In this document: positions 1 through 35,162 of the stretch, one piece after another
How positions within the stretch are numbered: position 1 is the stretch's first letter
Layout: the number at the start of each line of letters is the position of its first letter
Origin: an uncultured bacterium
GTDB lineage: Bacteria > Omnitrophota > Omnitrophia > Omnitrophales > Aquincolibacteriaceae
Assembly (NCBI GenBank): GCA_964389345.1
Contig: CAYMER010000070.1
Coordinates: forward strand, 1-35,162
DNA length: 35,162 nucleotides
Direction of reading: 5' to 3'
Made by a program: the position numbers and the translations under genes
Notes under the pieces: generated by a model
What the model was told of the DNA's origin: nothing
Databases searched by the model: none
Seen by the model: only the letters and a program-made list of their open reading frames with translations

Positions 1-3000
1 TCGCTCCGGCTTCAGACTTCGCAGGGACGGATTCCGGACGGACCGTGCTTTCGGGCTTAAGCAAAGAAGCTTGGACCGCATAACTTTCCGGCGTTACTTT
101 GGGATCGTGAACAACATTTCCTTCTGTCAGGGCGCTTCCGACCATTTCCCGCGCCCAGGCCAGGACCCCCGTCAGGAACTGGTTATCCTCCGGCGGTCTC
201 ACAGCTCTGGGAAGATCGTTCGGTTTCCACTCGGCCTTCCTGAAATCTGTGATCGTGCCTTTTTCATCAATTGCAAAAAAGAATTTCCCGAACTTGGGAC
301 CGACTTTGAAAACGATATCCTCACCCTCATGCATCTTGACCCAAAGTAAAAGATCAAAGGTCACCTGCTTAACAAAATCGCTTTGGGTCGCGTCATAGGT
401 GAAATGCACGAGGTGTTGCCCGAACGGCACATTCATCTCCGCGAGGATCCCCGATTGAGCCTCGTCTTCAACAACCCCGATGTTCCCGACCACATGGATC
501 TGCCGAGTTTCCGAACGGGCGTTTTGGATTCCATCGAGAAATTTGCGGGCGCGGAAAAAACTTTGACTTCCCTTGCGGCCGCCGGAAACAAGGTCCCCGG
601 CAAGAAAAACTTTCGCCATCTTCCGGACGCCGGCATCCGGAGAAGAAACCTCAACGGCGCGCAGTGCGTCCCGCACAGCTTCCGGTTCCATGGTTTTCAC
701 CCGAAGTGCCGAACGGGCAGGAGTTGTTTTTTTCTTAAGCAACAAAAGCTGGACGTGGTCGCCGTCACCGCCGAACGGAATACGCAGGGTCCAGCCCTGA
801 AGCAGGTCGTCGCGTTCTCCGTAATCGATCCCCGCCAAAAGATCCTGCACCCGATACGCGGTCCCCGGTTCAATGATCTGCTCAAGACCGGCCGAGACCT
901 GGGTCGATACTTTTCCGTCGCCCGCCGCGACTTCACGGCTGGCGGCATCGAGCTGGATCGCAGCCACAACGACATCTCCTGAAGCATTTTTTGAGGCCAA
1001 AACAAGCGAGCTTTTATGCGAAGAATCCAACACGTAAAAATGATGTTTCCCGGCCCGGGGCGCATCTTCTCCCAAAGCAGTTTGGATATTCGCCAGGGCG
1101 TGACTAAGCCTTGAATGGAACGAAGGATCCCAGGCGGAAACCCGCGGCGTATTCAACAGATCGGGTCTGAAAAGACCGATGAGCGTCATCGTAGGTCTTA
1201 TTTTATCCCCAAAAAAATCAGCGGCTTCCTTGGGATCATCGCTTGCCAGGATCTCCAGCTGCTCGAAAAGATGGTTCGATGTAGGCGCCCCTTCCGGAGA
1301 CTCATAGCCGGTTCTTGCCTGGCGGATCAAATGCCTGAGAGAAGACGCGTCCTGCTGTTCTTGGAGACGGACGGGTTCCAGGAGGCTGTTCGAAAGCAAC
1401 GAATACGGAACCGGCTGCAGCTCAAGGATCTCAAGACCCAGAGGCATGGGAACGCCGATCCCCAGCACGGTCACGGGATTTTCTTTTGCATGGATCCTGT
1501 GATTTTTTCCGAGTTTGGGTTCCCTCACCTGGACGAACCGCACATCGGGCGCTCCCTCCACCAGCAGATTAAAAGCGGCGGCATCGATAAGGACCTGGGT
1601 GCGCGCCTTGTAACCTGTAAAACTCTGTTTTTCTTCACGTTGAACGGGGGCCCCAAGATTGAGATCCACCAGCACGGGCTTTCTGCCCTTGGCTGCGAAG
1701 ATAAAAGACTGGATCTTTTGATCATGGGTCCTGAGAGAATGCGCATTCGAATGTCCCTCAAGATAGCGAGAAATGTATTCGGCCCACGGTTGATAAGTTT
1801 CCCCGGTGCCCTGCGTTAATTCGTCTCTCAAGGCTTTTGCCTGCTCCGGATCCGCTTTCACATAGCGCTCGAACCAATTCCCTGCCATGCGCACCAAAAG
1901 CATTTCTGTAAGGTCCATGGCCTGTAAACTGAGAACTATTTTTTGTTTTTCATCGGAGTCGGCCGTTTCCCTAGCCATTTGTTCGATCCTCTTTCTTAAA
2001 GGATCCACTCCCGGAGACATGCCCTGGAGACTCGCCAGGATATATTTAAAAACGTCTCCCTGATTAACATGATGTTTCAAACTGTCCAGGGCATCCATCC
2101 CTCGCGTCGCCTCTGGGTTTTTCGGATCAGACCGCTGCCAGGTTTTGATCTCACGGAAAGATTTGAACATGCCGAAAAGCCCCATCCCTCTTGCGTAATG
2201 CGTCCTTCCGTCCCGCATCCCCTGCCAAACGAAATCAGCGGCTTTCATGGGCGCGGCATAATCCGAAGACTGGAAATGGAGCTGGCGGAACAACGCTTCG
2301 CTCTTTTCCTCATCCTCAAGTGTCTGTTCGAGCAAATAAGCGTGGGCCATGGCCTGGCCGGTCACCATGTCCACTTTCCAGGAAGCCGCTACGGATTGAT
2401 ACATGCGTTCGCGCCGTGTTTTGGGATCAGAACGCAGCGTCTTGATCTTTTGCAGGGCTTCCACAAGACTTACCACGGACGGACGCCGCCCGCCGCCCTC
2501 CTGAGTGCTCCGCTCATTGTCATCGTACCAGACAGGAATTCCGTTCAAAACCTCCCACTCACCGCGCTTGACACGCTCCCGCATGATGTCATGAGTAATG
2601 ACCGTTTTGTTCGGCTCGCCTTTGTCGTTCAAAACCCGGATGATTTCACCGGTCCGGATATCGCGAATGACCCAGACCTCGGGATTCGCCCCGCCGAAAA
2701 CGCCCATGACCTCGCCGCCGTTCGTTTCATTCTTTTCCATGCTGGTGGCCGAAGCTTCCAGGTCCTCATCGGAAAGCATCATGCCTCCCTCCGTTCCGCG
2801 GAAAATGATCTGGGCTTCATAATACGTGTAATCTTCCAGCGTCCCGATGCGATCCTCCAAGCCGAGCAGTTCGGTCAGGAAGCGGATATAAAGGAAACGT
2901 TCATGGGCGTCTTTCAGGTTAAAAGTCCGGCCGCCGATCAGCAGCCGGCCGATCGTTCTCCTGAGTTCCTCGATCGAGCGCTGATCCTTTAACCGGCTGC

Positions 3001-6000
3001 GGAGCACCTCGAATTCATTTTTGTAGCGTTCCTCGTTCTTGTCGATGCCGTCCTTGTAAGCTTTCCAGAATCCGAAGAGCGAAATGAAAGGCCTCCAGGG
3101 CTCATCCTTATCATCATAATTCTTTTTCTCCCAGGGAACATGGACCCCCGCCTCGGCGCCTGCTTTCGTCACGACCTCTTTCAATTCCTGTTCATATTTG
3201 TCCGGTCCTTTATAATCGACCTGGCGACGGACATTGGCAACGACCGGATCGTTAAGAAGCAGATCGCGGACCTGAGAAAATTCCGAATCGAGCCTGGTCC
3301 AATCTTCCGGCCGGTTCTCCTGGGCCGCTTTTTTGACAAGAGCCTGCATTTCTCCCAGACGAGCCAACAGCTGGTCCATGCTCATGTTGTTTTGTTGTAT
3401 ATAATCCTTGAACGTGTTCCCGAGCCAGTCGCGTCTTCCCGTAAAACCGTATTTTTCCCGGAGCCAGGTCAAAAGGGTTGCCGCATCCGCGGCGCTCACC
3501 CATTCGTTCTCGGATTTAAAAATCTCGCGAAGGTCCGGATGTTGGTCCAGGATCCCAAAGAATTCGCGGTCATTGGCTTCCGCCGGAAGTCCGTACTCGG
3601 GAGCAGGCGTCGCAAGCGTTTTCTTGTGATGCTCGATGACCGCTCTCCGGTCAGGAGACTGCCAGCGCGGGAGGAAAACACCGTTCGTGCTGCGGATCTG
3701 CTGCTTGGCATCATAAAAACCGCGGACCTTGTGCCAGGCGGTTCGAAAAATGTTATTGAGGAGCGCGGGAAGATGTTCCACAAGCCCTACGCCCGAGATC
3801 AGATGAAAGATCTCCGCCGTAAAATCCGCAATGCTGATCTTACCGTCATGAACGATCGTTGAGCGAAGCCACTCGGGAAACCCGAAAAAACCGTAATAAC
3901 CTTCCCAGGCCTCAAAAAGACCGGGGCGGAAGACCGTATGATTGAGCGTGGTCCGTTTCACGCGCTTGAGATGTTTGAGAGGAAGGCTGACAAAAACTTC
4001 GTGGTCGAGAAGGATAACATTATCCGGATCCGGGTTGCCTTCAAGATGGCGGATCAGAAGTTCGCTCGCCTCGCTAAAGGCGGCCATATGGATCTCGCGC
4101 ATCCCCGTATCGTCATACACTTCATCAAAGAAAGGTTTTTCTCTTCCCTCGGCGTCAACGGTGTACCCGTCCAAATAATGTTGCGGCGACCGGTGTTTCT
4201 CATAATAGGTCTTGTAGGCCCGGAAATAGACCGTGGCCGGGGCGTTGTTGATAACCGTTTGGACCCGCAATTTGACCGGGGTCAATTCCATGGCTTTTTT
4301 GACGATCTCGCCGAAAAGGATCCTCTGTCCCTTCGCATCCAGTCCCTTGACCGGCTTGTTCTTGATGAAATTCCAGAGAGGGTGGATGCCGGTCACATTC
4401 ATCCCAATCGCGGCCCAGGCTTCGAACAGATCGGGCAAGAGAGCCCCGAGACCGCCTGTTAATGTTGTTTGCGAAATTTTGCCGGCCGTGTAAGCATCGT
4501 ACAATTCCTCTATTTTTTTCAAAACGTGCATGGGATAACCGGCCTCGAATTGCCGGCTGTAAACATGCCTCTTCGCCAGCTGAGGAGTTTTCGCTTCAGC
4601 CCAGGTCGTCCCTTCTTCCGCCCGCATCTCGGACCTCGCCGGAAGCCAGGCATCTTTTTCAATGGCAACAGCGTCGCTCGCTCGCAGTTCGGAGCGCCTT
4701 CGCAAAAGACTCATTTCCCCGGCAAGAACCGCATGCGCACTGCTAAACTTCGCGACAAGGTCACCCACGGAATCCAAAGCCCGCGGATGATTTCTGCGGA
4801 GAATGTCCTCAATGATGGCCTTCATAAGGTACAAGCGGCTATTGGGCGTGAAATGGAATACCGGCGGCGCCCCTTCTTCTTGCGTGACGAGCCCTTTCAA
4901 TTTTAGCGCCTTCACGAACATCGCGAAAAGCATGTCCTGCGGGTAGTTCGGCGGTTTCATTTTTTGATAATCAAGCAGGGCGACAAATTCATTCGGCATC
5001 AGGACAAGATTTCCACCGTGGTAATCCCACCGGCGCACCCCTTCCCCTTCCAGAACGGAGGCCACTTTTGACACGCGAACCATGACGTTAAGGACGTGAA
5101 GGAGATATTCTTTTTCGGGCAAAGACTGTATCTCTTTAAGGTGGTGCTCCCAATCCAGTCCTTCGATATAGGGATAGACGATCGTGAGGGCCTCAGAACC
5201 AGCCCAAAGAGGCATGGCCTCTCCTGTGCTGGTTTTAAAGGCTCGTACCGCTTTAAAAAGAAGCGGGTTATAGACGCGGGCCTGGACGCCGTGCCTCGCG
5301 AGGATCTCATTGGCCAGGTTCCTCGGCTCCGTCCGGTTCCCGAGCGCGGACATCAGCCTTTCGATCGCTTCCTCCTCCTGCTCCTGCTTGTCTTCATCAT
5401 AGAACCTCTTGATGACATAGATCCTGCCGGAAGGATCCCCCTTGATCGTCGCGCGGTAAAGCTTTGAGGGACTGGACGACGACTTCGAGATCTCTTCAAA
5501 AAGAACGAAGGTTACTTCGTCCTCGAAAGAGCTATGGGGCGCCTGCGGCCGCATCACAAGCATTTCGTCCATTCTCCGGTCATGCTTCTGGTCCCGGATC
5601 CTCCAGGCCGCGTGAAGATGATCGAGCACTTCGGCGCTTTGAAGCATCCACCTGTGGAACTGGCCGGGTTGCAGCTTGAAATAGATCTTGGCCGCGGTTC
5701 CCTGAATATTTTCGAGCCGGACATTCTGTCCGACATAGAATTCCTGGCCTTTTCCGCGGCCCTCCTCCGCAAAAGGGTCCCAGAGCCAGAAATCGCCGAA
5801 GGCCTCCTCGATCGTGGCGGACTTGAGGTGGGGCTGCCTTTTTAAATAAGCGTTCTGTATCTCGGGAAAGTCGTTCAGGTCCACATCCACGACCCCTTCC
5901 CGTAATTCTTCCGAATGGTTATCAATCACCAGGAAGCGATTGGTAGAACTGGTCTCCGGAGTACCGAGGAATGCTTCCACTCCCGGCCTCGAACGAACCA

Positions 6001-9000
6001 CCAGCTCTTTTTCCTTCTCAAAAACAGGACGCTTCCCCGTGGAAAGCATTTTGGAATTCACAACCTGTTCCCATTCCCCCATATCCCGCCGGATTTTCGA
6101 AGGCGCTAACACCTGAGAATCCCCGACTGTCGGACGGACAGGGGCAAGGCTTGCTCGCAGTTCGGAGCGGGATCTGACCTCCGGGACCTCCGAACGGGAA
6201 ACAAAAGAACGGACCGCGGAGTTGATGCGTTGAAGGGATTCCTCGCGCGTTGTGAGGATCTTCCTGAGTTCGCCCGCATGAACCAAGCGATCGATCCATA
6301 ACAAAAAGGCCGCGGGAACGCTCAGCACGACCGCCACTTCTCCAAATGCCCGGGTCAAAAGAACCGTCAGAGCGATGACGCCGCTCCAGTAGATCCCGTT
6401 GACTTTCAGGGAACGCCAGAGAGACGGTCTTAAACCATTCGCAAAACGCGCAAGCAGGGACAATATTCCATCCATATCCCGCTGAACCAAAAACCCGTCT
6501 AGTTCTTTACGATACTCACGAGCCTTGAAAAACCGCCCCCAAAGCTCGAGTGCGCCGTCATGGTCCAGCATCTCGAACCGGACCTCCCGGTAAAAATCCT
6601 TCCGGTCCAACTCACCTTCCGCTTGTCCCCGCATCTCGGAACGATTGACGCGGTCGATGACGACGATGCGATAGAAGCGTTTTGCAGGAAGCGCGCCTCC
6701 CGTGAAACTGCCGTCGTCGATCCAGCTCGCGACCGTACCGTCCGCCACGATCCCACGCTGCACAAGCTGCCAAGAACCTGTTTTGAGATCATCCCGGTAT
6801 TCGATCTGATAAACAAAATTGGTTTGGGTCTGGAAGGTGACCTTGAAGTTCCCGTTCGTTTCTTTAAGCCCCTGGATCACCGGCGCTTCGACCGACACGA
6901 GCGCCTGCCGCCGCGTGGCATTTGGATCGATGCTTAGCGTCGTTGTTGCCGTAATTGTCGCAGTCGTATTGGTTTCGGCAAGCGCACCCGTCCCTTTTTT
7001 TGCGATCATCGCCCACCCGCCGTTATAACCAACGCTTCTGATTTGGGTGCTGCCTAAAGCTTCAATGGCCTGATAAGCTTGTTCCACACGAGGATCAGGC
7101 CACGCTGAACCACCAGGGCCTTGGATAAATCCTCCCTCTTCGGCAATCGCCATAATGACAATTTTTCCGTTAGGAATACTATTCAAATAGCTTACAAAGG
7201 TCGGAAAATAAACGTGCGGATGGCCCCATACGTCCCCTTCCATAAAATAAGTATCAAAATGTTGAAAATCTTCCATACGATTTCCAGTATAAGAATCCAG
7301 CACCGCAACATTGATCCCGCGGCCGCCTTTATCTCCGCCGGCGCGCGAAAAAACGGTTTTACCATTTAAGGTAAAGACCGCGGGGTTGCCTGAAGTCGCG
7401 GTCATCACAGGATTCGTCACCAGAGGAATGCCGTTTTGACCGTCCAAAGCAAACCTCTGCTGAAATGCCGGGACAACTAGCTTCGGTTGGCGCCCGATGT
7501 TAAACCATCCGAACCATTTTTCGTCGTTGTAGCCGTCCGGCTGACCATAATTCACTTCGGTCGAGTAGCCCTGACTTCCGGTGTAACCGCCTTTATACCA
7601 TTCATCCTGAAATTCAAAAGCAAGCGCACCGGATACGATCCCGCCCGTTCTTTCCGCGGCAAGATTGAATAATATTTCATCCCAAAGACCGATATTGAAA
7701 TCCCTCTGCATGGCCTGATCTTCGCTGCCGCCATACATCGATGTGTGTTTAAAGGAATCCGCGCCGAACTCGGTAACAAACATGGGCTTGTTCGAGATCC
7801 TCGCCCATTGGGAAAACGCATCCGTAAAACTTGCATTGCGGTAAAGTTGCAGCCCCCAAACATCGACGCTCGGGACCATATTACCGATAATCTGGTTTGA
7901 AAAATAAACCGTTCCGTCTGTTGGTTGCCATGGCGCAATATCGGGTTCCAAGTAATGATAAGTGCCCCAGGCGGATGTCGTTTCTGACATGGGGATATGC
8001 AGGTCTCCGTAAAAACTGACAACAGGGTGATTTGTATCGATCGATCTTACGATTTGGGCTGAGCGTTCCGTAAACTGAGCCGCAGCTTTTATATCGGGAA
8101 AAAACCCATAATAACGATTAATATCCCACTCATTTCCGATACCCCAGCCAAAGATCGCCGGGTGATTTTTGAAAGCGTTCACGACCACTGGGATATTGTT
8201 AGAATTGGCCGTATCGCCGTAATAAGGTGCGGTCGCCGGCAGAATTACTTTAATCCCGTACTTGTAAAACATATCAAGTACGGCCTTGGCTTCGGCATTC
8301 GTTCCCATGTCGTAATAAAGCCTTGCGACATTAACGCCATTGCTCGCCATCAGAGGAATATCATTGGTGTACCACTTAAAGAATTCTTGACGAAAAGCCG
8401 GCGCGTTAGCCGCAGGATCCGAATTTGTGGAGGCTGGGCTCCAATTCACACCTTTTATCGTGAACGCATAATTCGTCCCCAATGTTCCGTCTTGCTTGCG
8501 TTCTTTGACAAAGATCCGGCGATCGCCGGGCTGGGTATAAACTTTCGTCGGCTGGGTCGGAACGCCGAATGCGCCGGCATAAGTTTCTTGGGCCCATCCA
8601 AAAAACGCCATGACGCCCATGAGCACAAATTTCATCAGGCTTGTCCGCGCCTCGGAACGGACAGACCCTGGACGAGGAGCCGCGAAAGAAGCGTCGTTCG
8701 ATTGCAGAAAAGCATGGACCCTGGCCCGCTCCGCGCCGGTCATCTCCGGAGTCCCTTGAGCGACCCGGCTGGACGGGATCACTTGCTGGAATCTCAAGGC
8801 TTCCTTGAGTCCCGCGATCTCTTGAGTCCGGCCGGCGGTCAGTTCCGGAACGATACTGCGGATCCGCCTCTGGATCTCTTCAAGATGCTTTCCGCCGAGC
8901 CCTTCTTCGACAAGCTGTGCCGGCAAAGGGCTCACATTTCCGAACGAGGACACCGCGCCGCGCGCGCCCAGGATCAGCGCATCATCGATCGCAAATTCAT

Positions 9001-12000
9001 CGCCCGCATAAACAGTGAATCCATAATTGGAATATTCTTCCGTCAGGTGTTGCGGCCCTGAATTTTTAACGAAGGCGACCCGATCCGCGATCTCGGCGAG
9101 TTTCCGCGCAGGAATATTCTTTCCTTGGGAGAGCGCGGGATTGTTGTAAACGCCGACAGGCAAAGAAGTGGCCATTCTGCGGAAATGATCCGGGATCTGC
9201 CCGGGATCTGCCAAATAATAAAGAGGACAAACGACCAACGCATGAACACCCCGGAACGCCGAAACTTCCTGGATATTCTTCAAGGTCTGAGCTTCGGTGT
9301 TACCTGTCACGTTCGCGTGAACGATCATTTTCCCGAACGCTTCGGCAGCGGCTGCCGCAAAAAGTTCGATAGCCTGCAACCGCTGGTGATTCGTCAGTTT
9401 ATCGAACTCTCCGGTGCGACCCATGACAAAAATCGCGCGGGTCCCCTGGCTGATAAGATGAGCGACTAACTGCCTGATCCCGGTTCCATCGATCTTTCCG
9501 TCATGGGTGAGCGGCGTGATCACCGGAACGATGTTCGTCGCCGGGGTTACATCGCGCCAACTCCGCGACTCCTGCCCGGAGCGATTTTCGCTCCGTCGCG
9601 CCGTCTGAGGAACTTCGCGCCTCGCCTTCCTTTCCGGGCGGCGTTTCTCAGCGAAGATCTTTATTTCGTTTTCCCCGGACCCCGTCTCGGCCTGGATCGT
9701 AAAATGAATGTCCTCACCAAGATCGTGCATGGCTCCATAAAGAATCATGCTCTTCCTGTTCCAATCCTGCACTGTAAGCGGAGCATCGAAAGACTGCTCC
9801 TGGGCACCGGCTAGAAGAGTGATTCTGAAAAATCTTTCTTCGCCTGCGAGGCCCCTATAAACCAGGTCCCTGATACGCTCAAAAGCCGCGGAAAGGTTCC
9901 CTTCGGCCCTCACTTCAGAGCGGCTGGCGGCGACATTCAGCTCCACGCGCATTTTGCTGGGATCGATCCTTGTCGTGGGATTATCCAGGATCCCTTGCAT
10001 CAGTTCCTGGGCGCGCTCGGAAATGGCATCCTCCGTCACATGGTCCGCAGAAACGGTTTCCCCTGTCCTTAAAACCGTGAGGGCCTTCTCGAGATAGACA
10101 AAAGCAGACGGAACGGAAAGGTCGAAATTATTGTAGTTCTGAGCCGGATGGGTCACCCACCTCGGAAGTTCCTGACCTCTCATGGAAGTTAAAAATGCTT
10201 CGAGTTTTTCCGCCGTCAGGTCTCCTTTCCGGATAGCCTCAAGTTGTCTCAAGGCGGAACGGATCATCATCCCCGCCGGCACAAGATATTCCCTCCGGTC
10301 CCCGGGCGCTTTGGAAAGCTTGTAAGACTGCCGGGCCAGAGGGCTTTCGGAAGCGGCCGTAAATTCTCGGATCGCTTTGTCCATGAAACTACCGGCCTGC
10401 GCCGCCGCAGCCTCGGGCAAAGTCCTTGTTTCTTGTTCAGAGCGATTTTCGCTCCGGTGAGGCTCGTCTGCCTTCGGCAAGGCGGCAGCGCGGGCTTCGG
10501 GACGACCCTTTTCGACAAGGGGGGCCACGATCTGCGATTCCAAAACTGTATGGGTCCCGACGGCAGAAGAATCTTTTCCGTCTTTCCTCAAGAGATCTAA
10601 AGTATTGTTCAAGTCGGCGACCAAAAACCCAAGGCTTGTTTTTTCATCCAGAATTTTTTCATTCGCCAGAAAAACGCTTCCTTTGTTAGCCAGGGTCGCC
10701 GCCGTCCGGCCCGCTTCTTTTTCCAGGATCCTCGCCGTTTGTTCCGGCAAAGTCCCGGTTTGGCGCCCCTCAGCTGTAAAAACAAGAAGGGGCTCGAAAT
10801 CAAAAGAATAAACCTGCAACAACCAGCGCCGCGCGTTTGCAAGCGCTTCATCAACCTTTCCCTTTAGTTCGGATGAAAGGCCGGCGCCTGTTTCCTTGGA
10901 AACGTCACTAAAAAGTTCGGTGATTTTAACTTCAAGTTCCAGCCCTTCGGCCTCCAGATTCCTCCGGTGGTTCGCCTTCCCCGTTCCGCTTTGGGTCATC
11001 ACTCGCGGCAATGCGGCGTCGCTCATTTTAAGAATGGCTTCCTGGATCCCGGCGAGCCCTTTTTGAGGGTCGATGCCTAAAGGCGGTTCCGGCCCCCAAT
11101 GACGGCTGTCGACGAAACGGTCCGTTACATCCAGAAGCACGCGGAAGAGGAAGTATTCTGCTTCTTCCCGCGAGGACAGCGGGTGATTCTTCCCGAGCTT
11201 GTTCGTGATCTTCCGGAGTAAGGGGCCTGTTATGCCCGGATGACCCGCCACCATTTTCTGAATGTCCTTGAAAATATCGTTCTCTGCCAAAGCGATCAGA
11301 TTCGAACTCGCTTTCATAGCGTTCTGGAAAGTCTGGTAGGTCTGAAGGGACTCCTGGCCGGAAACCGTCATGTTTGAGGCGGTAAAAAAAGCCGGCCGTC
11401 CGGGCTTGTGCCAAAAGTCGAAGAGGATCCATCCGGCCCCTGCTACCGCCGCCACCCCGGCAAAAAGGGACAAGCCAACGAAAGCCCTCCGCCGGTTTTG
11501 TTGCCTTGCCTGTTCTTTCTGTAATTGTTCGCGGCGCGTGGCTGCTTGTTGCCTTACCGTTTCCGCTACTAATTCGCGTGCCGACGCCTCGGCTGCTTTC
11601 GCCTGCTCGGCTAGTTGTAATCGTTCTGCTTCTTTCGCTTCCGCAGTTCTCAATTTCCTTTGAGCATGCTCTTCCTCGCTCACGATCTTTGCCGGAAGGT
11701 CGCTCGGCACGGTCTCCCCTGTTTCCCGTTGAAGTTCTTGGAACAACTTTGTGATGACTGTTCTGTCAGGAAGGGTCAGCAGGACTTCGGGCTCCACGCG
11801 CGGGTCCGTGATACGAAGCAGGTCTCTTTGCCAGTACACCAGAACCGCTTGCGGATCTTCGGGATCTCCTTTGAAATGATTCGAAAAAAGAGGCCTGCCG
11901 TTCAACGTTGCTGTTTCGTCCGTGCCTACAGTTCCGGCCGGAAGCTGGAACTCATATTCGAGCGAGACATTGCCGCGCAGATATCCCGCGATAGTTTCCG

Positions 12001-15000
12001 TCCGTTCCCGCTCGATCTCTTCCGTCGTTTTGTCCGGGCTGAACCCGAAACGGGTCAAGCGATTGAAGAGAACGTCGTCGGCAGGCAGTCGAACACGGAG
12101 AACCGCTTCTCCCTGTGTGGTTAGCTCCCGGAGAATGTCAAAAAGTTCGGAGGCGGTTTCTTTTCCGGCTCCGGCTTTTTTCAAACGCTCCAGATCTTGA
12201 TGGCCTTGGTCCAGAACGATCTCCTTCTCTCCGACCCGGGCCTCGGAACGTTTCATCGGCATCGGCTCTTGCGAAAGGATCTCCTCTGCGCCGGGACGGC
12301 GTTCCAGAAAAAAATTAATGGCAAGACTCCATGCGTATTCGTCTGTTGTCTTCTCCGGAATGTTTAAAAGAGTTCTGGCCAAATCCCGCAAGGAAGTTTC
12401 ATCCTCTATTCTCCCGGCATTCTTTGCGCGATCAGCGGCCCGAAGGACCCAATCGACCAATATCTGCTGATAACGACTTGCTTCGCGCGCTTCCGAACGC
12501 GGCGAGAAAGTACCGCTGACGATCACGCGCGTTTTGGATCTCACGACGTCCGGTTTTCCCTTCTCGGAAGCAACGGGCCGGATCATCAATGTCGAAAGAT
12601 CGTTGACCCTTCGAACTCTTTCCCGCCAGAAGATCCGGTAAGATTCATCCGCCTTTAACTGCAAGCCCTTCAAGAATTCAGCGAGATGCTCTTGATCTTC
12701 TTCCTTGAATTCCCCATCGGAGGCATCCAGGATCACGCTTGGACCTCCCTGCGCATGAGAAGATTTTTCAAAAAGAACGGCAAATTGACCTCCCCGGAAA
12801 CTGCTCCGGTCCTTCTTGCCCGCTTTCTCAGCCGCATAACCCGCCGCTTCAAAAACCCGCGCCCGGATGTCCTTACCTAAAACAACCCATCCCGTTTTTT
12901 GGGAAAAGGAAGCTTTCCTGACGTAGCGCCGGAACCCCTCGACAAGATCCCGCACGATATCCGAAAGAAAATTTGAAACGCTGTAGACCGCGCGAAGGAA
13001 CGGACTGGCCTTCCATTCCTTGATCAGTCCCTCGATGAAGGCTTTTTTATCCGAAACCCGGCCGATGCGCTTTTCGAGAACAGAAAGTTCTTTGAACGTC
13101 TTCGCGCCGATCCAGGCGAGGAACTCGAACCGGGTCTTTTCATCGGAGATCAGTTCCGCGAGCTCGGAGCTGTAATAGCCGATCCCGGCGGGCCTTTCGG
13201 CGGACAGTGTCTGTATCGCAAGAAATTCATGACCGACGAGAAAATCCCCTCCTTTAAGGAAGGACGCGCCCACTTCGGCATTGTGTTTGATCCAGAAATC
13301 CGGCGGAAGGCCTATCAAAGGCTCGACGCGCCCTTTGAGCTCGATGAACGGCATGTCGGGCTTATTGATGTCGACACCGCTGAACACCCTCAGTCCGTAT
13401 TCTTTGGCGAGCGCGACGACCCTGCGGATCTCTTCGGGATCGTTCCGGTGCGGCATGATCGCGATCCCGGGCACGCCGATCTCGACCAGGTATTCGAAGA
13501 TCTTCCGGAGGTTCGCCTCTTCGTCGGTCTTGTTCCCTTTGGAATCACCGAGATAAGGATAGATCGGGATACCCCCAGCAGCCTTGATGGCCTTGACCAC
13601 GTCCGCCATAGCCGGGGATTCATCTTCGCCGGGGGCAAAGAAACAAGAGAGTTTCACGCCGGGTTTCAGGAACGCTCCGCGGAGGATCTCCATCGGAACG
13701 TCGATCTCGCCCCGCTTCACGGAATCGATCGCCTTTTGAGCAAGAGCATCATCGCCGAGGATCTTTTTATAATATTCCAGGTTGTCGCCGAGCCGGTACG
13801 CAAGGCCGGCCATCAGATGCCGGTCCGTGGTATTCGCAATCTCTCCCTCGCCTTCTCCTTTTTCCGCCAGGATCGCGACATGGTTGTCATAGTCCACAGT
13901 CACGGGAATCCCGAGCTGCGCGAGCTTTTCATTCACTCGGCCGATCATGAGCTTATTCCGCTCTTCCTTTGCCTTCCGGACTTTCTGGAGCAACGCTTTG
14001 ATCAGTGGGTGGCCCGGGTTCGGCAGCGCGTGGCAAAGGAAATAGATCATATTGGGCACGCCGGGCGCATTCACCACAAGCTTGCCGAGGTCCACGCCGC
14101 CCCGGAGGATCCCGGTCAGGCTTATCCTCATCTCAAACGCGGACGTGAATTTCAGGCCGAGGATCTTCGCGGCCTTGCGGGCGCGCTTGATACCCTCTGG
14201 TGTGTCGTGGTCGGCAATCCCGCCGTTTCGAAGACCCGCGCGACGCAGCCGGTAGACGATCTCTTCGGGATAATAAGGGCTGTAGGAATCCTTGCTATGG
14301 ACGTGAACGTTGTTCTCTTTGGAAAGAGGCGAAACATAAATTTCATCCCGCCGGATCATCTCCGCGAGTTCACGGACCGCATCCATCCGGTCGCTCTCTT
14401 TTTTGGAGCGCAACCGTTTCTCGAGCTCAAATTGCCTTGGCGTGGCGATCTTATGGGCCATTTCACGAAGCAACGGATCCTCCGTGTCAAGAAGGATCTG
14501 CCGGAACTGGTCTACGAACATCGGCGGGATATTGGTGATAAGGTAAGGCAGGTAGCGCCACTTGAAGACCCGCGCCGCTTCCGTCCGATTGCTCACGGCG
14601 GCCGCTTTCAATCTAACGGCCAGGAACGCCATGGCTCCGGTATAATTGCGCTTCTTTTCCGTCTCCTTGCTCGCAAAGAAATTATGGAACTCCGCAAATT
14701 CCGCTTCCGAGCCGAAGCTCCTTACCTCGGAACGAGAAACCGGAGTGAACATAATGTTGTTGATGTTCCGGACAATCTGACTGCGGGTCAGATCCGCGAC
14801 GCCGGGGGCCCCCGAACCGGTCCTGAACTCCAGGTTCCTTAAGACCTGCGCTGGAGTTGCTTTAACGGGAGTCTCGATGCGAAGGGTGGTTCCTTCTGCA
14901 ACCATATGGCCGAGACCATCCCGGGTCTTAAGCCGCGCCCCGATCTGGAAAAGGATCTTTTCAACCGCTATTTCCGGGCTGACAGCAACACCCTCGATCA

Positions 15001-18000
15001 CGGGTTCCCATGCCACTAATTCGGCACGGACCCGTTGAGCAAAAGCCGGAGAAAAGAAAATGATGATCCCGTATCGAGTAAGATCCATTCCAAAATGTTT
15101 TATATTCCTTACAAGACCGGTGCGGAAATCATGTTCTTGGAAGGTCGAGATCAGAGGAACTTCGTCGCTTGCCCCAAAATCCAGGATTCCGGTCCCAAGA
15201 CCAAGCTGTCTCACCAAGATCTCGGCGATTCTGCGGAGAAGGACAACGCCCTCTTCGCCGGTTCTCTGTTTAAGTTCCTCATTAAGAACCAAAAATAGCG
15301 GATCAAAATCAACGATAACATTAAAATCCTTTTTCTCCTGCGACGCCTCCCAAGTCCCCAAGGCCCTCCTGACATGCCCGGCGACAGCTTGAAGGACAAG
15401 AAGTTCCGGCGCATTGCTCGACGGGCGTAAAAGCTTTTGAAGATAACCCTCCACAATCCCGAGTTTCGTCCGGATCTCCGCGACGTTTTCTTTCGTGATC
15501 CGTTCCTTAGACCCATGAAGGACATTCAGGATCTCCTTCATGGCCGGAACAAGAACCTGGTCCACCTCGCTGTTAGAGCGGTTCTCACTCCGCCGAACAG
15601 CGTTTCCTGCTTCGGAACGGGTCTGGTTTGGAGCAGGCGCAATAAAAAAGGAATCGCCGGCGCCGGATACTTCGTAGGCTTCGTTTCTGTCCAAAAGACC
15701 TTTCTCCAATATCTCCTTTAACGCGATCCGTCCCTGGATATCCCATCGCAAGATAACAACACCCTTGAATTTTCCATCCGTGTATTCCCTTAGCCTGGCC
15801 GGATTCTGGGGCTGGCCCCTCAAGACTTCCTGTTGCCATGTCCCGGCCGAATACACCCTCAACCGTTTGGGATCTTTTTCAGGAACAATAACAAGTCTCG
15901 AGTCCCCACCGAATTCTTTCCGGAACAAGGAGGGTATGGTGATCCGGTCTTTAGGATCCAGGTTGTGCGTAAAAGCACCGGCAAAAAGCACTGCCGGATT
16001 TTCGCGTGCTTCAGAACGAAGTTTTTGGGCGACAACCGGCAAGGCGACGAAGCGGCCGGCGGAAAGATCGTTCAACGCTTGCGCGATCTCTGCCGGGGTC
16101 TTTTGATAACCACTCGATGCAACGTCATTAAGAGGGACGCGAACCGCCTCTGCAAGAGGTTGATCTCCCGGGATCATGAAGAGCGGCAAGCGAGTGGTCC
16201 CCGCCTTGAAGGTCCCGTCTTGTCTATCGGAAAAACTAAAGTCAAGAGTAGCGGGCTTGCCGTTATCCTGCTGGGGCCGTAACGTTTCTTTTCCACGAGC
16301 CACTTGGATGGCATAAGTCACGGAGAAGCGATCGCCCAAATCGTCCAGCCTGGTTATAACGCGGTCCGTCAAAATAACCTTAGTGGTCCCGCCTAATACA
16401 GGAATTTCCACCCCTTTCGGCAACGCTTCAATTTCCGCAGGAACGCCGGCGGGGAATTCGATGCGGAAAGTCGTTCCTTGCTTGCCGTCAACGCCGCCCT
16501 CGGGTCCGGTCGATTCCAGACGAACCGTACCGCCGTTCTTCTCGGCCAGTTTCTTGACGATCACGAGCCCGAGCCCTGTCCCTTTTTCTTTGGTCGTAAA
16601 ATAAGGTTTGAATAGTCTTGCCTGTTGCTCTTCCGGGATGCCTGCACCATTATCCGCGATCGAAATAACGACACGCTTGCCGTCGTCAGAAAGTCCGGCC
16701 CTGACCACCACTTCGAGTCCTGATCTTTCCCAAGGGTACATCGGCGCCGGACGCGATTCCTTCGCATTTTTGATAAGGTTGGTAAAGATCCGCTCAAGAT
16801 CGATCTCGTCACCCTTGATGAGCGGAACATCCGGAGCGATTTCAAAGCGAATCCTCCCGCCATATTCGCGCATCCCCACGGAGCGGGACTGAAGACGGAT
16901 GAATTCCCCGATATCCAGTTCGACGATGCGGGAAGGAGCGGGAAGGTCCTTTAAAGAAGCTTCGAGTCTTTCGATCAGGTCGCTGATATTCGAAAGACTT
17001 CGTTCAAACAGCCGGCCCTCTTCCCCTGTTCTCAATGGTTCCGGTATTCCGAGATCTTTGAAAAATTTTTCCAAACTAAATGTCCGCTTCCACTCCAGGA
17101 GCGCTTCAAGGGCGTATTGGCACTGTTTCAGTATCCGTTCGGCGTTCTCCGGGGTTACTTCCGTGCTCCCCCGCGGCGGGATGTTCCTCTCTGCGAGAGC
17201 TTTTTCGATCTCCTTGAAAGGGGCGTCATTGAAAGGAACCTGCTCGTATCTCCATAACCCGATATAAACATCCGCTCCGAATAGTTTGTTATTAATATCG
17301 TGACGGATCTGCGAAAATTCCAGCAATGCCCTCGCCGCATCTTCGACGACATTCCTCGTCTCCGAACGAGCGGCGGGCGGAGTGGACGGCTGAACAGCAG
17401 GAACTACTTTCGCGGGAGCGGATTTTCTCCAGGGTTTTTCAACCCAAAGATAACCGATCGCGAGACCGATCCATAAAACGCCTACGGCGATCGCCAGACC
17501 GATCACCCATTTTGTTAAATTGTCTTTTTTCCGGGGCGCTTGCTTCACCGGCACCGGCGGCTTTGCAGCAACCGACGGAGCCATTGTCCTGGAAACACGC
17601 TGTGGCACCTTTAAAACAATCCTCTTTCCGCCTTTCAAATCGGACGCCGTCCCAGGATGATTGACCGATGAACCAGATTTATTGCCCGTCGAACCGGGAT
17701 TGAGAACAATATGAGTAGCGTGAGCGACAGGGGTGACCGGAACAGCTACTACCGGTTCCGCTTCGATCTCCCAAACAACTTTCTCGAAAAGAGAGGCATC
17801 CGCTGTCCCGATCCCGAACGCTTTCTGAATATAGCCATTCAGATCGATCAGCGGGACAGGATTTCCGTTGTTTATTTCGAAGCGCTTGTGCCCATTTTGC
17901 ACTAACAACTGCCTTAATTTTTCCGGGAGTTTATCCAAGCTTTTGAATTCGACTTTGGAGACCCGGACCTTCCGGAGATCGATTCCTTTGAATTCCGGCT

Positions 18001-21000
18001 TCCCGCTTTTCGTGAAGATTCCCACCATGAGGTCCGCCAGCATCGCCGTTCCTTCCAACTCAAAGTCATACTCTCCAAAAATCATCTCCTTCGGCTCGGT
18101 CCTGATCTCCGAACGTAAGGCGTTTTCGAGCATCGCAGGATCGTTCCACCTGAAAGGTTTTTTGCGGCCGACTTTGATCTCATGCTCGCCGACAGGTTGC
18201 GCGCTGACGCCGAGCCCGGCAAGGACCGTAAGAAGTTGCTCCCGGCTCTGCGGCGTGAATTTTTCAGTACCGGCGCTGATGAGAAGCCCGCCCCGTCCTT
18301 CGCGCTGAACGATCACGTCCGAAAGATCGCTTCGCTGTTCGGAGCGTCCGATTGACAGTTCAAAAGGAGCTGCGGCCTCCGGAAATTTCTCGCGCCAAAG
18401 AATCGGCCCTTTGCCCGGCGCATCTAAAAGAACGCGTAAGGCAGCGCCGAATGTCGCGTGGCTGAAGATCACGCCCGTTTTCCCGTCCAGGATCTTATCG
18501 ATCGCAAGGATCTCATCGGCCGCCTTTTCAAGAAGATCGATAAAGGATTCGCCTCCTCCGACGGAAAGGGTCGCATTGCTATCGTTGCGATACGCCAAGG
18601 ATTCCCGAAGAGCTTCTTCGCCATAATAAGCAAGGATTTCATCGTCCGTTAAATTCTCGAAGCGGCCGTAGCCCATCTCGGCAAGCCCGGGACGTACAAG
18701 CGCTCGCACCTTGAAATGTTCTTCCGAGGGCTCTGCGGTCTCGCGCGCCCGGGTCAAAGGGCTCACGAAAAATCTGAAGACTTTATCGCCGGCAAGAAGT
18801 TCCTTTAAGAAAGAGATCGCCGCTTCGGCCTGCTCGCGTCCGGCAAACGTCAACTGATTGCTCCTCTCGTCCGCGGCCCCTTGATACCGTCGCTTGCCAT
18901 CCGTGCGGTCGAGCTCCATAAGCTCCGTTCTGCCGTGTCTGACAAAAAGGATCCTGGACTTCAACGGGAGCGGTTTGAACTTTTCGGTATAAACGATATT
19001 CCCCGTCTTGGGATCCCAGGAGAGCCCGAACCGATCCAGGATCGCCCGTTGCCTCTCCGTCGGCTCCGTCCGTACTTCAGAACGCTTCGCCTGCAGTCGC
19101 GCATCGATCCGCGTTAAAGCTGCGATGCCTTCTTCATAAACGTGGGCCTTGGACCCGATCGCTTCGGCCCGGTCTCCGACTTCGCGCCGGATCATTTCAA
19201 TCGTCTCGGGGATAGCATCCGTTTGGATCACGAACGGGATCTCAAGCCCCAAGGACTTCATTACGTCGGTGATCGCGAGCGCTGAATTCTTTCTCCGGTC
19301 CTCGGGGCCCATCGCATGATAAGTCCCGATCCCAACCAGGTGAAAATCCAGCAACGCCGCATCAATGGTCGCTCCCTGTTCCGTCAAGATCCGGATGGCT
19401 TCCTCCGCGTCCCGCGCGCCAAGGATCTTTATTCCTGGAAAGATCATCGGGAGATAATCTTGAAGAAGCCCGAAATCCCTTCCGTCATCCACCAGCAGAA
19501 GCGTGGCGATCCCCTGCCGCGCCTCAGAGCGGGTCACTCCCAACCGGGACAATTCTCTGGCGATCGCCGCGTCGCCTCGCAGCGTCCGGAACTCGCTCGT
19601 GCCTTTATCCTGAAGGGTCATCTCGAGGCGCCGCTCGATCGCGTGGTACATCAGGATAAAATTATCCACTTGGGCTTGCGGCTTCGCATAATCCTTGACC
19701 GGCGTCGGTTCGGCGCTCCGGTTCCGCGGATGAGAATGTCCTATCGCCGGCGCGGGGATCATAAAAAGGTTTGAGGAAGCCATGGCGCTCCTGCTCCCGT
19801 AGGACGCGGACAATTCTGCGGCCGTAGGAAAACCCCGGCCTTTGGTCAGGAAAATATACGTTTCGCCTTGCTCCGCCCTGAAGACCTGGAAATAAAATTC
19901 AAACCCGACGTTGAGGAGCGTCTTTAATCGTTCGAGACTGATCGGCCCCTTGAAAACCCACGCCCATTGTCCGTTGTCCGCTTCCCTCGAATCCTGGATG
20001 ACCTGCTCCACCGGCACGGCAAGGGACTCGAAAGCCGGGAAGAAGAACTGCTCGAGGACCGCCTGTTCATTCTTAATATTGCGGTGAGCGTTTTCTTCCC
20101 GTTTTTCAAAGCTTACTGGCTCTGAACCGTCGATCGCGGCGACTTTCCTTGAGAAAAATTCATCGATCGCGTGGTTGGCCACGAAGATCTCGATATCATC
20201 GTTTGTCCGCAACAGGGCACTGATCTGTGCGCGCAGGTTCTTCGCATTCACGGACTTTTGTCCCGCCACGGCGGGCGACTGGAAGATCCTTTTCGGGCCT
20301 TTTTCGGCTTTTAATCCCTTGAGAAATTCTCTTACACTCCCTACATTAATTTTTGCGGCAGGGCTGACCGGGGCTAATTCCTCGTAGATCGCGAGCGCCT
20401 CATTGGCCAGCGCTGCGGCCTGCAGACGGTCTTCGGTGCCTTGCGCCCGCTGGAACATCCGGGTCGCTTCGCTCAGCCTCGCATCAACATTTTCCCGAAC
20501 CTCGGAGCGGGCTGTTGGGGCCTTGAATTCTTCGATCGCTTCCGGACTTAATACGTACCATCCTTGTCGCGGCCCCGAACCTTCAGAGCGCGTTCTTTTC
20601 GGAAAATGACGAATGTATCCTTCCAGCACGGCGCGCTGGAAAGACGGCCGCAGAGCCCCTGCCGGTTCTTTCAGCTGTCGCAGCGGTAAAATGCGCGGGA
20701 ACCGGCTCATGTCGCCCGTGAGGAGATCGACCTCCGGGAGATGCCGCAAAATGAAGCTGAACATGAACGGAGACAACGGGTTTTCTCTTTTTTGAACAAG
20801 ATAGCGAAGGAGCCCCTGCATCCGCTGCAGGACAAGTTCCGGCGACAACTCTTTATTAAGAACGATCCCCCGCGCCTCCGAACGGTTTCCCGATCCGGAG
20901 GGCTGCGCTCCAGAAGTGCCGGATGTCCCTGGGAGAGCCTCTGCTTTTTTCTGGGATCTTTTCCATAACCGAAAGCGATAAATAAAATCCGCGATCGATG

Positions 21001-24000
21001 CCGCAAAAATAACGGCCAAGACCACTTTCGCCCTGGAAGACCATGAAAGCCCAAAGGCAAGCCCGATTCCTCCCAACCAAAAAGGCATCGCGACAGCTTT
21101 GATCAACATTGTTTTTCTCGCTTCTCGCTTTTCGCCCTCTTGTCCTCTCGCCTCGGAGCGGGCGGAAAATCCGGGGTAGGAAACTTTGCCATAGAGCGCG
21201 CTCAGGACCTGCATGCAGGTCTTCGGATCTTCAAAAACAATGAGGCCGTTTTGCCGCAAACGGTCCCGGATCGCTTCCGCGTCCGGCGAAGGGTCGGTCC
21301 CCGCGAGAATGACCGGCTTGGTATGCGGCAGGCTTTCAAGGAACTGCAGAAATGCCTTGTTCCCTCCCGGTTCGGCCGCCTCCGTGTGGACCCATTGCAA
21401 ATAGCCGCTTACGATCACGTCGAATTTCGGGGAGGCCATGAGGTGTTCGATGAGCGGCCTGGCATGATCTTTCAGGGTGGAAGCCCCGGTGATATCGAAA
21501 AAATTTCTCGAATGGTCACCGAGCTTGAACTCCCTAATGAGCCCGGCAAGCTCCGGACCGGGTTCCGGCGTCACGACCGCCGGTTGATAAGCTTCGCGCA
21601 GTGCGATCACGGCATCCCTTGCGACGCCGACGTCGTGGCCGCTTGTCCAAAAATTAAAGACCCGGGCGCCGCGCTTAAGCCCCGGATGGGTATATTTCGA
21701 CAACGCTGCCGCGGAACTGAGGATCTCCACCCAGAGTTTGTCGTCGTTGGTGACGACCGCTCCCGCCTGTTCGAACACAGACGCGAAATGCTCATACTTC
21801 CCGGCCTCGGCTCCCGTATGACCGGACACGGCCGCCGCTCCTGCGTCCGTAAGGCCTTGTTTGCGGATCACCACGCACACGCCCCGCTCCCGCGCCTCGA
21901 GGATCAGTTTCTGCAACCGGCCCGCGTCCTCGAAGTCGCGCAAGCCTTCTATATAGAGCCCGACGACCTTGATCGCCGGATCGTTCTCCAAGATGTATTC
22001 CAGAAAATCCGCGGCCCCGAGGTCGAACGCGTCGCCGTTGGGAACGGCGTATTTGACCTTGCCGTACCAGCGATTGAAATAACTCACGGCCGCCGCGGTC
22101 AGCCCGCCGCTTTGCGCGATAATCGCGACGTTCCCTTCCTCGAACACGTTCATGGCCGAGGATTTTCCCGCGAACGTCGCCCTTAAGCCGGGGATGACGG
22201 GGCCCATGGTATTCGGCCCGAAAAGCGCCGCCCCTTTGGGCGCCTTGGCCGCAGCGGCCTTCAGCTGCTTCGCGAACCTCCGGTTCTTGCCCTCGAACCC
22301 GCTGGCAATGATCATTACTTTTTTTCCGGCAGCGAGAAGTTTTTCCGCTTCCAAGGTGGCCGCTTTCGGACCCATGCAGACAATATAAAGGTCCGCATCC
22401 TTCGCGGGGCCTTTATTCCACTTCGGAATGAACGGGATCGCGGGACTGCCGGTCCGCTGGAAACTTTCCCCTCTTTCCGCGCCGTTCTTGTAAACAAAAT
22501 GAAGTTCGGCCAGTCCTCCGGTCCGGAAACTTTCCATAAGATGGTCCATCATGTTCACGATCTGGCCCCTGGGACTCGCACCGATCACGGCAATACTTCT
22601 GGGATGAAGCACTTCCCTGATCCGTTCTACGTCACCGATAAACCGCAGTTCGGGTTTTTTCCCGACCTGCATCACGGCACCACGGACGTCGATGACCCCA
22701 TTCTTATCGCACAGGAGCGGGTTGATATCGACTTCCCGGATCTGGTAGCTTCCTTCCCGATCGTATTTTCGCTTGAACAGGACCAGCTGCCGGATGATGC
22801 GCCTGAGCTTTGCGATGTCCTTTTCTTCCTTGAACGGAAGCCCGAGCTTCCGGTAATTGCCATAGACAAGGTCCCGGCCGTACTTCGTGGACCGGATAAG
22901 GTCTTCGATCTTGAACGGGAACCGGTAGTCACGGAACGCGCTGTCCGAACGCCAGTTCACCAGCTTTCCGCCTTCGCCGAAACTTATGAGCCGGCCGTTA
23001 ACCGTGTCCGCCAGGCCCAGGAGCATTTCGCTGACTTCGTTTGCCTTGTCTGCCGACTCGTAGACCATCACGCCTTTTGCGCCGGGAATATCGAACATCC
23101 GGGGAAGAATGGCCGCGGCCTCCTCGCGACTGACGACATTCACGCCTTTGACGTTCCCGGAACCTTTGTCGGATTTATGGAGCTCGGACGTAATGATCTT
23201 AAGGACCAGTTCGCCGTTCCCCGGGAATTCCGGCAAAGGATCTTCCTTTTTCCACACAAACTTGAAATCCGGCACCGGGATCCCGGCGGCTTTAAAGATC
23301 TCGAAAACTTCGTGTTCATAAAGGGTCGTGCGGCTTTCCGGTTCGGCGAGCGCTTTCGCGATCAGCTCATCTGCAACCCGCACCGCCTCTGCCAGATCGG
23401 GAGATTCGCTAGCGCGCGCCTCCGAGCGGTTTAATTCTGTTTCCGCAGCTTCGGGCCCGGCTTCGAATGCTTCTATCAGATCCTCTGCTTTTTCAATGTC
23501 CTCCTCGACGCCAAGGTCCCGGATCCGCCTTAACAGCTCATCGATTTCAATCTCAATGTCCTCGATAACGTCCCGGTCCCGGTCCTCGACGGGCTCGCTC
23601 ATGTTCTCATCAAGATCCCATAAAGCTCCCTGAAGCTCTCCCAGCAAGATCCCGGAAACTTCTTTTTCCAAAGACAGCTCCTCTTCTGTTTCATTTCCTT
23701 CCGGCATTTGCTCCGCGTCGTGTCGCGCGCGCGCCGGTTGCCGGATCATGTTGTCCAGGATGACCTCGAATCCTTTTTTCCAATTCAGATCACTTGCCGC
23801 AACCCCGGACTTCAAGGCCCGCAACTCGTCTTCTGTCAGGTCCCGGAGCGCCCTTTTGACCTCTGCTTTCCAGGAAGCAAGATCCTCTTTTGTGAAGTCT
23901 CCGACGACCTTATATCCCGAAATTTTGCTAATAAAAGACAGGGGGGTTACCGCGGGTTTTTCTTGCCGGTACCTTTCCTGTGTGAAGAAAAAGGGATCCA

Positions 24001-27000
24001 GGTCGCGCAGGATATCGAACGCGATCTCAACGCGGGACCTGGGTTGGCGTGGAGCCGGCGCCTCTTTGTCGCGGGATCCGGCATCTCCTTGACCGCTCCC
24101 AAGCCCGACCTCATTCACGCGCACTGTTATGGAAGCGCTTCCGCTGATCTGAATAGAAACGGCGGCATTCGGACCTGACACAGCCACCCTGACCAGATCC
24201 CCTCTTACTTCGGAGCGAGAATCGACAACATCCTGGCGGGGCGCACGGTTTACAGCAGACGCGCGCGAGACATCAAAGGCATTGCGGACCACGTGGACCA
24301 GAACGGTGTTTGGAACCAGGAAGAATTCGGCAAGCCCGCGGTCGTTGATGGCATCGACGTCCTGCCCGGAACGGTTTTCGCTGCGGCGGGGAGTGAACAT
24401 GATGTTTTGGATGTTCCGGACAAGCTGGCTGTTGGTCATGGCTGCGATCCCGAGGACCGTGGAACCGGTCATTTGTTCCAAATTCCGCACTGCTTGCGCC
24501 GGCGTGGCGATGCGAGGCGTTTCGATATGAAGGGTTTTCCCCTGTGCACGCGTATGACCCAGCCCGTCCCGCGTCTGGATCCGCGCCCTGATCTGGAAAA
24601 GGATCCGGTCAACGGCGATCTCCAGACTGGCCAAAGCCCCTTCGACCACCGGTTCCCACGCGACCAGCTGGGCGTTGATCCGTTGGATGAACGCCGGCAC
24701 GAAGAAAAGAATGATCCCGGACCGTGTAAGGTCGGTCCCAAGTCCTTGAAGAGTTCTTAAAAGACCGCGGCGGAAATCATGTTCGTGGAAGGTGGATATC
24801 AGGAAGACGTCGTCGGGTCCCTCCGCGAGGTCGATTACCGGCGTCCCGATGCCCAGTTTGACCACCAGAAGCTTGGCGCTTTCGAGACTCGCCTGGGTGT
24901 TCGCTAGGCCCGAATCGCGCGCAAGTTCCTCGTTCAGAAGGAAGAAGAACGGATCAAAATCGACAAAAACATCAGGATTGTTCTCTGCCGGTCCTCCTTC
25001 CCACACTTGCAAAATCCCGCGGATGTGCCGGATAAACGACTGGAGGACGATCAGCCCGACCCGATCCCCTCCCGAACGCAAGAGTCCCTCGATCCGGTCA
25101 TTAAGGGCCTCGAGCTTTGCGCGAAGGGTCGCGGCATTCTCTTTTGTGATCTTTTCCCCGGATGCATGAAGAATATTCAGGATCTCTCTCGTGGCCGGAA
25201 CAAGGATCTGCTCCATTTCCCTCATTTCACTCCGGACCGGGGCGGCGGGAACTGCGCTGAGTTCGCGCGGACGGATCGGGAGCGGGGTTTTGAGGTTTTC
25301 GGCGAATTCCGTCTGCAGCATACGCTCAACGACCGGGACTGCGCGCAGAAGACCGGCCTGGATCGTTTCGAGCGGGATCTGACGGTCATAGATCCAATCA
25401 AAAACGGGCTGAAGCATTTTGGAAGAGCTCTCGGTCCGGGAGATCACTCTGCTGATCACTTCGTCCGAGATCTCTCCGTTTTTCAATGCTGAGAGAACCC
25501 GCGCCACCGCTGTTCTTTTCTGATCCGTGATCCTTTTCCTCATATTCCCGGCGGAGTAGAAGATCTCCCCGACGATTTCTTTCCCCAAGACCTCCCAAAG
25601 GACCAGCCGCTCATAGATCGTGGCATTGGTAAAAAGATACCGGCCCTTCGCCCTTCCTTCATAGGCGCCCCAAAAAGCATCCACAAGCGATTGGATCGTC
25701 TGACCTTCTTCAAGAGTTTCTGGAATCTGCGGCAAGGTGGCCCGTTGGATGCTGCTTCTCCATTGAGGGGCGACGTACATTTTATCAGGCGCCTTGGTTT
25801 GAAGTCCTTCGCGCTCAATAGTCTCGATCGCAGCCGCGGCCCGTTTCATGGTTTCCGGCCAAATCCGCCGCAAAGCCGCCCACGCGATCGCCCTCTCCCG
25901 GGCCTTATCCGCTTCTGTTTGCTGCTCTTGTTGAAGAGAAGCGGCATTCTGTTCTTCGTCGGCGAAACGGATCGGCATTCCCATTGCTTTGCTGGCGTTC
26001 AAAAAATATCTGCTGCCATTTTTTTCTCCGTCAAAACGGATCTCGATGAAAGGTTCTTTCCCATGGCCAAGGGATTCGACGACCCCGACTTTCCCGTTCC
26101 GCGTCACACGTACTCCGGGCTCGATCCCTTTGAGGTTCCGAGGCACTTCGTTCCCCACCCGGATCTCCGAACGAACGTTTGAACGTTGTAAACTCGTTAC
26201 ATAATTTTGATAAGTGGCGACAAAAGCCGCGGCTGCGGCAGCCGTGCCGGCGCCCGTCAAAAAGGAACGGGCAATGGCCTGAAAATCCGCGGCGTCGCGG
26301 ATTTTCAAGGAACGGAACCCCTCGGCCGTTCCTTTCGAGATCTTCGTGAGCATTACAATATTCTTGGCCGCGGCCTCGAGCGCGATCTGCTTCTGATGCG
26401 CTTCCTGGATGGTTTTACCGCCTGTGATCGCGCCGTGCTTGGCAAGGAGAAGCGTCGGGTGGCTTTTGGCAGCCTCTCCGACAGCCACGGCAAGAGGCGA
26501 AAGCCCGGCAGCATAGTAATCAATGGCGGCCACTTCTTTCCCGGGTTCCCCAAGGGATGCTATGAGGGCTTTCCTAAGTTCTGCGATCTGTTGATTGATG
26601 CCGCGCAAAACCGGAGACATGTCGATCATCTCCTTCATCTGCTGATCCAGAATTTCGTCGCGTTCCGCCTGTAGCGCGGCAATGCGGGTGGCGAGCGCCG
26701 TACAATAGATCGGATGCCCGTGTTCAAGCGCAAAAGCTTCGGGCCTTGCCCGGTAATAGGCCAAATGGAACATGGTTTCAACGCTGGGTCTTGCGGAATC
26801 ATTCTTCCCGGGAAAACCTTTGACCTGTTCGCCGGTCACGGCATCAACCACGACATAGTCCTCAGCCCCCATGATTTCTTTTGCTTTACCGCTCGCTTTA
26901 ATAATCATGAACCGCCGGTCGGCGGTCAGCGCGCTGATATTGCCGCCCGGCCCGTCCACCATCCTGCGCGCGGCCATATCCCGTCCCACTTCAAGCAGAT

Positions 27001-30000
27001 CTTTGCTACGATCATTGATCTGTCCGGTATATTTCAGAACCTCTTCGGCAGTCGCTTGCCTGCTCGGATAGGCCTTTGCCGTCTTGAGAGCTTCAAGATC
27101 ATGGCTCAATTCGGCTTGCCGCAACCGTTCGACGCCATCGAGCATCAGGACTTGGAAATCATCAAGCTCTCCGACCGTCCCGAGAGTTTCTTCGGCACCA
27201 AAAACTTCGACAAGGCTTCGCGTAGTCTTGCCCCTGAAACGAGCCTCGAGTTCGTTTGTGCCGATCGTGATCGTGCCTTCGAGTGTCAGGACCGTGGAAT
27301 GCTCTTTCAGCGCCGCAATGACTTCGTTTACCGCAGCGTTGCCTTGTGTTCTGACGACTGGAATATAACCTTTCTCGTTCAACACGGCGATCTGTTCAGG
27401 CACCAATCTGCGGAATGTCTTGCCTGCTTCCGCAAGCCGGGCCGCATTCGAATCCTTATACTGGAGCACCCACGAGCTCTTGTTTTTCCCCTCTCTAGGA
27501 TCGGTCTGGTAATGTCCAAGATGCATTCTGAAATTCACATCTGCGATCGATGCCGCATCCGTCTTGATAGAAGCTTGGACCATCTTGCGGTCCGCGGCAT
27601 CTATATAGAAGACCGTATCACCGTCGCGGTAGCTGACCTTCGGAATCTCAAGACCGTTCGCCTCATATTTTTCGATCAGGGCCAGCAGAAGTTTCTCGGT
27701 AAAAATCACTGCGGCGGCCGCCGGAGACATTTCCACGGCAGGCTCTTGGACTCTTTGACGGACCTCTGACCGATTGCCTGTTGCGGCGAACAAGGCGCTC
27801 CTTTCGCCCTCTTGTTTCAGAAGCCGGTTGTGCTGTCCCCAAATAGACCGCAAGGCTTTGAGCTCAAGTTGCCGCGGTCGCTCACGGCTTAACAATCCTG
27901 CTTTTCCGTCCGCGCGATGAAGGAGCTCCCCTACTTCCTCAAACGTTAAGAAGGAATCGGGGCGATAAGGGTTCCGATGCTGAAGGATGATCCGCTGATT
28001 TTCGGTCAGCGTTGTCATCTTGGGCAGGACTGCCGACTCAAAAATAGGGTCTTGTAAAAGCGCATAAACTCTTTTCTTAAAATCCAAAACATCCTGCCCG
28101 ATCCGGACTTTTCCCGTCCTTGCTTCTGAACGAGAACGGCGCGTCTGGGACGACGTCGCGGGGGTAATGACAACATTGGAGCCGTCAAAACTAAGGACGC
28201 CTGCTTTTTGAATGATGATGCGCGGACCGATCCACACGTCATCTCCTTCGGGCAATGGCTGATCCGGAACGATCGGCTCGTTTTTGGCTTCGATCTTCAA
28301 GGCAAAGACCTCGTCGCGCGAGAAGCGGAGCGCTTTCCCTCTGGCAAGAAATTCCAGCATACTGATCGCTTGCGTTCCAAGGTCTCCGGCGTTTTTTATT
28401 TCCGGAAAAACCTTTCCGTCCCGGACAACAACTTCTCCCAGTTCGATCCAGCGTTTCCCGGGGGGACTGGTGGGATCATAAAGATAGGCTGGCAAAAGGG
28501 TCTCTTCAACGCCCTGTTCTTTCGTGTATTGGGCGAAAGCCGCAGCCATCCGATCGACAACCTCAGGCAACGTTTGGATCCTTGCGGTGTACGGCCCTTC
28601 GACATTTTTGGGTAACGCCGCGAGTTTTGCGCGTCCCGGAGTTTCGCGGGCCATGGCCTCCTCCGCTCCGTCTTGCTCCGCAGTTCGATCCATATCCTCA
28701 AAAAGCGCCCGTACATTGAGAGGCCTCGCCTCCGAGCGCGCGGAACCATTGACAGGCACGCGGCGGGTCCCGGCATAGATGCGGATCTCGAGGCCGGCGT
28801 CGACCGGTGTCACCGTAGTCGTAAAATCCACGTTTTCACCAAGGACCGTCATCTCTCTCGCGAGCCTGCCCTGAATGATCTTCCAACTCGTCGCAGTGAC
28901 CGGGCCGTTAAAGACCCGGCGCTCTTGTTCATCTAGAAAAAGCACGATCCTCGTAAAAGAGTCTGTGCCGTTCGTTAAAGCCTGAATAGAATCAAAGACG
29001 GAAGCGAAACTCCCGGGATTCGCGGCAGCCTCCGTGGCCGGATCAGTCTCCGCGGGGAACCTTCGTGCCTCCGCAGGCGAATTCAGGAAGCTGCTTTTTC
29101 CGGTCCTCACCTCCGAACGGGTTCCAGCAAAAAAACGGGCGATCGCTTCGGGTGCCTGAGAAAAATCGGTGATCACAAAATAAGGTCTTTGCTCCGGAGG
29201 GAGCGCCGCGATAGCGTCCAGTTTTTTCGGATCATTCTCGCTAAAAAGGACCCCGACAACACCGGCCTCAAGCCCGTTCCGGACATCTCCGAGCGAATCC
29301 CCTTGCATCATGATCTGGCGCGGAGCAAGAGAATCCTGTTCTATAAGATGTTTCAATACAGAGGCTTTCGTCGGGAATGCCTCCGTTGCGCCGTACCGGT
29401 CCTCCGGCAGAAATAAGTCTTCGAACCCGAGTCTTGGGATCTCGGCTTTCACGCCGGCATCCGCATAACCGCTATTGACCACGAGCCGCACGCCGCGTTC
29501 TTTCAAAGCCCGGAAAAACCGCTCAGCCCCGGGGATCAAAACTCCTTCCTTTCCCAATGCCCGGATCCGTTCCAGCCTATATTGTTCCAGCTCTTGAAGC
29601 CATTCCCCGACATAGACCCGGACAGATTCTTCGACCGTGAGGGTTCTCCCTGCGGCATCTTTTTTGAGCGGCGCGCCTTGTGATAGCATCCACCTCGCAT
29701 GGTCGAAATCATTATTGGGACTTCCGAATTCATCGACATAAACCGCGACAGCCGGTTCGACCCCGGCTTTGGATTTTGCAGGATTTAAAAGGATCCGGTC
29801 GGCTAAGAATTTTTTCATGCGGTCCATCCATCCCTGTGCAGAAATAGAGAACGTGTCATCCATATCCGATGCCACGGTAGTGACTTCCAAGGACAACGGA
29901 GCGCCGGGTCGCGTCACCCGGAGCAGCCCCGGAACACCGGTCTCCTGAAAAAGATTCCTCATTGCCGCCGGAATAACGCTTTCTTTGATCTCAATCAGGC

Positions 30001-33000
30001 CGTCCTTCACTCCGTTTGCCTGAGCCACGTCATTGACCAAAGCGGCAAGCGCGGGATAATCACGTTCGAAAGCGGCAAGTAACGGTTCGAGAATTGTTTG
30101 TAACGCCTTGATCCGTTCATCGTCGAGCGGCTTTTCCGGCGAAACCATTTCCCGGATTTGCTGATCGGAAAGACCGAGGAGACCTTTTACGATAAGATTT
30201 ACAGCCCGCGCGGCCGCTCGATTGTTTCTAGCGACGATCATCTTGAGAGTTCCTGGATCCCGCATAAGCAGATACGACGTGTTCCATTTGTCAAGCGACT
30301 CGATCATGCGCCTGCTACGTAGGTCATGGGCCCGCCGGAGCGGCCTTTTCAGTTCCGATAGAGAGCGAAGCGATGATTCAAACTCTTCCCTGTTTTTCTT
30401 GAGACGCTTCACAACATCCCCCGCGTCCAGATGAGACCCTTTCCTTGCCGTCTTCTCCACCGTCTTCTCCAACGGACCGAAAGCCTTCAAGATGCGGAGC
30501 GCTTTCCGGATATTGCCTTTAAGGCTCGCAATTTTTCCTTCCCTCGCCTCCGAACGACCGATGGCCAAGCGGTTCAAGGCATCGGCGATGGCAAGGTGGT
30601 ATTCGTCATAAAATTTTCCGAGGAAATGTTTTGTTTTAGGCGGCGTTTCTTCTTCGTCCGCCGGCCCCATCTCGTTGCCATAGCCCATGTCGCGGAGCAC
30701 CTTTTCAACGGCCCTCTGAACGCTGCCGTGAAGCAAGGGAAAGACGCCGGCCGAATGAAACGTTTTGGCTAAGTCCGCGGGCGCCATCTCCGGCTCCGCG
30801 GAAAGTCTCTTGGAAAAATCGTCCGGATCGATCGTCCTCGTTTCCGCTCTTGGGGGAGATTGCCGGGCATTACTTTCAGAAGCGATCAAGGCTGTGGGCC
30901 CCGGGGCGACTGGCGCAAGAATAGCGCGGGGCTTTTTTACGTCTGTCGGCGCTTGCCTCTTGGCATCGAGGGGATCATATTCAACCAGCGTCACGTTGAG
31001 CTCGTGCCCTTCTGGAGAGGTGATCCTTAAAAGCCGGCTCAGATCGGACGACATGGATCTGATCTCCGCGGGATCGCGCGGCAGACGTTTCACCCAACGG
31101 ACATTATTACCAAAAAATTCCAGGATTTCCTGAGGATGAACCTCAAAACTGAGACTAATCGAAATGGCCGCTGAGGAATCTTTCCTTTTTAAAGTGATCC
31201 TGGGTTCTCCAAAAATTTTTACAAATTGAAGCATCCGGTACTGTTCGGGATCTTCAAAAAGATCCCCCGTCTTCGCAAGAAACTCCGTCTGGAGTCGTCC
31301 TGACCGAGAATCCGTAATCCGCCAGCCTAATTGCCAGAGAATTTTTCCGGAGGAGGCGACTGTAGAGAAAGAAGGGCGCATTTGCCGCTGAATCGTCGGC
31401 AAGCCGAAAACAGCTTTTCCGCCGTCAGGTTCCGTCCATAGAACGTAGCGGTTCTCATCTTCCGGATCGCGAGGGAAAAGCGTATTTTGCGGAGACTTCA
31501 AAAACCGGAAAAACTCGACAACACCCGGGAACTCCAGCGGATTCGCAACCAACAGAGCCGTTGCAGAGGTTTGCAGAGCGGTTTCTCCTGCATCTTCCGT
31601 TCCAGCCCTTATTTCCGATCTTGGAGGAGATTGCTTAACGCCGCTTTGCAGCGCGGCTGGCCCGTCCGGCTTTGTCGTGTCAATCGTGCGCAGCGCCCCC
31701 TCTGCCTTCGAACTGTCATCTTCTTGTGCGGGCGGCGCGCGCTTCGCCTTTGTTACCAGAAGCAGAAAGTAGAGGCCCCAGCCAAAGGCCATCCCACTGA
31801 AAAGACCGAGCGCTCTTGAAAGTAACGGAAAACCGGAAAGAACCGGGAAAACCGCGCGATAGAAAAAAATCAATGGAATCCCAAGAACAAAAGCTGCTAA
31901 AAAACCCAGAAACATCATGTTGAAAGAATCAAACCTGGTTTTTTTCTTCCCTTCTTCTGCTCCCGAACGGACCTCGGAACGTTTGTTTGTCCCAACGAAC
32001 TCGTTTTCAATGTTGTCGTCGGCAAGGATCTTACGAACGGCTTTGTTGGCGAGAGCGACGTCGCCGAGAGCTTTTTCAAGCTGGGCCTCATAACCCGGCC
32101 AAAGTTCATCAAATTGCCCCGGTCTTTCGTACGCGATCACCTGGCGACCCACTTCGCGCATTTCGGCGCGGCGAGAGGCGAGTAGCGCTTCGCCGTCGGG
32201 CAGAGTGCGGATGAAGGGGATGTCGCTTGAGGCTGAGGCACCGATGTTGCTAGCCGGTACGGCGGAAGGCGTACGGCGTCTTTGTTTTGACTTTCGCCGT
32301 ACTCCGTACGAACCGAGCAGCGATCGAATATAGTTTTTCTCATCTTCCGCCCTTATCTCACCAATATTGGGAGTAATGCCGATATAAGAACTCCCGGAGG
32401 CGGTGATCTTTTCCTTGAAACCCTCCGCGTGAAAGCCGCCGGTGATAAGAACGGCTTTTTTGTCTTTCCGTGCGCCAAGGATCTTCATGGCGTTTTGCAT
32501 CATCGCGTCTTCTCGCGTGATCGCGAGTTCGTAAAACCGGGTCGCAGCCCCAAACAAAGAAGTGATAGGCGCTAATTTGGAAGACCCGAGTTTTAGACCC
32601 GCCGCTATTTTCTCCGGTGTGATCTTTTGGGATTGAAGCTCCCGGAATTCTTTTCGGCTAAGCTCCAACTTGAAAAGTTTTTTAAGAAGGCGGTAGCGAC
32701 GAAGAATCTCGACGAGCTTCTGATCTTGCTCTGTTTTGACAAGCCGCACGGTCATTTTTTCGGTCAGGGCCCCGATCTCCTCCTGAAGCTGCTCACTTTG
32801 CAATTCGCTCAAGAGAATCAGTTGCTGAAGATAAAGCCGGAGGTTCGGGTAAGGGTCAAACGAGAAATCTTTGGGCAACTGATCGAGGAGGCGTTCGAAA
32901 ACAAAGCGGGTTTTATAGAGCGGCAGATCGCCAGCATTCTTGTGATCCAGAAGCTTTGTGATCTCCTGAAGAAGGGTTGCGGGAACCTTCCGCGCCCGGA

Positions 33001-33904: not shown

Positions 33905-34108
33905 GAAATGAACGTTTGTCCTTTCGGGATTTACCTAGGGAAGACTTAATCGAAAGATAACACATATTCTTTAAATTTCAAGGGGTTGAAAAAGGATTTA
34001 TCAAGGTATGTTTAAAGCCATTTGAAGAAACCCCCTATTATGATCGGTCGCTATAAATTGCTAGAAAATGAGCTGGAAAGCATTAAGAAGAAAACTTTCT
34101 CCAAGCTA

Positions 34109-34137
34109 TTGATTTTAAACAGGTTCTGAGCTATAAA
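34109..34137 (+). promoter_or_regulatory. Sigma-70-type promoter candidate for the plus-strand gene
   Basis: TTGATT (34109-34114), a 17-nt spacer, then TATAAA (34132-34137). The predicted transcription start is near 34144. The consensus is borrowed from model bacteria and the host is unknown. Confidence 0.3.
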
Positions 34138-34287
34138 TATAAGGGGTCGGAGCTTTTCCCGACTCACTCATCCTGAGCCTGCCGAAAGGCAGATCGAAGG
34201 ATCTCATTCGAGATTCTTCGGCCCATTGTTTTCTTGCGAAAGCAAAAAGCAGGCCTCAGAATGACGGAACTATCAAATCGAATTCTC

Positions 34288-34292
34288 GAGGA
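34288..34292 (+). promoter_or_regulatory. Shine-Dalgarno candidate for ATG 34297
   Basis: GAGGA lies 4 nt upstream of ATG 34297. Confidence 0.4.
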
Positions 34293-34296
34293 TGTT

Positions 34297-35130
34297 ATGC
34301 CAACAAAAAAAATCTTCACTGTTTTTCTTTTTTTGATTATCACGCTCGTTGCCGTTCCGCTTGCGCTGAGATCCGAAACGCCTGAGCCTAGCGCCGACAC
34401 TTCCCTTGCCTTATTGAATCTCGCGGTCCCCGAAGAGATCGGGAAAGTCCAGGAACGTTTTACCGGAAACAGTGCAAGGACGATCATTCAGATCCAGGAT
34501 GTTCACGCGCACGCCGCAGCCCAGCAGAACATCGCAGCTATTCTGGAGCGCCTTCGTGTGGTATTTAGCATTGAGAAGGCCGCGCTCGAAGGCGCTTGGA
34601 CCGCCACTTCCCTTCCCGAAAGTCACGCAATCCCGACCTCTCGTGAAAAACAGCTTCTCGCCGGAACCCTGCTTGAAAATGATCAGATTTCAGGGCCGGT
34701 CTATGCCGCGATCATGTCCCCGGAACCGATCACGCTGATTGGGATCGAAGACAAAACGTCCTATGAAAAGAACAGGACTCTTTTTCTGGATCATTTCAGG
34801 CAGACAAAAGAGATCGAGGAAAAACTCCGTGCTTATGGAGCGTCACTGCAAGAGTTGCAAAGATCCGCCTGGGGACCGGAGCTTTTGGCCTTCGGAAATG
34901 CCTTCGGAAAATTCCGGGACACCTCCGACCTTGGAAAATTTTTTCTGGTCCTCCTCAAAGCCGCAGAAAACCAGAGCGTGGATATTTCCGACCTTGCTCA
35001 GATCCTTTTGCTCCGGGACATTATGGCCTTGGAAAAAAGCTTCGAAAAGGAACGCCTCGAAGCGGAGGTCAAACGGGTCATTAAAAAATACAAGAACAGG
35101 CCCTGGACGATCGAAGAATTGATCCGAGGC
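34297..35130 (+). CDS. Exported or membrane-anchored paralogue of the giant ORF N-terminal module (partial, truncated by the contig end)
   Basis: The frame is open from 34177 to the window end, so it is not in the ORF track. ATG 34297 gives MPTKKIFTVFLFLIITLVAVPLAL, a signal/anchor sequence. An in-frame ATG at 34261 is the alternative start. VPEEIGKVQERF..RTIIQIQDVHAHAAAQQNIAAILERL..EKAALEGA aligns with IPAEFGKITDII..PLLIHIQEAHANYDAQKNIKAILEHL..KQIFLEGA of the giant ORF. The last 32 nt of the window are adapter and are excluded. Confidence 0.75.
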
Positions 35131-35162
35131 AGATCGGAAGAGCACACGTCTGAACTCCAGTC
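35131..35162. other. Illumina TruSeq adapter remnant (sequencing/assembly artefact)
   Basis: AGATCGGAAGAGCACACGTCTGAACTCCAGTC is the exact first 32 nt of the TruSeq read-through adapter. Confidence 0.93.

What the first reader, a model, noticed from the sequence alone, without database searches (positions are those of the whole stretch)
1..33904. Hidden giant ORF: at least 11,301 codons in one minus-strand frame, invisible in the ORF track
Translating the complement from ATG 33904 gives an unbroken frame down to coordinate 2 (11,301 full codons), and the frame continues off the window. There is a cross-check that needs no translation. Every minus-strand ORF in the track starts at a coordinate equal to 0 or 2 mod 3, and none is in phase 1 mod 3, the phase of 33904. 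Over 33.9 kb that is only possible if this phase contains no stop at all, because an ORF without a stop inside the window is not listed. Catalytic signatures of at least 12 families and 42 motif sites along the whole length share this phase. Prokaryotic proteins above 10,000 aa are very rare, and the known ones are mostly repeat-rich surface proteins or megasynthases. This one is neither.
Basis: seen in the sequence. Interest (0 to 1): 0.85.

Follow-up and report, generated by a model that had tools for sequence, protein, structure and literature searches.

The report
Giant gene punctuated like a polyprotein
The window really does hold the first 11,301 codons of one giant gene from an Omnitrophota-type bacterium, a known kind of gene, but its roughly 35 enzyme-sized modules are separated by a strictly conserved five-residue motif (Arg-Ser-Glu-x-Arg), which suggests the giant protein is cut into many ordinary proteins.

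Summary
The minus-strand frame from ATG 33904 to base 2 has no stop in 11,301 codons and runs off the window. The start has a conserved promoter and ribosome-binding site.

The closest relatives (55-70% identity) are giant ORFs in Candidatus Omnitrophota genomes. Giant genes of ≥10,000 aa are already described as common in that phylum, including a "multi-enzyme" class. The ORF is therefore a new member of a known kind, not a near-unique rarity.

What I did not find in the literature I could search is the internal grammar:
- **Head:** a signal peptide followed by a ~560-aa head domain. This is a family of >9,000 sequence clusters, at the N-terminus in all 150 best matches, with a conserved His/Glu/His triad and weak ChaN/Tiki similarity.
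- **Modules:** ≥34 modules, each the size of a whole protein, delimited by R-S-E-x-R. There are 34 copies against 0.3 expected.
- **Motif variants:** other lineages use RAExR, A-x-S-L-G or GAR[ML]A instead.
- **Tail:** complete relatives end in a conserved tail module.
- **Export signals:** Sec and Tat export signals cluster just after junctions.

Best reading (~0.55, inferred): a bacterial polyprotein cleaved at these motifs. No protease has been identified.

In passing: a second, hidden head-domain gene lies on the + strand (34297-35130), and there is Illumina adapter sequence at 35131-35162.

The parts
2..33904 (-). Giant ORF: 11,301 codons from ATG 33904, with no stop. It is truncated by the left end of the window, so the tail module and stop codon are not reached.
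   Evidence: Orthologous giant ORFs in L001-L006.
33954..33981 (-). Conserved sigma-70-like promoter of the giant gene: TTGAAA, 16 nt, TG-extended TATCTT.
   Evidence: scan. (conserved in 10 related loci).
33920..33925 (-). GAAAGG ribosome-binding site, 15 nt upstream of ATG 33904.
   Evidence: The coordinates were read off the sequence by hand.
33803..33904 (-). N-terminal Sec-type signal peptide, aa 1-34: MNCLKRLQRILAGIIVVTFFVTNTLTPAPIAQA|AN.
   Evidence: Sequence. Hydrophobic segment. Conserved in homologs. Read by eye as n/h/c regions with an AQA site; no dedicated predictor was run.
32225..33802 (-). Head domain, aa 35-560. It has conserved IHIQEAH (His74), LEGA (Glu102) and ITGGFH (His492) motifs and a large helical insertion. 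It is an uncharacterised family with weak ChaN/Tiki-superfamily similarity.
   Evidence: - Family survey: (9,146 clusters; head at the N-terminus in the best 150).
- Pfam: (Cofac_haem_bdg, 9 of 19 members, best E 6.7e-4, below gathering).
- Structure model: (AF2 pLDDT 80).
- Fold search: (not significant; EreC among the weak hits).
- Triad: (His-28 residues-Glu spacing in 140 of 140 matched; TGGFH in 209 of 225).
503..31981 (-). 34 junction motifs R-S-E-x-R, 15 nt each. The first bases of the Arg1 codons lie at 31981, 31621, 30556, 29119, 28738, 28132, 27772, 26173, 25234, 24385, 24217, 23428, 21160, 20884, 20509, 19531, 19084, 18346, 18115, 17368, 16018, 15592, 14734, 12499, 12250, 10456, 9922, 9595, 8659, 6643, 6169, 4696, 4636 and 517. 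Variant or degenerate copies: RAEMR 32170, RAETR 30850, RSEAG 15619, RSALR 715.
   Evidence: - Enrichment: (34 observed; 500 shuffles gave mean 0.31, max 3).
- Logo: (information confined to the five positions).
- Specificity: (28-fold denser than in other ORFs of related loci).
- Codon usage.
31607..31966 (-). Module 2 (aa 647-766): membrane module with 2-3 hydrophobic helices.
29105..30541 (-). Module 4 (aa 1122-1600): HAD-family hydrolase.
   Evidence: PF00702, E 6e-8..
27758..28117 (-). Module 7 (aa 1930-2049): sigma-70 region-4-like helix-turn-helix (weak).
   Evidence: PF04545, E 0.002, below gathering.
26159..27757 (-). Module 8 (aa 2050-2582): class II aldolase/epimerase domain, plus an unknown N-terminal half.
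   Evidence: PF00596, E 1e-34..
24371..25219 (-). Module 10 (aa 2896-3178): unknown function. Paralog of module 23.
   Evidence: 54-55% identity. No homologs. AF2 model poor.
21146..23413 (-). Module 13 (aa 3498-4253): full-length ADP-forming acyl-CoA synthetase (ATP-grasp_5 plus CoA-ligase flavodoxin domain).
   Evidence: (NF045494 positions 3-660 of 665, E 9e-42).
20870..21145 (-). Module 14 (aa 4254-4345): small hydrophobic hairpin module.
19070..19516 (-). Module 17 (aa 4797-4945): receiver-domain-like (weak).
   Evidence: PF20274, E 0.014, below gathering.
18332..19069 (-). Module 18 (aa 4946-5191): histidine phosphatase (branch 1).
   Evidence: PF00300, E 2e-24..
16004..17353 (-). Module 21 (aa 5518-5967): histidine-kinase-type ATPase.
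   Evidence: PF02518, E 2e-23..
15578..16003 (-). Module 22 (aa 5968-6109): MraZ-like DNA-binding protein. A homolog sits in the L002 giant ORF.
   Evidence: PF02381, E 1.5e-6...
14720..15577 (-). Module 23 (aa 6110-6395): paralog of module 10.
12485..14719 (-). Module 24 (aa 6396-7140): PHP-type phosphoesterase-like (weak).
   Evidence: PF02811, E 0.001; NF041577, E 3.5e-11.
8645..9580 (-). Module 29 (aa 8109-8420): full-length DapA/DHDPS-family aldolase.
   Evidence: PF00701 positions 6-286 of 289, E 2e-28..
6629..8644 (-). Module 30 (aa 8421-9092): glycoside-hydrolase-like TIM barrel (weak) plus an ILEI domain. Its own Sec-type signal peptide (MKFVLMGVMAFFGWAQETYA) starts 4 residues after the junction.
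4682..6154 (-). Module 32 (aa 9251-9741): unknown function. Ortholog at 68% identity sits next to the module-34 ortholog in L003.
503..4621 (-). Module 34 (aa 9762-11134): large conserved module with a weak starch-synthase-like N-terminus. It is fused through a decayed junction (RSALR, 701-715) to a 67-aa mini-module that is separately bounded by motifs in L001, L003 and L004.
   Evidence: (PF08323, E 0.0037).
33905..34296 (.). 392-nt divergent intergenic region with conserved promoter blocks for both head genes.
   Evidence: No Rfam match.
34297..35130 (+). 'head2': the first 278 codons of a second, divergently transcribed head-domain paralog (MPTKKIF...IIQIQDVHAHAAAQQNI...ALEGA). It runs into the right end of the window, so it is also absent from the ORF track.
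   Evidence: Complete 704-739 aa orthologs at 63-78% identity in the same position in relatives.
35131..35162 (.). Illumina TruSeq adapter read-through (AGATCGGAAGAGCACACGTCTGAACTCCAGTC) at the contig end.
   Evidence: Homology to relatives stops exactly at 35130. The adapter identity is from my own knowledge.

Best explanation
The window holds the 5' 33.9 kb of a giant gene of an Omnitrophota-type bacterium. It belongs to the described class of 'multi-enzyme' giant proteins.

**Shown: the gene has a fixed grammar.**
- A Sec signal peptide comes first.
- A ~560-aa head domain follows. It carries a conserved His/Glu/His triad and is a distant, unproven relative of the ChaN/Tiki/erythromycin-esterase hydrolase superfamily.
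- At least 34 modules follow. Each is the size of a normal stand-alone protein (median 249 aa): HAD phosphatase, class II aldolase, ADP-forming acyl-CoA synthetase, histidine phosphatase, histidine-kinase ATPase, MraZ, PHP, a DapA-like aldolase, a secreted glycosidase-like module, membrane hairpins and many unknowns.
- Each module ends in the pentapeptide Arg-Ser-Glu-x-Arg.
- Complete relatives finish with a conserved ~240-aa tail module that typically ends in small-small-Ala. In this clade it is often ...RSA.

**Inferred: how it works.** The ORF is translated as one precursor, a cellular polyprotein. A dedicated endopeptidase recognises the pentapeptide and releases the modules as separate proteins. 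Those proteins then fold, oligomerise, bind DNA, or are exported through their own Sec/Tat signals.

The protease is not identified. The candidates I can name are the head domain itself and its divergently encoded, better-conserved paralog head2. About 0.2 of my belief goes to one of these two being the protease.

Lineages that use RAExR, A-x-S-L-G or GAR[ML]A instead of RSExR would carry co-evolved enzyme/site pairs.
For: **The ORF is real and is of the Omnitrophota type.**
- ORF, start and coding signature.
- Relatives at 55-70% identity in Candidatus Omnitrophota MAGs.
- The class is described in the literature.

**The motif is far above chance and selected mainly at the protein level.**
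- 34 copies against a mean of 0.31 in 500 shuffles.
- All six Arg codons occur (across the two Arg positions), as do all six Ser codons and both Glu codons.
- There is no conservation outside the five residues.

**The motif sits at module boundaries.**
- No motif falls inside any Pfam/NCBIfam envelope.
- Full-length domains start 6-40 residues after a junction.
- Homology between genomes starts and stops at the motifs, and module order differs between genomes.

**The motif is specific to these ORFs.** Density is 1.75 per 1,000 aa in these ORFs against 0.06 in other ORFs of the same loci.

**The motif evolves in concert.**
- Other lineages with the same head domain use RAE[LK]R, [AG]xSLG or GAR[ML]A, 4-18 times per ORF.
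- In the loci examined, the first copy usually comes soon after the head.
- Three head-ORFs on one 2.17-Mb contig share A-x-S-L-G.
- Of 46 head-bearing cluster representatives of at least 3,000 aa, R[SAT]ExR is among the two most frequent recurrent pentamers in about 34.

**Modules keep N-terminal export signals directly after junctions.**
- Hydrophobic signal/anchor segments follow 5.6% of 770 junctions against 1.9% of random positions (p 1e-7).
- Of 16 Tat-like sites, 9 (8 distinct junctions) lie within 30 aa after a junction, against 1.3 expected (p 9e-7).
- In the window, module 30 starts RSEAR|TSLMKFVLMGVMAFFGWAQETYA.

**Some modules should need release.** MraZ and a sigma-region-4-like module are DNA-binding, DapA-family enzymes work as oligomers (my own knowledge), and the glycosidase-like module is secreted. 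All share one membrane-anchored chain with cytoplasmic enzymes.

**Head domain.**
- 9,146 clusters, at the N-terminus in the best 150.
- Conserved His...Glu (28 residues later)...His.
- Weak but recurrent Cofac_haem_bdg/Tiki hits.
- The region just before the first junction is modelled as disordered: pLDDT below 50 at aa 534-560.
Against: - No cleavage has been observed. Everything about processing is inferred from sequence.
- No recognisable protease domain lies in the 11,301 aa.
- The head's link to a hydrolase or protease superfamily is below Pfam's gathering score. It is not supported by Foldseek (best E 0.37) or by PDB profile search.
- The head carries a signal peptide, so it would be outside the cytoplasm, while most modules look cytoplasmic.
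- Export signals after junctions could be relics of gene fusion rather than working signals.
- A head-associated cluster of giant ORFs (L087) shows no recurrent pentapeptide, and about a quarter of surveyed giants show none. The motif is therefore not universal.
- The first two motif codons show a synonymous bias: Arg1 is CGY in 82% against 44%, and Ser2 is TCN in 94% against 66% (p 8e-15). A purely proteolytic model does not predict this.
- Published authors currently treat these proteins as single membrane-anchored giants.
Confidence: 0.55

Rival explanations
1. The product is an uncleaved giant scaffold. It stays as one membrane-anchored polypeptide, a tethered 'metabolon' or regulatory array. 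R-S-E-x-R is then a short linear motif in the linkers. It could act as a docking site for a partner protein or chaperone, a site of modification such as phosphorylation of the Ser, or a hinge.
For: - Both preprints interpret these proteins as single membrane-associated giants.
- No protease domain was found in the window.
- A binding motif recognised by one receptor per genome would also evolve in concert.
- Uncleaved multi-enzyme fusions exist in eukaryotes, for example AROM, CAD and FAS (my own knowledge).
Against: - Passive linkers do not keep four invariant residues across 55%-identical orthologs.
- Sec and Tat signals placed 3-10 residues after junctions make little sense inside an uncleaved chain. 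As far as I know, Tat exports folded proteins through an N-terminal signal.
- DNA-binding MraZ- and sigma-like modules tethered to a membrane giant would be hard to use.
- Module shuffling between genomes suggests the modules are functionally autonomous.
Confidence: 0.25
2. The junction acts during translation or at the RNA/DNA level rather than as a protease site. Three versions are possible:
- a 2A/StopGo-like skipping of one peptide bond that depends on particular codons or tRNAs;
- an mRNA processing site;
- a microhomology that promotes in-frame module exchange.
For: There is an unexplained synonymous constraint on the first two codons. Arg1 is CGY in 127 of 155 motifs, against 44% for other Arg-Ser pairs. 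Ser2 is TCN in 146 of 155. Arg5 and Glu3 are unbiased. West-Roberts et al. explicitly leave open cleavage 'into smaller transcripts'.
Against: - All synonymous codon classes do occur at every position, and there is no nucleotide conservation beyond the 15 nt.
- The Ser-class bias also appears, in the opposite direction, in A-x-S-L-G lineages (AGY 72%). That fits lock-in of an ancestral codon class under purifying selection.
- Five residues are much shorter than known 2A elements (my own knowledge).
- There is no enrichment of Met just after junctions (15% against 19% background) and no consistent Shine-Dalgarno sequence. Independent re-initiation is therefore unlikely.
Confidence: 0.07
3. The giant ORF is an artefact: a chimeric assembly, a pseudogene-like fusion, or an untranslated region that is open by chance.
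For: The contig does carry an assembly artefact: adapter sequence at 35131-35162. It is also a short-read contig that ends inside the ORF.
Against: - ln P of an open frame by chance is about -415.
- The coding signature is uniform.
- The same architecture occurs in many independent assemblies, with 55-70% protein identity, conserved junction positions and a conserved promoter and start.
- Long-read complete genomes in the literature carry such genes.
Confidence: 0.02

Closest known systems
Omnitrophota 'multi-enzyme metabolic cluster' giant proteins (Nielsen & Lui 2026, bioRxiv 10.64898/2026.06.07.730766)
   Same: - Single ORF of at least 10 kaa.
- Relatives are in Omnitrophota.
- Many distinct Pfams tile the protein without one dominating.
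- The same recurrent families appear: HATPase_c, HAD, starch synthase, receiver.
- It has a signal peptide plus scattered TM helices.
   Different: That paper does not contain the words motif, cleavage, linker, junction or polyprotein. The head/junction/tail grammar and the lineage-specific pentapeptides are not described there. The window holds only the first 11,301 aa.
Archaeovorin and Dockerin-type giant proteins of Omnitrophota (West-Roberts et al. 2023, bioRxiv 10.1101/2023.11.21.568195; Ca. Velamenicoccus archaeovorus)
   Same: Same phylum. Giant ORF with TM regions. The authors speculate about post-translational cleavage.
   Different: - The features reported there are SecA DEAD-like helicase domains, HEAT repeats, dockerins and C39/S8 peptidase domains. 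None was found in the window's 11,301 aa.
- They state that information on cleavage points is lacking.
- Here a candidate cleavage motif is visible, but the peptidase types they propose are not.
Viral polyproteins (picorna-, poty- and flavivirus-like)
   Same: - One ORF encodes many mature proteins.
- A short, strictly conserved motif lies at every junction.
- The motif differs between lineages, as if co-evolving with its protease (the comparison is from my own knowledge).
   Different: This is a cellular chromosome with housekeeping neighbours in relatives. It is ten-fold or more longer, its cargo is metabolic and regulatory, and no protease is identified.
Bacterial processed multi-domain precursors: gingipain RgpA/Kgp polyproteins, and multi-core RiPP precursors such as cyanobactin PatE
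   Same: A precursor with repeated recognition sequences is cut by a dedicated protease. For gingipains the cut is after Arg/Lys. All of this is from my own knowledge and was not tested here.
   Different: Those precursors have a handful of related domains or short peptides. Here there are dozens of unrelated full-size enzymes.
Tiki/TraB/ChaN/erythromycin-esterase superfamily (for the head domain)
   Same: - The head has an ExH-type motif, a Glu and a C-terminal GxxH-type motif (IQEAH...LEGA...TGGFH).
- Pfam Cofac_haem_bdg hits the GGFH region in 9 of 19 members.
- EreC and the BcR135-type protein entries (2rad, 3b55) appear among weak Foldseek hits.
   Different: All scores are below significance. 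There is a ~300-residue helical insertion. No activity is known. Members of the superfamily range from proteases to esterases to haem binders, so even membership would not prove a protease.

Membership tests
Omnitrophota multi-enzyme giant proteins | Single uninterrupted ORF of at least 10,000 codons | tested here: met
   11,301 codons without a stop, and still open at the window edge.
Omnitrophota multi-enzyme giant proteins | Encoded by an Omnitrophota genome | tested here: met
   The matches whose record names a phylum are Candidatus Omnitrophota MAGs, at 55-70% identity over 1,300 aa. This is inferred for the window itself, which has no marker genes.
Omnitrophota multi-enzyme giant proteins | Many distinct Pfam families tile the chain, with none dominating by copy number | tested here: met
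   9 solid and 6 weak families, each present once. No tandem repeats.
Omnitrophota multi-enzyme giant proteins | Signal peptide and/or transmembrane helices | tested here: met
   N-terminal signal peptide and about 8-10 hydrophobic helices by Kyte-Doolittle scan. No dedicated topology predictor was available.
Archaeovorin / Dockerin-type giant proteins | SecA DEAD-like helicase domain, HEAT repeats or dockerin, and C39/S8 peptidase domains | tested here: not met
   None was detected by Pfam or NCBIfam in aa 1-11,301. The unseen C-terminal part cannot be excluded.
Polyprotein (processed precursor) | Several complete, unrelated proteins in one reading frame | tested here: met
   Full-length DapA-like (profile positions 6-286 of 289), acyl-CoA synthetase (3-660 of 665) and others, each confined to one module; MraZ matches most of its profile (4-130 of 163).
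Polyprotein (processed precursor) | Conserved recognition motif at every junction | tested here: met
   R-S-E-x-R occurs 34 times against 0.3 expected. It is conserved at orthologous junctions, and lineage-specific variants exist.
Polyprotein (processed precursor) | Actual proteolytic cleavage at the junctions | not testable with these tools
   Indirect evidence only: Sec and Tat signals cluster right after junctions.
Polyprotein (processed precursor) | A cognate protease encoded in or next to the precursor | tested here: inconclusive
   No known peptidase family was detected. The head and head2 carry a conserved His/Glu/His triad with weak ChaN/Tiki similarity.
Tiki/TraB/ChaN/EreA superfamily (head domain) | Significant sequence or fold match to a member family | tested here: inconclusive
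   Pfam PF04187 best E 6.7e-4, 20.1 bits against a cut-off of 27.7, hit by 9 of 19 members. Foldseek best E 0.37, with EreC at 0.89. PDB profile search returned nothing.
Tiki/TraB/ChaN/EreA superfamily (head domain) | Paired His motifs plus a conserved Glu | tested here: met
   Q[NDE]xH found in 186 sequences, Glu exactly 28 residues later in 140 of 140 matched, and TGGFH in 209, out of 225 sequences. That these residues define the superfamily is from my own knowledge.
NRPS/PKS megasynthase | Condensation/adenylation/thiolation or KS/AT/ACP domains | tested here: not met
   None appears in the Pfam or NCBIfam scans.
Repeat-rich giant adhesin / surface protein | Long arrays of tandem or near-identical domains | tested here: not met
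   Tandem Repeats Finder found two trivial arrays (27 and 37 nt). Only two paralogous module pairs exist.

The most novel reading that the evidence does not exclude
Some Omnitrophota express a sizeable share of their proteome as polyproteins rather than as operons of separate genes. In these polyproteins, stop/start signals between genes are replaced by a genome-specific pentapeptide (RSExR, RAExR, AxSLG or GARxA). A dedicated processing enzyme reads the pentapeptide, possibly the ubiquitous His/Glu/His head domain. Released modules are then sorted by their own Sec/Tat signals. This would be a cellular, large-scale counterpart of viral polyprotein expression.
Probability: 0.45. Interest if true: 0.88.

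Novelty: new member of a known kind. Interest (0 to 1): 0.7.

Why it matters
Giant genes of Omnitrophota are among the largest genes known, and their function is unresolved. [quoted passage not shown]

The window and its relatives supply concrete candidate cleavage points, a family-wide grammar (head, motif-delimited modules, tail) and a candidate partner gene (head2). That turns the open question into simple experiments.

If processing is real, three things follow:
- Gene counts, metabolic reconstructions and completeness estimates for this phylum would need revising, because enzymes buried in giants, such as the PGK, enolase and FBPase domains seen, would count as ordinary proteins.
- It would add a new gene-expression strategy to bacteria.
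- It would give annotators a rule for splitting these ORFs for structure prediction.

If processing is not real, the motif is still an unusually strict, co-evolving linear motif that needs an explanation.

Tried and rejected
1. **Homolog search with module 10 (aa 2896-3178).** It found nothing. AF2 on modules 10 and 23 gave pLDDT 54, too poor to fold-search.
2. **PDB sequence searches** with module 34, the head sequence, the head profile and the tail profile. No credible hit.
3. **Foldseek of the head model against PDB.** Nothing significant. I did not use the viral library.
4. **Pfam on tail modules.** Nothing.
5. **Rfam on the whole window and, at relaxed threshold, on the upstream region.** No RNA family. 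The high nucleotide conservation upstream first looked like a large ncRNA. It turned out to be the head2 coding region, whose ORF runs off the window.
6. **The NCBIfam HetF (caspase-like) hit in module 26.** Rejected as a protease lead. E is 7e-4, and it maps to a non-catalytic, low-complexity coiled-coil stretch.
7. **Shine-Dalgarno reading of the motif DNA (GGAGG inside TCG-GAG-GNN).** Rejected. Half the motifs use GAA and other Ser codons, and Met is not enriched after junctions.
8. **Codon-pair context as the cause of the CGY/TCN bias.** Rejected by the control on other Arg-Ser pairs.
9. **Tail C-terminus (...RSA) as a mimic of a cleaved junction.** It is suggestive in the RSExR clade, but tails of other lineages also end in small-Ala. 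I kept it only as a hint.
10. **Single-chain membrane topology as a test of cleavage.** The crude hydropathy scan cannot fix helix parity.
11. **NJ tree of head domains against motif type.** Motif type is uniform in shallow clades, but deep branching is unresolved.

Full report
**1. Checking the observation**

The minus-strand frame whose codons start at coordinates equal to 1 mod 3 has 25 stops, all at or above 33937. It has none between 33934 and base 2. The first start codon after the last stop is ATG 33904. From there 11,301 codons are open, and the frame leaves the window.

The other frames carry 146-472 stops. At the density of the two other minus frames, the log-probability of such an open stretch is about -415.

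GC at the three codon positions stays near 0.60/0.42/0.60 in every 1,000-codon bin, and protein-family matches in this frame are spread over the whole length. An alignment of the upstream region from ten related loci shows a conserved TTGAAA-16-TG-TATCTT promoter, a GAAAGG ribosome-binding site and the ATG context. So 33904 is the real start.

**2. Where it comes from**

A scan of one genome per species with the 1,373-aa module at the 3' end of the window returned six loci. Those whose record names a phylum are Candidatus Omnitrophota MAGs, at 55-70% identity. In every one, the match lies inside another very long ORF of 1,258 to 5,469 aa, and most are cut by contig ends.

The literature I could search describes this already:
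- West-Roberts et al. (bioRxiv 10.1101/2023.11.21.568195) curated Omnitrophota genes up to 85,804 aa.
- Nielsen & Lui (bioRxiv 10.64898/2026.06.07.730766) report 3,650 proteins of at least 10 kaa and a maximum of 147,155 aa. They define a class of 'multi-enzyme metabolic clusters' whose recurrent Pfams (HATPase_c, HAD, starch synthase, receiver) are those seen here.

The ORF is therefore a new member of a known kind.

**3. Anatomy: the junction motif**

Reading the translation shows a feature that neither paper mentions. The words motif, cleavage, linker, junction and polyprotein are absent from the 2026 text. The 2023 text says information on cleavage points is lacking.

The pentapeptide Arg-Ser-Glu-x-Arg occurs 34 times. 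In 500 shuffles of the protein it occurred 0.31 times on average and never more than 3. The x position is mostly Ala, Val, Ile, Met or Leu. All synonymous codons are used, and there is no conservation outside the five residues at either the protein or the DNA level.

The motifs cut the chain into 35 pieces of 20 to 1,373 aa, with a median of 249. Each recognisable domain lies wholly inside one piece and usually fills it:
- a DapA-family aldolase (profile positions 6-286 of 289);
- an ADP-forming acyl-CoA synthetase (3-660 of 665);
- MraZ, a histidine phosphatase, a HAD hydrolase and a class II aldolase;
- a histidine-kinase ATPase and a PHP-like module;
- a glycosidase-like module with an ILEI domain.

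Tandem repeats are absent, and only two module pairs are paralogous.

**4. The motif in relatives**

The six Omnitrophota ORFs carry 3-17 copies each. BLAST alignments between genomes begin and end at the motifs, and the neighbours of a given module differ between genomes. For example, a 67-aa mini-module is bounded by motifs in L001, L003 and L004. In the window it is fused to module 34 through a decayed RSALR.

In 16 related metagenomic loci the motif density is 1.75 per 1,000 aa in these ORFs, against 0.06 in all other ORFs of at least 150 aa.

**5. Head and tail**

The first 560 residues (signal peptide plus domain) have homologs, and these sit at the N-terminus of other long proteins. A profile search of 1.84 billion cluster representatives found 9,146 proteins, 5,421 of them at E <= 1e-30. 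In the best 150 the match always starts within the first 61 residues, and lengths reach 7,498 aa. A metagenome scan gave 79 loci. Wherever 10 kb of downstream sequence is available, the ORF mostly runs to the locus end.

Complete examples end in a conserved ~240-aa tail module, whose last residues are typically small-small-Ala and often ARSA in this clade. Short complete forms of about 1,000 aa are head plus tail, in some cases with a junction motif between them. The giants therefore look like head-tail proteins into which motif-terminated modules have been inserted.

The head has no Pfam family above threshold. Nine of 19 members weakly hit Cofac_haem_bdg (Tiki superfamily, ChaN), with best E 6.7e-4. 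An AF2 model (pLDDT 80) has no significant Foldseek match, although erythromycin esterase EreC and related entries appear among the weak hits. A His, a Glu exactly 28 residues later, and a TGGFH His are almost invariant.

**6. Lineage-specific motifs**

Head-bearing ORFs that lack RSExR carry other recurrent pentapeptides: RAE[LK]R, [AG]xSLG and GAR[ML]A. In the examples examined, the first copy usually lies soon after the head, and later copies are spaced like the modules here.

Three head-ORFs on one 2.17-Mb contig share A-x-S-L-G. Among 46 representatives of at least 3,000 aa, R[SAT]ExR is the top or second recurrent pentamer in about 34, with lineage-specific x (RSESR, RSELR, RTELR, KSEGR). 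A-x-S-L-G is the recurrent motif in about six.

Positions 2 (small) and 4 (mostly hydrophobic) are common to all the types. Uniformity within a genome and divergence between lineages is the pattern expected of sites read by one co-evolving protein.

**7. Export signals**

If the junctions create new N-termini, modules destined for export should carry their signals right after them. They do:
- In the window, module 30 begins RSEAR|TSLMKFVLMGVMAFFGWAQETYA.
- Across 770 junctions, a strongly hydrophobic stretch follows within about 45 residues in 5.6%, against 1.9% at random positions (p 1e-7).
- Of 16 twin-arginine-like signals in 348,000 aa of such ORFs, nine hits (eight distinct junctions) lie within 30 residues after a junction, against 1.3 expected (p 9e-7). 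An example is RSELR|AGQTRRTFLQAGALAALGLAAL.

As far as I know, Tat signals act at the N-terminus of folded proteins. This is the strongest indirect argument for release, although relics of gene fusion cannot be excluded.

**8. Mechanism and its limits**

I conclude, with confidence of about 0.55, that the ORF is a polyprotein processed at the pentapeptide.

- **Shown:** the ORF, its origin, the motif statistics, the match between motifs and module boundaries, the head/tail grammar, the lineage-specific variants, and the placement of export signals.
- **Inferred:** translation as one chain, cleavage, and any role of the head.

**Against the polyprotein reading:**
- No peptidase family is detectable in 11,301 aa.
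- The head would be exported, while most modules look cytoplasmic.
- One head-associated cluster of giant ORFs shows no motif, even though it carries PGK, enolase, isocitrate lyase and FBPase domains.
- The first two motif codons are synonymously biased, and this is not a codon-pair effect. Arg1 is CGY in 82% against 44%, and Ser2 is TCN in 94% against 66% (p 8e-15).

The Ser bias has a counterpart in A-x-S-L-G lineages, where Ser is AGY in 72%. It may reflect lock-in of an ancestral codon class. The Arg1 bias remains unexplained, and it keeps a translational or nucleic-acid-level mechanism alive at low probability.

**9. Surroundings**

The 1.26 kb to the right of the start is not empty. The + strand from 34297 is open to the window end and encodes a second signal peptide plus head domain ('head2'). 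This ORF is invisible in the ORF track for the same reason as the giant.

In relatives, head2 is a complete 704-739 aa protein in the same divergent position. It is 63-78% identical to the window's copy, and so better conserved than the giant's own head (44-62%).

The last 32 bases of the window are Illumina adapter sequence, and homology to relatives stops exactly before them. No Rfam family matches anywhere in the window.

**10. Verdict**

The finding is real and correctly measured. Its rarity claim is overtaken by recent Omnitrophota work, so its category is 'new member of a known kind'.

Its value lies in what the sequence reveals about that kind: a junction motif and a head/tail grammar that make the open question of processing directly testable. 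Existing proteome data for Ca. Velamenicoccus archaeovorus (PRIDE PXD025008) could be a first test.

Noticed in passing
window 34297-35130 (+): A second ORF runs off the right end and encodes a signal peptide plus a paralog of the head domain ('head2'). It is divergently transcribed from the giant gene. In relatives it is a complete 704-739 aa protein and is more conserved than the giant's own head.
   Followed up: yes
window 35131-35162: The last 32 bases are AGATCGGAAGAGCACACGTCTGAACTCCAGTC. That is Illumina TruSeq adapter read-through, so the contig end is an assembly artefact. It also adds a spurious '...GRSEEHTSELQ' to the head2 translation.
   Followed up: yes
all RSExR motifs, e.g. window 31967-31981; 155 sites in the window plus 12 loci: There is a synonymous-codon bias at the motif. 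Arg1 is CGY in 82% (44% for other Arg-Ser pairs) and Ser2 is TCN in 94%, while Glu3 and Arg5 are unbiased. In A-x-S-L-G lineages Ser is mostly AGY instead. The Arg1 bias is unexplained.
   Followed up: partly
L002 14,0xx-14776; L003 15683-16408; L001 16394-17128; many P-proteins: Complete giant ORFs end in a conserved ~240-aa tail module with no Pfam or PDB relative. The last residues are small-small-Ala, and often ARSA in RSExR lineages, which resembles the first half of the junction motif.
   Followed up: partly
L087 (ERZ27253378 k141_1092208), genes at 1-5286, 6001-7602, 7670-13267, 13461-end: A stand-alone 533-aa head protein (P0012) lies between a 15,048-aa ORF on one side and, on the other, an 1,865-aa ORF (FBPase_3) followed by a 5,059-aa ORF. 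The 5,059-aa ORF carries malate synthase, isocitrate lyase, PGK and enolase domains, so core metabolic enzymes sit inside giant ORFs. No recurrent pentapeptide was detected there.
   Followed up: partly
window 701-715 (aa 11064-11068) and 503-700: This is a decayed junction: RSALR where orthologs have RSEVR or RSEIR. It is followed by a 67-aa mini-module that is bounded by intact motifs, in different contexts, in L001, L003 and L004. It is an example of junction loss and module mobility.
   Followed up: yes
window aa 166-172 and 543-549 of the giant ORF (about 33386-33409 and 32258-32278); TRF array at 33435-33461: The heptapeptide RRTPSAV occurs twice in the head module, in regions the AF2 model leaves disordered. 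A 7-nt tandem repeat (CCGTACT x3.9) lies nearby. Significance unknown.
   Followed up: no
L007 about 3040-3250 and 3420-3700 (intergenic, between head2 and the giant ORF): Relative to the other nine loci there are two insertions. They carry long perfect inverted repeats (e.g. CCCAAGATCACCTCGTAGGTGCACCTACGAGGTGATCTTGGG) and look like MITE-type elements.
   Followed up: no
L036, L051, L059, L060, L069; also L001, L007-L016, L027, L045: Head-domain genes tend to cluster. They occur in tandem on one strand in some lineages, and as divergent head-head pairs in the window's clade.
   Followed up: partly

Follow-up and report, generated by a model that had tools for sequence, protein, structure and literature searches.

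A Conserved R-[S/A/P]-E-x-R Motif at the Module Junctions of a Giant Omnitrophota Protein as a Candidate Processing Site

R-[S/A/P]-E-x-R is a real, selected inter-module recognition motif, which frames nearly every enzyme-sized module in the giant protein analyzed here and in its relatives from at least 25 other Omnitrophota genomes. Among the readings of the motif, a protease site is the likeliest, and we give it, together with the processing of the chain that it would imply, about an even chance on the basis of sequence patterns. No mention of the motif was found in the accessible literature searched, and it has apparently not been described so far.

The Giant Protein and Its N-Terminal Region

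The window, the whole 35,162-nucleotide stretch of DNA that was analyzed, carries on its minus strand the first 11,301 codons of a giant ORF (1-33904), which begins with ATG 33904 and is still open at the window's left edge, with its C-terminus outside the view. This frame contains no stop in 11,301 codons, in contrast to 146-472 stops in each of the other five frames, and the encoded protein (hereafter, the window protein) has its nearest relatives in giant ORFs from Candidatus Omnitrophota MAGs. The window holds the N-terminal part, at least 11,301 residues, of a modular Candidatus Omnitrophota giant protein, in which a signal peptide is followed by a conserved head domain and about 35 enzyme-sized modules. 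All features below lie on the minus strand, and residues are numbered along the window protein.

A Sec-type signal peptide or signal anchor was predicted at 33803-33904 (MNCLKRLQRILAGIIVVTFFVTNTLTPAPIAQA/AN), with a basic n-region, a hydrophobic core, and A-Q-A; it forms a helix in the AF2 model (residues 2-24), is kept in the orthologues, and would presumably be cleaved. Cys is strongly depleted in the giant proteins (0.09-0.11% vs. 0.71% in neighboring ORFs), and this, together with the signal peptide, suggests that the giant protein may be exported. The known domains are in their majority of types that are normally cytoplasmic. The head domain (residues ~35-535, 32300-33802; AF2 mean pLDDT 76.8) is common to 26 Omnitrophota loci, with H74, E102-G103, R464, and GGFH492 invariant in alignment A2. 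The original prediction had described it as Tiki/TraB-like, which agrees with a weak, sub-threshold Pfam match to PF04187 (E=1e-3), whereas the Foldseek matches, to erythromycin esterases, were not significant; the domain is possibly Tiki/ChaN/erythromycin-esterase-like. A JAMM-like protease had also been suggested in cis and was rejected as the cognate protease, as the signature HxHx7Sx2D is absent from the window protein; HExxH is absent as well.

Occurrence of the Motif and the Modules That It Frames

RSExR occurs in frame at 34 sites in the window protein, compared with 0.31 expected under an iid model with the measured residue frequencies (R 7.68%, S 5.65%, and E 8.21%), and 2,000 rounds of shuffling gave a mean of 0.30 and a maximum of 3. 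The original prediction was thus borne out in its chance level of fewer than one strict site, in placing all 34 sites, each at the position listed, in the phase of ATG 33904, and in its tally of x (A 11, V 8, N 4, I 3, M 3, L 2, T 2, and Q 1), which was identical on recount. The tripeptide RSE was found 38 times, with 34 of the 38 inside RSExR, and SE.R 35 times, while ordinary neighboring ORFs contained three copies of the motif in 37,683 residues, which is the chance level. Because the window sites use all six Ser codons and, over the two Arg positions, all six Arg codons, the motif is not a DNA repeat, in line with the peptide-level signal proposed earlier. Over 227 sites in 22 genes, the first Arg was encoded by CGY at 173 sites (76%) against a background of 40% (p=8e-28), while CGY was depleted and CGG/AGG/AGA (NGR) enriched at the last Arg, a pattern that repeated in most of the 22 genes.

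In the N-terminal part, the Ala variant RAEMR at residue 579 (32156-32170), inside an AF2 helix (571-593), was aligned with RSEMR in P0181 and RAELR in P0026; Ser, which is present in the 34 strict sites, is accordingly not obligatory. It is followed by RSEVR at 642 (31967-31981), in AF2 coil with pLDDT <50, RSEIR at 762 (31607-31621), a possible Ala-variant site, RAETR, at 1019 (30836-30850), and RSEAR at 1117 (30542-30556), with an L005 homology block beginning at 1116. RSEVR at 1596 (29105-29119) follows a HAD domain (1343-1548), and RSEAR occurs at 1723 (28724-28738) and 1925 (28118-28132). Between RSEVR at 2045 (27758-27772; an L017 homology block stops at 2050) and RSEIR at 2578 (26159-26173; L024 homology blocks begin at 2577/2578) lies Aldolase_II (2302-2514), and the degenerate RSNVR overlaps the latter site upstream. 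Decayed or doubled copies of this kind adjoin some sites, e.g., RSNVRSEIR and RSEVPEVRSRSELR, and the degenerate copies listed originally, including RAEMR, RAETR, RSNVR, RSEAG, RSEVP, and KSEAG, are present. RSEMR at 2891 (25220-25234) opens and RSENR at 3174 (24371-24385) closes module M10 (283 aa, 24371-25219), which has no known domain. Beyond RSEVR at 3230 (24203-24217), the ATP-grasp_5 and Succ_CoA_lig domains (3522-4055) are enclosed by RSEAR at 3493 (23414-23428), preceding ATP-grasp_5 (3522-3739), and RSEAR at 4249 (21146-21160), following Succ_CoA_lig (3923-4055).

In the central part, RSEAR at 4341 (20870-20884) and RSEVR at 4466 (20495-20509) are followed by RSEAR at 4792 (19517-19531), which, like its counterpart in P0096, is the exact starting point of the homology block that the two proteins share. 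RSEVR at 4941 (19070-19084), aligned with the motif of P0021, P0024, and P0030, directly precedes the confident fold of His_Phos_1 (module M18; residues 4985-5156, 18437-18952, E=4e-24), and RSEQR follows at 5187 (18332-18346). RSEIR at 5264 (18101-18115) coincides with the start of a P0026 homology block in both proteins. After RSETR at 5513 (17354-17368) comes HATPase_c (5698-5819), separated from MraZ (5973-6025) by RSEAR at 5963 (16004-16018), where an L010 homology block begins. RSENR at 6105 (15578-15592), with the degenerate RSEAG nine residues upstream, opens module M23 (286 aa, 14720-15577), which is closed by RSEVR at 6391 (14720-14734), the first residue of an L007 homology block. 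M10 and M23 are paralogues, with 54% identity over the full module length, motif to motif.

Further on, RSEAR occurs at 7136 (12485-12499) and 7219 (12236-12250), and a possible Pro-variant or decayed site, RPEAR at 7801 (10490-10504), stands 16 residues ahead of RSENR at 7817 (10442-10456). Homology blocks begin near RSEVR at 7995 (9908-9922), L004 at 7995 and L009 at 7992. The DapA-like DHDPS domain (residues 8125-8400, 8705-9532; PF00701, profile positions 6-286 of 289, E=3e-28) is a whole enzyme fold framed by two sites, RSENR at 8104 (9581-9595), 16 residues ahead of the match, and RSEAR at 8416 (8645-8659), 15 residues past it. GH2_C and ILEI (8565-8971) precede RSEMR at 9088 (6629-6643; the L009 homology block stops at 9092), which is followed by RSELR at 9246 (6155-6169), with the degenerate RSEVP nine residues upstream, and RSELR at 9737 (4682-4696). 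RSEMR at 9757 (4622-4636), aligned with R[SA]ExR in 11/11 orthologues, forms the N-terminal edge of the GT5-like module M34, which is widely conserved, and the last site is RSETR at 11130 (503-517). The large C-terminal segment, originally called GT35-like, is not clearly GT35; its Glyco_transf_5 match is weak in the window (E=0.012) and strong in orthologues (1e-49). All Pfam domains found in the window protein, such as DHDPS, His_Phos_1, HATPase_c, and MraZ, lie between two sites and none across one, as expected from the bracketing of modules noted earlier; some modules are tiny (20-92 aa).

The proposed linker placement agreed with the structure predictions. Disorder propensity peaked at the window sites (z about 5), and two sites, 642 and 5187, fell in low-confidence AlphaFold coil. 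At 5187, where the junction was resolved on both sides, the sole dip of pLDDT <50 between two folded modules (model residues 408-413) covers exactly the motif, with confident folds on either side. Where testable in the models, the motif is predicted to be a linear element of short flexible inter-module linkers; these linkers are often very short, with the motif as their larger part, and some hardly exceed its length.

Conservation of the Motif and Its Residue Preferences

A search of related giant ORFs, as suggested originally, recovered the pentapeptide: RSExR or a variant ranked first among the patterns enriched in independent giant ORFs of Omnitrophota, which represent at least 25 species, and it did so in nearly all of the 26 species-level loci, for which the first ~3,850 residues of each were analyzed. 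Between species, module order is shuffled and the flanks are unconserved, yet the motif is kept at the junctions, and its amino acids persist across lineages whose head domains share just 25% identity. Of the BLAST block ends against relatives, 42% on the query side and 39% on the subject side lay no more than 10 residues from a motif, compared with 7% of random positions, and homology of orthologous and paralogous modules runs motif to motif. At the M34 boundary, the motif was aligned in 12/12 species compared, with unrelated sequence upstream and a variable linker downstream. Position 2 is switched protein-wide, to RAExR in P0026/L022 and exclusively to RPExR in L015, and the head-tree neighbors of the switched proteins are mixed S/A or S/A/P. 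The His_Phos module is motif-framed in other Omnitrophota giant proteins too, while in other multi-module proteins of this phylum the same module is bracketed by DxAM or [AG]xSLG instead, a variation that resembles virus families with differing protease sites.

Subsite statistics were obtained from 300 pooled sites of giant Omnitrophota proteins. The two Arg and the Glu were invariant, while neighboring residues carried <0.3 bits. Contrary to the original view that x is free, x was aliphatic or small, with Pro observed once vs. 13.5 expected, and the same figures applied to Pro at +1. The residue at +1 was S/A/T/G/E/Q in 207 sites vs. 116 expected (p=6e-26) and L/F/Y/W/R/K in 31 vs. 96 expected (p=8e-19); in the window protein, S/A/E/T/G/Q follow the motif at 30/34 sites, as the earlier description of a small or polar +1 had it. 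Under the bacterial N-end rule, L/F/Y/W/R/K are destabilizing at a new N-terminus. The small or polar +1, the rarity of Pro, and the few N-degron residues would fit a cut after the second Arg.

Possible Readers of the Motif

The lineage-wide switches at position 2, the mixed intermediates, and the constrained +1 form the pattern expected from one reader that recognizes a specific sequence, for instance a protease. In our model, one endoprotease would read R-[S/A/P]-E-[aliphatic or small]-R in the linkers and would cleave the bond that follows its last Arg (P5 Arg, P4 Ser/Ala/Pro, P3 Glu, P2 aliphatic, P1 Arg, and P1' small or polar), and the giant chain, as a polyprotein or multi-effector array, would be let go as separate modules in the cytoplasm, the periplasm, or a prey cell; the protease as the reader, the bond cut, and the place of cutting are what we infer from these patterns. 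Several observations weigh against a protease. While the junction position, the family-wide occurrence, and the single-reader signs uphold the processing or recognition role originally proposed, no cognate protease was found in the window protein, whose 11,301 residues gave no peptidase Pfam domain, and a Peptidase_S8 module occurred in just 1/12 orthologous N-terminal segments. The signs of export conflict with the many ATP- or DNA-dependent modules of usually cytoplasmic type, a protease site read solely as peptide would not predict the codon asymmetry, sites 579, 4792, and 5264 are helical in AlphaFold at low to moderate confidence, and the very short linkers may restrict protease access.

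An unlikely alternative is that the motif is read and the chain left uncut, each linker then offering a docking or modification site, e.g., to a chaperone or secretion factor, to a partner in a scaffold, or to an enzyme that modifies Arg or Ser. Any single trans-acting reader would account for how strictly the motif is conserved, for its place in linkers, and for its concerted drift, and the failure to find a protease in the window protein favors this reading, as does the proposal, cited by Seymour et al. 2023 (PMC10066038), that the giant protein of V. archaeovorus forms an extracellular coat. However, Ala or Pro replaces Ser in whole lineages, which makes Ser phosphorylation or glycosylation improbable, and the fact that +1 excludes Pro and is poor in N-degron residues suits a new N-terminus and makes no obvious sense for docking. 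A passive structural linker with no dedicated reader, spacing neighboring domains as, e.g., a charged hinge or helix cap, appears quite improbable to us. Ser, Ala, or Pro ahead of Glu, the order found in the motif, is a typical feature where helices begin, and the motif fills most of many short linkers, with the three helical sites pointing the same way; such a linker would be expected to vary widely, yet the Arg and Glu positions are invariant among poorly conserved neighbors, and physics alone hardly accounts for lineage-wide switches at a single position or for the unrelated DxAM and [AG]xSLG at the same architectural place.

Two further readings place the selection partly in the nucleotide sequence, to which the CGY/NGR bias of the two Arg codons over 22 genes lends some support. 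The motif could be a junction signature for in-frame module swaps through microhomology, comparable to the motifs, VENN among them, that mark boundaries in polymorphic toxins, with little or no role of the peptide. The very different module orders among species, the breaking of homology blocks at the motif, and the decayed or doubled copies and tiny modules, which resemble traces left by modules gained and lost, are in keeping with it. We consider it rather doubtful, since homologous recombination would find too little identity in 15 nt that use all six Ser codons, leave the x codon free, and occur as many different 15-mers. Conservation holds at the amino acid level across lineages with such divergent heads, and the constraint at +1 is left unexplained. 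Least credible, and highly improbable, is a translational signal, a nascent-chain or codon pause that would aid folding at module boundaries or, at the extreme, 2A-like peptide-bond skipping. The position-specific synonymous asymmetry at the first Arg and the CGG/AGG/AGA-rich last Arg would suit it, but the motif is far shorter than known arrest peptides, the bias is partial and not absolute, and we know of no mechanism of this kind in bacterial ribosomes.

Cleavage of giant proteins has been suspected, with the cleavage points stated as unknown (West-Roberts et al. 2023, bioRxiv 10.1101/2023.11.21.568195). With a protease as the preferred reader, the motif sites provide concrete candidates, the first so far, for the cuts by which giant proteins might be divided into separate enzymes. 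The original statement that no characterized bacterial system works in this way was too strong: polyprotein processing has partial bacterial precedents, and the giant Omnitrophota protein finds one in the MARTX toxins and another in the gingipain/HagA polyproteins.

Occurrence of RSExR and its position at module boundaries

The minus-strand frame beginning at ATG 33904 was free of stop codons up to the left edge of the window, giving 11,301 codons, whereas the other five frames contained 146–472 stops. Because no stop interrupts the frame over 33.9 kb and homologues exist in 26 MAGs, an artefactual ORF was ruled out. The original prediction held that this protein carries 34 copies of the pentapeptide RSExR (x, the fourth position) and that these are candidate processing or recognition sites of a polyprotein. 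A regular-expression scan recovered the same 34 sites, position for position, with an identical distribution of x. The expectation for independent residues at the measured composition (R 7.68%, S 5.65%, and E 8.21%) was 0.31 sites, and 2,000 shuffles of the protein gave a mean of 0.30 and a maximum of 3, upholding the proposed enrichment. The tripeptide RSE occurs 38 times in the window protein and is followed by xR in 34 of these, and SE.R occurs 35 times, preceded by Arg in 34.

All six Ser codons were in use at the sites and, across the two Arg positions, all six Arg codons, as predicted, and the motif 15-mers of the window were nearly all distinct, indicating that the signal resides in the peptide. 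A dispersed DNA repeat as the source of the motif was ruled out by this codon diversity. Arg codon usage within the motif was analyzed in 227 sites of 22 genes (the window and the giant ORFs of the related loci L004–L026). The first Arg was encoded by CGT or CGC in 173 sites (76%), as compared with 40% for other Arg codons (p = 8e-28), and the excess held against a 43% background controlled for the next residue (p = 4e-24). At the last Arg, CGY was depleted (29%), and CGG, AGG, and AGA were enriched. Most of the 22 genes showed this asymmetry, for which selection on the peptide is not a sufficient explanation; this leaves room for a translational or nucleotide-level layer.

Decayed or doubled motifs adjoin strict sites at 26171–26185, 15605–15619, 6182–6196, 10430–10456, and 4622–4696, with the sequences RSNVRSEIR, RSEAG..RSENR, RSEVPEVRSRSELR, and RSENRSEQE, and two sites in the window protein enclose a “module” of 20 residues. 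These copies and the 20-residue piece resemble scars left when modules were lost or the motif slipped. Plus-strand ORFs antisense to the giant gene (e.g., 13229–14842, 21140–22186, and 26714–27769; up to 537 aa among those listed) were also seen, and one plus-strand frame of the window has just 146 stops; these ORFs are probably not real genes and would instead arise from the codon structure of the giant ORF. In the 1.26 kb upstream of the giant gene (33905–35162), ORFs did not exceed 127 aa, and neither a tRNA nor an Rfam match was found.

The N-terminus of the protein is a predicted Sec-type signal peptide with a basic n-region, a hydrophobic core, and A-Q-A, modelled by AlphaFold2 as a helix over residues 2–24. 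Cutting at the motif would give 35 pieces (modules, designated by M numbers) that range from 20 to 1,373 residues; their median length, close to 250, is typical of ordinary proteins. Pfam assigned HAD (residues 1343–1548), Aldolase_II (2302–2514), ATP-grasp_5 and Succ_CoA_lig (3522–4055), His_Phos_1 (4985–5156), HATPase_c (5698–5819), MraZ (5973–6025), DHDPS (8125–8400; profile positions 6–286 of 289), ILEI (8862–8971), and, weakly, GH2_C (8565–8718) and Glyco_transf_5 in the last large module; ten distinct families scored above the curated cut-offs, each in one copy, in the 11,301 residues. The proposal that the sites bracket modules was confirmed for each Pfam domain found, all of which fall between two motif sites. 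DapA was indeed flanked by the motif, the DHDPS match being framed by sites 16 residues before and 15 after. Most modules had no match in Pfam, NCBIfam, or PDB sequences. The best NCBIfam E-value was 4e-4, far below the cut-off, for M10, M16, M26, M32, and the C-terminal tails of the relatives; the PDB sequence search was empty for M16, and M34 matched nothing in the NCBIfam and PDB sequence searches. In the word-indexed protein search, a 936-aa query spanning M09–M12 returned zero matches, and the DHDPS module returned only ordinary DapA proteins of about 28% identity.

Only two paralogous module pairs were found in the window, both on the minus strand: M10 (24371–25219) and M23 (14720–15577), which are 54% identical over their full length, and M05 (28724–29104) and M28 (9581–9907), which are 31% identical. 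The M10/M23 alignment starts directly after one motif and stops at the next, and the sequences diverge outside. A genome scan with this alignment found no relatives; the related locus L005 also carries an M10/M23-like module. A hydropathy scan revealed nine hydrophobic stretches beyond the signal peptide, namely two each, as hairpins, in the small modules M02 (31607–31966) and M14 (20870–21145), a single strong one each in M20 (about 17450–17510), M26 (11420–11480), and M31 (6320–6380), and weaker ones in M08 and M10. The hydrophobic helices in M02, M14, M20, M26, and M31 would carry the chain, or the pieces released from it, through the membrane several times.

The surroundings of the sites were analyzed for disorder and predicted structure. 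With the motif residues masked and the profile centered on the sites, disorder propensity was raised between about −16 and +8 (z up to 5), and at +16 to +20 it lay under the background, in keeping with the start of the next fold there. AlphaFold2 models were built for the conserved N-terminal head (17-sequence alignment, mean pLDDT 76.8) and for residues 4780–5280 (26-sequence alignment); the latter contained a confident His_Phos fold, with pLDDT >90 over most of its length. The idea that the sites lie in linkers was borne out in part. RSEVR at residues 642–646 was in coil with pLDDT <50, and RSEQR at 5187–5191 (model residues 408–412) lay inside the dip at model residues 408–413, the only one below 50 between the His_Phos fold and the next mini-module, but the sites at 579, 4792, and 5264 fell in helices of low or moderate confidence. 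Thus, in the models, not every site is clearly extended.

Conservation and variation of the motif among related giant proteins

Relatives were found by a full HMMER scan with residues 4335–5520, and the long proteins from that scan share the His_Phos module at 40–46% identity. The same pentapeptide was sought in related giant ORFs, and RSExR or a variant was the most over-represented pattern in several of them. RSExR and RAExR, respectively, occur 10 and 0 times in P0021 (3,259 aa), 10 and 2 in P0024 (3,239 aa), 6 and 6 in P0030 (2,618 aa), 12 and 3 in P0031 (5,975 aa), 7 and 0 in P0096 (2,349 aa), and 1 and 18 in P0026 (6,292 aa). All relatives with source names are Candidatus Omnitrophota/Omnitrophica MAGs (HRK61150.1, HNX67865.1, OGW88931.1, and others). 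P0021 and P0024 have the motif at both ends of the His_Phos module, exactly as in the window. The head of P0026 is 50% identical to that of the window protein, and in both proteins the aligned region extends as far as the first site.

When one genome per GTDB species was scanned with a closer head alignment, 26 loci sharing the head were recovered (19 titled Omnitrophota/Omnitrophica MAGs and 7 “uncultured bacterium”), the best being 71% identical. Over the first ~3,850 residues, the motif was the top enriched pattern or close to it in nearly all close-head giant ORFs, with 3–14 copies against about 0.1 expected, and in the ordinary ORFs adjoining the giant genes it was at chance level (3 in 37,683 residues). 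Module content and order differ strongly among species, and only the head and M34 are widely common. M34 (window 503–4621, 1,373 residues) is the most widely conserved part after the head, with 25–68% identity in 14 of the 26 related loci; its orthologues match Glyco_transf_5 (starch/glycogen synthase), and two also give weak Phosphorylase (GT35) matches. Of the BLAST block ends, 42% on the window side and 39% on the subject side lay no more than 10 residues from a motif, as compared with 7% for random positions. At the M34 boundary in 12 species, the upstream sequence was unrelated, R[SA]ExR was aligned in all, and a variable 10–25 residues followed before the conserved domain, indicating that the motif is conserved independently of both neighbours.

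Position 2 is Ser in most lineages, Ala throughout the P0026/L022 lineage, and Pro in 12 of 12 sites of L015. The mixed S/A proteins (L024 and L008) and the S/A/P protein L020 sit near the Ala/Pro lineages in the head tree, and the RAEMR of the window (residue 579) is aligned with RSEMR and RAELR of orthologues. Such strict conservation, with concerted change per genome and tolerated intermediates, is as predicted by co-evolution with a single reader. We conclude that selection maintains R-[S/A/P]-E-[aliphatic or small]-R at module junctions and that the motif is conserved across this Omnitrophota giant-protein family.

Long Omnitrophota proteins without R[SAP]ExR have other enriched short motifs, which bracket the same His_Phos module. 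D-x-A-M was found in P0113 (8 copies of D.AM against 0.33 expected, 5 of them DRAM) and in P0023 and P0095 (7 each), and DRAMN in P0090 and SAAM in P0022 are of the same class. [A/G]-x-S-L-G was found in P0159 and L028 (6 each), both with a distant head. The use of alternative motifs at the same module strengthens the recognition-site reading. Omnitrophota therefore have at least three classes of module-boundary punctuation, a feature that appears to hold for these proteins in general, with an “alphabet” that varies by lineage.

The complete motif-bearing proteins were also seen to share a conserved C-terminal region, about 110 residues long, that terminates in ...[A/S]RSA, xSA, or xAA (e.g., YLATARSA, YLARSA, and VSHSA), observed in P0026, P0031, P0096, P0024, P0030, P0170, P0186, L011, L020, and L023. 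NCBIfam gave no match for the C-terminal 260 residues of P0026 and L011. This tail may serve for sorting or mark the protein for degradation.

Subsite preferences, candidate readers, and interpretation

Subsite statistics were obtained from 300 sites pooled from 29 proteins. Position 2 was S in 236, A in 46, and P in 18, and x was A, V, L, M, I, T, or S in 278, with a single Pro where 13.5 were expected. Of all flanking residues, the one directly after the motif (+1) was the most informative. It had been described as usually small or polar, and the pooled sites agreed, with S/A/T/G/E/Q at +1 in 207 against 116 expected (p = 6e-26); L/F/Y/W occurred in 17 against 57 (p = 4e-11), L/F/Y/W/R/K in 31 against 96 (p = 8e-19), and Pro once in the 300 sites. 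Exclusion of Pro and a small residue are typical at P1′ of proteases cutting after Arg, and the residues depleted at +1 are those that destabilise a bacterial N-terminus. From these sequence statistics, we infer that cleavage would fall after the second Arg. A role of the Ser as nucleophile or phospho-acceptor was ruled out, because whole lineages have Ala or Pro there.

No peptidase Pfam domain, HExxH, or JAMM signature was found in the 11,301 residues of the window protein. The JAMM-like protease proposed in M16 had to be abandoned, as its HSHP stretch does not fit HxHx7Sx2D. In the head (residues ~35–535), H74 and E102-G103 are invariant, and R464 and GGFH492 are nearly invariant. The head gave a sub-threshold match to PF04187, the Tiki-superfamily ChaN model, over 43 residues only (E = 1e-3; 19.6 bits, with the cut-off at 27.7), a Foldseek search of the head model listed EreC and BcR135 at a non-significant probability of 0.13–0.16 (TM 0.21–0.26), and no PDB match (profile search) or NCBIfam match was obtained. 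The His/Glu/Arg/His set of H74, E102, R464, and H492 fits that superfamily, and the head would fit a hydrolase of the Tiki/ChaN/erythromycin-esterase type. P0030 and P0096 bear the motif without the head, so that a reader acting in trans would be needed for them. A Peptidase_S8 (subtilase) module was present in 1 of 12 orthologous giant ORF segments from L004–L018 (alignment A6, E = 1e-13) and is a possible cis-encoded candidate for a protease cutting after Arg; a simple regex search did not place this module in its orthologue. The genes adjoining P0026 included no dedicated protease. At the P0026 loci, a divergently transcribed 713-aa gene, with no function assigned, lies about 350 bp upstream.

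The motif is very probably read by a dedicated factor, as its concerted change within genomes would suggest, and we put the chances that this reader is an endoprotease releasing the modules at about even, the preferences at +1 being consistent with such cutting. A docking site on a chain that stays uncut would also agree with conservation by a reader and with sites in accessible coil, and would leave the Pro exclusion and the depletion of destabilising residues at +1 without an explanation in cleavage; we regard it as rather unlikely. The clustering of BLAST block ends at the motif is compatible with a recombination junction, and the codon diversity places the signal in the peptide; this reading seems improbable to us, and so does that of a passive linker, which sits poorly with strict conservation and concerted change. 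A co-translational signal, to which the Arg codon asymmetry might point, is highly improbable. Within the endoprotease reading, a codon layer, with CGY at the first Arg and NGR at the last, might set when cutting occurs during translation.

The window protein contains 10 Cys in 11,301 residues (0.09%), and Cys makes up 0.11% of the family's giant ORFs, as compared with 0.71% of the ORFs adjoining the giant genes (L004–L026). This depletion and the signal peptide point to a protein that is exported, passes through in an unfolded state, or works outside the cytoplasm, whereas many modules are of kinds that are normally cytoplasmic, such as the acyl-CoA synthetase-like module, the histidine-kinase ATPase, and MraZ. 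The same puzzle of export versus cytoplasmic domains was noted by West-Roberts et al. 2023 (bioRxiv 10.1101/2023.11.21.568195). As a speculation, the signs of export and the cytoplasmic-type modules would be compatible if enzyme modules were delivered into prey in the manner of MARTX. It is possible, though we would put it somewhat short of an even chance, that Omnitrophota make chromosomal polyproteins of dozens of enzymes, cut at lineage-specific R[S/A/P]ExR, DxAM, or [A/G]xSLG, for virus-like expression or MARTX-like delivery into prey. Omnitrophota are ultra-small bacteria thought to be predators or parasites.

Omnitrophota giant genes reach about 147,000 codons and rank with the largest known. 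In the published work consulted, it is an open question whether their products act as one chain or in cut-up form, and the lack of cleavage points is said to block structure prediction and functional dissection. If the polyprotein reading is true, the motif would mark the exact module boundaries in proteins of up to about 147,000 residues. It offers precise, testable cut-site candidates, a rule for splitting giant proteins into modules for structure prediction, and a handle on the reader enzyme, since the motif class should co-vary with the reader. Existing proteome data of Ca. Velamenicoccus archaeovorus (PRIDE PXD025008, genome CP019384) can be re-searched. Cleavage, if confirmed, would make this polyprotein system more extensive than any other known in cellular organisms; should the chain stay intact instead, the motif would still be a new type of inter-domain recognition element.

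Comparison with known giant and modular proteins

The window protein belongs to the “multi-enzyme metabolic cluster” class described in bioRxiv 10.64898/2026.06.07.730766, as it has an ORF of more than 10,000 residues, an Omnitrophota origin, many tiling enzyme Pfams, and no dominant repeat. Like other Omnitrophota giant proteins, it has HAD, HATPase_c, GT5-like, His_Phos, and aldolase domains tiling the chain, scattered transmembrane segments, and mostly domain-less sequence. The dockerin, TSP3, HEAT, C39, and SecA Pfams of the archaeovorin/dockerin type (West-Roberts 2023) had no match in its N-terminal 11,301 residues, and the weak Glyco_transf_5 match is the sole feature shared with that type. 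For giant proteins, West-Roberts et al. 2023 (bioRxiv 10.1101/2023.11.21.568195) speculated that C39 or S8 domains cleave them and stated that the cleavage points were unknown. The boundary motif is not described in that work, in Seymour et al. 2023, in the Lipocone paper, or in bioRxiv 10.64898/2026.06.07.730766, the text of which contains neither “motif” nor “cleav”; it may be mentioned elsewhere. Nor, among the papers searched, was RSExR or any of its written variants used as the name of a motif, the 11 matches being chance strings within other words. Polyprotein processing is a known mechanism, and its use in a cellular giant gene at such a scale with R[SAP]ExR appears to be undescribed.

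MARTX proteins of Vibrio and relatives are very large secreted proteins with conserved ends, a strain-variable effector array, and few Cys, the effectors of which are released by a cysteine protease domain with processing in the inter-effector linkers. Their sites are loose (Leu followed by a small residue), and a C80 protease domain and glycine-rich repeats are present. In contrast, the motif described here is a strict pentapeptide, and the window modules resemble metabolic enzymes, not known toxins. Pfam matched no C80 domain or glycine-rich RTX-type repeats in the 11,301 residues of the window, which has an N-terminal Sec-type signal instead, and, in place of the type I secretion signal of MARTX, the relatives of the window protein end in a different conserved tail. 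RgpA, Kgp, and HagA of Porphyromonas gingivalis are secreted multi-domain precursors cut after Arg or Lys at domain junctions, with few domains, a specificity that is essentially P1 only, a protease within the precursor, and no conserved pentapeptide, whereas the window family has dozens of modules and such a pentapeptide. In polymorphic toxins, VENN (CdiA) and PxxxxDPxGL (Rhs) mark the exchange point of variable modules, at one junction per protein beside the C-terminal toxin and immunity gene; the window system has no immunity genes and 30 or more junctions between enzyme-like modules.

Viral polyproteins, such as those with picornavirus 3C, flavivirus NS2B-NS3, and coronavirus 3CLpro sites, carry many independently folding enzymes per ORF, with a short linker motif that varies by lineage and a small residue after the site. 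The window likewise has a boundary motif between independently folding domains, in accessible linkers. The family differs from viral polyproteins in that no protease was identified in cis, in that the window gene lies on the chromosome of a cellular organism and exceeds theirs in length at least 10 times, and in that the family reshuffles its modules far more freely between species.

Follow-up and report, generated by a model that had tools for sequence, protein, structure and literature searches.

Enzymes that normally occur as separate proteins stand here in one reading frame, which raises the question of what kind of gene this is and in what form its products are used. We analysed a 35,162-nt stretch of DNA from an uncultured bacterium (the window). 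Minus-strand frame −2 has 25 stops in 35 kb, every one above position 33934, whereas the remaining frames have 146–472; it is stop-free from 33934 to 2 (11,311 codons). The ATG at 33904 is the likely start, giving a giant ORF of at least 11,301 codons with its C-terminus beyond the left window edge (Table 1). Plus-strand ORFs returned by the ORF finder were rejected as antisense shadows of this frame. The gene fills nearly the whole window and reads as about 30 self-contained proteins in series, mostly intact enzymes, with recognised domains covering only about 35% of its residues. Relatives of its N-terminal head were found at 19 Omnitrophota MAG loci, and the gene almost certainly belongs to the Omnitrophota multi-enzyme giants, which are an already described kind (West-Roberts 2023; Nielsen & Lui 2026). 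Newly found are an R-S-E-x-R motif at the module junctions, its recurrence in relatives, its conservation at the peptide level, and module-swap breakpoints that fall on it.

Table 1. Features of the window. Residues are those of the giant ORF; rows headed by a five-letter motif are copies of the junction motif.
Feature	Coordinates	Strand	Residues	Remarks
Divergent neighbour gene start	34297..35130	+		conserved; free-standing head paralogue; cut by contig end
Giant ORF	2..33904	-		no stop
N-terminal signal peptide	33803..33904	-	11-44	MNCLKRLQRILAGIIVVTFFVTNTLTPAPIAQA/A; by eye and hydropathy only
Conserved head	32171..33802	-	45-588	alpha/beta core, large helical insert
RAEMR	32156..32170	-	589	head end
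RSEVR	31967..31981	-	652
Two-helix membrane hairpin, small	31622..31981	-	652-771	motif-bounded
RSEIR	31607..31621	-	772
RAETR	30836..30850	-	1029
RSEAR	30542..30556	-	1127
HAD phosphatase	29261..29878	-	1353-1558	DMDDT, S, K, GDSLGD
RSEVR	29105..29119	-	1606
RSEAR	28724..28738	-	1733
RSEAR	28118..28132	-	1935
RSEVR	27758..27772	-	2055
Class II aldolase	26345..27013	-	2308-2530	catalytic Glu kept, as are three Zn-binding His
RSEIR	26159..26173	-	2588
RSEMR	25220..25234	-	2901
Unannotated module	24386..25234	-	2901-3183	internal duplication, copy 1
RSENR	24371..24385	-	3184
RSEVR	24203..24217	-	3240
RSEAR	23414..23428	-	3503	shortly ahead of acyl-CoA synthetase
ADP-forming acyl-CoA synthetase	21191..23323	-	3538-4248	ATP-grasp and CoA-ligase; GHTGA phosphohistidine
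RSEAR	21146..21160	-	4259	shortly past acyl-CoA synthetase
Second two-helix membrane hairpin	20885..21160	-	4259-4350	motif-bounded
RSEAR	20870..20884	-	4351
RSEVR	20495..20509	-	4476
RSEAR	19517..19531	-	4802
Receiver (CheY)-like module	19085..19531	-	4802-4950	marginal: 1zy2, E 0.055
RSEVR	19070..19084	-	4951
Histidine phosphatase	18437..18952	-	4995-5166	RHG, Arg, Glu, distal His
RSEQR	18332..18346	-	5197
RSEIR	18101..18115	-	5274
Strong transmembrane segment	17453..17509	-	5476-5494	upstream of kinase core
RSETR	17354..17368	-	5523
Histidine kinase core	16448..17302	-	5545-5829	H, N, G1, F, G2 boxes
RSEAR	16004..16018	-	5973
MraZ-like module start	15830..15988	-	5983-6035	right behind RSEAR at 5973
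RSENR	15578..15592	-	6115
Unannotated module	14735..15592	-	6115-6400	internal duplication, copy 2
RSEVR	14720..14734	-	6401
PHP phosphoesterase	13295..14338	-	6533-6880	HVHS, DHD
RSEAR	12485..12499	-	7146
RSEAR	12236..12250	-	7229
Transmembrane-like segment	11423..11479	-	7486-7504
RSENR	10442..10456	-	7827
RSEVR	9908..9922	-	8005
RSENR	9581..9595	-	8114	shortly ahead of DapA-family module
DapA/NAL-family aldolase	8705..9532	-	8135-8410	motif-bounded unit 8114-8426, 312 aa
RSEAR	8645..8659	-	8426	between DapA-family module and internal signal peptide
Internal signal-peptide-like segment	8588..8644	-		MKFVLMGVMAFFGWAQETYA/GA; right behind RSEAR at 8426
Clan GH-A glycosidase	7535..8497	-	8480-8800	GIGNE acid/base, FVTEFG nucleophile
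ILEI domain	6992..7321	-	8872-8981
RSEMR	6629..6643	-	9098
Transmembrane segment(s)	6281..6379	-	9186-9218
RSELR	6155..6169	-	9256
APH-like module	4697..6169	-	9256-9746	family unconfirmed; VIK, DYHGGN, LLDYQ by eye
RSELR	4682..4696	-	9747
RSEMR	4622..4636	-	9767	GT35-like module start
GT35-like (alpha-glucan phosphorylase-like) module	518..4636	-	9767-11139	GGLG loop and PLP Lys, invariant
RSETR	503..517	-	11140	GT35-like module end

A sequence-only reading of the locus had named ten enzyme families, and all the motifs it quoted are present in the stated order in the single stop-free minus-strand frame. Nine of the ten families were supported. Specifically, profile searches matched the HAD module to PF00702 (E 1e-6), the class II aldolase to Aldolase_II (1.4e-33), the acyl-CoA synthetase to ATP-grasp_5 (9e-14) and Succ_CoA_lig (2e-25), as well as to the NCBIfam ADP-forming acetate-CoA ligase over its full extent (1e-40), the histidine phosphatase to His_Phos_1 (1e-23), the histidine kinase to HATPase_c (2e-22), and the DapA-family module to DHDPS (1.5e-27). 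The PHP module matched PDB entry 3e0f (1.4e-10) and NCBIfam (4e-10). The GH-A glycosidase matched GH158 and 6pal, with alignment at GIGNE; a match to a GH2-type TIM barrel was weak (0.0027). A profile built from nine copies of the GT35-like module, the cassette most widely shared within the giant-protein family, matches alpha-glucan phosphorylases only (best E 1.7e-6). The tenth, the APH-like module, has no relative in Pfam, PDB or database searches, and its single-sequence structure model was unusable (pLDDT 38). MraZ-like, ILEI and receiver-like modules, signal peptides, membrane segments and the junction motif go beyond the earlier reading.

In the nine supported families, the catalytic residues are intact, as that reading had claimed. 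The catalytic Glu and three His of the class II aldolase, the TGE, Tyr, Tyr and Lys of the DapA-family module, and GHTGA of the acyl-CoA synthetase align with their families; the PLP lysine is invariant across GT35-like copies; and the catalytic residues of the HAD, histidine phosphatase and histidine kinase modules are directly readable in the sequence. Orthologues allowed dN/dS to be estimated for the GT35-like module (0.15) and the head (0.17) only. For the remaining modules, the purifying selection proposed by that reading is judged from their intact catalytic residues.

The motif R-S-E-x-R occurs 34 times in the giant ORF against 0.31 expected, and RSE.R is the top de novo pattern in the window and in relatives alike. 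It flanks modules and is set in Pro/Ser/Ala-rich linkers; none of 31 copies lies within a recognised domain (P 1.2e-6), nor does any of 36 copies of a broader pattern. Its density is 2.1 per 1000 aa in the giant ORFs of relatives versus 0.16 in neighbouring ORFs. Of 18 homology-block starts, 11 have a motif no more than 15 aa away (8.5% expected), and segments delimited by the motif cluster as entire units. Nine proteins have the motif at either end of the GT35-like module. In an independent set of 41 carriers of this module, 25 have the motif, and in 9 of the 12 testable motif-bearing carriers a copy lies no more than 10 aa from where the module starts. As about 40% of the carriers and the L021 lineage lack it, the motif is not universal; distant lineages have other boundary patterns, e.g. 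GARLA. We regard the motif as very probably a module junction mark under selection.

Among relatives that share the head, both the set of modules and their order vary; the GT35-like module, for example, starts at residue 9767 here versus residues 1427–2971 in relatives. Between close relatives, whole modules are inserted or replaced and the breakpoints coincide with the motif, although some breakpoints lie off it, e.g. at the right-hand end of the L004 insertion. The family combines a conserved signal peptide and head, a variable cassette middle and, in complete relatives, a conserved tail. Together with the discrete, motif-bracketed modules and a glycosidase that retains a signal peptide of its own at a distance of 8,400 residues along the chain, this exchange upholds the earlier view that the locus is an accretion of genes and not a multidomain protein of the classical type.

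The head carries an invariant E-x-H, followed after 28 residues by E and then by GGFH (TIKI/Ere/ChaN-like; 2His/2Glu), with H74 conserved in 41 of 41 sequences, E102 in 42 of 42 and the GGFH His in 40 of 40. The same E-x-H...28...E spacing is found in Bcr135 and in RRSP, a MARTX effector that is a TIKI-family endopeptidase (PMC6254334). Support for placing the head in the TIKI superfamily is weak: its Pfam E values of 0.003–0.005 are below the cut-off, Foldseek probability is at most 0.23, and a head profile search against PDB gave no match. The paralogue next door has its own signal peptide. Cysteine is almost absent from the giant ORF (0.09%), and amounts to 0.09–0.13% in the giants versus 0.61% in flanking genes. 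The signal peptide, the membrane segments (all topology arguments here use simple hydropathy) and the scarcity of cysteine suggest that the chain is exported from the cytoplasm or membrane-associated. For the same reasons, the enzymes are probably not cytoplasmic housekeeping copies, a correction to the sequence-only reading, which had called them housekeeping-type.

We propose that the gene encodes a polyprotein that is built from cassettes and exported, and that the motif at its junctions serves for recognition, probably by a processing protease; we give this reading a probability of roughly 0.45. The chain opens with a Sec-type signal peptide and the conserved head, continues with at least 30 self-contained modules, including intact enzymes, two membrane hairpins and the glycosidase with its own signal peptide, and would leave the cytoplasm or be associated with the membrane. 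Recognition of the motif would then split it into individual proteins, much as happens to viral polyproteins and MARTX effector arrays, and the giant gene would in effect be an operon translated as a single chain. That R-S-E-x-R is itself the processing site is a tentative assignment, since the motif evidence fits a protease site, a docking site or a hinge alike. The only protease candidates visible here would be the invariant head, whose 2His/2Glu signature is that of TIKI-superfamily hydrolases, endopeptidases among them, or its free-standing paralogue; that the head is the processing protease is unlikely. Cleavage points are given as unknown by West-Roberts et al. 2023 (bioRxiv 10.1101/2023.11.21.568195), as in the literature searched, and the motif therefore makes the cleavage question testable.

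Somewhat unlikely, in our judgement, is that the chain is never cut and forms one giant membrane-anchored multi-enzyme scaffold, the reading of Nielsen & Lui 2026. In that case R-S-E-x-R would be a conserved part of the linkers that acts as a hinge, docks a partner or chaperone, or is repeated ahead of each module as a signal for secretion or quality control. Membrane segments are distributed along the chain by hydropathy, TM helices or a signal peptide occur in 94% of long Omnitrophota proteins in a published topology survey, no protease domain (C39, S8, CPD or caspase-like) was recognised in the available 11.3 kAA, and peptide-level conservation of the motif would suit any protein-level recognition. 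However, hydropathy would place an ATP- and CoA-dependent synthetase awkwardly on the side of the exported head, would separate the receiver-like module from the kinase core by the TM segment at residue 5476, and would leave the signal peptide at residue 8431 wrongly oriented. Modules the size of free-standing proteins, one with its own signal peptide, also make easier sense if released.

The motif might instead have no protein function and be a footprint of cassette-shuffling recombination, at a DNA-level junction or microhomology site, which we consider improbable. Besides the breakpoints at the motif, its codons are more uniform than gene-wide usage (first Arg CGY in 26 of 31, Ser TCN in 28 of 29). 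Yet every synonymous codon class occurs, 15 degenerate bases would be ill suited to recombination, and the motif is kept at junctions within conserved, non-recombined stretches. Furthermore, an orthologous junction in nine genes keeps R-S/A-E-x-R while its codons vary and both flanks have diverged, indicating synonymous-site conservation at the motif codons no higher than at flanking codons.

Separate translation of the modules from internal starts downstream of the motifs, an in-frame operon, is very improbable: several copies contain Shine-Dalgarno-like GGAGG or GAGG and two modules have a native-looking Met shortly past the motif, but downstream Met is not enriched across 171 motifs, an SD-like sequence stands ahead of 10.5% of the next ATGs versus 13% of all in-frame ATGs, and a frame of 33.9 kb without a single stop codon would be left unexplained. 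An assembly chimera or non-functional read-through of degenerating genes is scarcely credible despite an Illumina adapter at the contig end, given the stop-free frame, the intact catalytic residues, the low dN/dS where measurable, and the recurrence of head, GT35-like module and motif across many independent assemblies.

The processed-polyprotein reading can be set beside known systems. The published Omnitrophota giants, termed 'Archaeovorins' (West-Roberts et al. 2023) or the 'multi-enzyme metabolic cluster' class (Nielsen & Lui 2026, bioRxiv 10.64898/2026.06.07.730766), share with this gene the phylum, a single, mostly unannotated ORF exceeding 10,000 aa, numerous unrelated enzymes, including HAD, HATPase_c, glycosyl-transferase-like and sugar-metabolism modules, and a signal peptide with scattered TM helices. 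In contrast to them, the 11.3 kAA here lack SecA_DEAD, C39/S8 peptidase, HEAT and dockerin domains; the family of the present gene has another conserved head (TIKI/ChaN-like) as well as a conserved tail, and neither paper mentions the R-S-E-x-R motif or cassette breakpoints. MARTX toxins such as Vibrio RtxA1 are likewise very large and are secreted, with conserved ends around an array of unrelated enzymes that is strain-variable by recombination and whose individually active domains are freed by inter-domain cleavage (PMC6315884, PMC5218395). They reach about 5,200 aa, target eukaryotic cells, carry RTX repeats and are cut by an internal InsP6-activated cysteine protease domain, whereas here neither the repeats nor that domain was found, cleavage is putative, the motif is different, and export would use a Sec-type signal peptide.

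In viral polyproteins (picornavirus, flavivirus, potyvirus), one ORF yields many mature proteins, including membrane-spanning ones, and short conserved linker motifs are read by a cognate protease from the same chain; the present gene is cellular, about 3–10 times longer and built of metabolic-enzyme modules, and its processing is putative. Polymorphic toxins, by comparison, mark the exchange point of a variable module with a short conserved peptide (VENN in CdiA, PxxxxDPxGL in Rhs). Each of these has one variable C-terminal toxin, whereas the giant ORF has dozens of serial junctions between non-toxin modules.

Minus-strand frame 2 of the window contains 25 stop codons, all above position 33934, against 146–472 in each of the other frames. 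The giant ORF is stop-free from 33934 down to base 2, comprises 11,311 codons and is cut by the left edge of the window, with its C-terminus lying outside; even incomplete, it exceeds the 10,000 aa expected of one ORF in the class of Omnitrophota multi-enzyme giants. The first ATG, at 33904, is followed by MNCLKRLQRILAGIIVVTFFVTNTLTPAPIAQA, with A as the next residue, a typical Sec signal peptide as judged by eye and hydropathy. A mechanical ORF finder placed 18 of 19 ORFs of at least 150 aa on the plus strand, in a single frame between 383 and 33160. These ORFs are antisense shadows cast by the giant gene on the minus strand, and the listing is fragmented because the open frame, according to the stop counts, is minus-strand frame 2. 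A gene caller limited to short ORFs could thus mis-annotate such a region. The right end of the contig carries an exact 30-base Illumina TruSeq adapter, AGATCGGAAGAGCACACGTCTGAACTCCAG (35131–35160, plus strand), an untrimmed library or assembly artefact that truncates the neighbouring gene. No RNA family was found in the window by Rfam, and scanning the divergent intergenic region for promoters and terminators gave results no better than those for shuffles. Self-comparison of the giant protein revealed one duplicated module and no other internal repeat.

The sequence-only reading had described this ORF as a chain of enzymes with intact catalytic motifs. The motifs it quoted all lie in one frame of the minus-strand translation, in the order stated, and its observation is correct overall: nine enzyme families with intact active sites are encoded in one giant ORF. 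Profile searches and alignments back the families it named, except an APH-like kinase. Specifically, Pfam detects HAD (E = 1e-6), Aldolase_II (1.4e-33), ATP-grasp_5 (9e-14) with Succ_CoA_lig (2e-25), His_Phos_1 (1e-23), HATPase_c (2e-22), DHDPS (1.5e-27) and, weakly, a GH2-type barrel (0.0027), together with two overlooked modules, MraZ (7e-6) and ILEI (2e-15). At least ten distinct enzyme Pfam families are present, one copy each, and none dominates by number. NCBIfam adds a full-length match to ADP-forming acetate–CoA ligase (1e-40, aa 3538–4248 of the giant ORF) and a PHP phosphatase (4e-10). Because all NCBIfam matches score far below equivalog cut-offs, the modules are divergent family members rather than housekeeping orthologues. 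About 35% of the protein falls within recognised domains; the remainder has no match even at permissive thresholds.

Intact catalytic residues were confirmed by alignment for the aldolase, the DapA-family module and the acyl-CoA synthetase, and were read directly in the HAD, histidine phosphatase and kinase modules. In the class II aldolase (PF00596), the catalytic Glu and three Zn-binding His are kept, with PSVE, EHGH and KHG aligning to FucA. The DapA/N-acetylneuraminate lyase module (PF00701) retains the Schiff-base Lys, two Tyr and TGE, with GRTGE, PLYY, VYNNP and VKNSG aligning to 5c54. The NDP-forming acyl-CoA synthetase, consisting of ATP-grasp and CoA-ligase parts, is collinear with residues 19–696 of 9y43, and its phosphohistidine loop GHTGA aligns with SHTGS. 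The histidine kinase has H, N, G1, F and G2 boxes, the histidine phosphatase has its RHG, R, E and H residues, and the HAD module keeps the DxDxT ... GDxxxD signature. In addition, the PHP module matches 3e0f (1.4e-10) with HxH and DHD aligned, and the GH-A glycosidase, which contains GIGNE and TEF, aligns to GH158 and 6pal at GIGNE.

The GT35-like module (aa 9767–11139) gave a marginal result in a single-sequence search; a profile of nine copies matches alpha-glucan phosphorylases only, with a best E of 1.7e-6. About 110 residues and a weak second stretch align to GT35 enzymes, and a weak GT5 match lies N-terminally (E = 0.014). K635, the PLP Lys of the EASGTSNMK motif, and T60–G64, the GGLG loop, are invariant. 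The call of an APH-like kinase fold was not confirmed: the module has no Pfam, NCBIfam, PDB or database match, its short motifs alone resemble the family, no relatives were found, and its AF2 model (pLDDT 38) is unusable. Purifying selection, which had been proposed for every activity, is seen where orthologues allow an estimate, in the GT35-like module (dN/dS 0.15) and in the conserved N-terminal region or head (0.17; aa 45–588); for the acyl-CoA synthetase module, the metagenome collection yielded no orthologues. The module set mostly acts on sugars, sugar phosphates and acyl-CoA (glycosidase, phosphorylase-like enzyme, two aldolase types, phosphatases and acyl-CoA synthetase) and fits the carbohydrate-processing role proposed for Omnitrophota giant proteins, and no pathway is reconstructable from it.

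Positions of selected modules in the giant gene and of the neighbouring paralogue
Feature	Position	Strand	Remarks
Receiver-like module (aa 4802–4950)	18965–19531	−	Marginal, E 0.055; no Pfam match
Histidine-kinase core, complete	16448–17302	−	Same chain as the receiver-like module
MraZ-like module	15830–15988; also aa ~1250 in L004 and aa ~582 in L014 (loci of relatives)	−	Always directly after the junction motif or the head
Duplicated unannotated modules, ~285 aa, ~55% identical	24386–25234 (aa 2901–3183) and 14735–15592 (aa 6115–6400)	−	Motif at both sides of each
Free-standing head paralogue gene; signal peptide, then IQIQDVHAH...LEGAW	34297–35130, to contig end	+	78% identical to the neighbour gene of L001 (locus of a relative)

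A pentapeptide, R-S-E-x-R, recurs between the modules. It was first noticed in the GT35-like modules of relatives, each of which starts with SRSEMR, ARSELR, RSEVR or similar. The window protein has 31 copies of the form R-[S/A]-E-[AVMITL]-R, compared with 0.4 in residue shuffles, and 36 of the broader R[SA]E.R. In a de novo search for gapped patterns, RSE.R is by far the most enriched, with 34 copies versus 0.31 expected in the window protein and 114 versus 1.4 in relatives. The giant ORFs of relatives contain 128 copies in 60,014 aa; neighbouring ORFs contain 0.16 per 1000 aa. No copy falls inside a recognised domain (P about 1e-6), and Pro, Ser and Ala abound in the upstream flank. Specifically, motifs at aa 3503 and 4259 enclose the acyl-CoA synthetase, the DapA-family domain lies within motifs 8114–8426 (312 aa), the histidine phosphatase lies within 4951–5197, the GT35-like module spans motifs 9767–11140, and the two copies of the duplicated module are bracketed by motifs at 2901–3184 and 6115–6401. 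The MraZ-like domain begins ten residues past the motif at aa 5973. MraZ is a DNA-binding transcription factor; the module recurs here inside exported giant proteins.

The N-terminal 500 aa identified relatives at 19 loci with 30–62% identity; the 13 with a taxon are all Omnitrophota/Omnitrophica MAGs. The head is common to all relatives, and the content and order of the downstream modules differ. The GT35-like module, for example, starts at aa 9767 here versus aa 1427–2971 in eight relatives, and none of the relatives has the HAD, aldolase and other modules within its first ~3,800 aa. A C-terminal tail of ~190 aa, for which no function was found, is shared by three complete relatives (1,736, 3,436 and 3,750 aa). 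The architecture of the family is therefore a head, variable cassettes and a tail. In the three loci L005, L010 and L014, the last residues of the tail before the stop are ARSA, SRSA or AKSA, resembling the first half of the motif. In L001, the apparent end of the giant ORF near locus position 14400 is a run of N, an assembly artefact rather than a real stop.

The exchange of modules between head and tail proceeds cassette by cassette, which, together with the junction motif, supports the earlier view of the locus as accreted genes. Homology blocks start within 15 aa of a motif in 11 of 18 cases versus 8.5% expected, several of these being the same junction in different relatives and not independent, and motif-bounded segments group as whole units upon clustering. 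Two relatives, L004 and L005, are 78–84% identical and run collinearly as far as the motif at aa 1245/1244, after which L004 has ~956 extra residues; two others, L009 and L011, share modules at 76–94% identity, most of them starting at a motif, with unrelated stretches in between. Of 1.84 billion representatives searched exhaustively with HMMER, 68 have the GT35-like module, and nearly every copy resides inside a protein of 2–7.5 kAA, at varied positions. The motif is present in 25 of the best 41 of these 68 carriers, and in 9 of the 12 testable cases one stands no more than 10 aa from where the module starts. Other boundary patterns appear in more distant carriers. P0037, a carrier without RSExR, is enriched in GARLA (8 copies versus 0.17 expected), and in another carrier, P0058, GARLA stands exactly at the start of the GT35-like module; GARLA in lineages without RSExR suggests lineage-specific junction codes. 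No common junction motif was found in the distant lineage of L021.

The head matches PF04187 (ChaN, Tiki superfamily) below the gathering score, with E = 0.005 here and 0.003 in another family member. Profile comparison of the head with the PDB gave no match, and a fold search gave nothing significant; the best globular Foldseek matches, with probability at most 0.23, are the erythromycin-esterase-like 3b55 (Bcr135), 2rad and EreC. Across 43 heads, E/D72-x-H74, E102 (28 residues on) and the His of GGFH are invariant or nearly so. The TIKI family has a 2His/2Glu arrangement with the spacing seen in RRSP and Bcr135, and its members include TIKI and the MARTX effector RRSP, both of them site-specific endopeptidases (PMC6254334). 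The head signature reproduces this arrangement and spacing, as a pattern match rather than a structural superposition. The three weak lines agree, and the head may tentatively be placed in the TIKI superfamily. The neighbouring paralogue (~720–790 aa, Cys-poor) is divergently transcribed, lies upstream of the giant gene and is kept in nearly all relatives. At L020/L021, P0011, a free-standing 533-aa head homologue, sits between giant genes in a same-strand row with a 15,048-aa ORF, a 1,865-aa ORF containing FBPase_3, and a 5,059-aa ORF with domains of malate synthase, isocitrate lyase, PGK and enolase; the last two ORFs each start with a signal peptide of their own. The large ORFs of L021 contain 0–0.06% Cys and no RSExR.

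Kyte–Doolittle hydropathy, the only predictor used, indicates an N-terminal signal peptide and about nine hydrophobic segments in the giant protein, among which are motif-bounded two-helix hairpin modules at aa 652–771 and 4259–4350 and strong TM segments at aa 5476, 7486 and 9186. The first of these TM segments parts the receiver-like module from the kinase core, with a junction motif at aa 5523 between the TM segment and the H-box. Directly after RSEAR at aa 8426 lies a complete signal-peptide-like segment, MKFVLMGVMAFFGWAQETYA followed by GA, upstream of the glycosidase and ILEI domains. The protein has only 10 Cys in 11,311 aa (0.09%), compared with 0.13% in the giants of relatives and 0.61% in flanking genes; near absence of Cys is typical of exported proteins. 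A candidate caspase/HetF-like protease at aa 7390–7535 (NCBIfam E = 0.004) was rejected, as the region contains no Cys.

We infer that the motif serves for recognition, in the simplest case by a protease that would release the modules. The giant gene would then be a cellular polyprotein, comparable to viral polyproteins and MARTX effector arrays, and the head or its paralogue would be the sole candidate protease visible here. In its full form, this reading takes the giant genes of this family as bacterial polyproteins, in which an operon-equivalent exported chain would be cut at R-S-E-x-R (or, in other lineages, at codes like GARLA), with the TIKI-like head or its paralogue as the site-specific endopeptidase and part of the cargo as host-directed effectors; we give it a probability of about one in four. 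Several of the enzymes that would be released depend on ATP or CoA and could therefore act only inside another cell. If the reading is true, part of the cargo would be host-directed metabolic effectors of an episymbiont or predator.

The chain could instead stay in one piece and work as a scaffold in which the motif is a hinge or a docking site, a reading that we consider less likely than processing. By the same crude hydropathy predictor, a single unprocessed chain would be awkwardly arranged: it would place the ATP- and CoA-dependent synthetase on the exported side, separate the receiver-like module from the kinase core by a membrane segment, so that they face opposite sides, and leave the internal signal peptide wrongly oriented. 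Published work on Omnitrophota giants regards topology calls for such proteins as unreliable.

A pure recombination footprint, in which the motif would merely mark DNA breakpoints, is disfavoured. All synonymous codon classes occur in the motif, mostly as CGY-TCS-GAR and with the fifth residue always Arg, and R-S/A-E-x-R is retained at one orthologous junction in nine genes whose codons there differ and whose flanks have diverged. The signal is therefore in the peptide, not in the DNA, and the motif is a junction-specific peptide under selection. Internal initiation downstream of the motif is likewise disfavoured, since 171 motifs show no enrichment of Met or SD sequences downstream. Contamination by the adapter, which translates as RSEEH, was rejected as a source of the motif, the adapter occurring once only and the motif having its own codon pattern and terminal Arg; artefact or decay of the gene as a whole is contradicted by the conservation data, and we regard it as almost out of the question.

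Giant Omnitrophota genes are among the longest known. The junction motif and the head–cassettes–tail architecture raise the interest of the locus. The motif evidences cassette swapping between a fixed head and tail, and it gives a rule for cutting giants into natural units, which enables structure prediction and annotation module by module. Furthermore, it offers a concrete mutable site for the question of processing and makes cleavage testable. If processing is true, these genes would be a cellular counterpart of viral polyproteins, each gene encoding tens of proteins.

Omnitrophota are already known for giant multi-enzyme ORFs (West-Roberts 2023, bioRxiv 10.1101/2023.11.21.568195; Nielsen & Lui 2026, bioRxiv 10.64898/2026.06.07.730766). 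The former work, on 'Archaeovorins', reported glycosyl transferases, hydrolases and even glycolytic enzymes; the latter, which covered 916 long proteins, distinguished a class named 'multi-enzyme metabolic cluster'; HATPase_c and HAD were among the common domains, and 94% had TM helices or a signal peptide. Both left function open, as did a 2024 survey of huge proteins, and West-Roberts 2023 and that survey named cleavage, and unmapped cleavage points, as an open problem. The giant enzyme chain itself is thus already published; the junction motif, mentioned in neither giant-gene paper, and the head–cassettes–tail architecture were not found in the accessible literature, and no publication in the literature searched pairs Omnitrophota with polyprotein.

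The window gene resembles the known Omnitrophota giants in phylum, in a length of at least 10,000 aa, in its many enzyme families and in its signal peptide plus TM helices. A C39 or S8 peptidase near the N-terminus is among the features of that class; the window protein has no Pfam match to either and has the TIKI/ChaN-like head instead. A divergent SecA_DEAD occurs in most full-length giants of West-Roberts 2023; Pfam detects none in the 11.3 kAA present, and the window does not reach the C-terminal part of the gene. In contrast to MARTX toxins, which have N- and C-terminal glycine-rich RTX repeats and an internal CPD (Peptidase_C80), the window protein has no repeat family by Pfam, a single duplicated module by self-comparison and no Pfam match to the CPD, and none of its 10 Cys is protease-like in context. 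What it has in common with MARTX is a central mosaic of unrelated enzymes swapped between relatives, here with the breakpoints at junction motifs.

Follow-up and report, generated by a model that had tools for sequence, protein, structure and literature searches.

How does a segment that looks like a signal peptide come to lie 8,423 residues inside an open reading frame, and what could it do there, where, unlike a standard signal peptide, it is not at the N-terminus of the translated chain? The question arises from contig CAYMER010000070.1 (assembly GCA_964389345.1) of an uncultured Omnitrophota bacterium, 35,162 nucleotides that were analysed at full length and are called the window here.

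A giant open reading frame punctuated by RSExR

An ORF scan of the minus strand found a frame open for 11,301 codons, from an ATG at 33904 to the contig end (Table 1). Nine unrelated enzyme families were recognized in this one frame by Pfam. The pentapeptide RSExR occurs at 34 sites; the expectation from composition is 0.31, and none of 2,000 shuffled versions of the ORF had more than 4. The Ser and Arg codon families differ from one site to another, so that it is the peptide that is conserved; a DNA-level origin is ruled out by the same variation. Homology blocks shared with genome G016 begin exactly at RSExR sites of the ORF. Two features of a polyprotein are therefore found in it: several complete unrelated proteins in a single frame, the glycosidase and DapA cassettes described below among them, and a short motif conserved at the joints.

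The head module bears its own N-terminal signal peptide. Its Pfam match to Tiki/ChaN is below threshold (19 bits where 27.7 are required, E about 1e-3), and a Foldseek search of the PDB with its AlphaFold2 model (pLDDT 76.7) gave no significant match, erythromycin esterase appearing only at E >2. This module is the obvious protease candidate, and its own export signal counts against that role. JBAYVF010000007 is a Candidatus Omnitrophota contig of the same genus as the window.

Table 1. Features of the giant ORF around the internal leader. Positions are those of the window; aa, residue numbers of the ORF product.
Feature	Position	Strand	Remarks
Giant ORF	2..33904	-	at least 11,301 aa, runs off the contig end; head module with signal peptide, then ~35 RSExR-delimited cassettes
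Junction RSENR	9581..9595	-	aa 8104-8108; opens DapA cassette
DapA/DHDPS-family cassette	8660..9580	-	aa 8109-8415
Junction RSEAR	8645..8659	-	aa 8416-8420; proposed processing site
Leader stretch of glycosidase cassette (TSLMKFVLMGVMAFFGWAQETYA)		-	
Leader n-region TSLMK	8630..8644	-	aa 8421-8425; ATG 8633-8635 = M8424
Leader h-region FVLMGVMAFFGWA	8591..8629	-	aa 8426-8438; 13 uncharged residues
Leader c-region QETYA	8576..8590	-	aa 8439-8443; T at -3, A at -1; predicted signal peptidase I cut A8443/G8444
Clan GH-A (beta/alpha)8 barrel	7430..8569	-	E8592 (GNEW, 8129-8131), E8712 (TEFG, 7769-7771)
ILEI/FAM3/POMGnT1-stem-like domain	6992..7321	-	PF15711, E 3e-16
C-terminal beta-sandwich	6644..6892	-	ends ..RFYRIVVIDRVN; free-standing homologues stop 1-3 residues past the aligned position
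Junction RSEMR	6629..6643	-	aa 9088-9092; closes glycosidase cassette

Complete units on both sides of the RSEAR junction

In the module upstream of the leader, the Pfam DHDPS profile is covered from position 6 to 286 of 289, with a margin of ~12 to 16 residues to each junction, and this match identifies a complete DHDPS/DapA-family unit. The downstream cassette was modelled by AlphaFold2 as a (beta/alpha)8 barrel (pLDDT 88.2, pTM 0.89). In this model the junction and the leader form a detached low-confidence helix, and the fold begins at about residue 31 of the cassette. Foldseek matched the barrels of GH2, GH157 and GH158 at probability 1.00, the clan GH-A matches (6DXU, 9G4N, 9P2F/9ORO, 6PAL) having E-values of 1e-14 to 1e-12. 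E8592 and E8712 are invariant across 29 sequences; with the strands assigned by analogy, E8592 is taken as the acid/base of the Asn-Glu pair after strand 4 and E8712 as the nucleophile after strand 7. The module thus resembles the GH158/GH157 endo-beta-1,3-glucanases and GH2 in its barrel fold and catalytic Glu pair. However, the identity is only 11-18%, and the ILEI/FAM3-like domain and the C-terminal beta-sandwich are absent from those families. The best phmmer hit in the PDB, 6PAL, reached only E 9e-5 over 88 residues, with 14% identity in the structural alignment.

Residues 8416-8443 read RSEAR-TSL-MKFVLMGVMAFFGWAQETYA/GAFGVP, the leader MKFVLMGVMAFFGWAQETYA ending at A8443 (8576-8578) and the mature side continuing GAFGVPTQ. 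Free-standing homologues P0001-P0007 (647-664 aa, 51-66% identity, 96-100% coverage) lie among genes of normal size with in-frame stops upstream. Their signal peptides end NAYA/GPFGVP, DSYA/GAFGVP or TAWA/GSYGVP and align with ETYA/GAFGVP of the window. Their C-termini read ..DRVTRT*, ..DRTTRS* and ..DVVNR*, where the window has ..DRVN-RSEMR; they end 1-3 residues from the start of RSEMR. These alignments show the cassette boundaries to be gene boundaries. The ATG at 8633-8635 is the start codon that the captured gene has kept, and a glycosidase gene was probably taken whole, from start codon to last residue, into the RSExR-punctuated ORF.

The sequence-only reading had described 8576-8659 as PGSV-RSEAR-TSL-leader/GAFGVPTQ, which is exact on the minus strand. 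It took the segment for the N-terminus of a secreted, independent glycosidase that gene accretion had joined in frame to the preceding DapA module, with RSExR at the joint, and proposed a search for free-standing homologues with a similar leader. P0001-P0007 are such homologues. Since their leaders align with that of the window and their last residues fall at the next RSExR, this part of the reading stands; the lack of such homologues, which the reading had named as part of what would refute it, is not what was found. At least five state changes between free gene and cassette were counted on the tree, so that repeated conversion between the two is documented; the capture direction is favoured for P0115 only, the gene-to-cassette direction within the main clade being beyond the resolution of the tree.

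The leader has the properties of a signal peptide

The n-region of the leader is positively charged through K8425, and the junction residue R8420 lies 5 residues before the core. The h-region, FVLMGVMAFFGWA, is too short for a membrane span since it has only 13 uncharged residues, compared with 20-23 for the membrane spans of the same ORF. Its 19-residue insertion-energy sum is +5.45, against -1.6 to +1.1 for those spans. In hydrophobicity the leader resembles the N-terminal signal peptide of the giant ORF itself, unlike the membrane spans of the ORF. Small residues occupy -1 and -3 (T-Y-A/G), and YA/G or WA/G is found at the aligned site in the free-standing homologues. The segment is thus likely to be the signal peptide, of Sec type, that belongs natively to a complete secreted glycosidase of clan GH-A. 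Only cleavage at RSEAR or internal initiation would place it at an N-terminus.

The leader is conserved in embedded copies but not in ordinary fusions

Eight copies embedded in cassette trains were compared (the window, G016, G027, G079, G081, P0113/L034, P0115 and P0131). In all eight, (F/Y/L)GVP follows immediately on a leader with a positive n-region, a core of hydrophobic residues and small residues at -1/-3. In seven, R(S/A/G)ExR stands 0-20 residues upstream of the h-region; P0113/L034 retains the leader, yet has no RSExR nearby. By comparison, none of 12 ordinary multidomain proteins with the same GH domain and without RSExR has a leader, and none precedes the GH domain in L015 and L016, which are of the same genus. 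The mature part of the G016 copy is 69% identical to that of the window; its leader differs in sequence, with the same architecture and the same YA/G site. The same holds for copies at 53-57% identity, and leader sequence identity among the embedded copies is low despite the conserved n/h/c architecture. These comparisons show that conservation of the leader is specific to copies embedded in trains. A crude genome scan for signal-like leaders after junctions found 9 of 207 against a background of 2.1% (p = 0.03), a modest enrichment; individual clear cases were used instead of this statistic because most cassettes are of cytoplasmic types.

The type of leader also fits the export machinery of the host. 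Twin-arginine leaders are present in G027 (TRRTFLR) and P0115 (SRRDFLR). Among five genomes searched, G027 has two copies of TatC and G000, G016, G079 and G081, whose copies have Sec-type leaders, have none; P0115, for which there is no genome, is outside this comparison. TatC was found in 3 of 19 genomes of the genus compared with 60 of 99 in the class. G016, G079, G081 and G027 have signal peptidase I; neither it nor TatC was found in G000, the genome of the window, which is 69% complete. These searches show a match between leader type and machinery, with the Tat/TatC match coming from three lineages of related, non-independent genomes. Taken with its conservation, we judge it probable that the leader is still in use.

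Proposed processing and topology of the chain

According to the reading that we favour, a cytoplasmic-side cut, at RSEAR or immediately behind it, would divide the giant chain. The cut would give the cassette a new N-terminus, TSLMK-, acting as a normal n-region, and the freed pre-glycosidase would be exported via Sec. Signal peptidase I would then trim the leader after ..ETYA, as in the homologues, to leave mature GAFGVP.., and a cut at the downstream junction RSEMR would free the C-terminus. Judging from the sequences compared, release at or after RSEAR, Sec export and trimming after YA is a likely course for this cassette. The evidence for a cut just upstream at RSExR is indirect but specific, since the leader is kept in train copies, dropped in fusions and matched to the Sec/Tat machinery. 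Co-translational export would put the RSExR downstream of an exported cassette beyond the reach of a cytoplasmic protease, which counts against this reading.

Alternatively, the junctions might not be cut at all. The giant would stay whole, or be cut by signal peptidase only, and the segment would be an internal start-transfer or signal-anchor sequence that carries the glycosidase through the membrane and leaves DapA in the cytoplasm. R8420 and K8425 are on the N-side, as an N-in orientation requires, hydrophobic segments at aa 9170-9204 after the glycosidase cassette could return the chain, and the published Omnitrophota giants are described as rich in membrane helices. However, the 13-residue core, with its positive insertion-energy sum, is too short for a stable span, and ordinary fusions drop the leader. 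The G016 ORF (9,449 aa) has three hydrophobic segments in all and, over more than 3,900 residues past its copy, none that could return the chain, which gives the wrong orientation: in an uncut chain the leader of the GH would serve as a stop-transfer and keep the glycosidase inside the cell. On contig C330, two leader-bearing cassettes follow each other with a single hydrophobic segment between them. Furthermore, the Tat-type leaders of G027 and P0115 export folded substrates and cannot drag along thousands of downstream residues. We regard the uncut giant as unlikely.

The sequence-only reading had also offered the Met at 8633-8635 as an internal translation start, by which the pre-glycosidase would be made separately from the same mRNA. 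The in-frame ATG is exactly at the start position of the free-standing genes, and the lack of a Shine-Dalgarno (SD) sequence before it is not decisive, because only ~36% of crude gene starts in the genome have an SD core. But the Met is found in one of the eight embedded copies, the other seven (TANWTR.., LAVLAK.. and KGRSP.. among them) being without it, and a Met within 10 residues after 147 junctions was observed 29 times against 31.8 expected. The codon aligned to it in G016, ACC, is two steps from ATG and uninformative. The sole SD-like sequence, GAGG, lies poorly spaced 14 nt upstream as part of the RSEAR codons, no promoter-like site was found on the minus strand close to the ATG, and internal initiation would leave the C-terminus unfreed. 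The proposal thus fares badly and is very improbable. Finally, a leader that lost its function in a recent fusion and has simply not had time to decay is very improbable too: the start Met persists in the window copy and the closest free-standing relatives are at 66% identity, but the architecture, called fossil-looking in the sequence-only reading, outlasts changes of leader sequence in the G016 sister copy and in copies at 53-57% identity, is lost in ordinary fusions and tracks TatC presence in type, so that the data point towards selection on leader hydrophobicity and cleavage motif, and the term fossil does not hold.

Relation to known systems and significance

In flavivirus polyproteins, cytoplasmic and exported products come from one ORF, and at the capsid-prM joint an internal signal, which signal peptidase cuts on the far side, is preceded at a distance of a few residues by a protease site on the cytoplasmic side. 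The arrangement proposed for processing of the giant ORF is similar, except that the organism is cellular, the cassettes are housekeeping-type and secreted enzymes, some leaders are Tat-type, and the R-S-E-x-R motif is unrelated to the viral sites. MARTX toxins are very large bacterial proteins whose independent effector modules are set free by cuts made in between them; the protease, a cysteine protease domain of the toxin itself, becomes active in the host cytosol and cuts after Leu. Neither this domain nor its site was found in the giant ORF, which, unlike MARTX, has metabolic enzyme modules and a cassette with its own export signal, matching the Tat/Sec repertoire of the producer.

Giant multi-enzyme proteins of Omnitrophota have already been published (West-Roberts et al. 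2023, 10.1101/2023.11.21.568195; 2026 preprint, 10.64898/2026.06.07.730766). Both papers suspect cleavage and state that the cleavage points are unknown, and the 2026 preprint discarded internal signal-peptide calls as chunking artefacts. By its Omnitrophota origin, length of at least 10,000 aa and many unrelated Pfam families in one frame, the ORF belongs with these giants, with which it shares the phylum, a size >10,000 aa, an N-terminal signal peptide, scattered membrane helices and many enzyme families in frame. Here, in contrast, RSExR sites and the ends of free-standing genes mark the limits of a cassette, and an internal leader is conserved; relative to the published giants, the putative cut sites and apparently working internal leaders are new. 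Full-text literature searches returned nothing relevant on Omnitroph* polyproteins or on a bacterial polyprotein with a signal peptide, and for RSEAR only names of software.

A retained export signal bears on whether and where the giants are cut, because such a signal can act only from an N-terminus that is free or able to insert into the membrane. Signal peptides called in the interior of giant proteins are not to be dismissed as artefacts, and two neo-N-termini are predicted here, TSLMKF.. and then GAFGVP... The persistence of the leader in relatives suggests that the giant protein is cut into separate proteins. In a wider view, to which we give an even chance, a good part of the ordinary proteins of these Omnitrophota, cytoplasmic and secreted, would be made as virus-style polyproteins, cut at R-S-E-x-R by a putative dedicated protease, with cassettes routed by their own Sec or Tat leaders and whole genes moving in and out as start-to-stop cassettes.

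The glycosidase cassette corresponds to a complete secreted gene

The assembly analysed (G000) comprises 1.78 Mb and is 69% complete, and the window is one entire contig of it, C70, of 35,162 bases. The giant ORF is open on the minus strand from the ATG at 33904 to the contig end, over 11,301 codons, and carries 34 copies of the RSExR junction (0.31 expected; maximum of 4 in 2,000 shuffles). Both TCN and AGY serine codons and both CGN and AGR arginine codons are used, and since these families differ among sites, RSExR is conserved as a peptide. Genome-wide, 179 sites are clustered in open frames that fill contigs. In a junction subtype, RSENR-S, the serine codons are AGY, and two of the four sites form a perfect DNA palindrome, CGGAGCG-AAAAT-CGCTCCG, which may be due to chance given the R-S...R-S symmetry of the peptide.

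Residues 8416-8443 read RSEAR-TSL-MKFVLMGVMAFFGWAQETYA and are followed by GAFGVPTQ; translation placed this segment at window positions 8576-8659, exactly as the sequence-only reading had it. Upstream, residues 8109-8415 span positions 6-286 of the 289-position DHDPS/DapA profile, leaving about 12 to 16 residues between the profile match and each junction. A plus-strand ORF of 299 aa lies antisense to the DapA/leader region and most probably just reflects the long open frame on the opposite strand. The AlphaFold2 model of residues 8444-9087 (pLDDT 88.2, pTM 0.89) contains a clan GH-A (β/α)8 barrel and terminates in a C-terminal β-sandwich; Foldseek matched it to GH2, GH157 and GH158 structures (E 1e-14 to 1e-12, 11-18% identity). 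The cassette also contains an ILEI/FAM3-like domain (PF15711, E 3e-16), and residues E8592 (GNEW) and E8712 (TEFG) are invariant across 29 homologues. The junction and leader were modelled with low confidence as a detached helix, the fold beginning at about cassette residue 31.

A search with the segment M8424-N9087 (664 residues) matched proteins of 647-664 aa with 51-66% identity over 96-100% of the query, the closest free-standing ones being titled as from Verrucomicrobiota MAGs. These begin with signal peptides whose ends align with that of the window leader (..TRNAYA/GPFGVP, ..TSDSYA/GAFGVP and ..ATAWA/GSYGVP, the slash marking the predicted signal peptidase I cut) and terminate in ..DRVTRT-stop, ..DRTTRS-stop or ..DVVNR-stop where the window continues as ..DRVN-RSEMR. 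Two of them sit among genes of normal size, with in-frame stops 6-30 codons 5′ of the start. Because both termini align to the cassette limits, the cassette amounts to an entire gene, start codon and final residue included. Free-standing glycosidases with a similar leader thus exist, and this end-to-end match supports the proposal that a secreted glycosidase gene was fused in frame behind DapA, with RSExR at the joint. The C-termini of homologues P0001-P0006, P0012 and P0017 are of the form ..R-stop or ..R followed by T, S, M or P and the stop, and the last Arg of free-standing homologues falls in the same alignment column as the opening RSExR Arg of embedded copies. P0002 ends in R-S-stop (TAA), which could reflect release of a cassette via a Glu-to-stop change or simply a native C-terminal Arg.

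Internal initiation at M8424, offered as an alternative by the sequence-only reading, was not supported. Among the embedded leaders this Met is found only in the window copy and is absent from the other seven of eight; across the ten positions following each of 147 junctions, 29 Met were observed against 31.8 expected; and the promoter scan revealed no minus-strand promoter-like site close to the ATG. The closest SD-like motif, GAGG, lies 14 nt upstream and is part of the RSEAR codons. A missing SD is not by itself decisive, because SD motifs accompany a moderate share of the crude starts in G000, about 36%.

Embedded copies retain the leader

A six-frame search of 99 class genomes, together with a species-representative genome collection and a library of 1.84 billion proteins, identified seven further embedded copies within long frames. 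The layout of charged, hydrophobic and cleavage (n/h/c) regions is kept in all eight copies, window included. Their leaders share little sequence; their mature parts are 53-69% identical. Two leaders, in G027 and P0115, are of the twin-arginine type. As a control, ordinary fusions were defined as proteins without RSExR in which more than 120 residues precede the GH domain; no hydrophobic leader was present ahead of that domain in any of the 12 database proteins, nor in the Ig-repeat surface proteins of two same-genus genomes (L015 and L016). The contrast (8/8 versus 0/12) gives a nominal Fisher p of about 5e-6 (computed for 8/8 versus 0/13), the related sequences not being independent. The leader is therefore retained specifically in train-type embedding, and the description of the leader as a fossil does not hold.

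The P0113/L034 protein (contig CAZYZC010000007, labelled Planctomycetia) is a 4,983-aa train without RSExR, between whose units a module of about 150 aa with membrane helices (..ARNDGYRHPAYVHN..HEGFEHHW..) recurs; this may be a different type of joint. In G000, an Ig-like surface-protein cassette (contig C219, frame +0, aa 928-960) is opened by RAEIR-SSLTKQLMLAAVMGMMAFFVSAKEIYA/TD, a leader similar to that of the window glycosidase (MGVMAFF / ..YA).

The uncharged core of the window leader comprises 13 residues, with a best 19-residue insertion-energy sum of +5.45, comparable to the signal peptide at the N-terminus of the giant ORF (13 residues, +2.85); clear membrane spans at residues 663-682, 5466-5488 and 7474-7495 have 20-23 residues and sums of -1.6 to +1.1. 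The sums use the insertion scale of Hessa et al. 2005.

TatC (PF00902) is present in two copies in G027, and was not found in G016, G079, G081 or the 69% complete G000, all of which have Sec-type copies. It scored above cut-off in 60 of the 99 class genomes, but the window's genus has it in 3/19 and the genus that includes G079 and G081 in 0/4, a distribution that suggests repeated loss of the Tat pathway within the class. The assemblies of G016, G079, G081 and G027 encode signal peptidase I, for which the incomplete G000 assembly gave no hit. The match between leader type and the host's Tat/Sec machinery, resting on three lineages and not statistical, is suggestive.

Coordinates of the features and leaders of the embedded copies (slash, mature start)
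Feature	Location	Strand	Frame or sequence
RSEAR	window 8645-8659	-	
ATG of M8424	window 8633-8635	-	
A8443	window 8576-8578	-	
Palindromic RSENR-S sites	window 9579-9597 and 10440-10458	-	
Antisense ORF	window 8162-9061	+	
Head module	window 31982-33904	-	
Head-module paralogues	contigs C37, C133, C81, C314, C166, C102, C227, C256, C216		
Head-module paralogue	window 34396-34716	+	
Compared giant ORF, window	window 2-33904	-	
Compared giant ORF, G016	G016:C7:45137-73483	-	
Embedded copy, same genus as window	G016		9,449-aa frame; RAELR-TANWTR-LLIAGLIMLFSLV-REIYA/GTFGVP
Embedded copy	G079		RSELR-LAVLAK-YVLAGIAGLFFSI-RDVAAQA/LGVP
Embedded copy	G081		4,043-aa frame; RSEVR-KGRSPAKDSDRR-...-RDVVAQT/FGVP
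Embedded copy	P0131		fragment; RSEAR-IGSWMSFGLAGVMMFFAGI-KASLA/GAFGVP
Embedded copy, another family	G027		4,684-aa frame; RGELR-LKSGLRKQIEGLTRRTFLRQ-AAVGPFALGAVLSSLF-KFQAKA/NIFGVP
Embedded copy	P0115		2,269-aa frame, 10 junctions; RSEAR-LSQDSFEVPVSRRDFLR-TAALATAGFFLLPAGTA-RA/VGTNGVP
Embedded copy	P0113/L034		leader present, without RSExR nearby

Cassettes are units of rearrangement

On an IQ-TREE tree of 30 rows the embedded state requires at least five changes, and embedded copies form one group in no bootstrap tree. The window and G016 copies are sisters (100/99), and their nearest relatives include free-standing P0001-P0003. P0115, of Tat type, pairs with the free-standing and likewise Tat-type P0012 (100/99); free-standing P0017 branches outside this pair, an arrangement that favours capture of an entire gene plus leader. 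When the window and G016 giant ORFs were compared, every homology block began exactly at an RSExR site and block order differed (for example, window residues 4941, 1116, 2891/6105 and 8416 correspond to G016 residues 1135, 1429, 1653 and 4416, respectively); rearrangement therefore operates on whole cassettes.

The two ORFs share a head (70% identity) with the motifs IHIQEAHANYDAQ, LEGA and LITGGFH. This module, the N-terminal unit of the giant ORF, bears a Sec-type signal peptide of its own; G000 contains at least 10 paralogues of it, and stand-alone homologues of 520-580 aa occur elsewhere. Examined as a candidate for the cutting protease, it gave a sub-threshold match to the Tiki/ChaN/erythromycin-esterase superfamily in Pfam (19 bits), and Foldseek returned no significant match.

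Proposed processing of the giant chain

Two preprints (10.1101/2023.11.21.568195; 10.64898/2026.06.07.730766) deal with giant proteins of Omnitrophota, one class of which is termed "multi-enzyme metabolic cluster". The first suspects cleavage and gives the cleavage points as unknown; the second treats internal signal-peptide calls as artefacts. Our literature search found no paper connecting polyproteins with Omnitrophota.

The G016 ORF has just three marked hydrophobic segments, namely the N-terminal signal, the GH leader and residues 8865-8888, and its exported head is directly followed by a GalE-like cytoplasmic enzyme. In an uncut chain the GH leader would act as a stop-transfer sequence and the glycosidase would stay cytoplasmic. 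Contig C330 of G000, whose sequence overlaps the C113 end, encodes in frame +0 (aa 1-498) two consecutive uncharacterised cassettes, each opening with RSEAR-GLK, a hydrophobic core and (A/V)QA before the cut; their signal peptides are textbook-like (..AGPALA/LE and ..AGSVQA/GD). A single hydrophobic segment lies between the two leader cassettes, so that for both to be exportable they must be separated beforehand. Tat substrates are exported in the folded state, and Tat export could therefore not accommodate a substrate still joined to thousands of other residues.

Between R.E.R and the h-region there are 0-6 residues in four of five junction-bearing Sec-type copies, 12 in the fifth (G081) and 17-20 in Tat-type copies; such spacings would be ordinary for an n-region, provided the chain is cut directly after the second Arg. 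As the most likely mechanism, which we hold to be reasonably probable, the giant chain would be cut at or after RSEAR, a cleavage that we infer, the freed cassette would be exported by Sec, and signal peptidase I would then cleave after A8443.

What the first reader, a model, noticed from the sequence alone, without database searches (positions are those of the whole stretch)
32249..33462. Two copies of a palindromic mini-element inserted in frame into the coding sequence (reminiscent of Rickettsia palindromic elements)
Copies at 32249-32310 and 33384-33462 share GCTAG..GTACGGCGGAAGGCGTACGGCG, a 16-nt T-rich loop, and CGCCGTACTCCGTAC. Each can fold into an 8-bp inner stem plus a 6-bp outer stem. 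The longer copy differs by exactly three extra 7-mers (one GTACGGC, two TCCGTAC), which is 21 nt, so the frame is kept. They encode SYGVR...RRTPSAV(P/L)A, with a basic loop peptide in the shorter copy and a mixed-charge one (DKQKEN) in the longer. At the position of copy B, the plus-strand paralogue reads ...AIMSPEPITLIGIEDKTSYEKN... and has no such insert. This argues for secondary insertion into a pre-existing domain. In-frame palindromic selfish elements are established for Rickettsia, but I cannot say whether this family is described.
Basis: partly seen in the sequence, partly recalled or inferred. Interest (0 to 1): 0.6.

Follow-up and report, generated by a model that had tools for sequence, protein, structure and literature searches.

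The report
Heptamer-armed hairpin elements inside genes
The two palindromes in this giant Omnitrophota gene belong to a genome-wide family of small DNA hairpins with stems built from tandem 7-base units; these sit between genes and, read in frame, inside proteins, and their stems stay conserved while the sites they occupy switch between hairpin families from species to species.

Summary
Copies at 32257-32309 (53 nt) and 33388-33461 (74 nt) are real hairpins that differ by exactly 21 nt. They belong to a family with at least 54 paired copies in this 1.78 Mb Omnitrophota MAG: (GTACGGN)2-4, an 18-20 nt polar A-rich loop, (NCCGTAC)2-4. Stems are 6-bp blocks with a mismatch every seventh base. At least seven other heptamer families share this architecture. 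About 28 of 144 units are read through in frame, in N-terminal modules of giant proteins and in NadE, UvrD, MiaB-like and MqnA/D enzymes. Only stop-free families are in frame, always with the A-rich loop strand coding. Site A is empty in 9 of 11 orthologues. Site B holds six different families across 12 orthologues. A structure model puts both inserts in disordered excursions. Three results go beyond a simple selfish insertion. N-modules are denser in these runs than intergenic DNA. Orthologous arms are 91% identical against 73% for flanks. In the MqnA/D gene, complementary arms straddle a native coding segment and co-vary by family across species. The three RAYT-like transposases each have their own non-heptamer REPs, so the mobilising mechanism is unknown. 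I class it as a new variant of REP/RPE-like elements. Earlier scan notes on this window did not describe it.

The parts
32257..32309 (-). Copy A of the GTACGGN hairpin cassette: 3 left and 2 right heptamer units with an 18-nt loop. It is read in frame as aa 533-551 of the giant protein (full insert relative to orthologues about 32252-32308).
   Evidence: The orthologous site is empty in 9 of 11 genus orthologues. It maps to the pLDDT<50 segment 533-566 at the C-terminal edge of the folded N-module.
33388..33461 (-). Copy B of the same cassette: 4 left and 4 right heptamer units with an 18-nt loop. It is read in frame as aa 148-173 (insert about 33386-33463).
   Evidence: The orthologous hairpin in G016 has arms 55/56 identical against flanks at 72-74%. 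The site holds six different heptamer families across 12 orthologues and is empty in G006 and G007. It maps to the pLDDT<50 segment 150-169 between helix 138-144 and strand 175-178.
32000..33904 (-). Host: the N-terminal module of about 580 aa (signal/anchor helix plus a domain with HIQEAH and ITGGFH motifs) of the giant ORF 2..33904. It is one of about 14 paralogous modules in this genome and the densest location for heptamer hairpins.
   Evidence: Pfam gives only a weak ChaN/Tiki hint. The fold search found nothing significant.
34234..35160 (+). Divergent paralogue of the N-module without inserts. It serves as an internal empty-site reference and is truncated by the contig end.

Best explanation
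The two segments are members of a dispersed, copy-propagated family of small palindromic DNA cassettes. They work like REP/RPE elements, but their stems are tandem heptamers: (GTACGGN)n, a polar A-rich loop, (NCCGTAC)n. Shown: the cassette (left arm, loop, right arm) is the unit that recurs in unrelated contexts. It descends from a common master, because it has a polar arm and loop consensus. It occupies intergenic spacers and the coding sequences of many proteins. Shown: inside genes only copies that pass a filter are seen. The heptamer must be stop-free in all six frames, the orientation must put the A-rich loop strand on the coding strand (giving K/E/N/Q loop peptides), and the total length must keep the frame. 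Because arm length changes in 7-nt steps, changes must sum to a multiple of 3, as in the 1+2 unit difference between copies A and B. Survivors sit in disordered surface excursions. Copy A is a lineage-specific gain. Copy B predates the G000/G016 split. Inferred: propagation is by copy-and-paste or short-tract conversion with a strong preference for a limited set of permissive sites. The same loops are re-occupied by different families in different species. Arms are kept near the family consensus by selection for pairing or by homogenisation. The enzyme responsible is unknown, and it is not evidently one of the three RAYT-like transposases in this genome.
For: Family size and specificity: 78 arm hits against 0 control; at least 54 L-loop-R pairs; L..R 57 against R..L 8, with spacing mode 18-20 nt. 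Flanks are unrelated and there is no target-site duplication. There is a polar consensus of arms and loop. Period-7 runs number 348 against 63 for period 8. In-frame status: dicodon test, ORF continuity, and 28 of 144 units in frame across families, with none in the stop-containing families. Coding-strand loop is A-rich 13 times and T-rich 0 times, p=2.4e-4. Secondary insertion: clean indels against paralogues, orthologues, wider homologues and a solved homologue of the MqnA/D enzyme, 1zbm; NadE site 1 presence/absence. Hosts confirmed by Pfam. Structure model: both inserts fall in pLDDT<50 coil. Taxonomic range: high copy number only in this genus, 15 of 19 species with 0 to about 130 hits, and traces elsewhere among 301 phylum genomes.
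Against: No mobilising enzyme is identified. Each RAYT-like gene is flanked by its own non-heptamer REPs, RAYT orthologue loci in six relatives lack heptamer runs, and G005 has 43 hits but no RAYT hit. N-modules carry about 4 times the run density of intergenic DNA and about 23 times that of other CDS, which tolerance alone hardly explains. Arms of orthologous copies are 91% identical against 73% for coding flanks (p=1e-7), so they are not decaying neutrally. In the MqnA/D gene the left arm at site 1 pairs with the right arm at site 2 across a native conserved segment in 13 species, with six different families. A cassette-insertion model explains this only through many parallel partial losses. 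No population-level evidence of presence/absence polymorphism could be obtained.
Confidence: 0.55

Rival explanations
1. These are functional nucleic-acid hairpins at fixed sites, not primarily selfish elements. The stems are selected for pairing, in mRNA or in single-stranded or supercoiled DNA. They could act as processing or stability determinants, as binding sites for a structure-specific protein, or as sinks for the supercoiling generated by transcribing 15-34 kb genes. The sites are ancient, and the heptamer family occupying them turns over in concert within each genome.
For: Arms are conserved well above coding flanks and loops between G000 and G016. MqnA/D long-range pairing is kept in 13 species (duplex -22 to -49 kcal/mol, against -8 to -9.5 in the three species lacking arms) while the heptamer family differs but matches between the two sites, which is covariation on the scale of whole arms. 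The same loop sites are occupied by up to six families across orthologues. In low-copy genomes (2-13 period-7 runs per 100 kb) the N-module and MqnA/D genes still carry hairpins. There is a regular mismatch at the seventh position (Watson-Crick 13% against 35% expected, p=1e-5). N-modules at the 5' ends of giant genes are the densest location.
Against: Empty sites exist in healthy-looking orthologues at every site examined (G006 and G007 at site B; 9 of 11 at site A; G013, G007 and G019 in MqnA/D; most species at NadE site 1). Copy number per genome ranges from 0 to about 130, as for an expanding repeat. No Rfam family matches. No trans-acting partner was identified. Gradual compensatory evolution would not generate heptamer periodicity or genome-wide family sharing.
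Confidence: 0.25
2. The heptamer tracts near the 5' ends of a multigene family of giant surface proteins act as contingency loci. Slipped-strand gain or loss of one 7-nt unit shifts the frame and switches a costly giant gene off or on.
For: The unit length is not a multiple of 3. Unit number varies from 2 to 4 per arm between copies. Tracts are concentrated in the first 600 codons or so of about 14 paralogous giant-protein genes. Paralogue C95 changes frame exactly at its site B hairpin, while its close relative C81 (88-90% nt identity) is intact.
Against: Arrays of only 2-4 units are short for high-rate slippage. The same cassettes sit in single-copy housekeeping enzymes (NadE, UvrD, MiaB-like, MqnA/D) where switching off would be harmful. 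Most copies are intergenic. There is only one frameshifted example, which could be a pseudogene, an assembly error or a second strain in the bin. No read data were available.
Confidence: 0.08
3. They are classical REP/REPIN elements mobilised by a RAYT (Y1 HUH tyrosine transposase) encoded in the genome.
For: There are three RAYT-like genes whose best NCBIfam model is REP_Tyr_transpos. One of them (C190:8464-9159) lies within about 1 kb of several GTACGGN arrays. The behaviour is REP-like: copies lie between co-directional genes, a TAG stop is supplied by the element terminus, and there are intragenic copies in repair genes, as reported for REPs (PMC3733652).
Against: Each RAYT-like gene is bracketed by its own non-heptamer palindromes: C49 CGGGGTCACACCCCG, C211 CACGAACCCGGGGCGTG (17-20 copies in doublets) and C190 ACACACACCCGGTGTGTGT. 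The arrays near C190 lie inside neighbouring genes. Six orthologous RAYT loci have no period-7 runs within 1.5 kb. There is no correlation of RAYT presence with copy number: G001, G008 and G014 have the RAYT but 0 GTACGGN hits, while G005 has 43 hits and no RAYT hit. The scores are below the curated cutoff (56-67 against 80 bits).
Confidence: 0.1
4. It is a protein-level repeat motif or an assembly artefact.
For: The peptides YGVR(R/S)T and RRTPYAV recur in many proteins. The contig ends in an Illumina adapter.
Against: Most copies are non-coding. The conserved feature is DNA complementarity, not the peptide. Other families give unrelated peptides at the same sites. The same elements occur at orthologous sites in more than 15 independently assembled MAGs.
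Confidence: 0.02

Closest known systems
REP / REPIN elements (repetitive extragenic palindromes; GTAG- and CGTC-tagged families; Di Nocera et al. 2013, PMC3733652; Bertels & Rainey 2011, PMC3116915)
   Same: Both are short GC-rich imperfect palindromes in tens to hundreds of copies, with lineage-specific families and several families per genome. Most copies lie between co-directional or convergent genes. The element terminus supplies the TAG stop of the upstream ORF. Some copies lie inside ORFs, including DNA-repair genes, and different REPs have been reported at the same site in orthologous genes. Stems are interrupted by regular mismatches in some families.
   Different: Here the stems are tandem arrays of a 7-nt unit with variable unit number. 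There is no unpaired GTAG or CGTC tag. The hairpins are not the palindromes that flank the RAYT-like genes of this genome. About a fifth of units are in frame. The highest density is inside one protein module rather than in intergenic DNA.
Rickettsia palindromic elements (RPE), as summarised in PMC3733652 and from my own knowledge of Ogata et al.
   Same: Both are palindromic elements inserted in frame into functional protein-coding genes, where they are tolerated as surface peptide insertions.
   Different: RPEs are longer (about 100-150 bp for RPE-1), lack heptamer periodicity, occur in an obligate intracellular alphaproteobacterium and have a CGTC tag. No sequence relationship was found, and no Rfam or other match was obtained.
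Tandem heptanucleotide repeats of cyanobacteria and Beggiatoaceae (TAACTGA repeats, MacGregor 2015, PMC4679880; heptamer excess in bacteria, PMC4692102; STRR sequences from my own knowledge)
   Same: Both have 7-nt units in arrays of 2-6 copies, mostly intergenic, with a lineage-restricted and patchy distribution. The coding potential of the heptamer determines where arrays are tolerated.
   Different: Those are direct repeats: 169 direct sets against one indirect set in BOGUAY. They lie mostly just upstream of start codons and generate stops in the forward orientation. Here arrays come almost always as inverted pairs (57 L..R) that form hairpins, and the heptamers are stop-free.
DNA uptake sequence 'dialects' in Neisseriaceae (from my own knowledge; not tested here)
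   Same: In both, short sequence families differ between related species at conserved positions, often occur as inverted pairs at gene ends, are tolerated inside genes, and are conserved above background by a molecular drive.
   Different: Copy number is one to two orders of magnitude lower here. The hexamer GTACGG is not over-represented outside arrays. No competence link was examined.

Membership tests
REP/REPIN-RAYT system | A short imperfect palindrome present in many dispersed copies, mostly extragenic | tested here: met
   At least 54 paired copies; about 70-80% are not read through in frame
REP/REPIN-RAYT system | A conserved unpaired GTAG (or CGTC) tetranucleotide at one end of the hairpin | tested here: not met
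   Units begin GTAC or GTAA and are paired. Flank profiles show no conserved tag. Only the minor GTAGGTA family contains GTAG.
REP/REPIN-RAYT system | A cognate RAYT gene flanked by copies of the same REP | tested here: not met
   All three RAYT-like genes are flanked by other, non-heptamer palindromes. Orthologous RAYT loci lack period-7 runs.
REP/REPIN-RAYT system | Mobilisation by the RAYT (binding and cleavage of the hairpin) | not testable with these tools
   This needs biochemistry.
Rickettsia palindromic elements (RPE) | A palindromic repeat inserted in frame in functional ORFs, absent from orthologues | tested here: met
Rickettsia palindromic elements (RPE) | Sequence homology to the RPE-1 to RPE-10 consensus, or a CGTC tag | tested here: inconclusive
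   No direct comparison with RPE consensus sequences was run. The Rfam scan found nothing. The architecture (heptamer arrays, 45-93 nt) and the host phylum differ.
Tandem heptanucleotide repeat families (TAACTGA / STRR type) | Direct tandem arrays of one 7-nt unit, intergenic | tested here: met
   Arms are arrays of 2-4 units; period-7 runs number 348 against 63 for period 8
Tandem heptanucleotide repeat families (TAACTGA / STRR type) | Arrays occur singly as direct repeats rather than as inverted pairs | tested here: not met
   57 L..R inverted pairs with spacing mode 18-20 nt
Simple-sequence contingency loci (phase variation) | Length heterogeneity of the tract within a population that switches the reading frame | not testable with these tools
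There is one frameshifted paralogue at a hairpin (C95).

The most novel reading that the evidence does not exclude
The hairpins form a previously undescribed system in which a limited set of genomic sites, including fixed loops inside conserved enzymes and the N-terminal modules of giant proteins, is kept occupied by heptamer-periodic stems. The sequence family at these sites is rewritten in concert within each genome. Arms can be installed or maintained as complementary pairs around native sequence, as in the MqnA/D gene. This implies either a dedicated, still unknown arm-writing or converting machinery, or a conserved structural function of the stems in RNA or DNA.
Probability: 0.25. Interest if true: 0.85.

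Novelty: new variant of a known kind. Interest (0 to 1): 0.62.

Why it matters
In-frame palindromic elements are textbook oddities of Rickettsia and of a few REP-rich bacteria. Here the same behaviour appears in an uncultured phylum, with a distinct and very regular architecture: tandem 7-mers, a mismatch at every seventh base and a polar loop. The comparative data are unusually clean, with empty sites, family replacement at identical sites, and arms conserved more strongly than the proteins that host them.

Practically, these cassettes explain odd low-complexity peptides such as YGVRRT…RRTPYAV, TRNAQR…ERCVLRG and LGTRDS…SPESRVP in Omnitrophota proteins. They should be masked when aligning or modelling giant proteins. 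They also mark surface-exposed, insertion-tolerant loops.

Conceptually, the concentration in the 5' modules of giant genes and the straddling, co-varying arms in a housekeeping enzyme raise a testable question. These hairpins may be selfish passengers, or they may be structural elements that the cell maintains.

Tried and rejected
- RAYT link: examined in detail and largely rejected.
- Known RNA family: the Rfam E-value scan of 31900-34300 found nothing.
- Viral vector: eight viral contigs carry the heptamer only as direct arrays, without the hairpin architecture.
- Nesting of new families inside old hairpins: there are 0 heterologous neighbours within 60 nt. Clustering within 400 nt is 19 against 4.9 expected, and the heterologous part is only 8 against 3.4, so replacement looks clean rather than nested.
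- Loops derived from the target, with arms added around native A-rich DNA: rejected for standard copies, because loops share a cassette signature (G-A5-G…CGCGnnAC) even in genic copies. It remains open only for the MqnA/D gene and the second site of C81/C95.
- N-module fold identity: no significant PDB match. There are only weak erythromycin-esterase-like hits and a sub-threshold ChaN/Tiki Pfam hit.
- Target-site duplication or conserved target motif: none was found.
Full report
**1. The observation**

Window 32100-33600 contains two imperfect palindromes on the plus strand. They are 32257-32309 (GTACGGC GGAAGGC GTACGGC | GTCTTTGTTTTGACTTTC | GCCGTAC TCCGTAC) and 33388-33461 (four left units, loop GTTTTCTTTTTGTTTGTC, four right units). 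The shared 22-nt arm is exact in both and is not expected by chance, with 0 matches in 100 shuffles. The longer copy has one extra left unit and two extra right units, which is 21 nt.

Both fold significantly better than dinucleotide shuffles, as DNA on either strand (z -2.6 to -4.1) and as sense RNA (z -2.3 and -4.9). Each has an 8-bp inner stem and a 6-bp outer stem separated by an internal loop.

They lie in one minus-strand ORF that runs from ATG 33904 off the window end, more than 11,301 codons. They encode aa 148-173 and 533-551 of its N-terminal module. Relatives are Candidatus Omnitrophota MAGs, in agreement with earlier notes on this window.

**2. A genome-wide family with a regular anatomy**

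The arm matches 78 places in the 1.78 Mb, 335-contig, 69%-complete assembly at up to 3 mismatches, against 0 for the reversed control. A simple grammar, at least 2 units of G[TG]A[AC]GGN followed within 60 nt by at least 2 units of the complement, finds 54 hairpins. Adjacent arrays are almost always in the L…R configuration: 57, against 8 R…L of which only one is within 100 nt. The spacing mode is 18-20 nt.

When copies are oriented by loop composition, they share a polar consensus. The left arm is made of GTACGG(A/T/C) units. The loop is G-AAAAAG(C)TTTT…GCGnnAC. The right arm is GCCGTAC-GCCTT(C/A)C-NCCGTAC. The outer flanks are unrelated and show no target duplication. The cassette as a whole is therefore the repeated unit, and copies descend from a common source.

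The innermost seventh-position pair is usually C-G (31 of 54). At outer units the seventh position is Watson-Crick in only 11 of 82 cases, against 35% expected from base frequencies (p=1e-5). The stems are thus 6-bp perfect blocks punctuated by a mismatch every 7 nt.

Period-7 tandem runs are over-represented generally: 348, against 63 for period 8 and 25-38 for periods 5 and 10. At least seven further heptamer families build the same architecture: GCGCAAC, GGGGAAC, GGGACTC, GTAGGTA, ACAGACY, GTACATA and TAGGGTA. Rfam has no match.

**3. Position relative to genes**

The arms are stop-free in all six frames, so ORF containment is a biased test. I therefore trained a dicodon model on 612 long ORFs and asked whether both 240-nt flanks are coding on the same strand and in the same phase.

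Sixteen of the 54 GTACGGN hairpins pass, and 13 are confirmed uninterrupted. With all named families, 28 of 144 units are read through. The counts are GTACGGN 18, GCGCAAC 5, GGGACTC 3, and GGGGAAC and TAGGGTA 1 each. Families whose heptamers contain a stop in some frame are never in frame: GTAGGTA, ACAGACY and GTACATA give 0 of 27. In genic copies the coding-strand loop is A-rich 13 times and T-rich never (p=2.4e-4), whereas non-genic copies show no such bias. These are the marks of a selective filter on what a protein can tolerate.

Intergenic copies typically fill the spacer between co-directional genes, and the upstream TAG stop overlaps the first GTAC (C91 and C128). The same has been described for REPs (PMC3733652).

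Hosts of in-frame copies include six paralogues of the giant protein's N-module. They also include NadE with two hairpins, a MiaB-like radical-SAM enzyme, UvrD with two, and an MqnA/D-family menaquinone enzyme (Pfam).

**4. Secondary insertion**

*Paralogues.* Wherever one N-module carries a hairpin, most others show a clean gap. Some columns recur: C70 and C81 share site B, and C37, C227 and C197 all have one just before the IQDAH motif.

*Orthologues of the giant gene* (50-71% identity, ORFs of 3,000-9,400 aa). Site A is empty in 9 of 11, where the sequence runs LLG|SNA…, and G003 and G017 have GCGCAAC-type hairpins there. Site B carries the same GTACGGN cassette in G016, a decayed one in G003 and a truncated one in G019. 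It carries GCRCAAC in G005, GGAGGGC in G009, GGGACAC in G014, GGGACTC in G008 and G017, and GGGGAAC in G012. It is empty in G006 and G007.

*Wider homologues.* Of 17 wider homologues, 13 have nothing at site B and none has the site A insert.

*MqnA/D enzyme.* It aligns to PDB 1zbm at E=1e-70, and the homologue shows gaps exactly at the hairpin peptide and at a second arm.

*NadE.* Site 1 is a simple presence/absence case, with the hairpin in G000, G016 and a variant in G002. Site 2 is again a multi-family hotspot.

*Structure.* An AlphaFold2 model of the N-module (pLDDT 77, pTM 0.66) has its main low-confidence stretches, apart from the signal-peptide linker, at 150-169 and 533-566. These coincide with the two inserts. 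The first is an unstructured excursion between a helix and a strand, and the second lies at the domain's C-terminal edge.

**5. Distribution**

The GTACGGN×3 pattern occurs in 15 of 19 species of the genus, with 0 to about 130 hits. It occurs in 0 of 5 other genera of the family in the first sample. Across 301 genomes of the phylum it appears at low numbers in one sister genus and as scattered traces elsewhere. Random 100-kb samples of four same-genus genomes with few or no GTACGGN hits hold only 2-13 period-7 runs, against about 19.5 per 100 kb in G000. Several families coexist per genome in different proportions.

**6. What a plain selfish-insertion model does not predict**

(a) *Density.* Period-7 runs reach 2.0 per kb in N-modules, against 0.53 in intergenic DNA and 0.09 in other CDS. 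For GTACGGN the figures are 1.12, 0.13 and 0.03. The remaining 32 kb of the giant ORF has none. Low-copy genomes still carry hairpins in their N-module and MqnA/D genes.

(b) *Arm conservation.* For three hairpins orthologous between G000 and G016, arms are 146/161 identical. Flanking coding DNA is 1018/1398 identical (Fisher p=1e-7) and loops are 66% identical. At NadE site 1 the loops share an idiosyncratic sequence, so the two copies are orthologous by descent and not independent insertions.

(c) *Clean replacement.* Contigs C81 and C95 carry N-modules with 88-90% identical flanks but different families at both hairpin sites, with sharp boundaries. At the second site the A-rich loop is shared while the arms differ. 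C95 also changes frame at its site B hairpin. Different families are never nested within 60 nt of each other.

(d) *Straddling arms.* In the single-copy MqnA/D gene, two insert sites flank a native 18-aa core (KIAVPGKLTTAYLVLQLY). In 13 of 17 orthologues examined at the DNA level (the motif search failed for G003), a left arm at site 1 is complementary to a right arm at site 2, with duplex energies of -22 to -49 kcal/mol. The value is -17.8 in G018, whose site 1 arm is decayed, and -8 to -9.5 in the three species lacking arms. The family differs between species but matches between the two sites: GTACGGN, GCGCAAC, GGAKGGN, GGGACTC, GGGGAAC and GGAGTTT. G000, G016 and G002 additionally have a complete local cassette at site 1.

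**7. Mobilising enzyme**

Three Y1 HUH proteins score best against NCBIfam REP_Tyr_transpos, at 56-67 bits against a cutoff of 80. Each is bracketed by its own classical palindromes, and none of these is heptamer-built:
- C49 by doublets of CGGGGTCACACCCCG.
- C211 by CACGAACCCGGGGCGTG, which has 17-20 copies genome-wide, mostly in doublets.
- C190 by ACACACACCCGGTGTGTGT at 8451 and 9165.

The GTACGGN arrays near the C190 gene lie inside the neighbouring genes. Orthologous RAYT loci in six relatives have no period-7 runs. RAYT presence does not track copy number. The defining REP-RAYT association is therefore tested and not met. Eight viral contigs carry only direct heptamer arrays.

**8. Interpretation**

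The best-supported account (about 0.55) is a REP/RPE-like, copy-propagated hairpin cassette family with heptamer-periodic stems. It is filtered by selection when it lands in genes and has a strong preference for, or retention at, a small set of permissive sites. Copy A is a recent gain in this lineage, and copy B predates the G000/G016 split.

The main rival (about 0.25) is that the stems are themselves selected structures at fixed sites, with concerted family turnover. It is favoured by points (a), (b) and (d) above. It is disfavoured by the existence of empty sites everywhere and by the 0 to about 130 range in copy number.

A contingency-locus role (about 0.08) rests on the 7-nt unit, the 5' location in a multigene family and one frameshifted paralogue. 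RAYT-driven REPINs (about 0.10) are disfavoured by section 7. A protein motif or an artefact is excluded.

**9. Limits**

- The assembly is a fragmented MAG, 69% complete with 3.2% contamination. It may contain two related strains, given two NadE copies and the C81/C95 pair.
- Gene calls are my own crude model.
- Counts depend on simple grammars.
- Literature searches found no description of such elements in Omnitrophota, but the library is incomplete.

Noticed in passing
window 35129-35162: The contig's 3' end reads AGATCGGAAGAGCACACGTCTGAACTCCAGTC. I recognise this as an Illumina TruSeq adapter (my own knowledge). The last 11 or so codons of the plus-strand paralogue's ORF (…GRSEEHTSELQ) are therefore adapter-derived, and the contig end is an artefact.
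   Followed up: no
G000:C49:490-1320; C211:2718-3550; C190:8451-9190 (own genome, other contigs): There are three RAYT-like Y1 transposase genes, each flanked by its own classical non-heptamer REP palindromes in a REPtron layout. The C211 type (CACGAACCCGGGGCGTG) has 17-20 copies, mostly in doublets, so it is a separate REPIN-like population in the same genome.
   Followed up: partly
G000:C95:1114-2900 versus C81:9250-11100: These two N-module genes have 88-90% identical flanks but different hairpin families at the same two sites, and C95 is frameshifted at the first hairpin. Together with two NadE copies (C8 and C149, 73% aa identity), this suggests either recent paralogy or two related strains in the bin.
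   Followed up: partly
window 32000-33904 (minus strand), aa 40-530: The N-module has conserved HIQEAHxxxxAQ, LEGA and ITGGFH motifs, a sub-threshold Pfam hit to ChaN/Tiki (PF04187, E=0.003) and weak Foldseek hits to erythromycin-esterase-like proteins. This is not established.
   Followed up: partly
L064, L068, L071, L070, L073, L074, L075 (genus loci): The MqnA/D-family gene lies on the same contig as the giant gene's start, about 11-28 kb away, in at least 12 genus genomes. The two hairpin-rich loci are therefore syntenic neighbours. In G000 they are on separate contigs (C190 and C70).
   Followed up: no
G000:C91:5010-5075 and C128:9600-9665: The hairpins exactly fill the spacer between co-directional genes. 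The upstream TAG stop overlaps the first GTAC of the element, and a GGAG-type ribosome-binding site followed by ATG lies within about 20 nt downstream.
   Followed up: partly
G000:C327:5921-8197 (UvrD) and C300 (LigA), C306 (class I aminoacyl-tRNA synthetase): UvrD carries two in-frame hairpin-derived peptides from two other families (ATRNAQRATEGQNSLSVERS and SPESRVPSP) and a GTACGGN copy just upstream of its start. LigA and the tRNA synthetase gene have a copy directly upstream of their start codons. This echoes the reported bias of intragenic REPs towards genome-maintenance genes (PMC3733652).
   Followed up: partly
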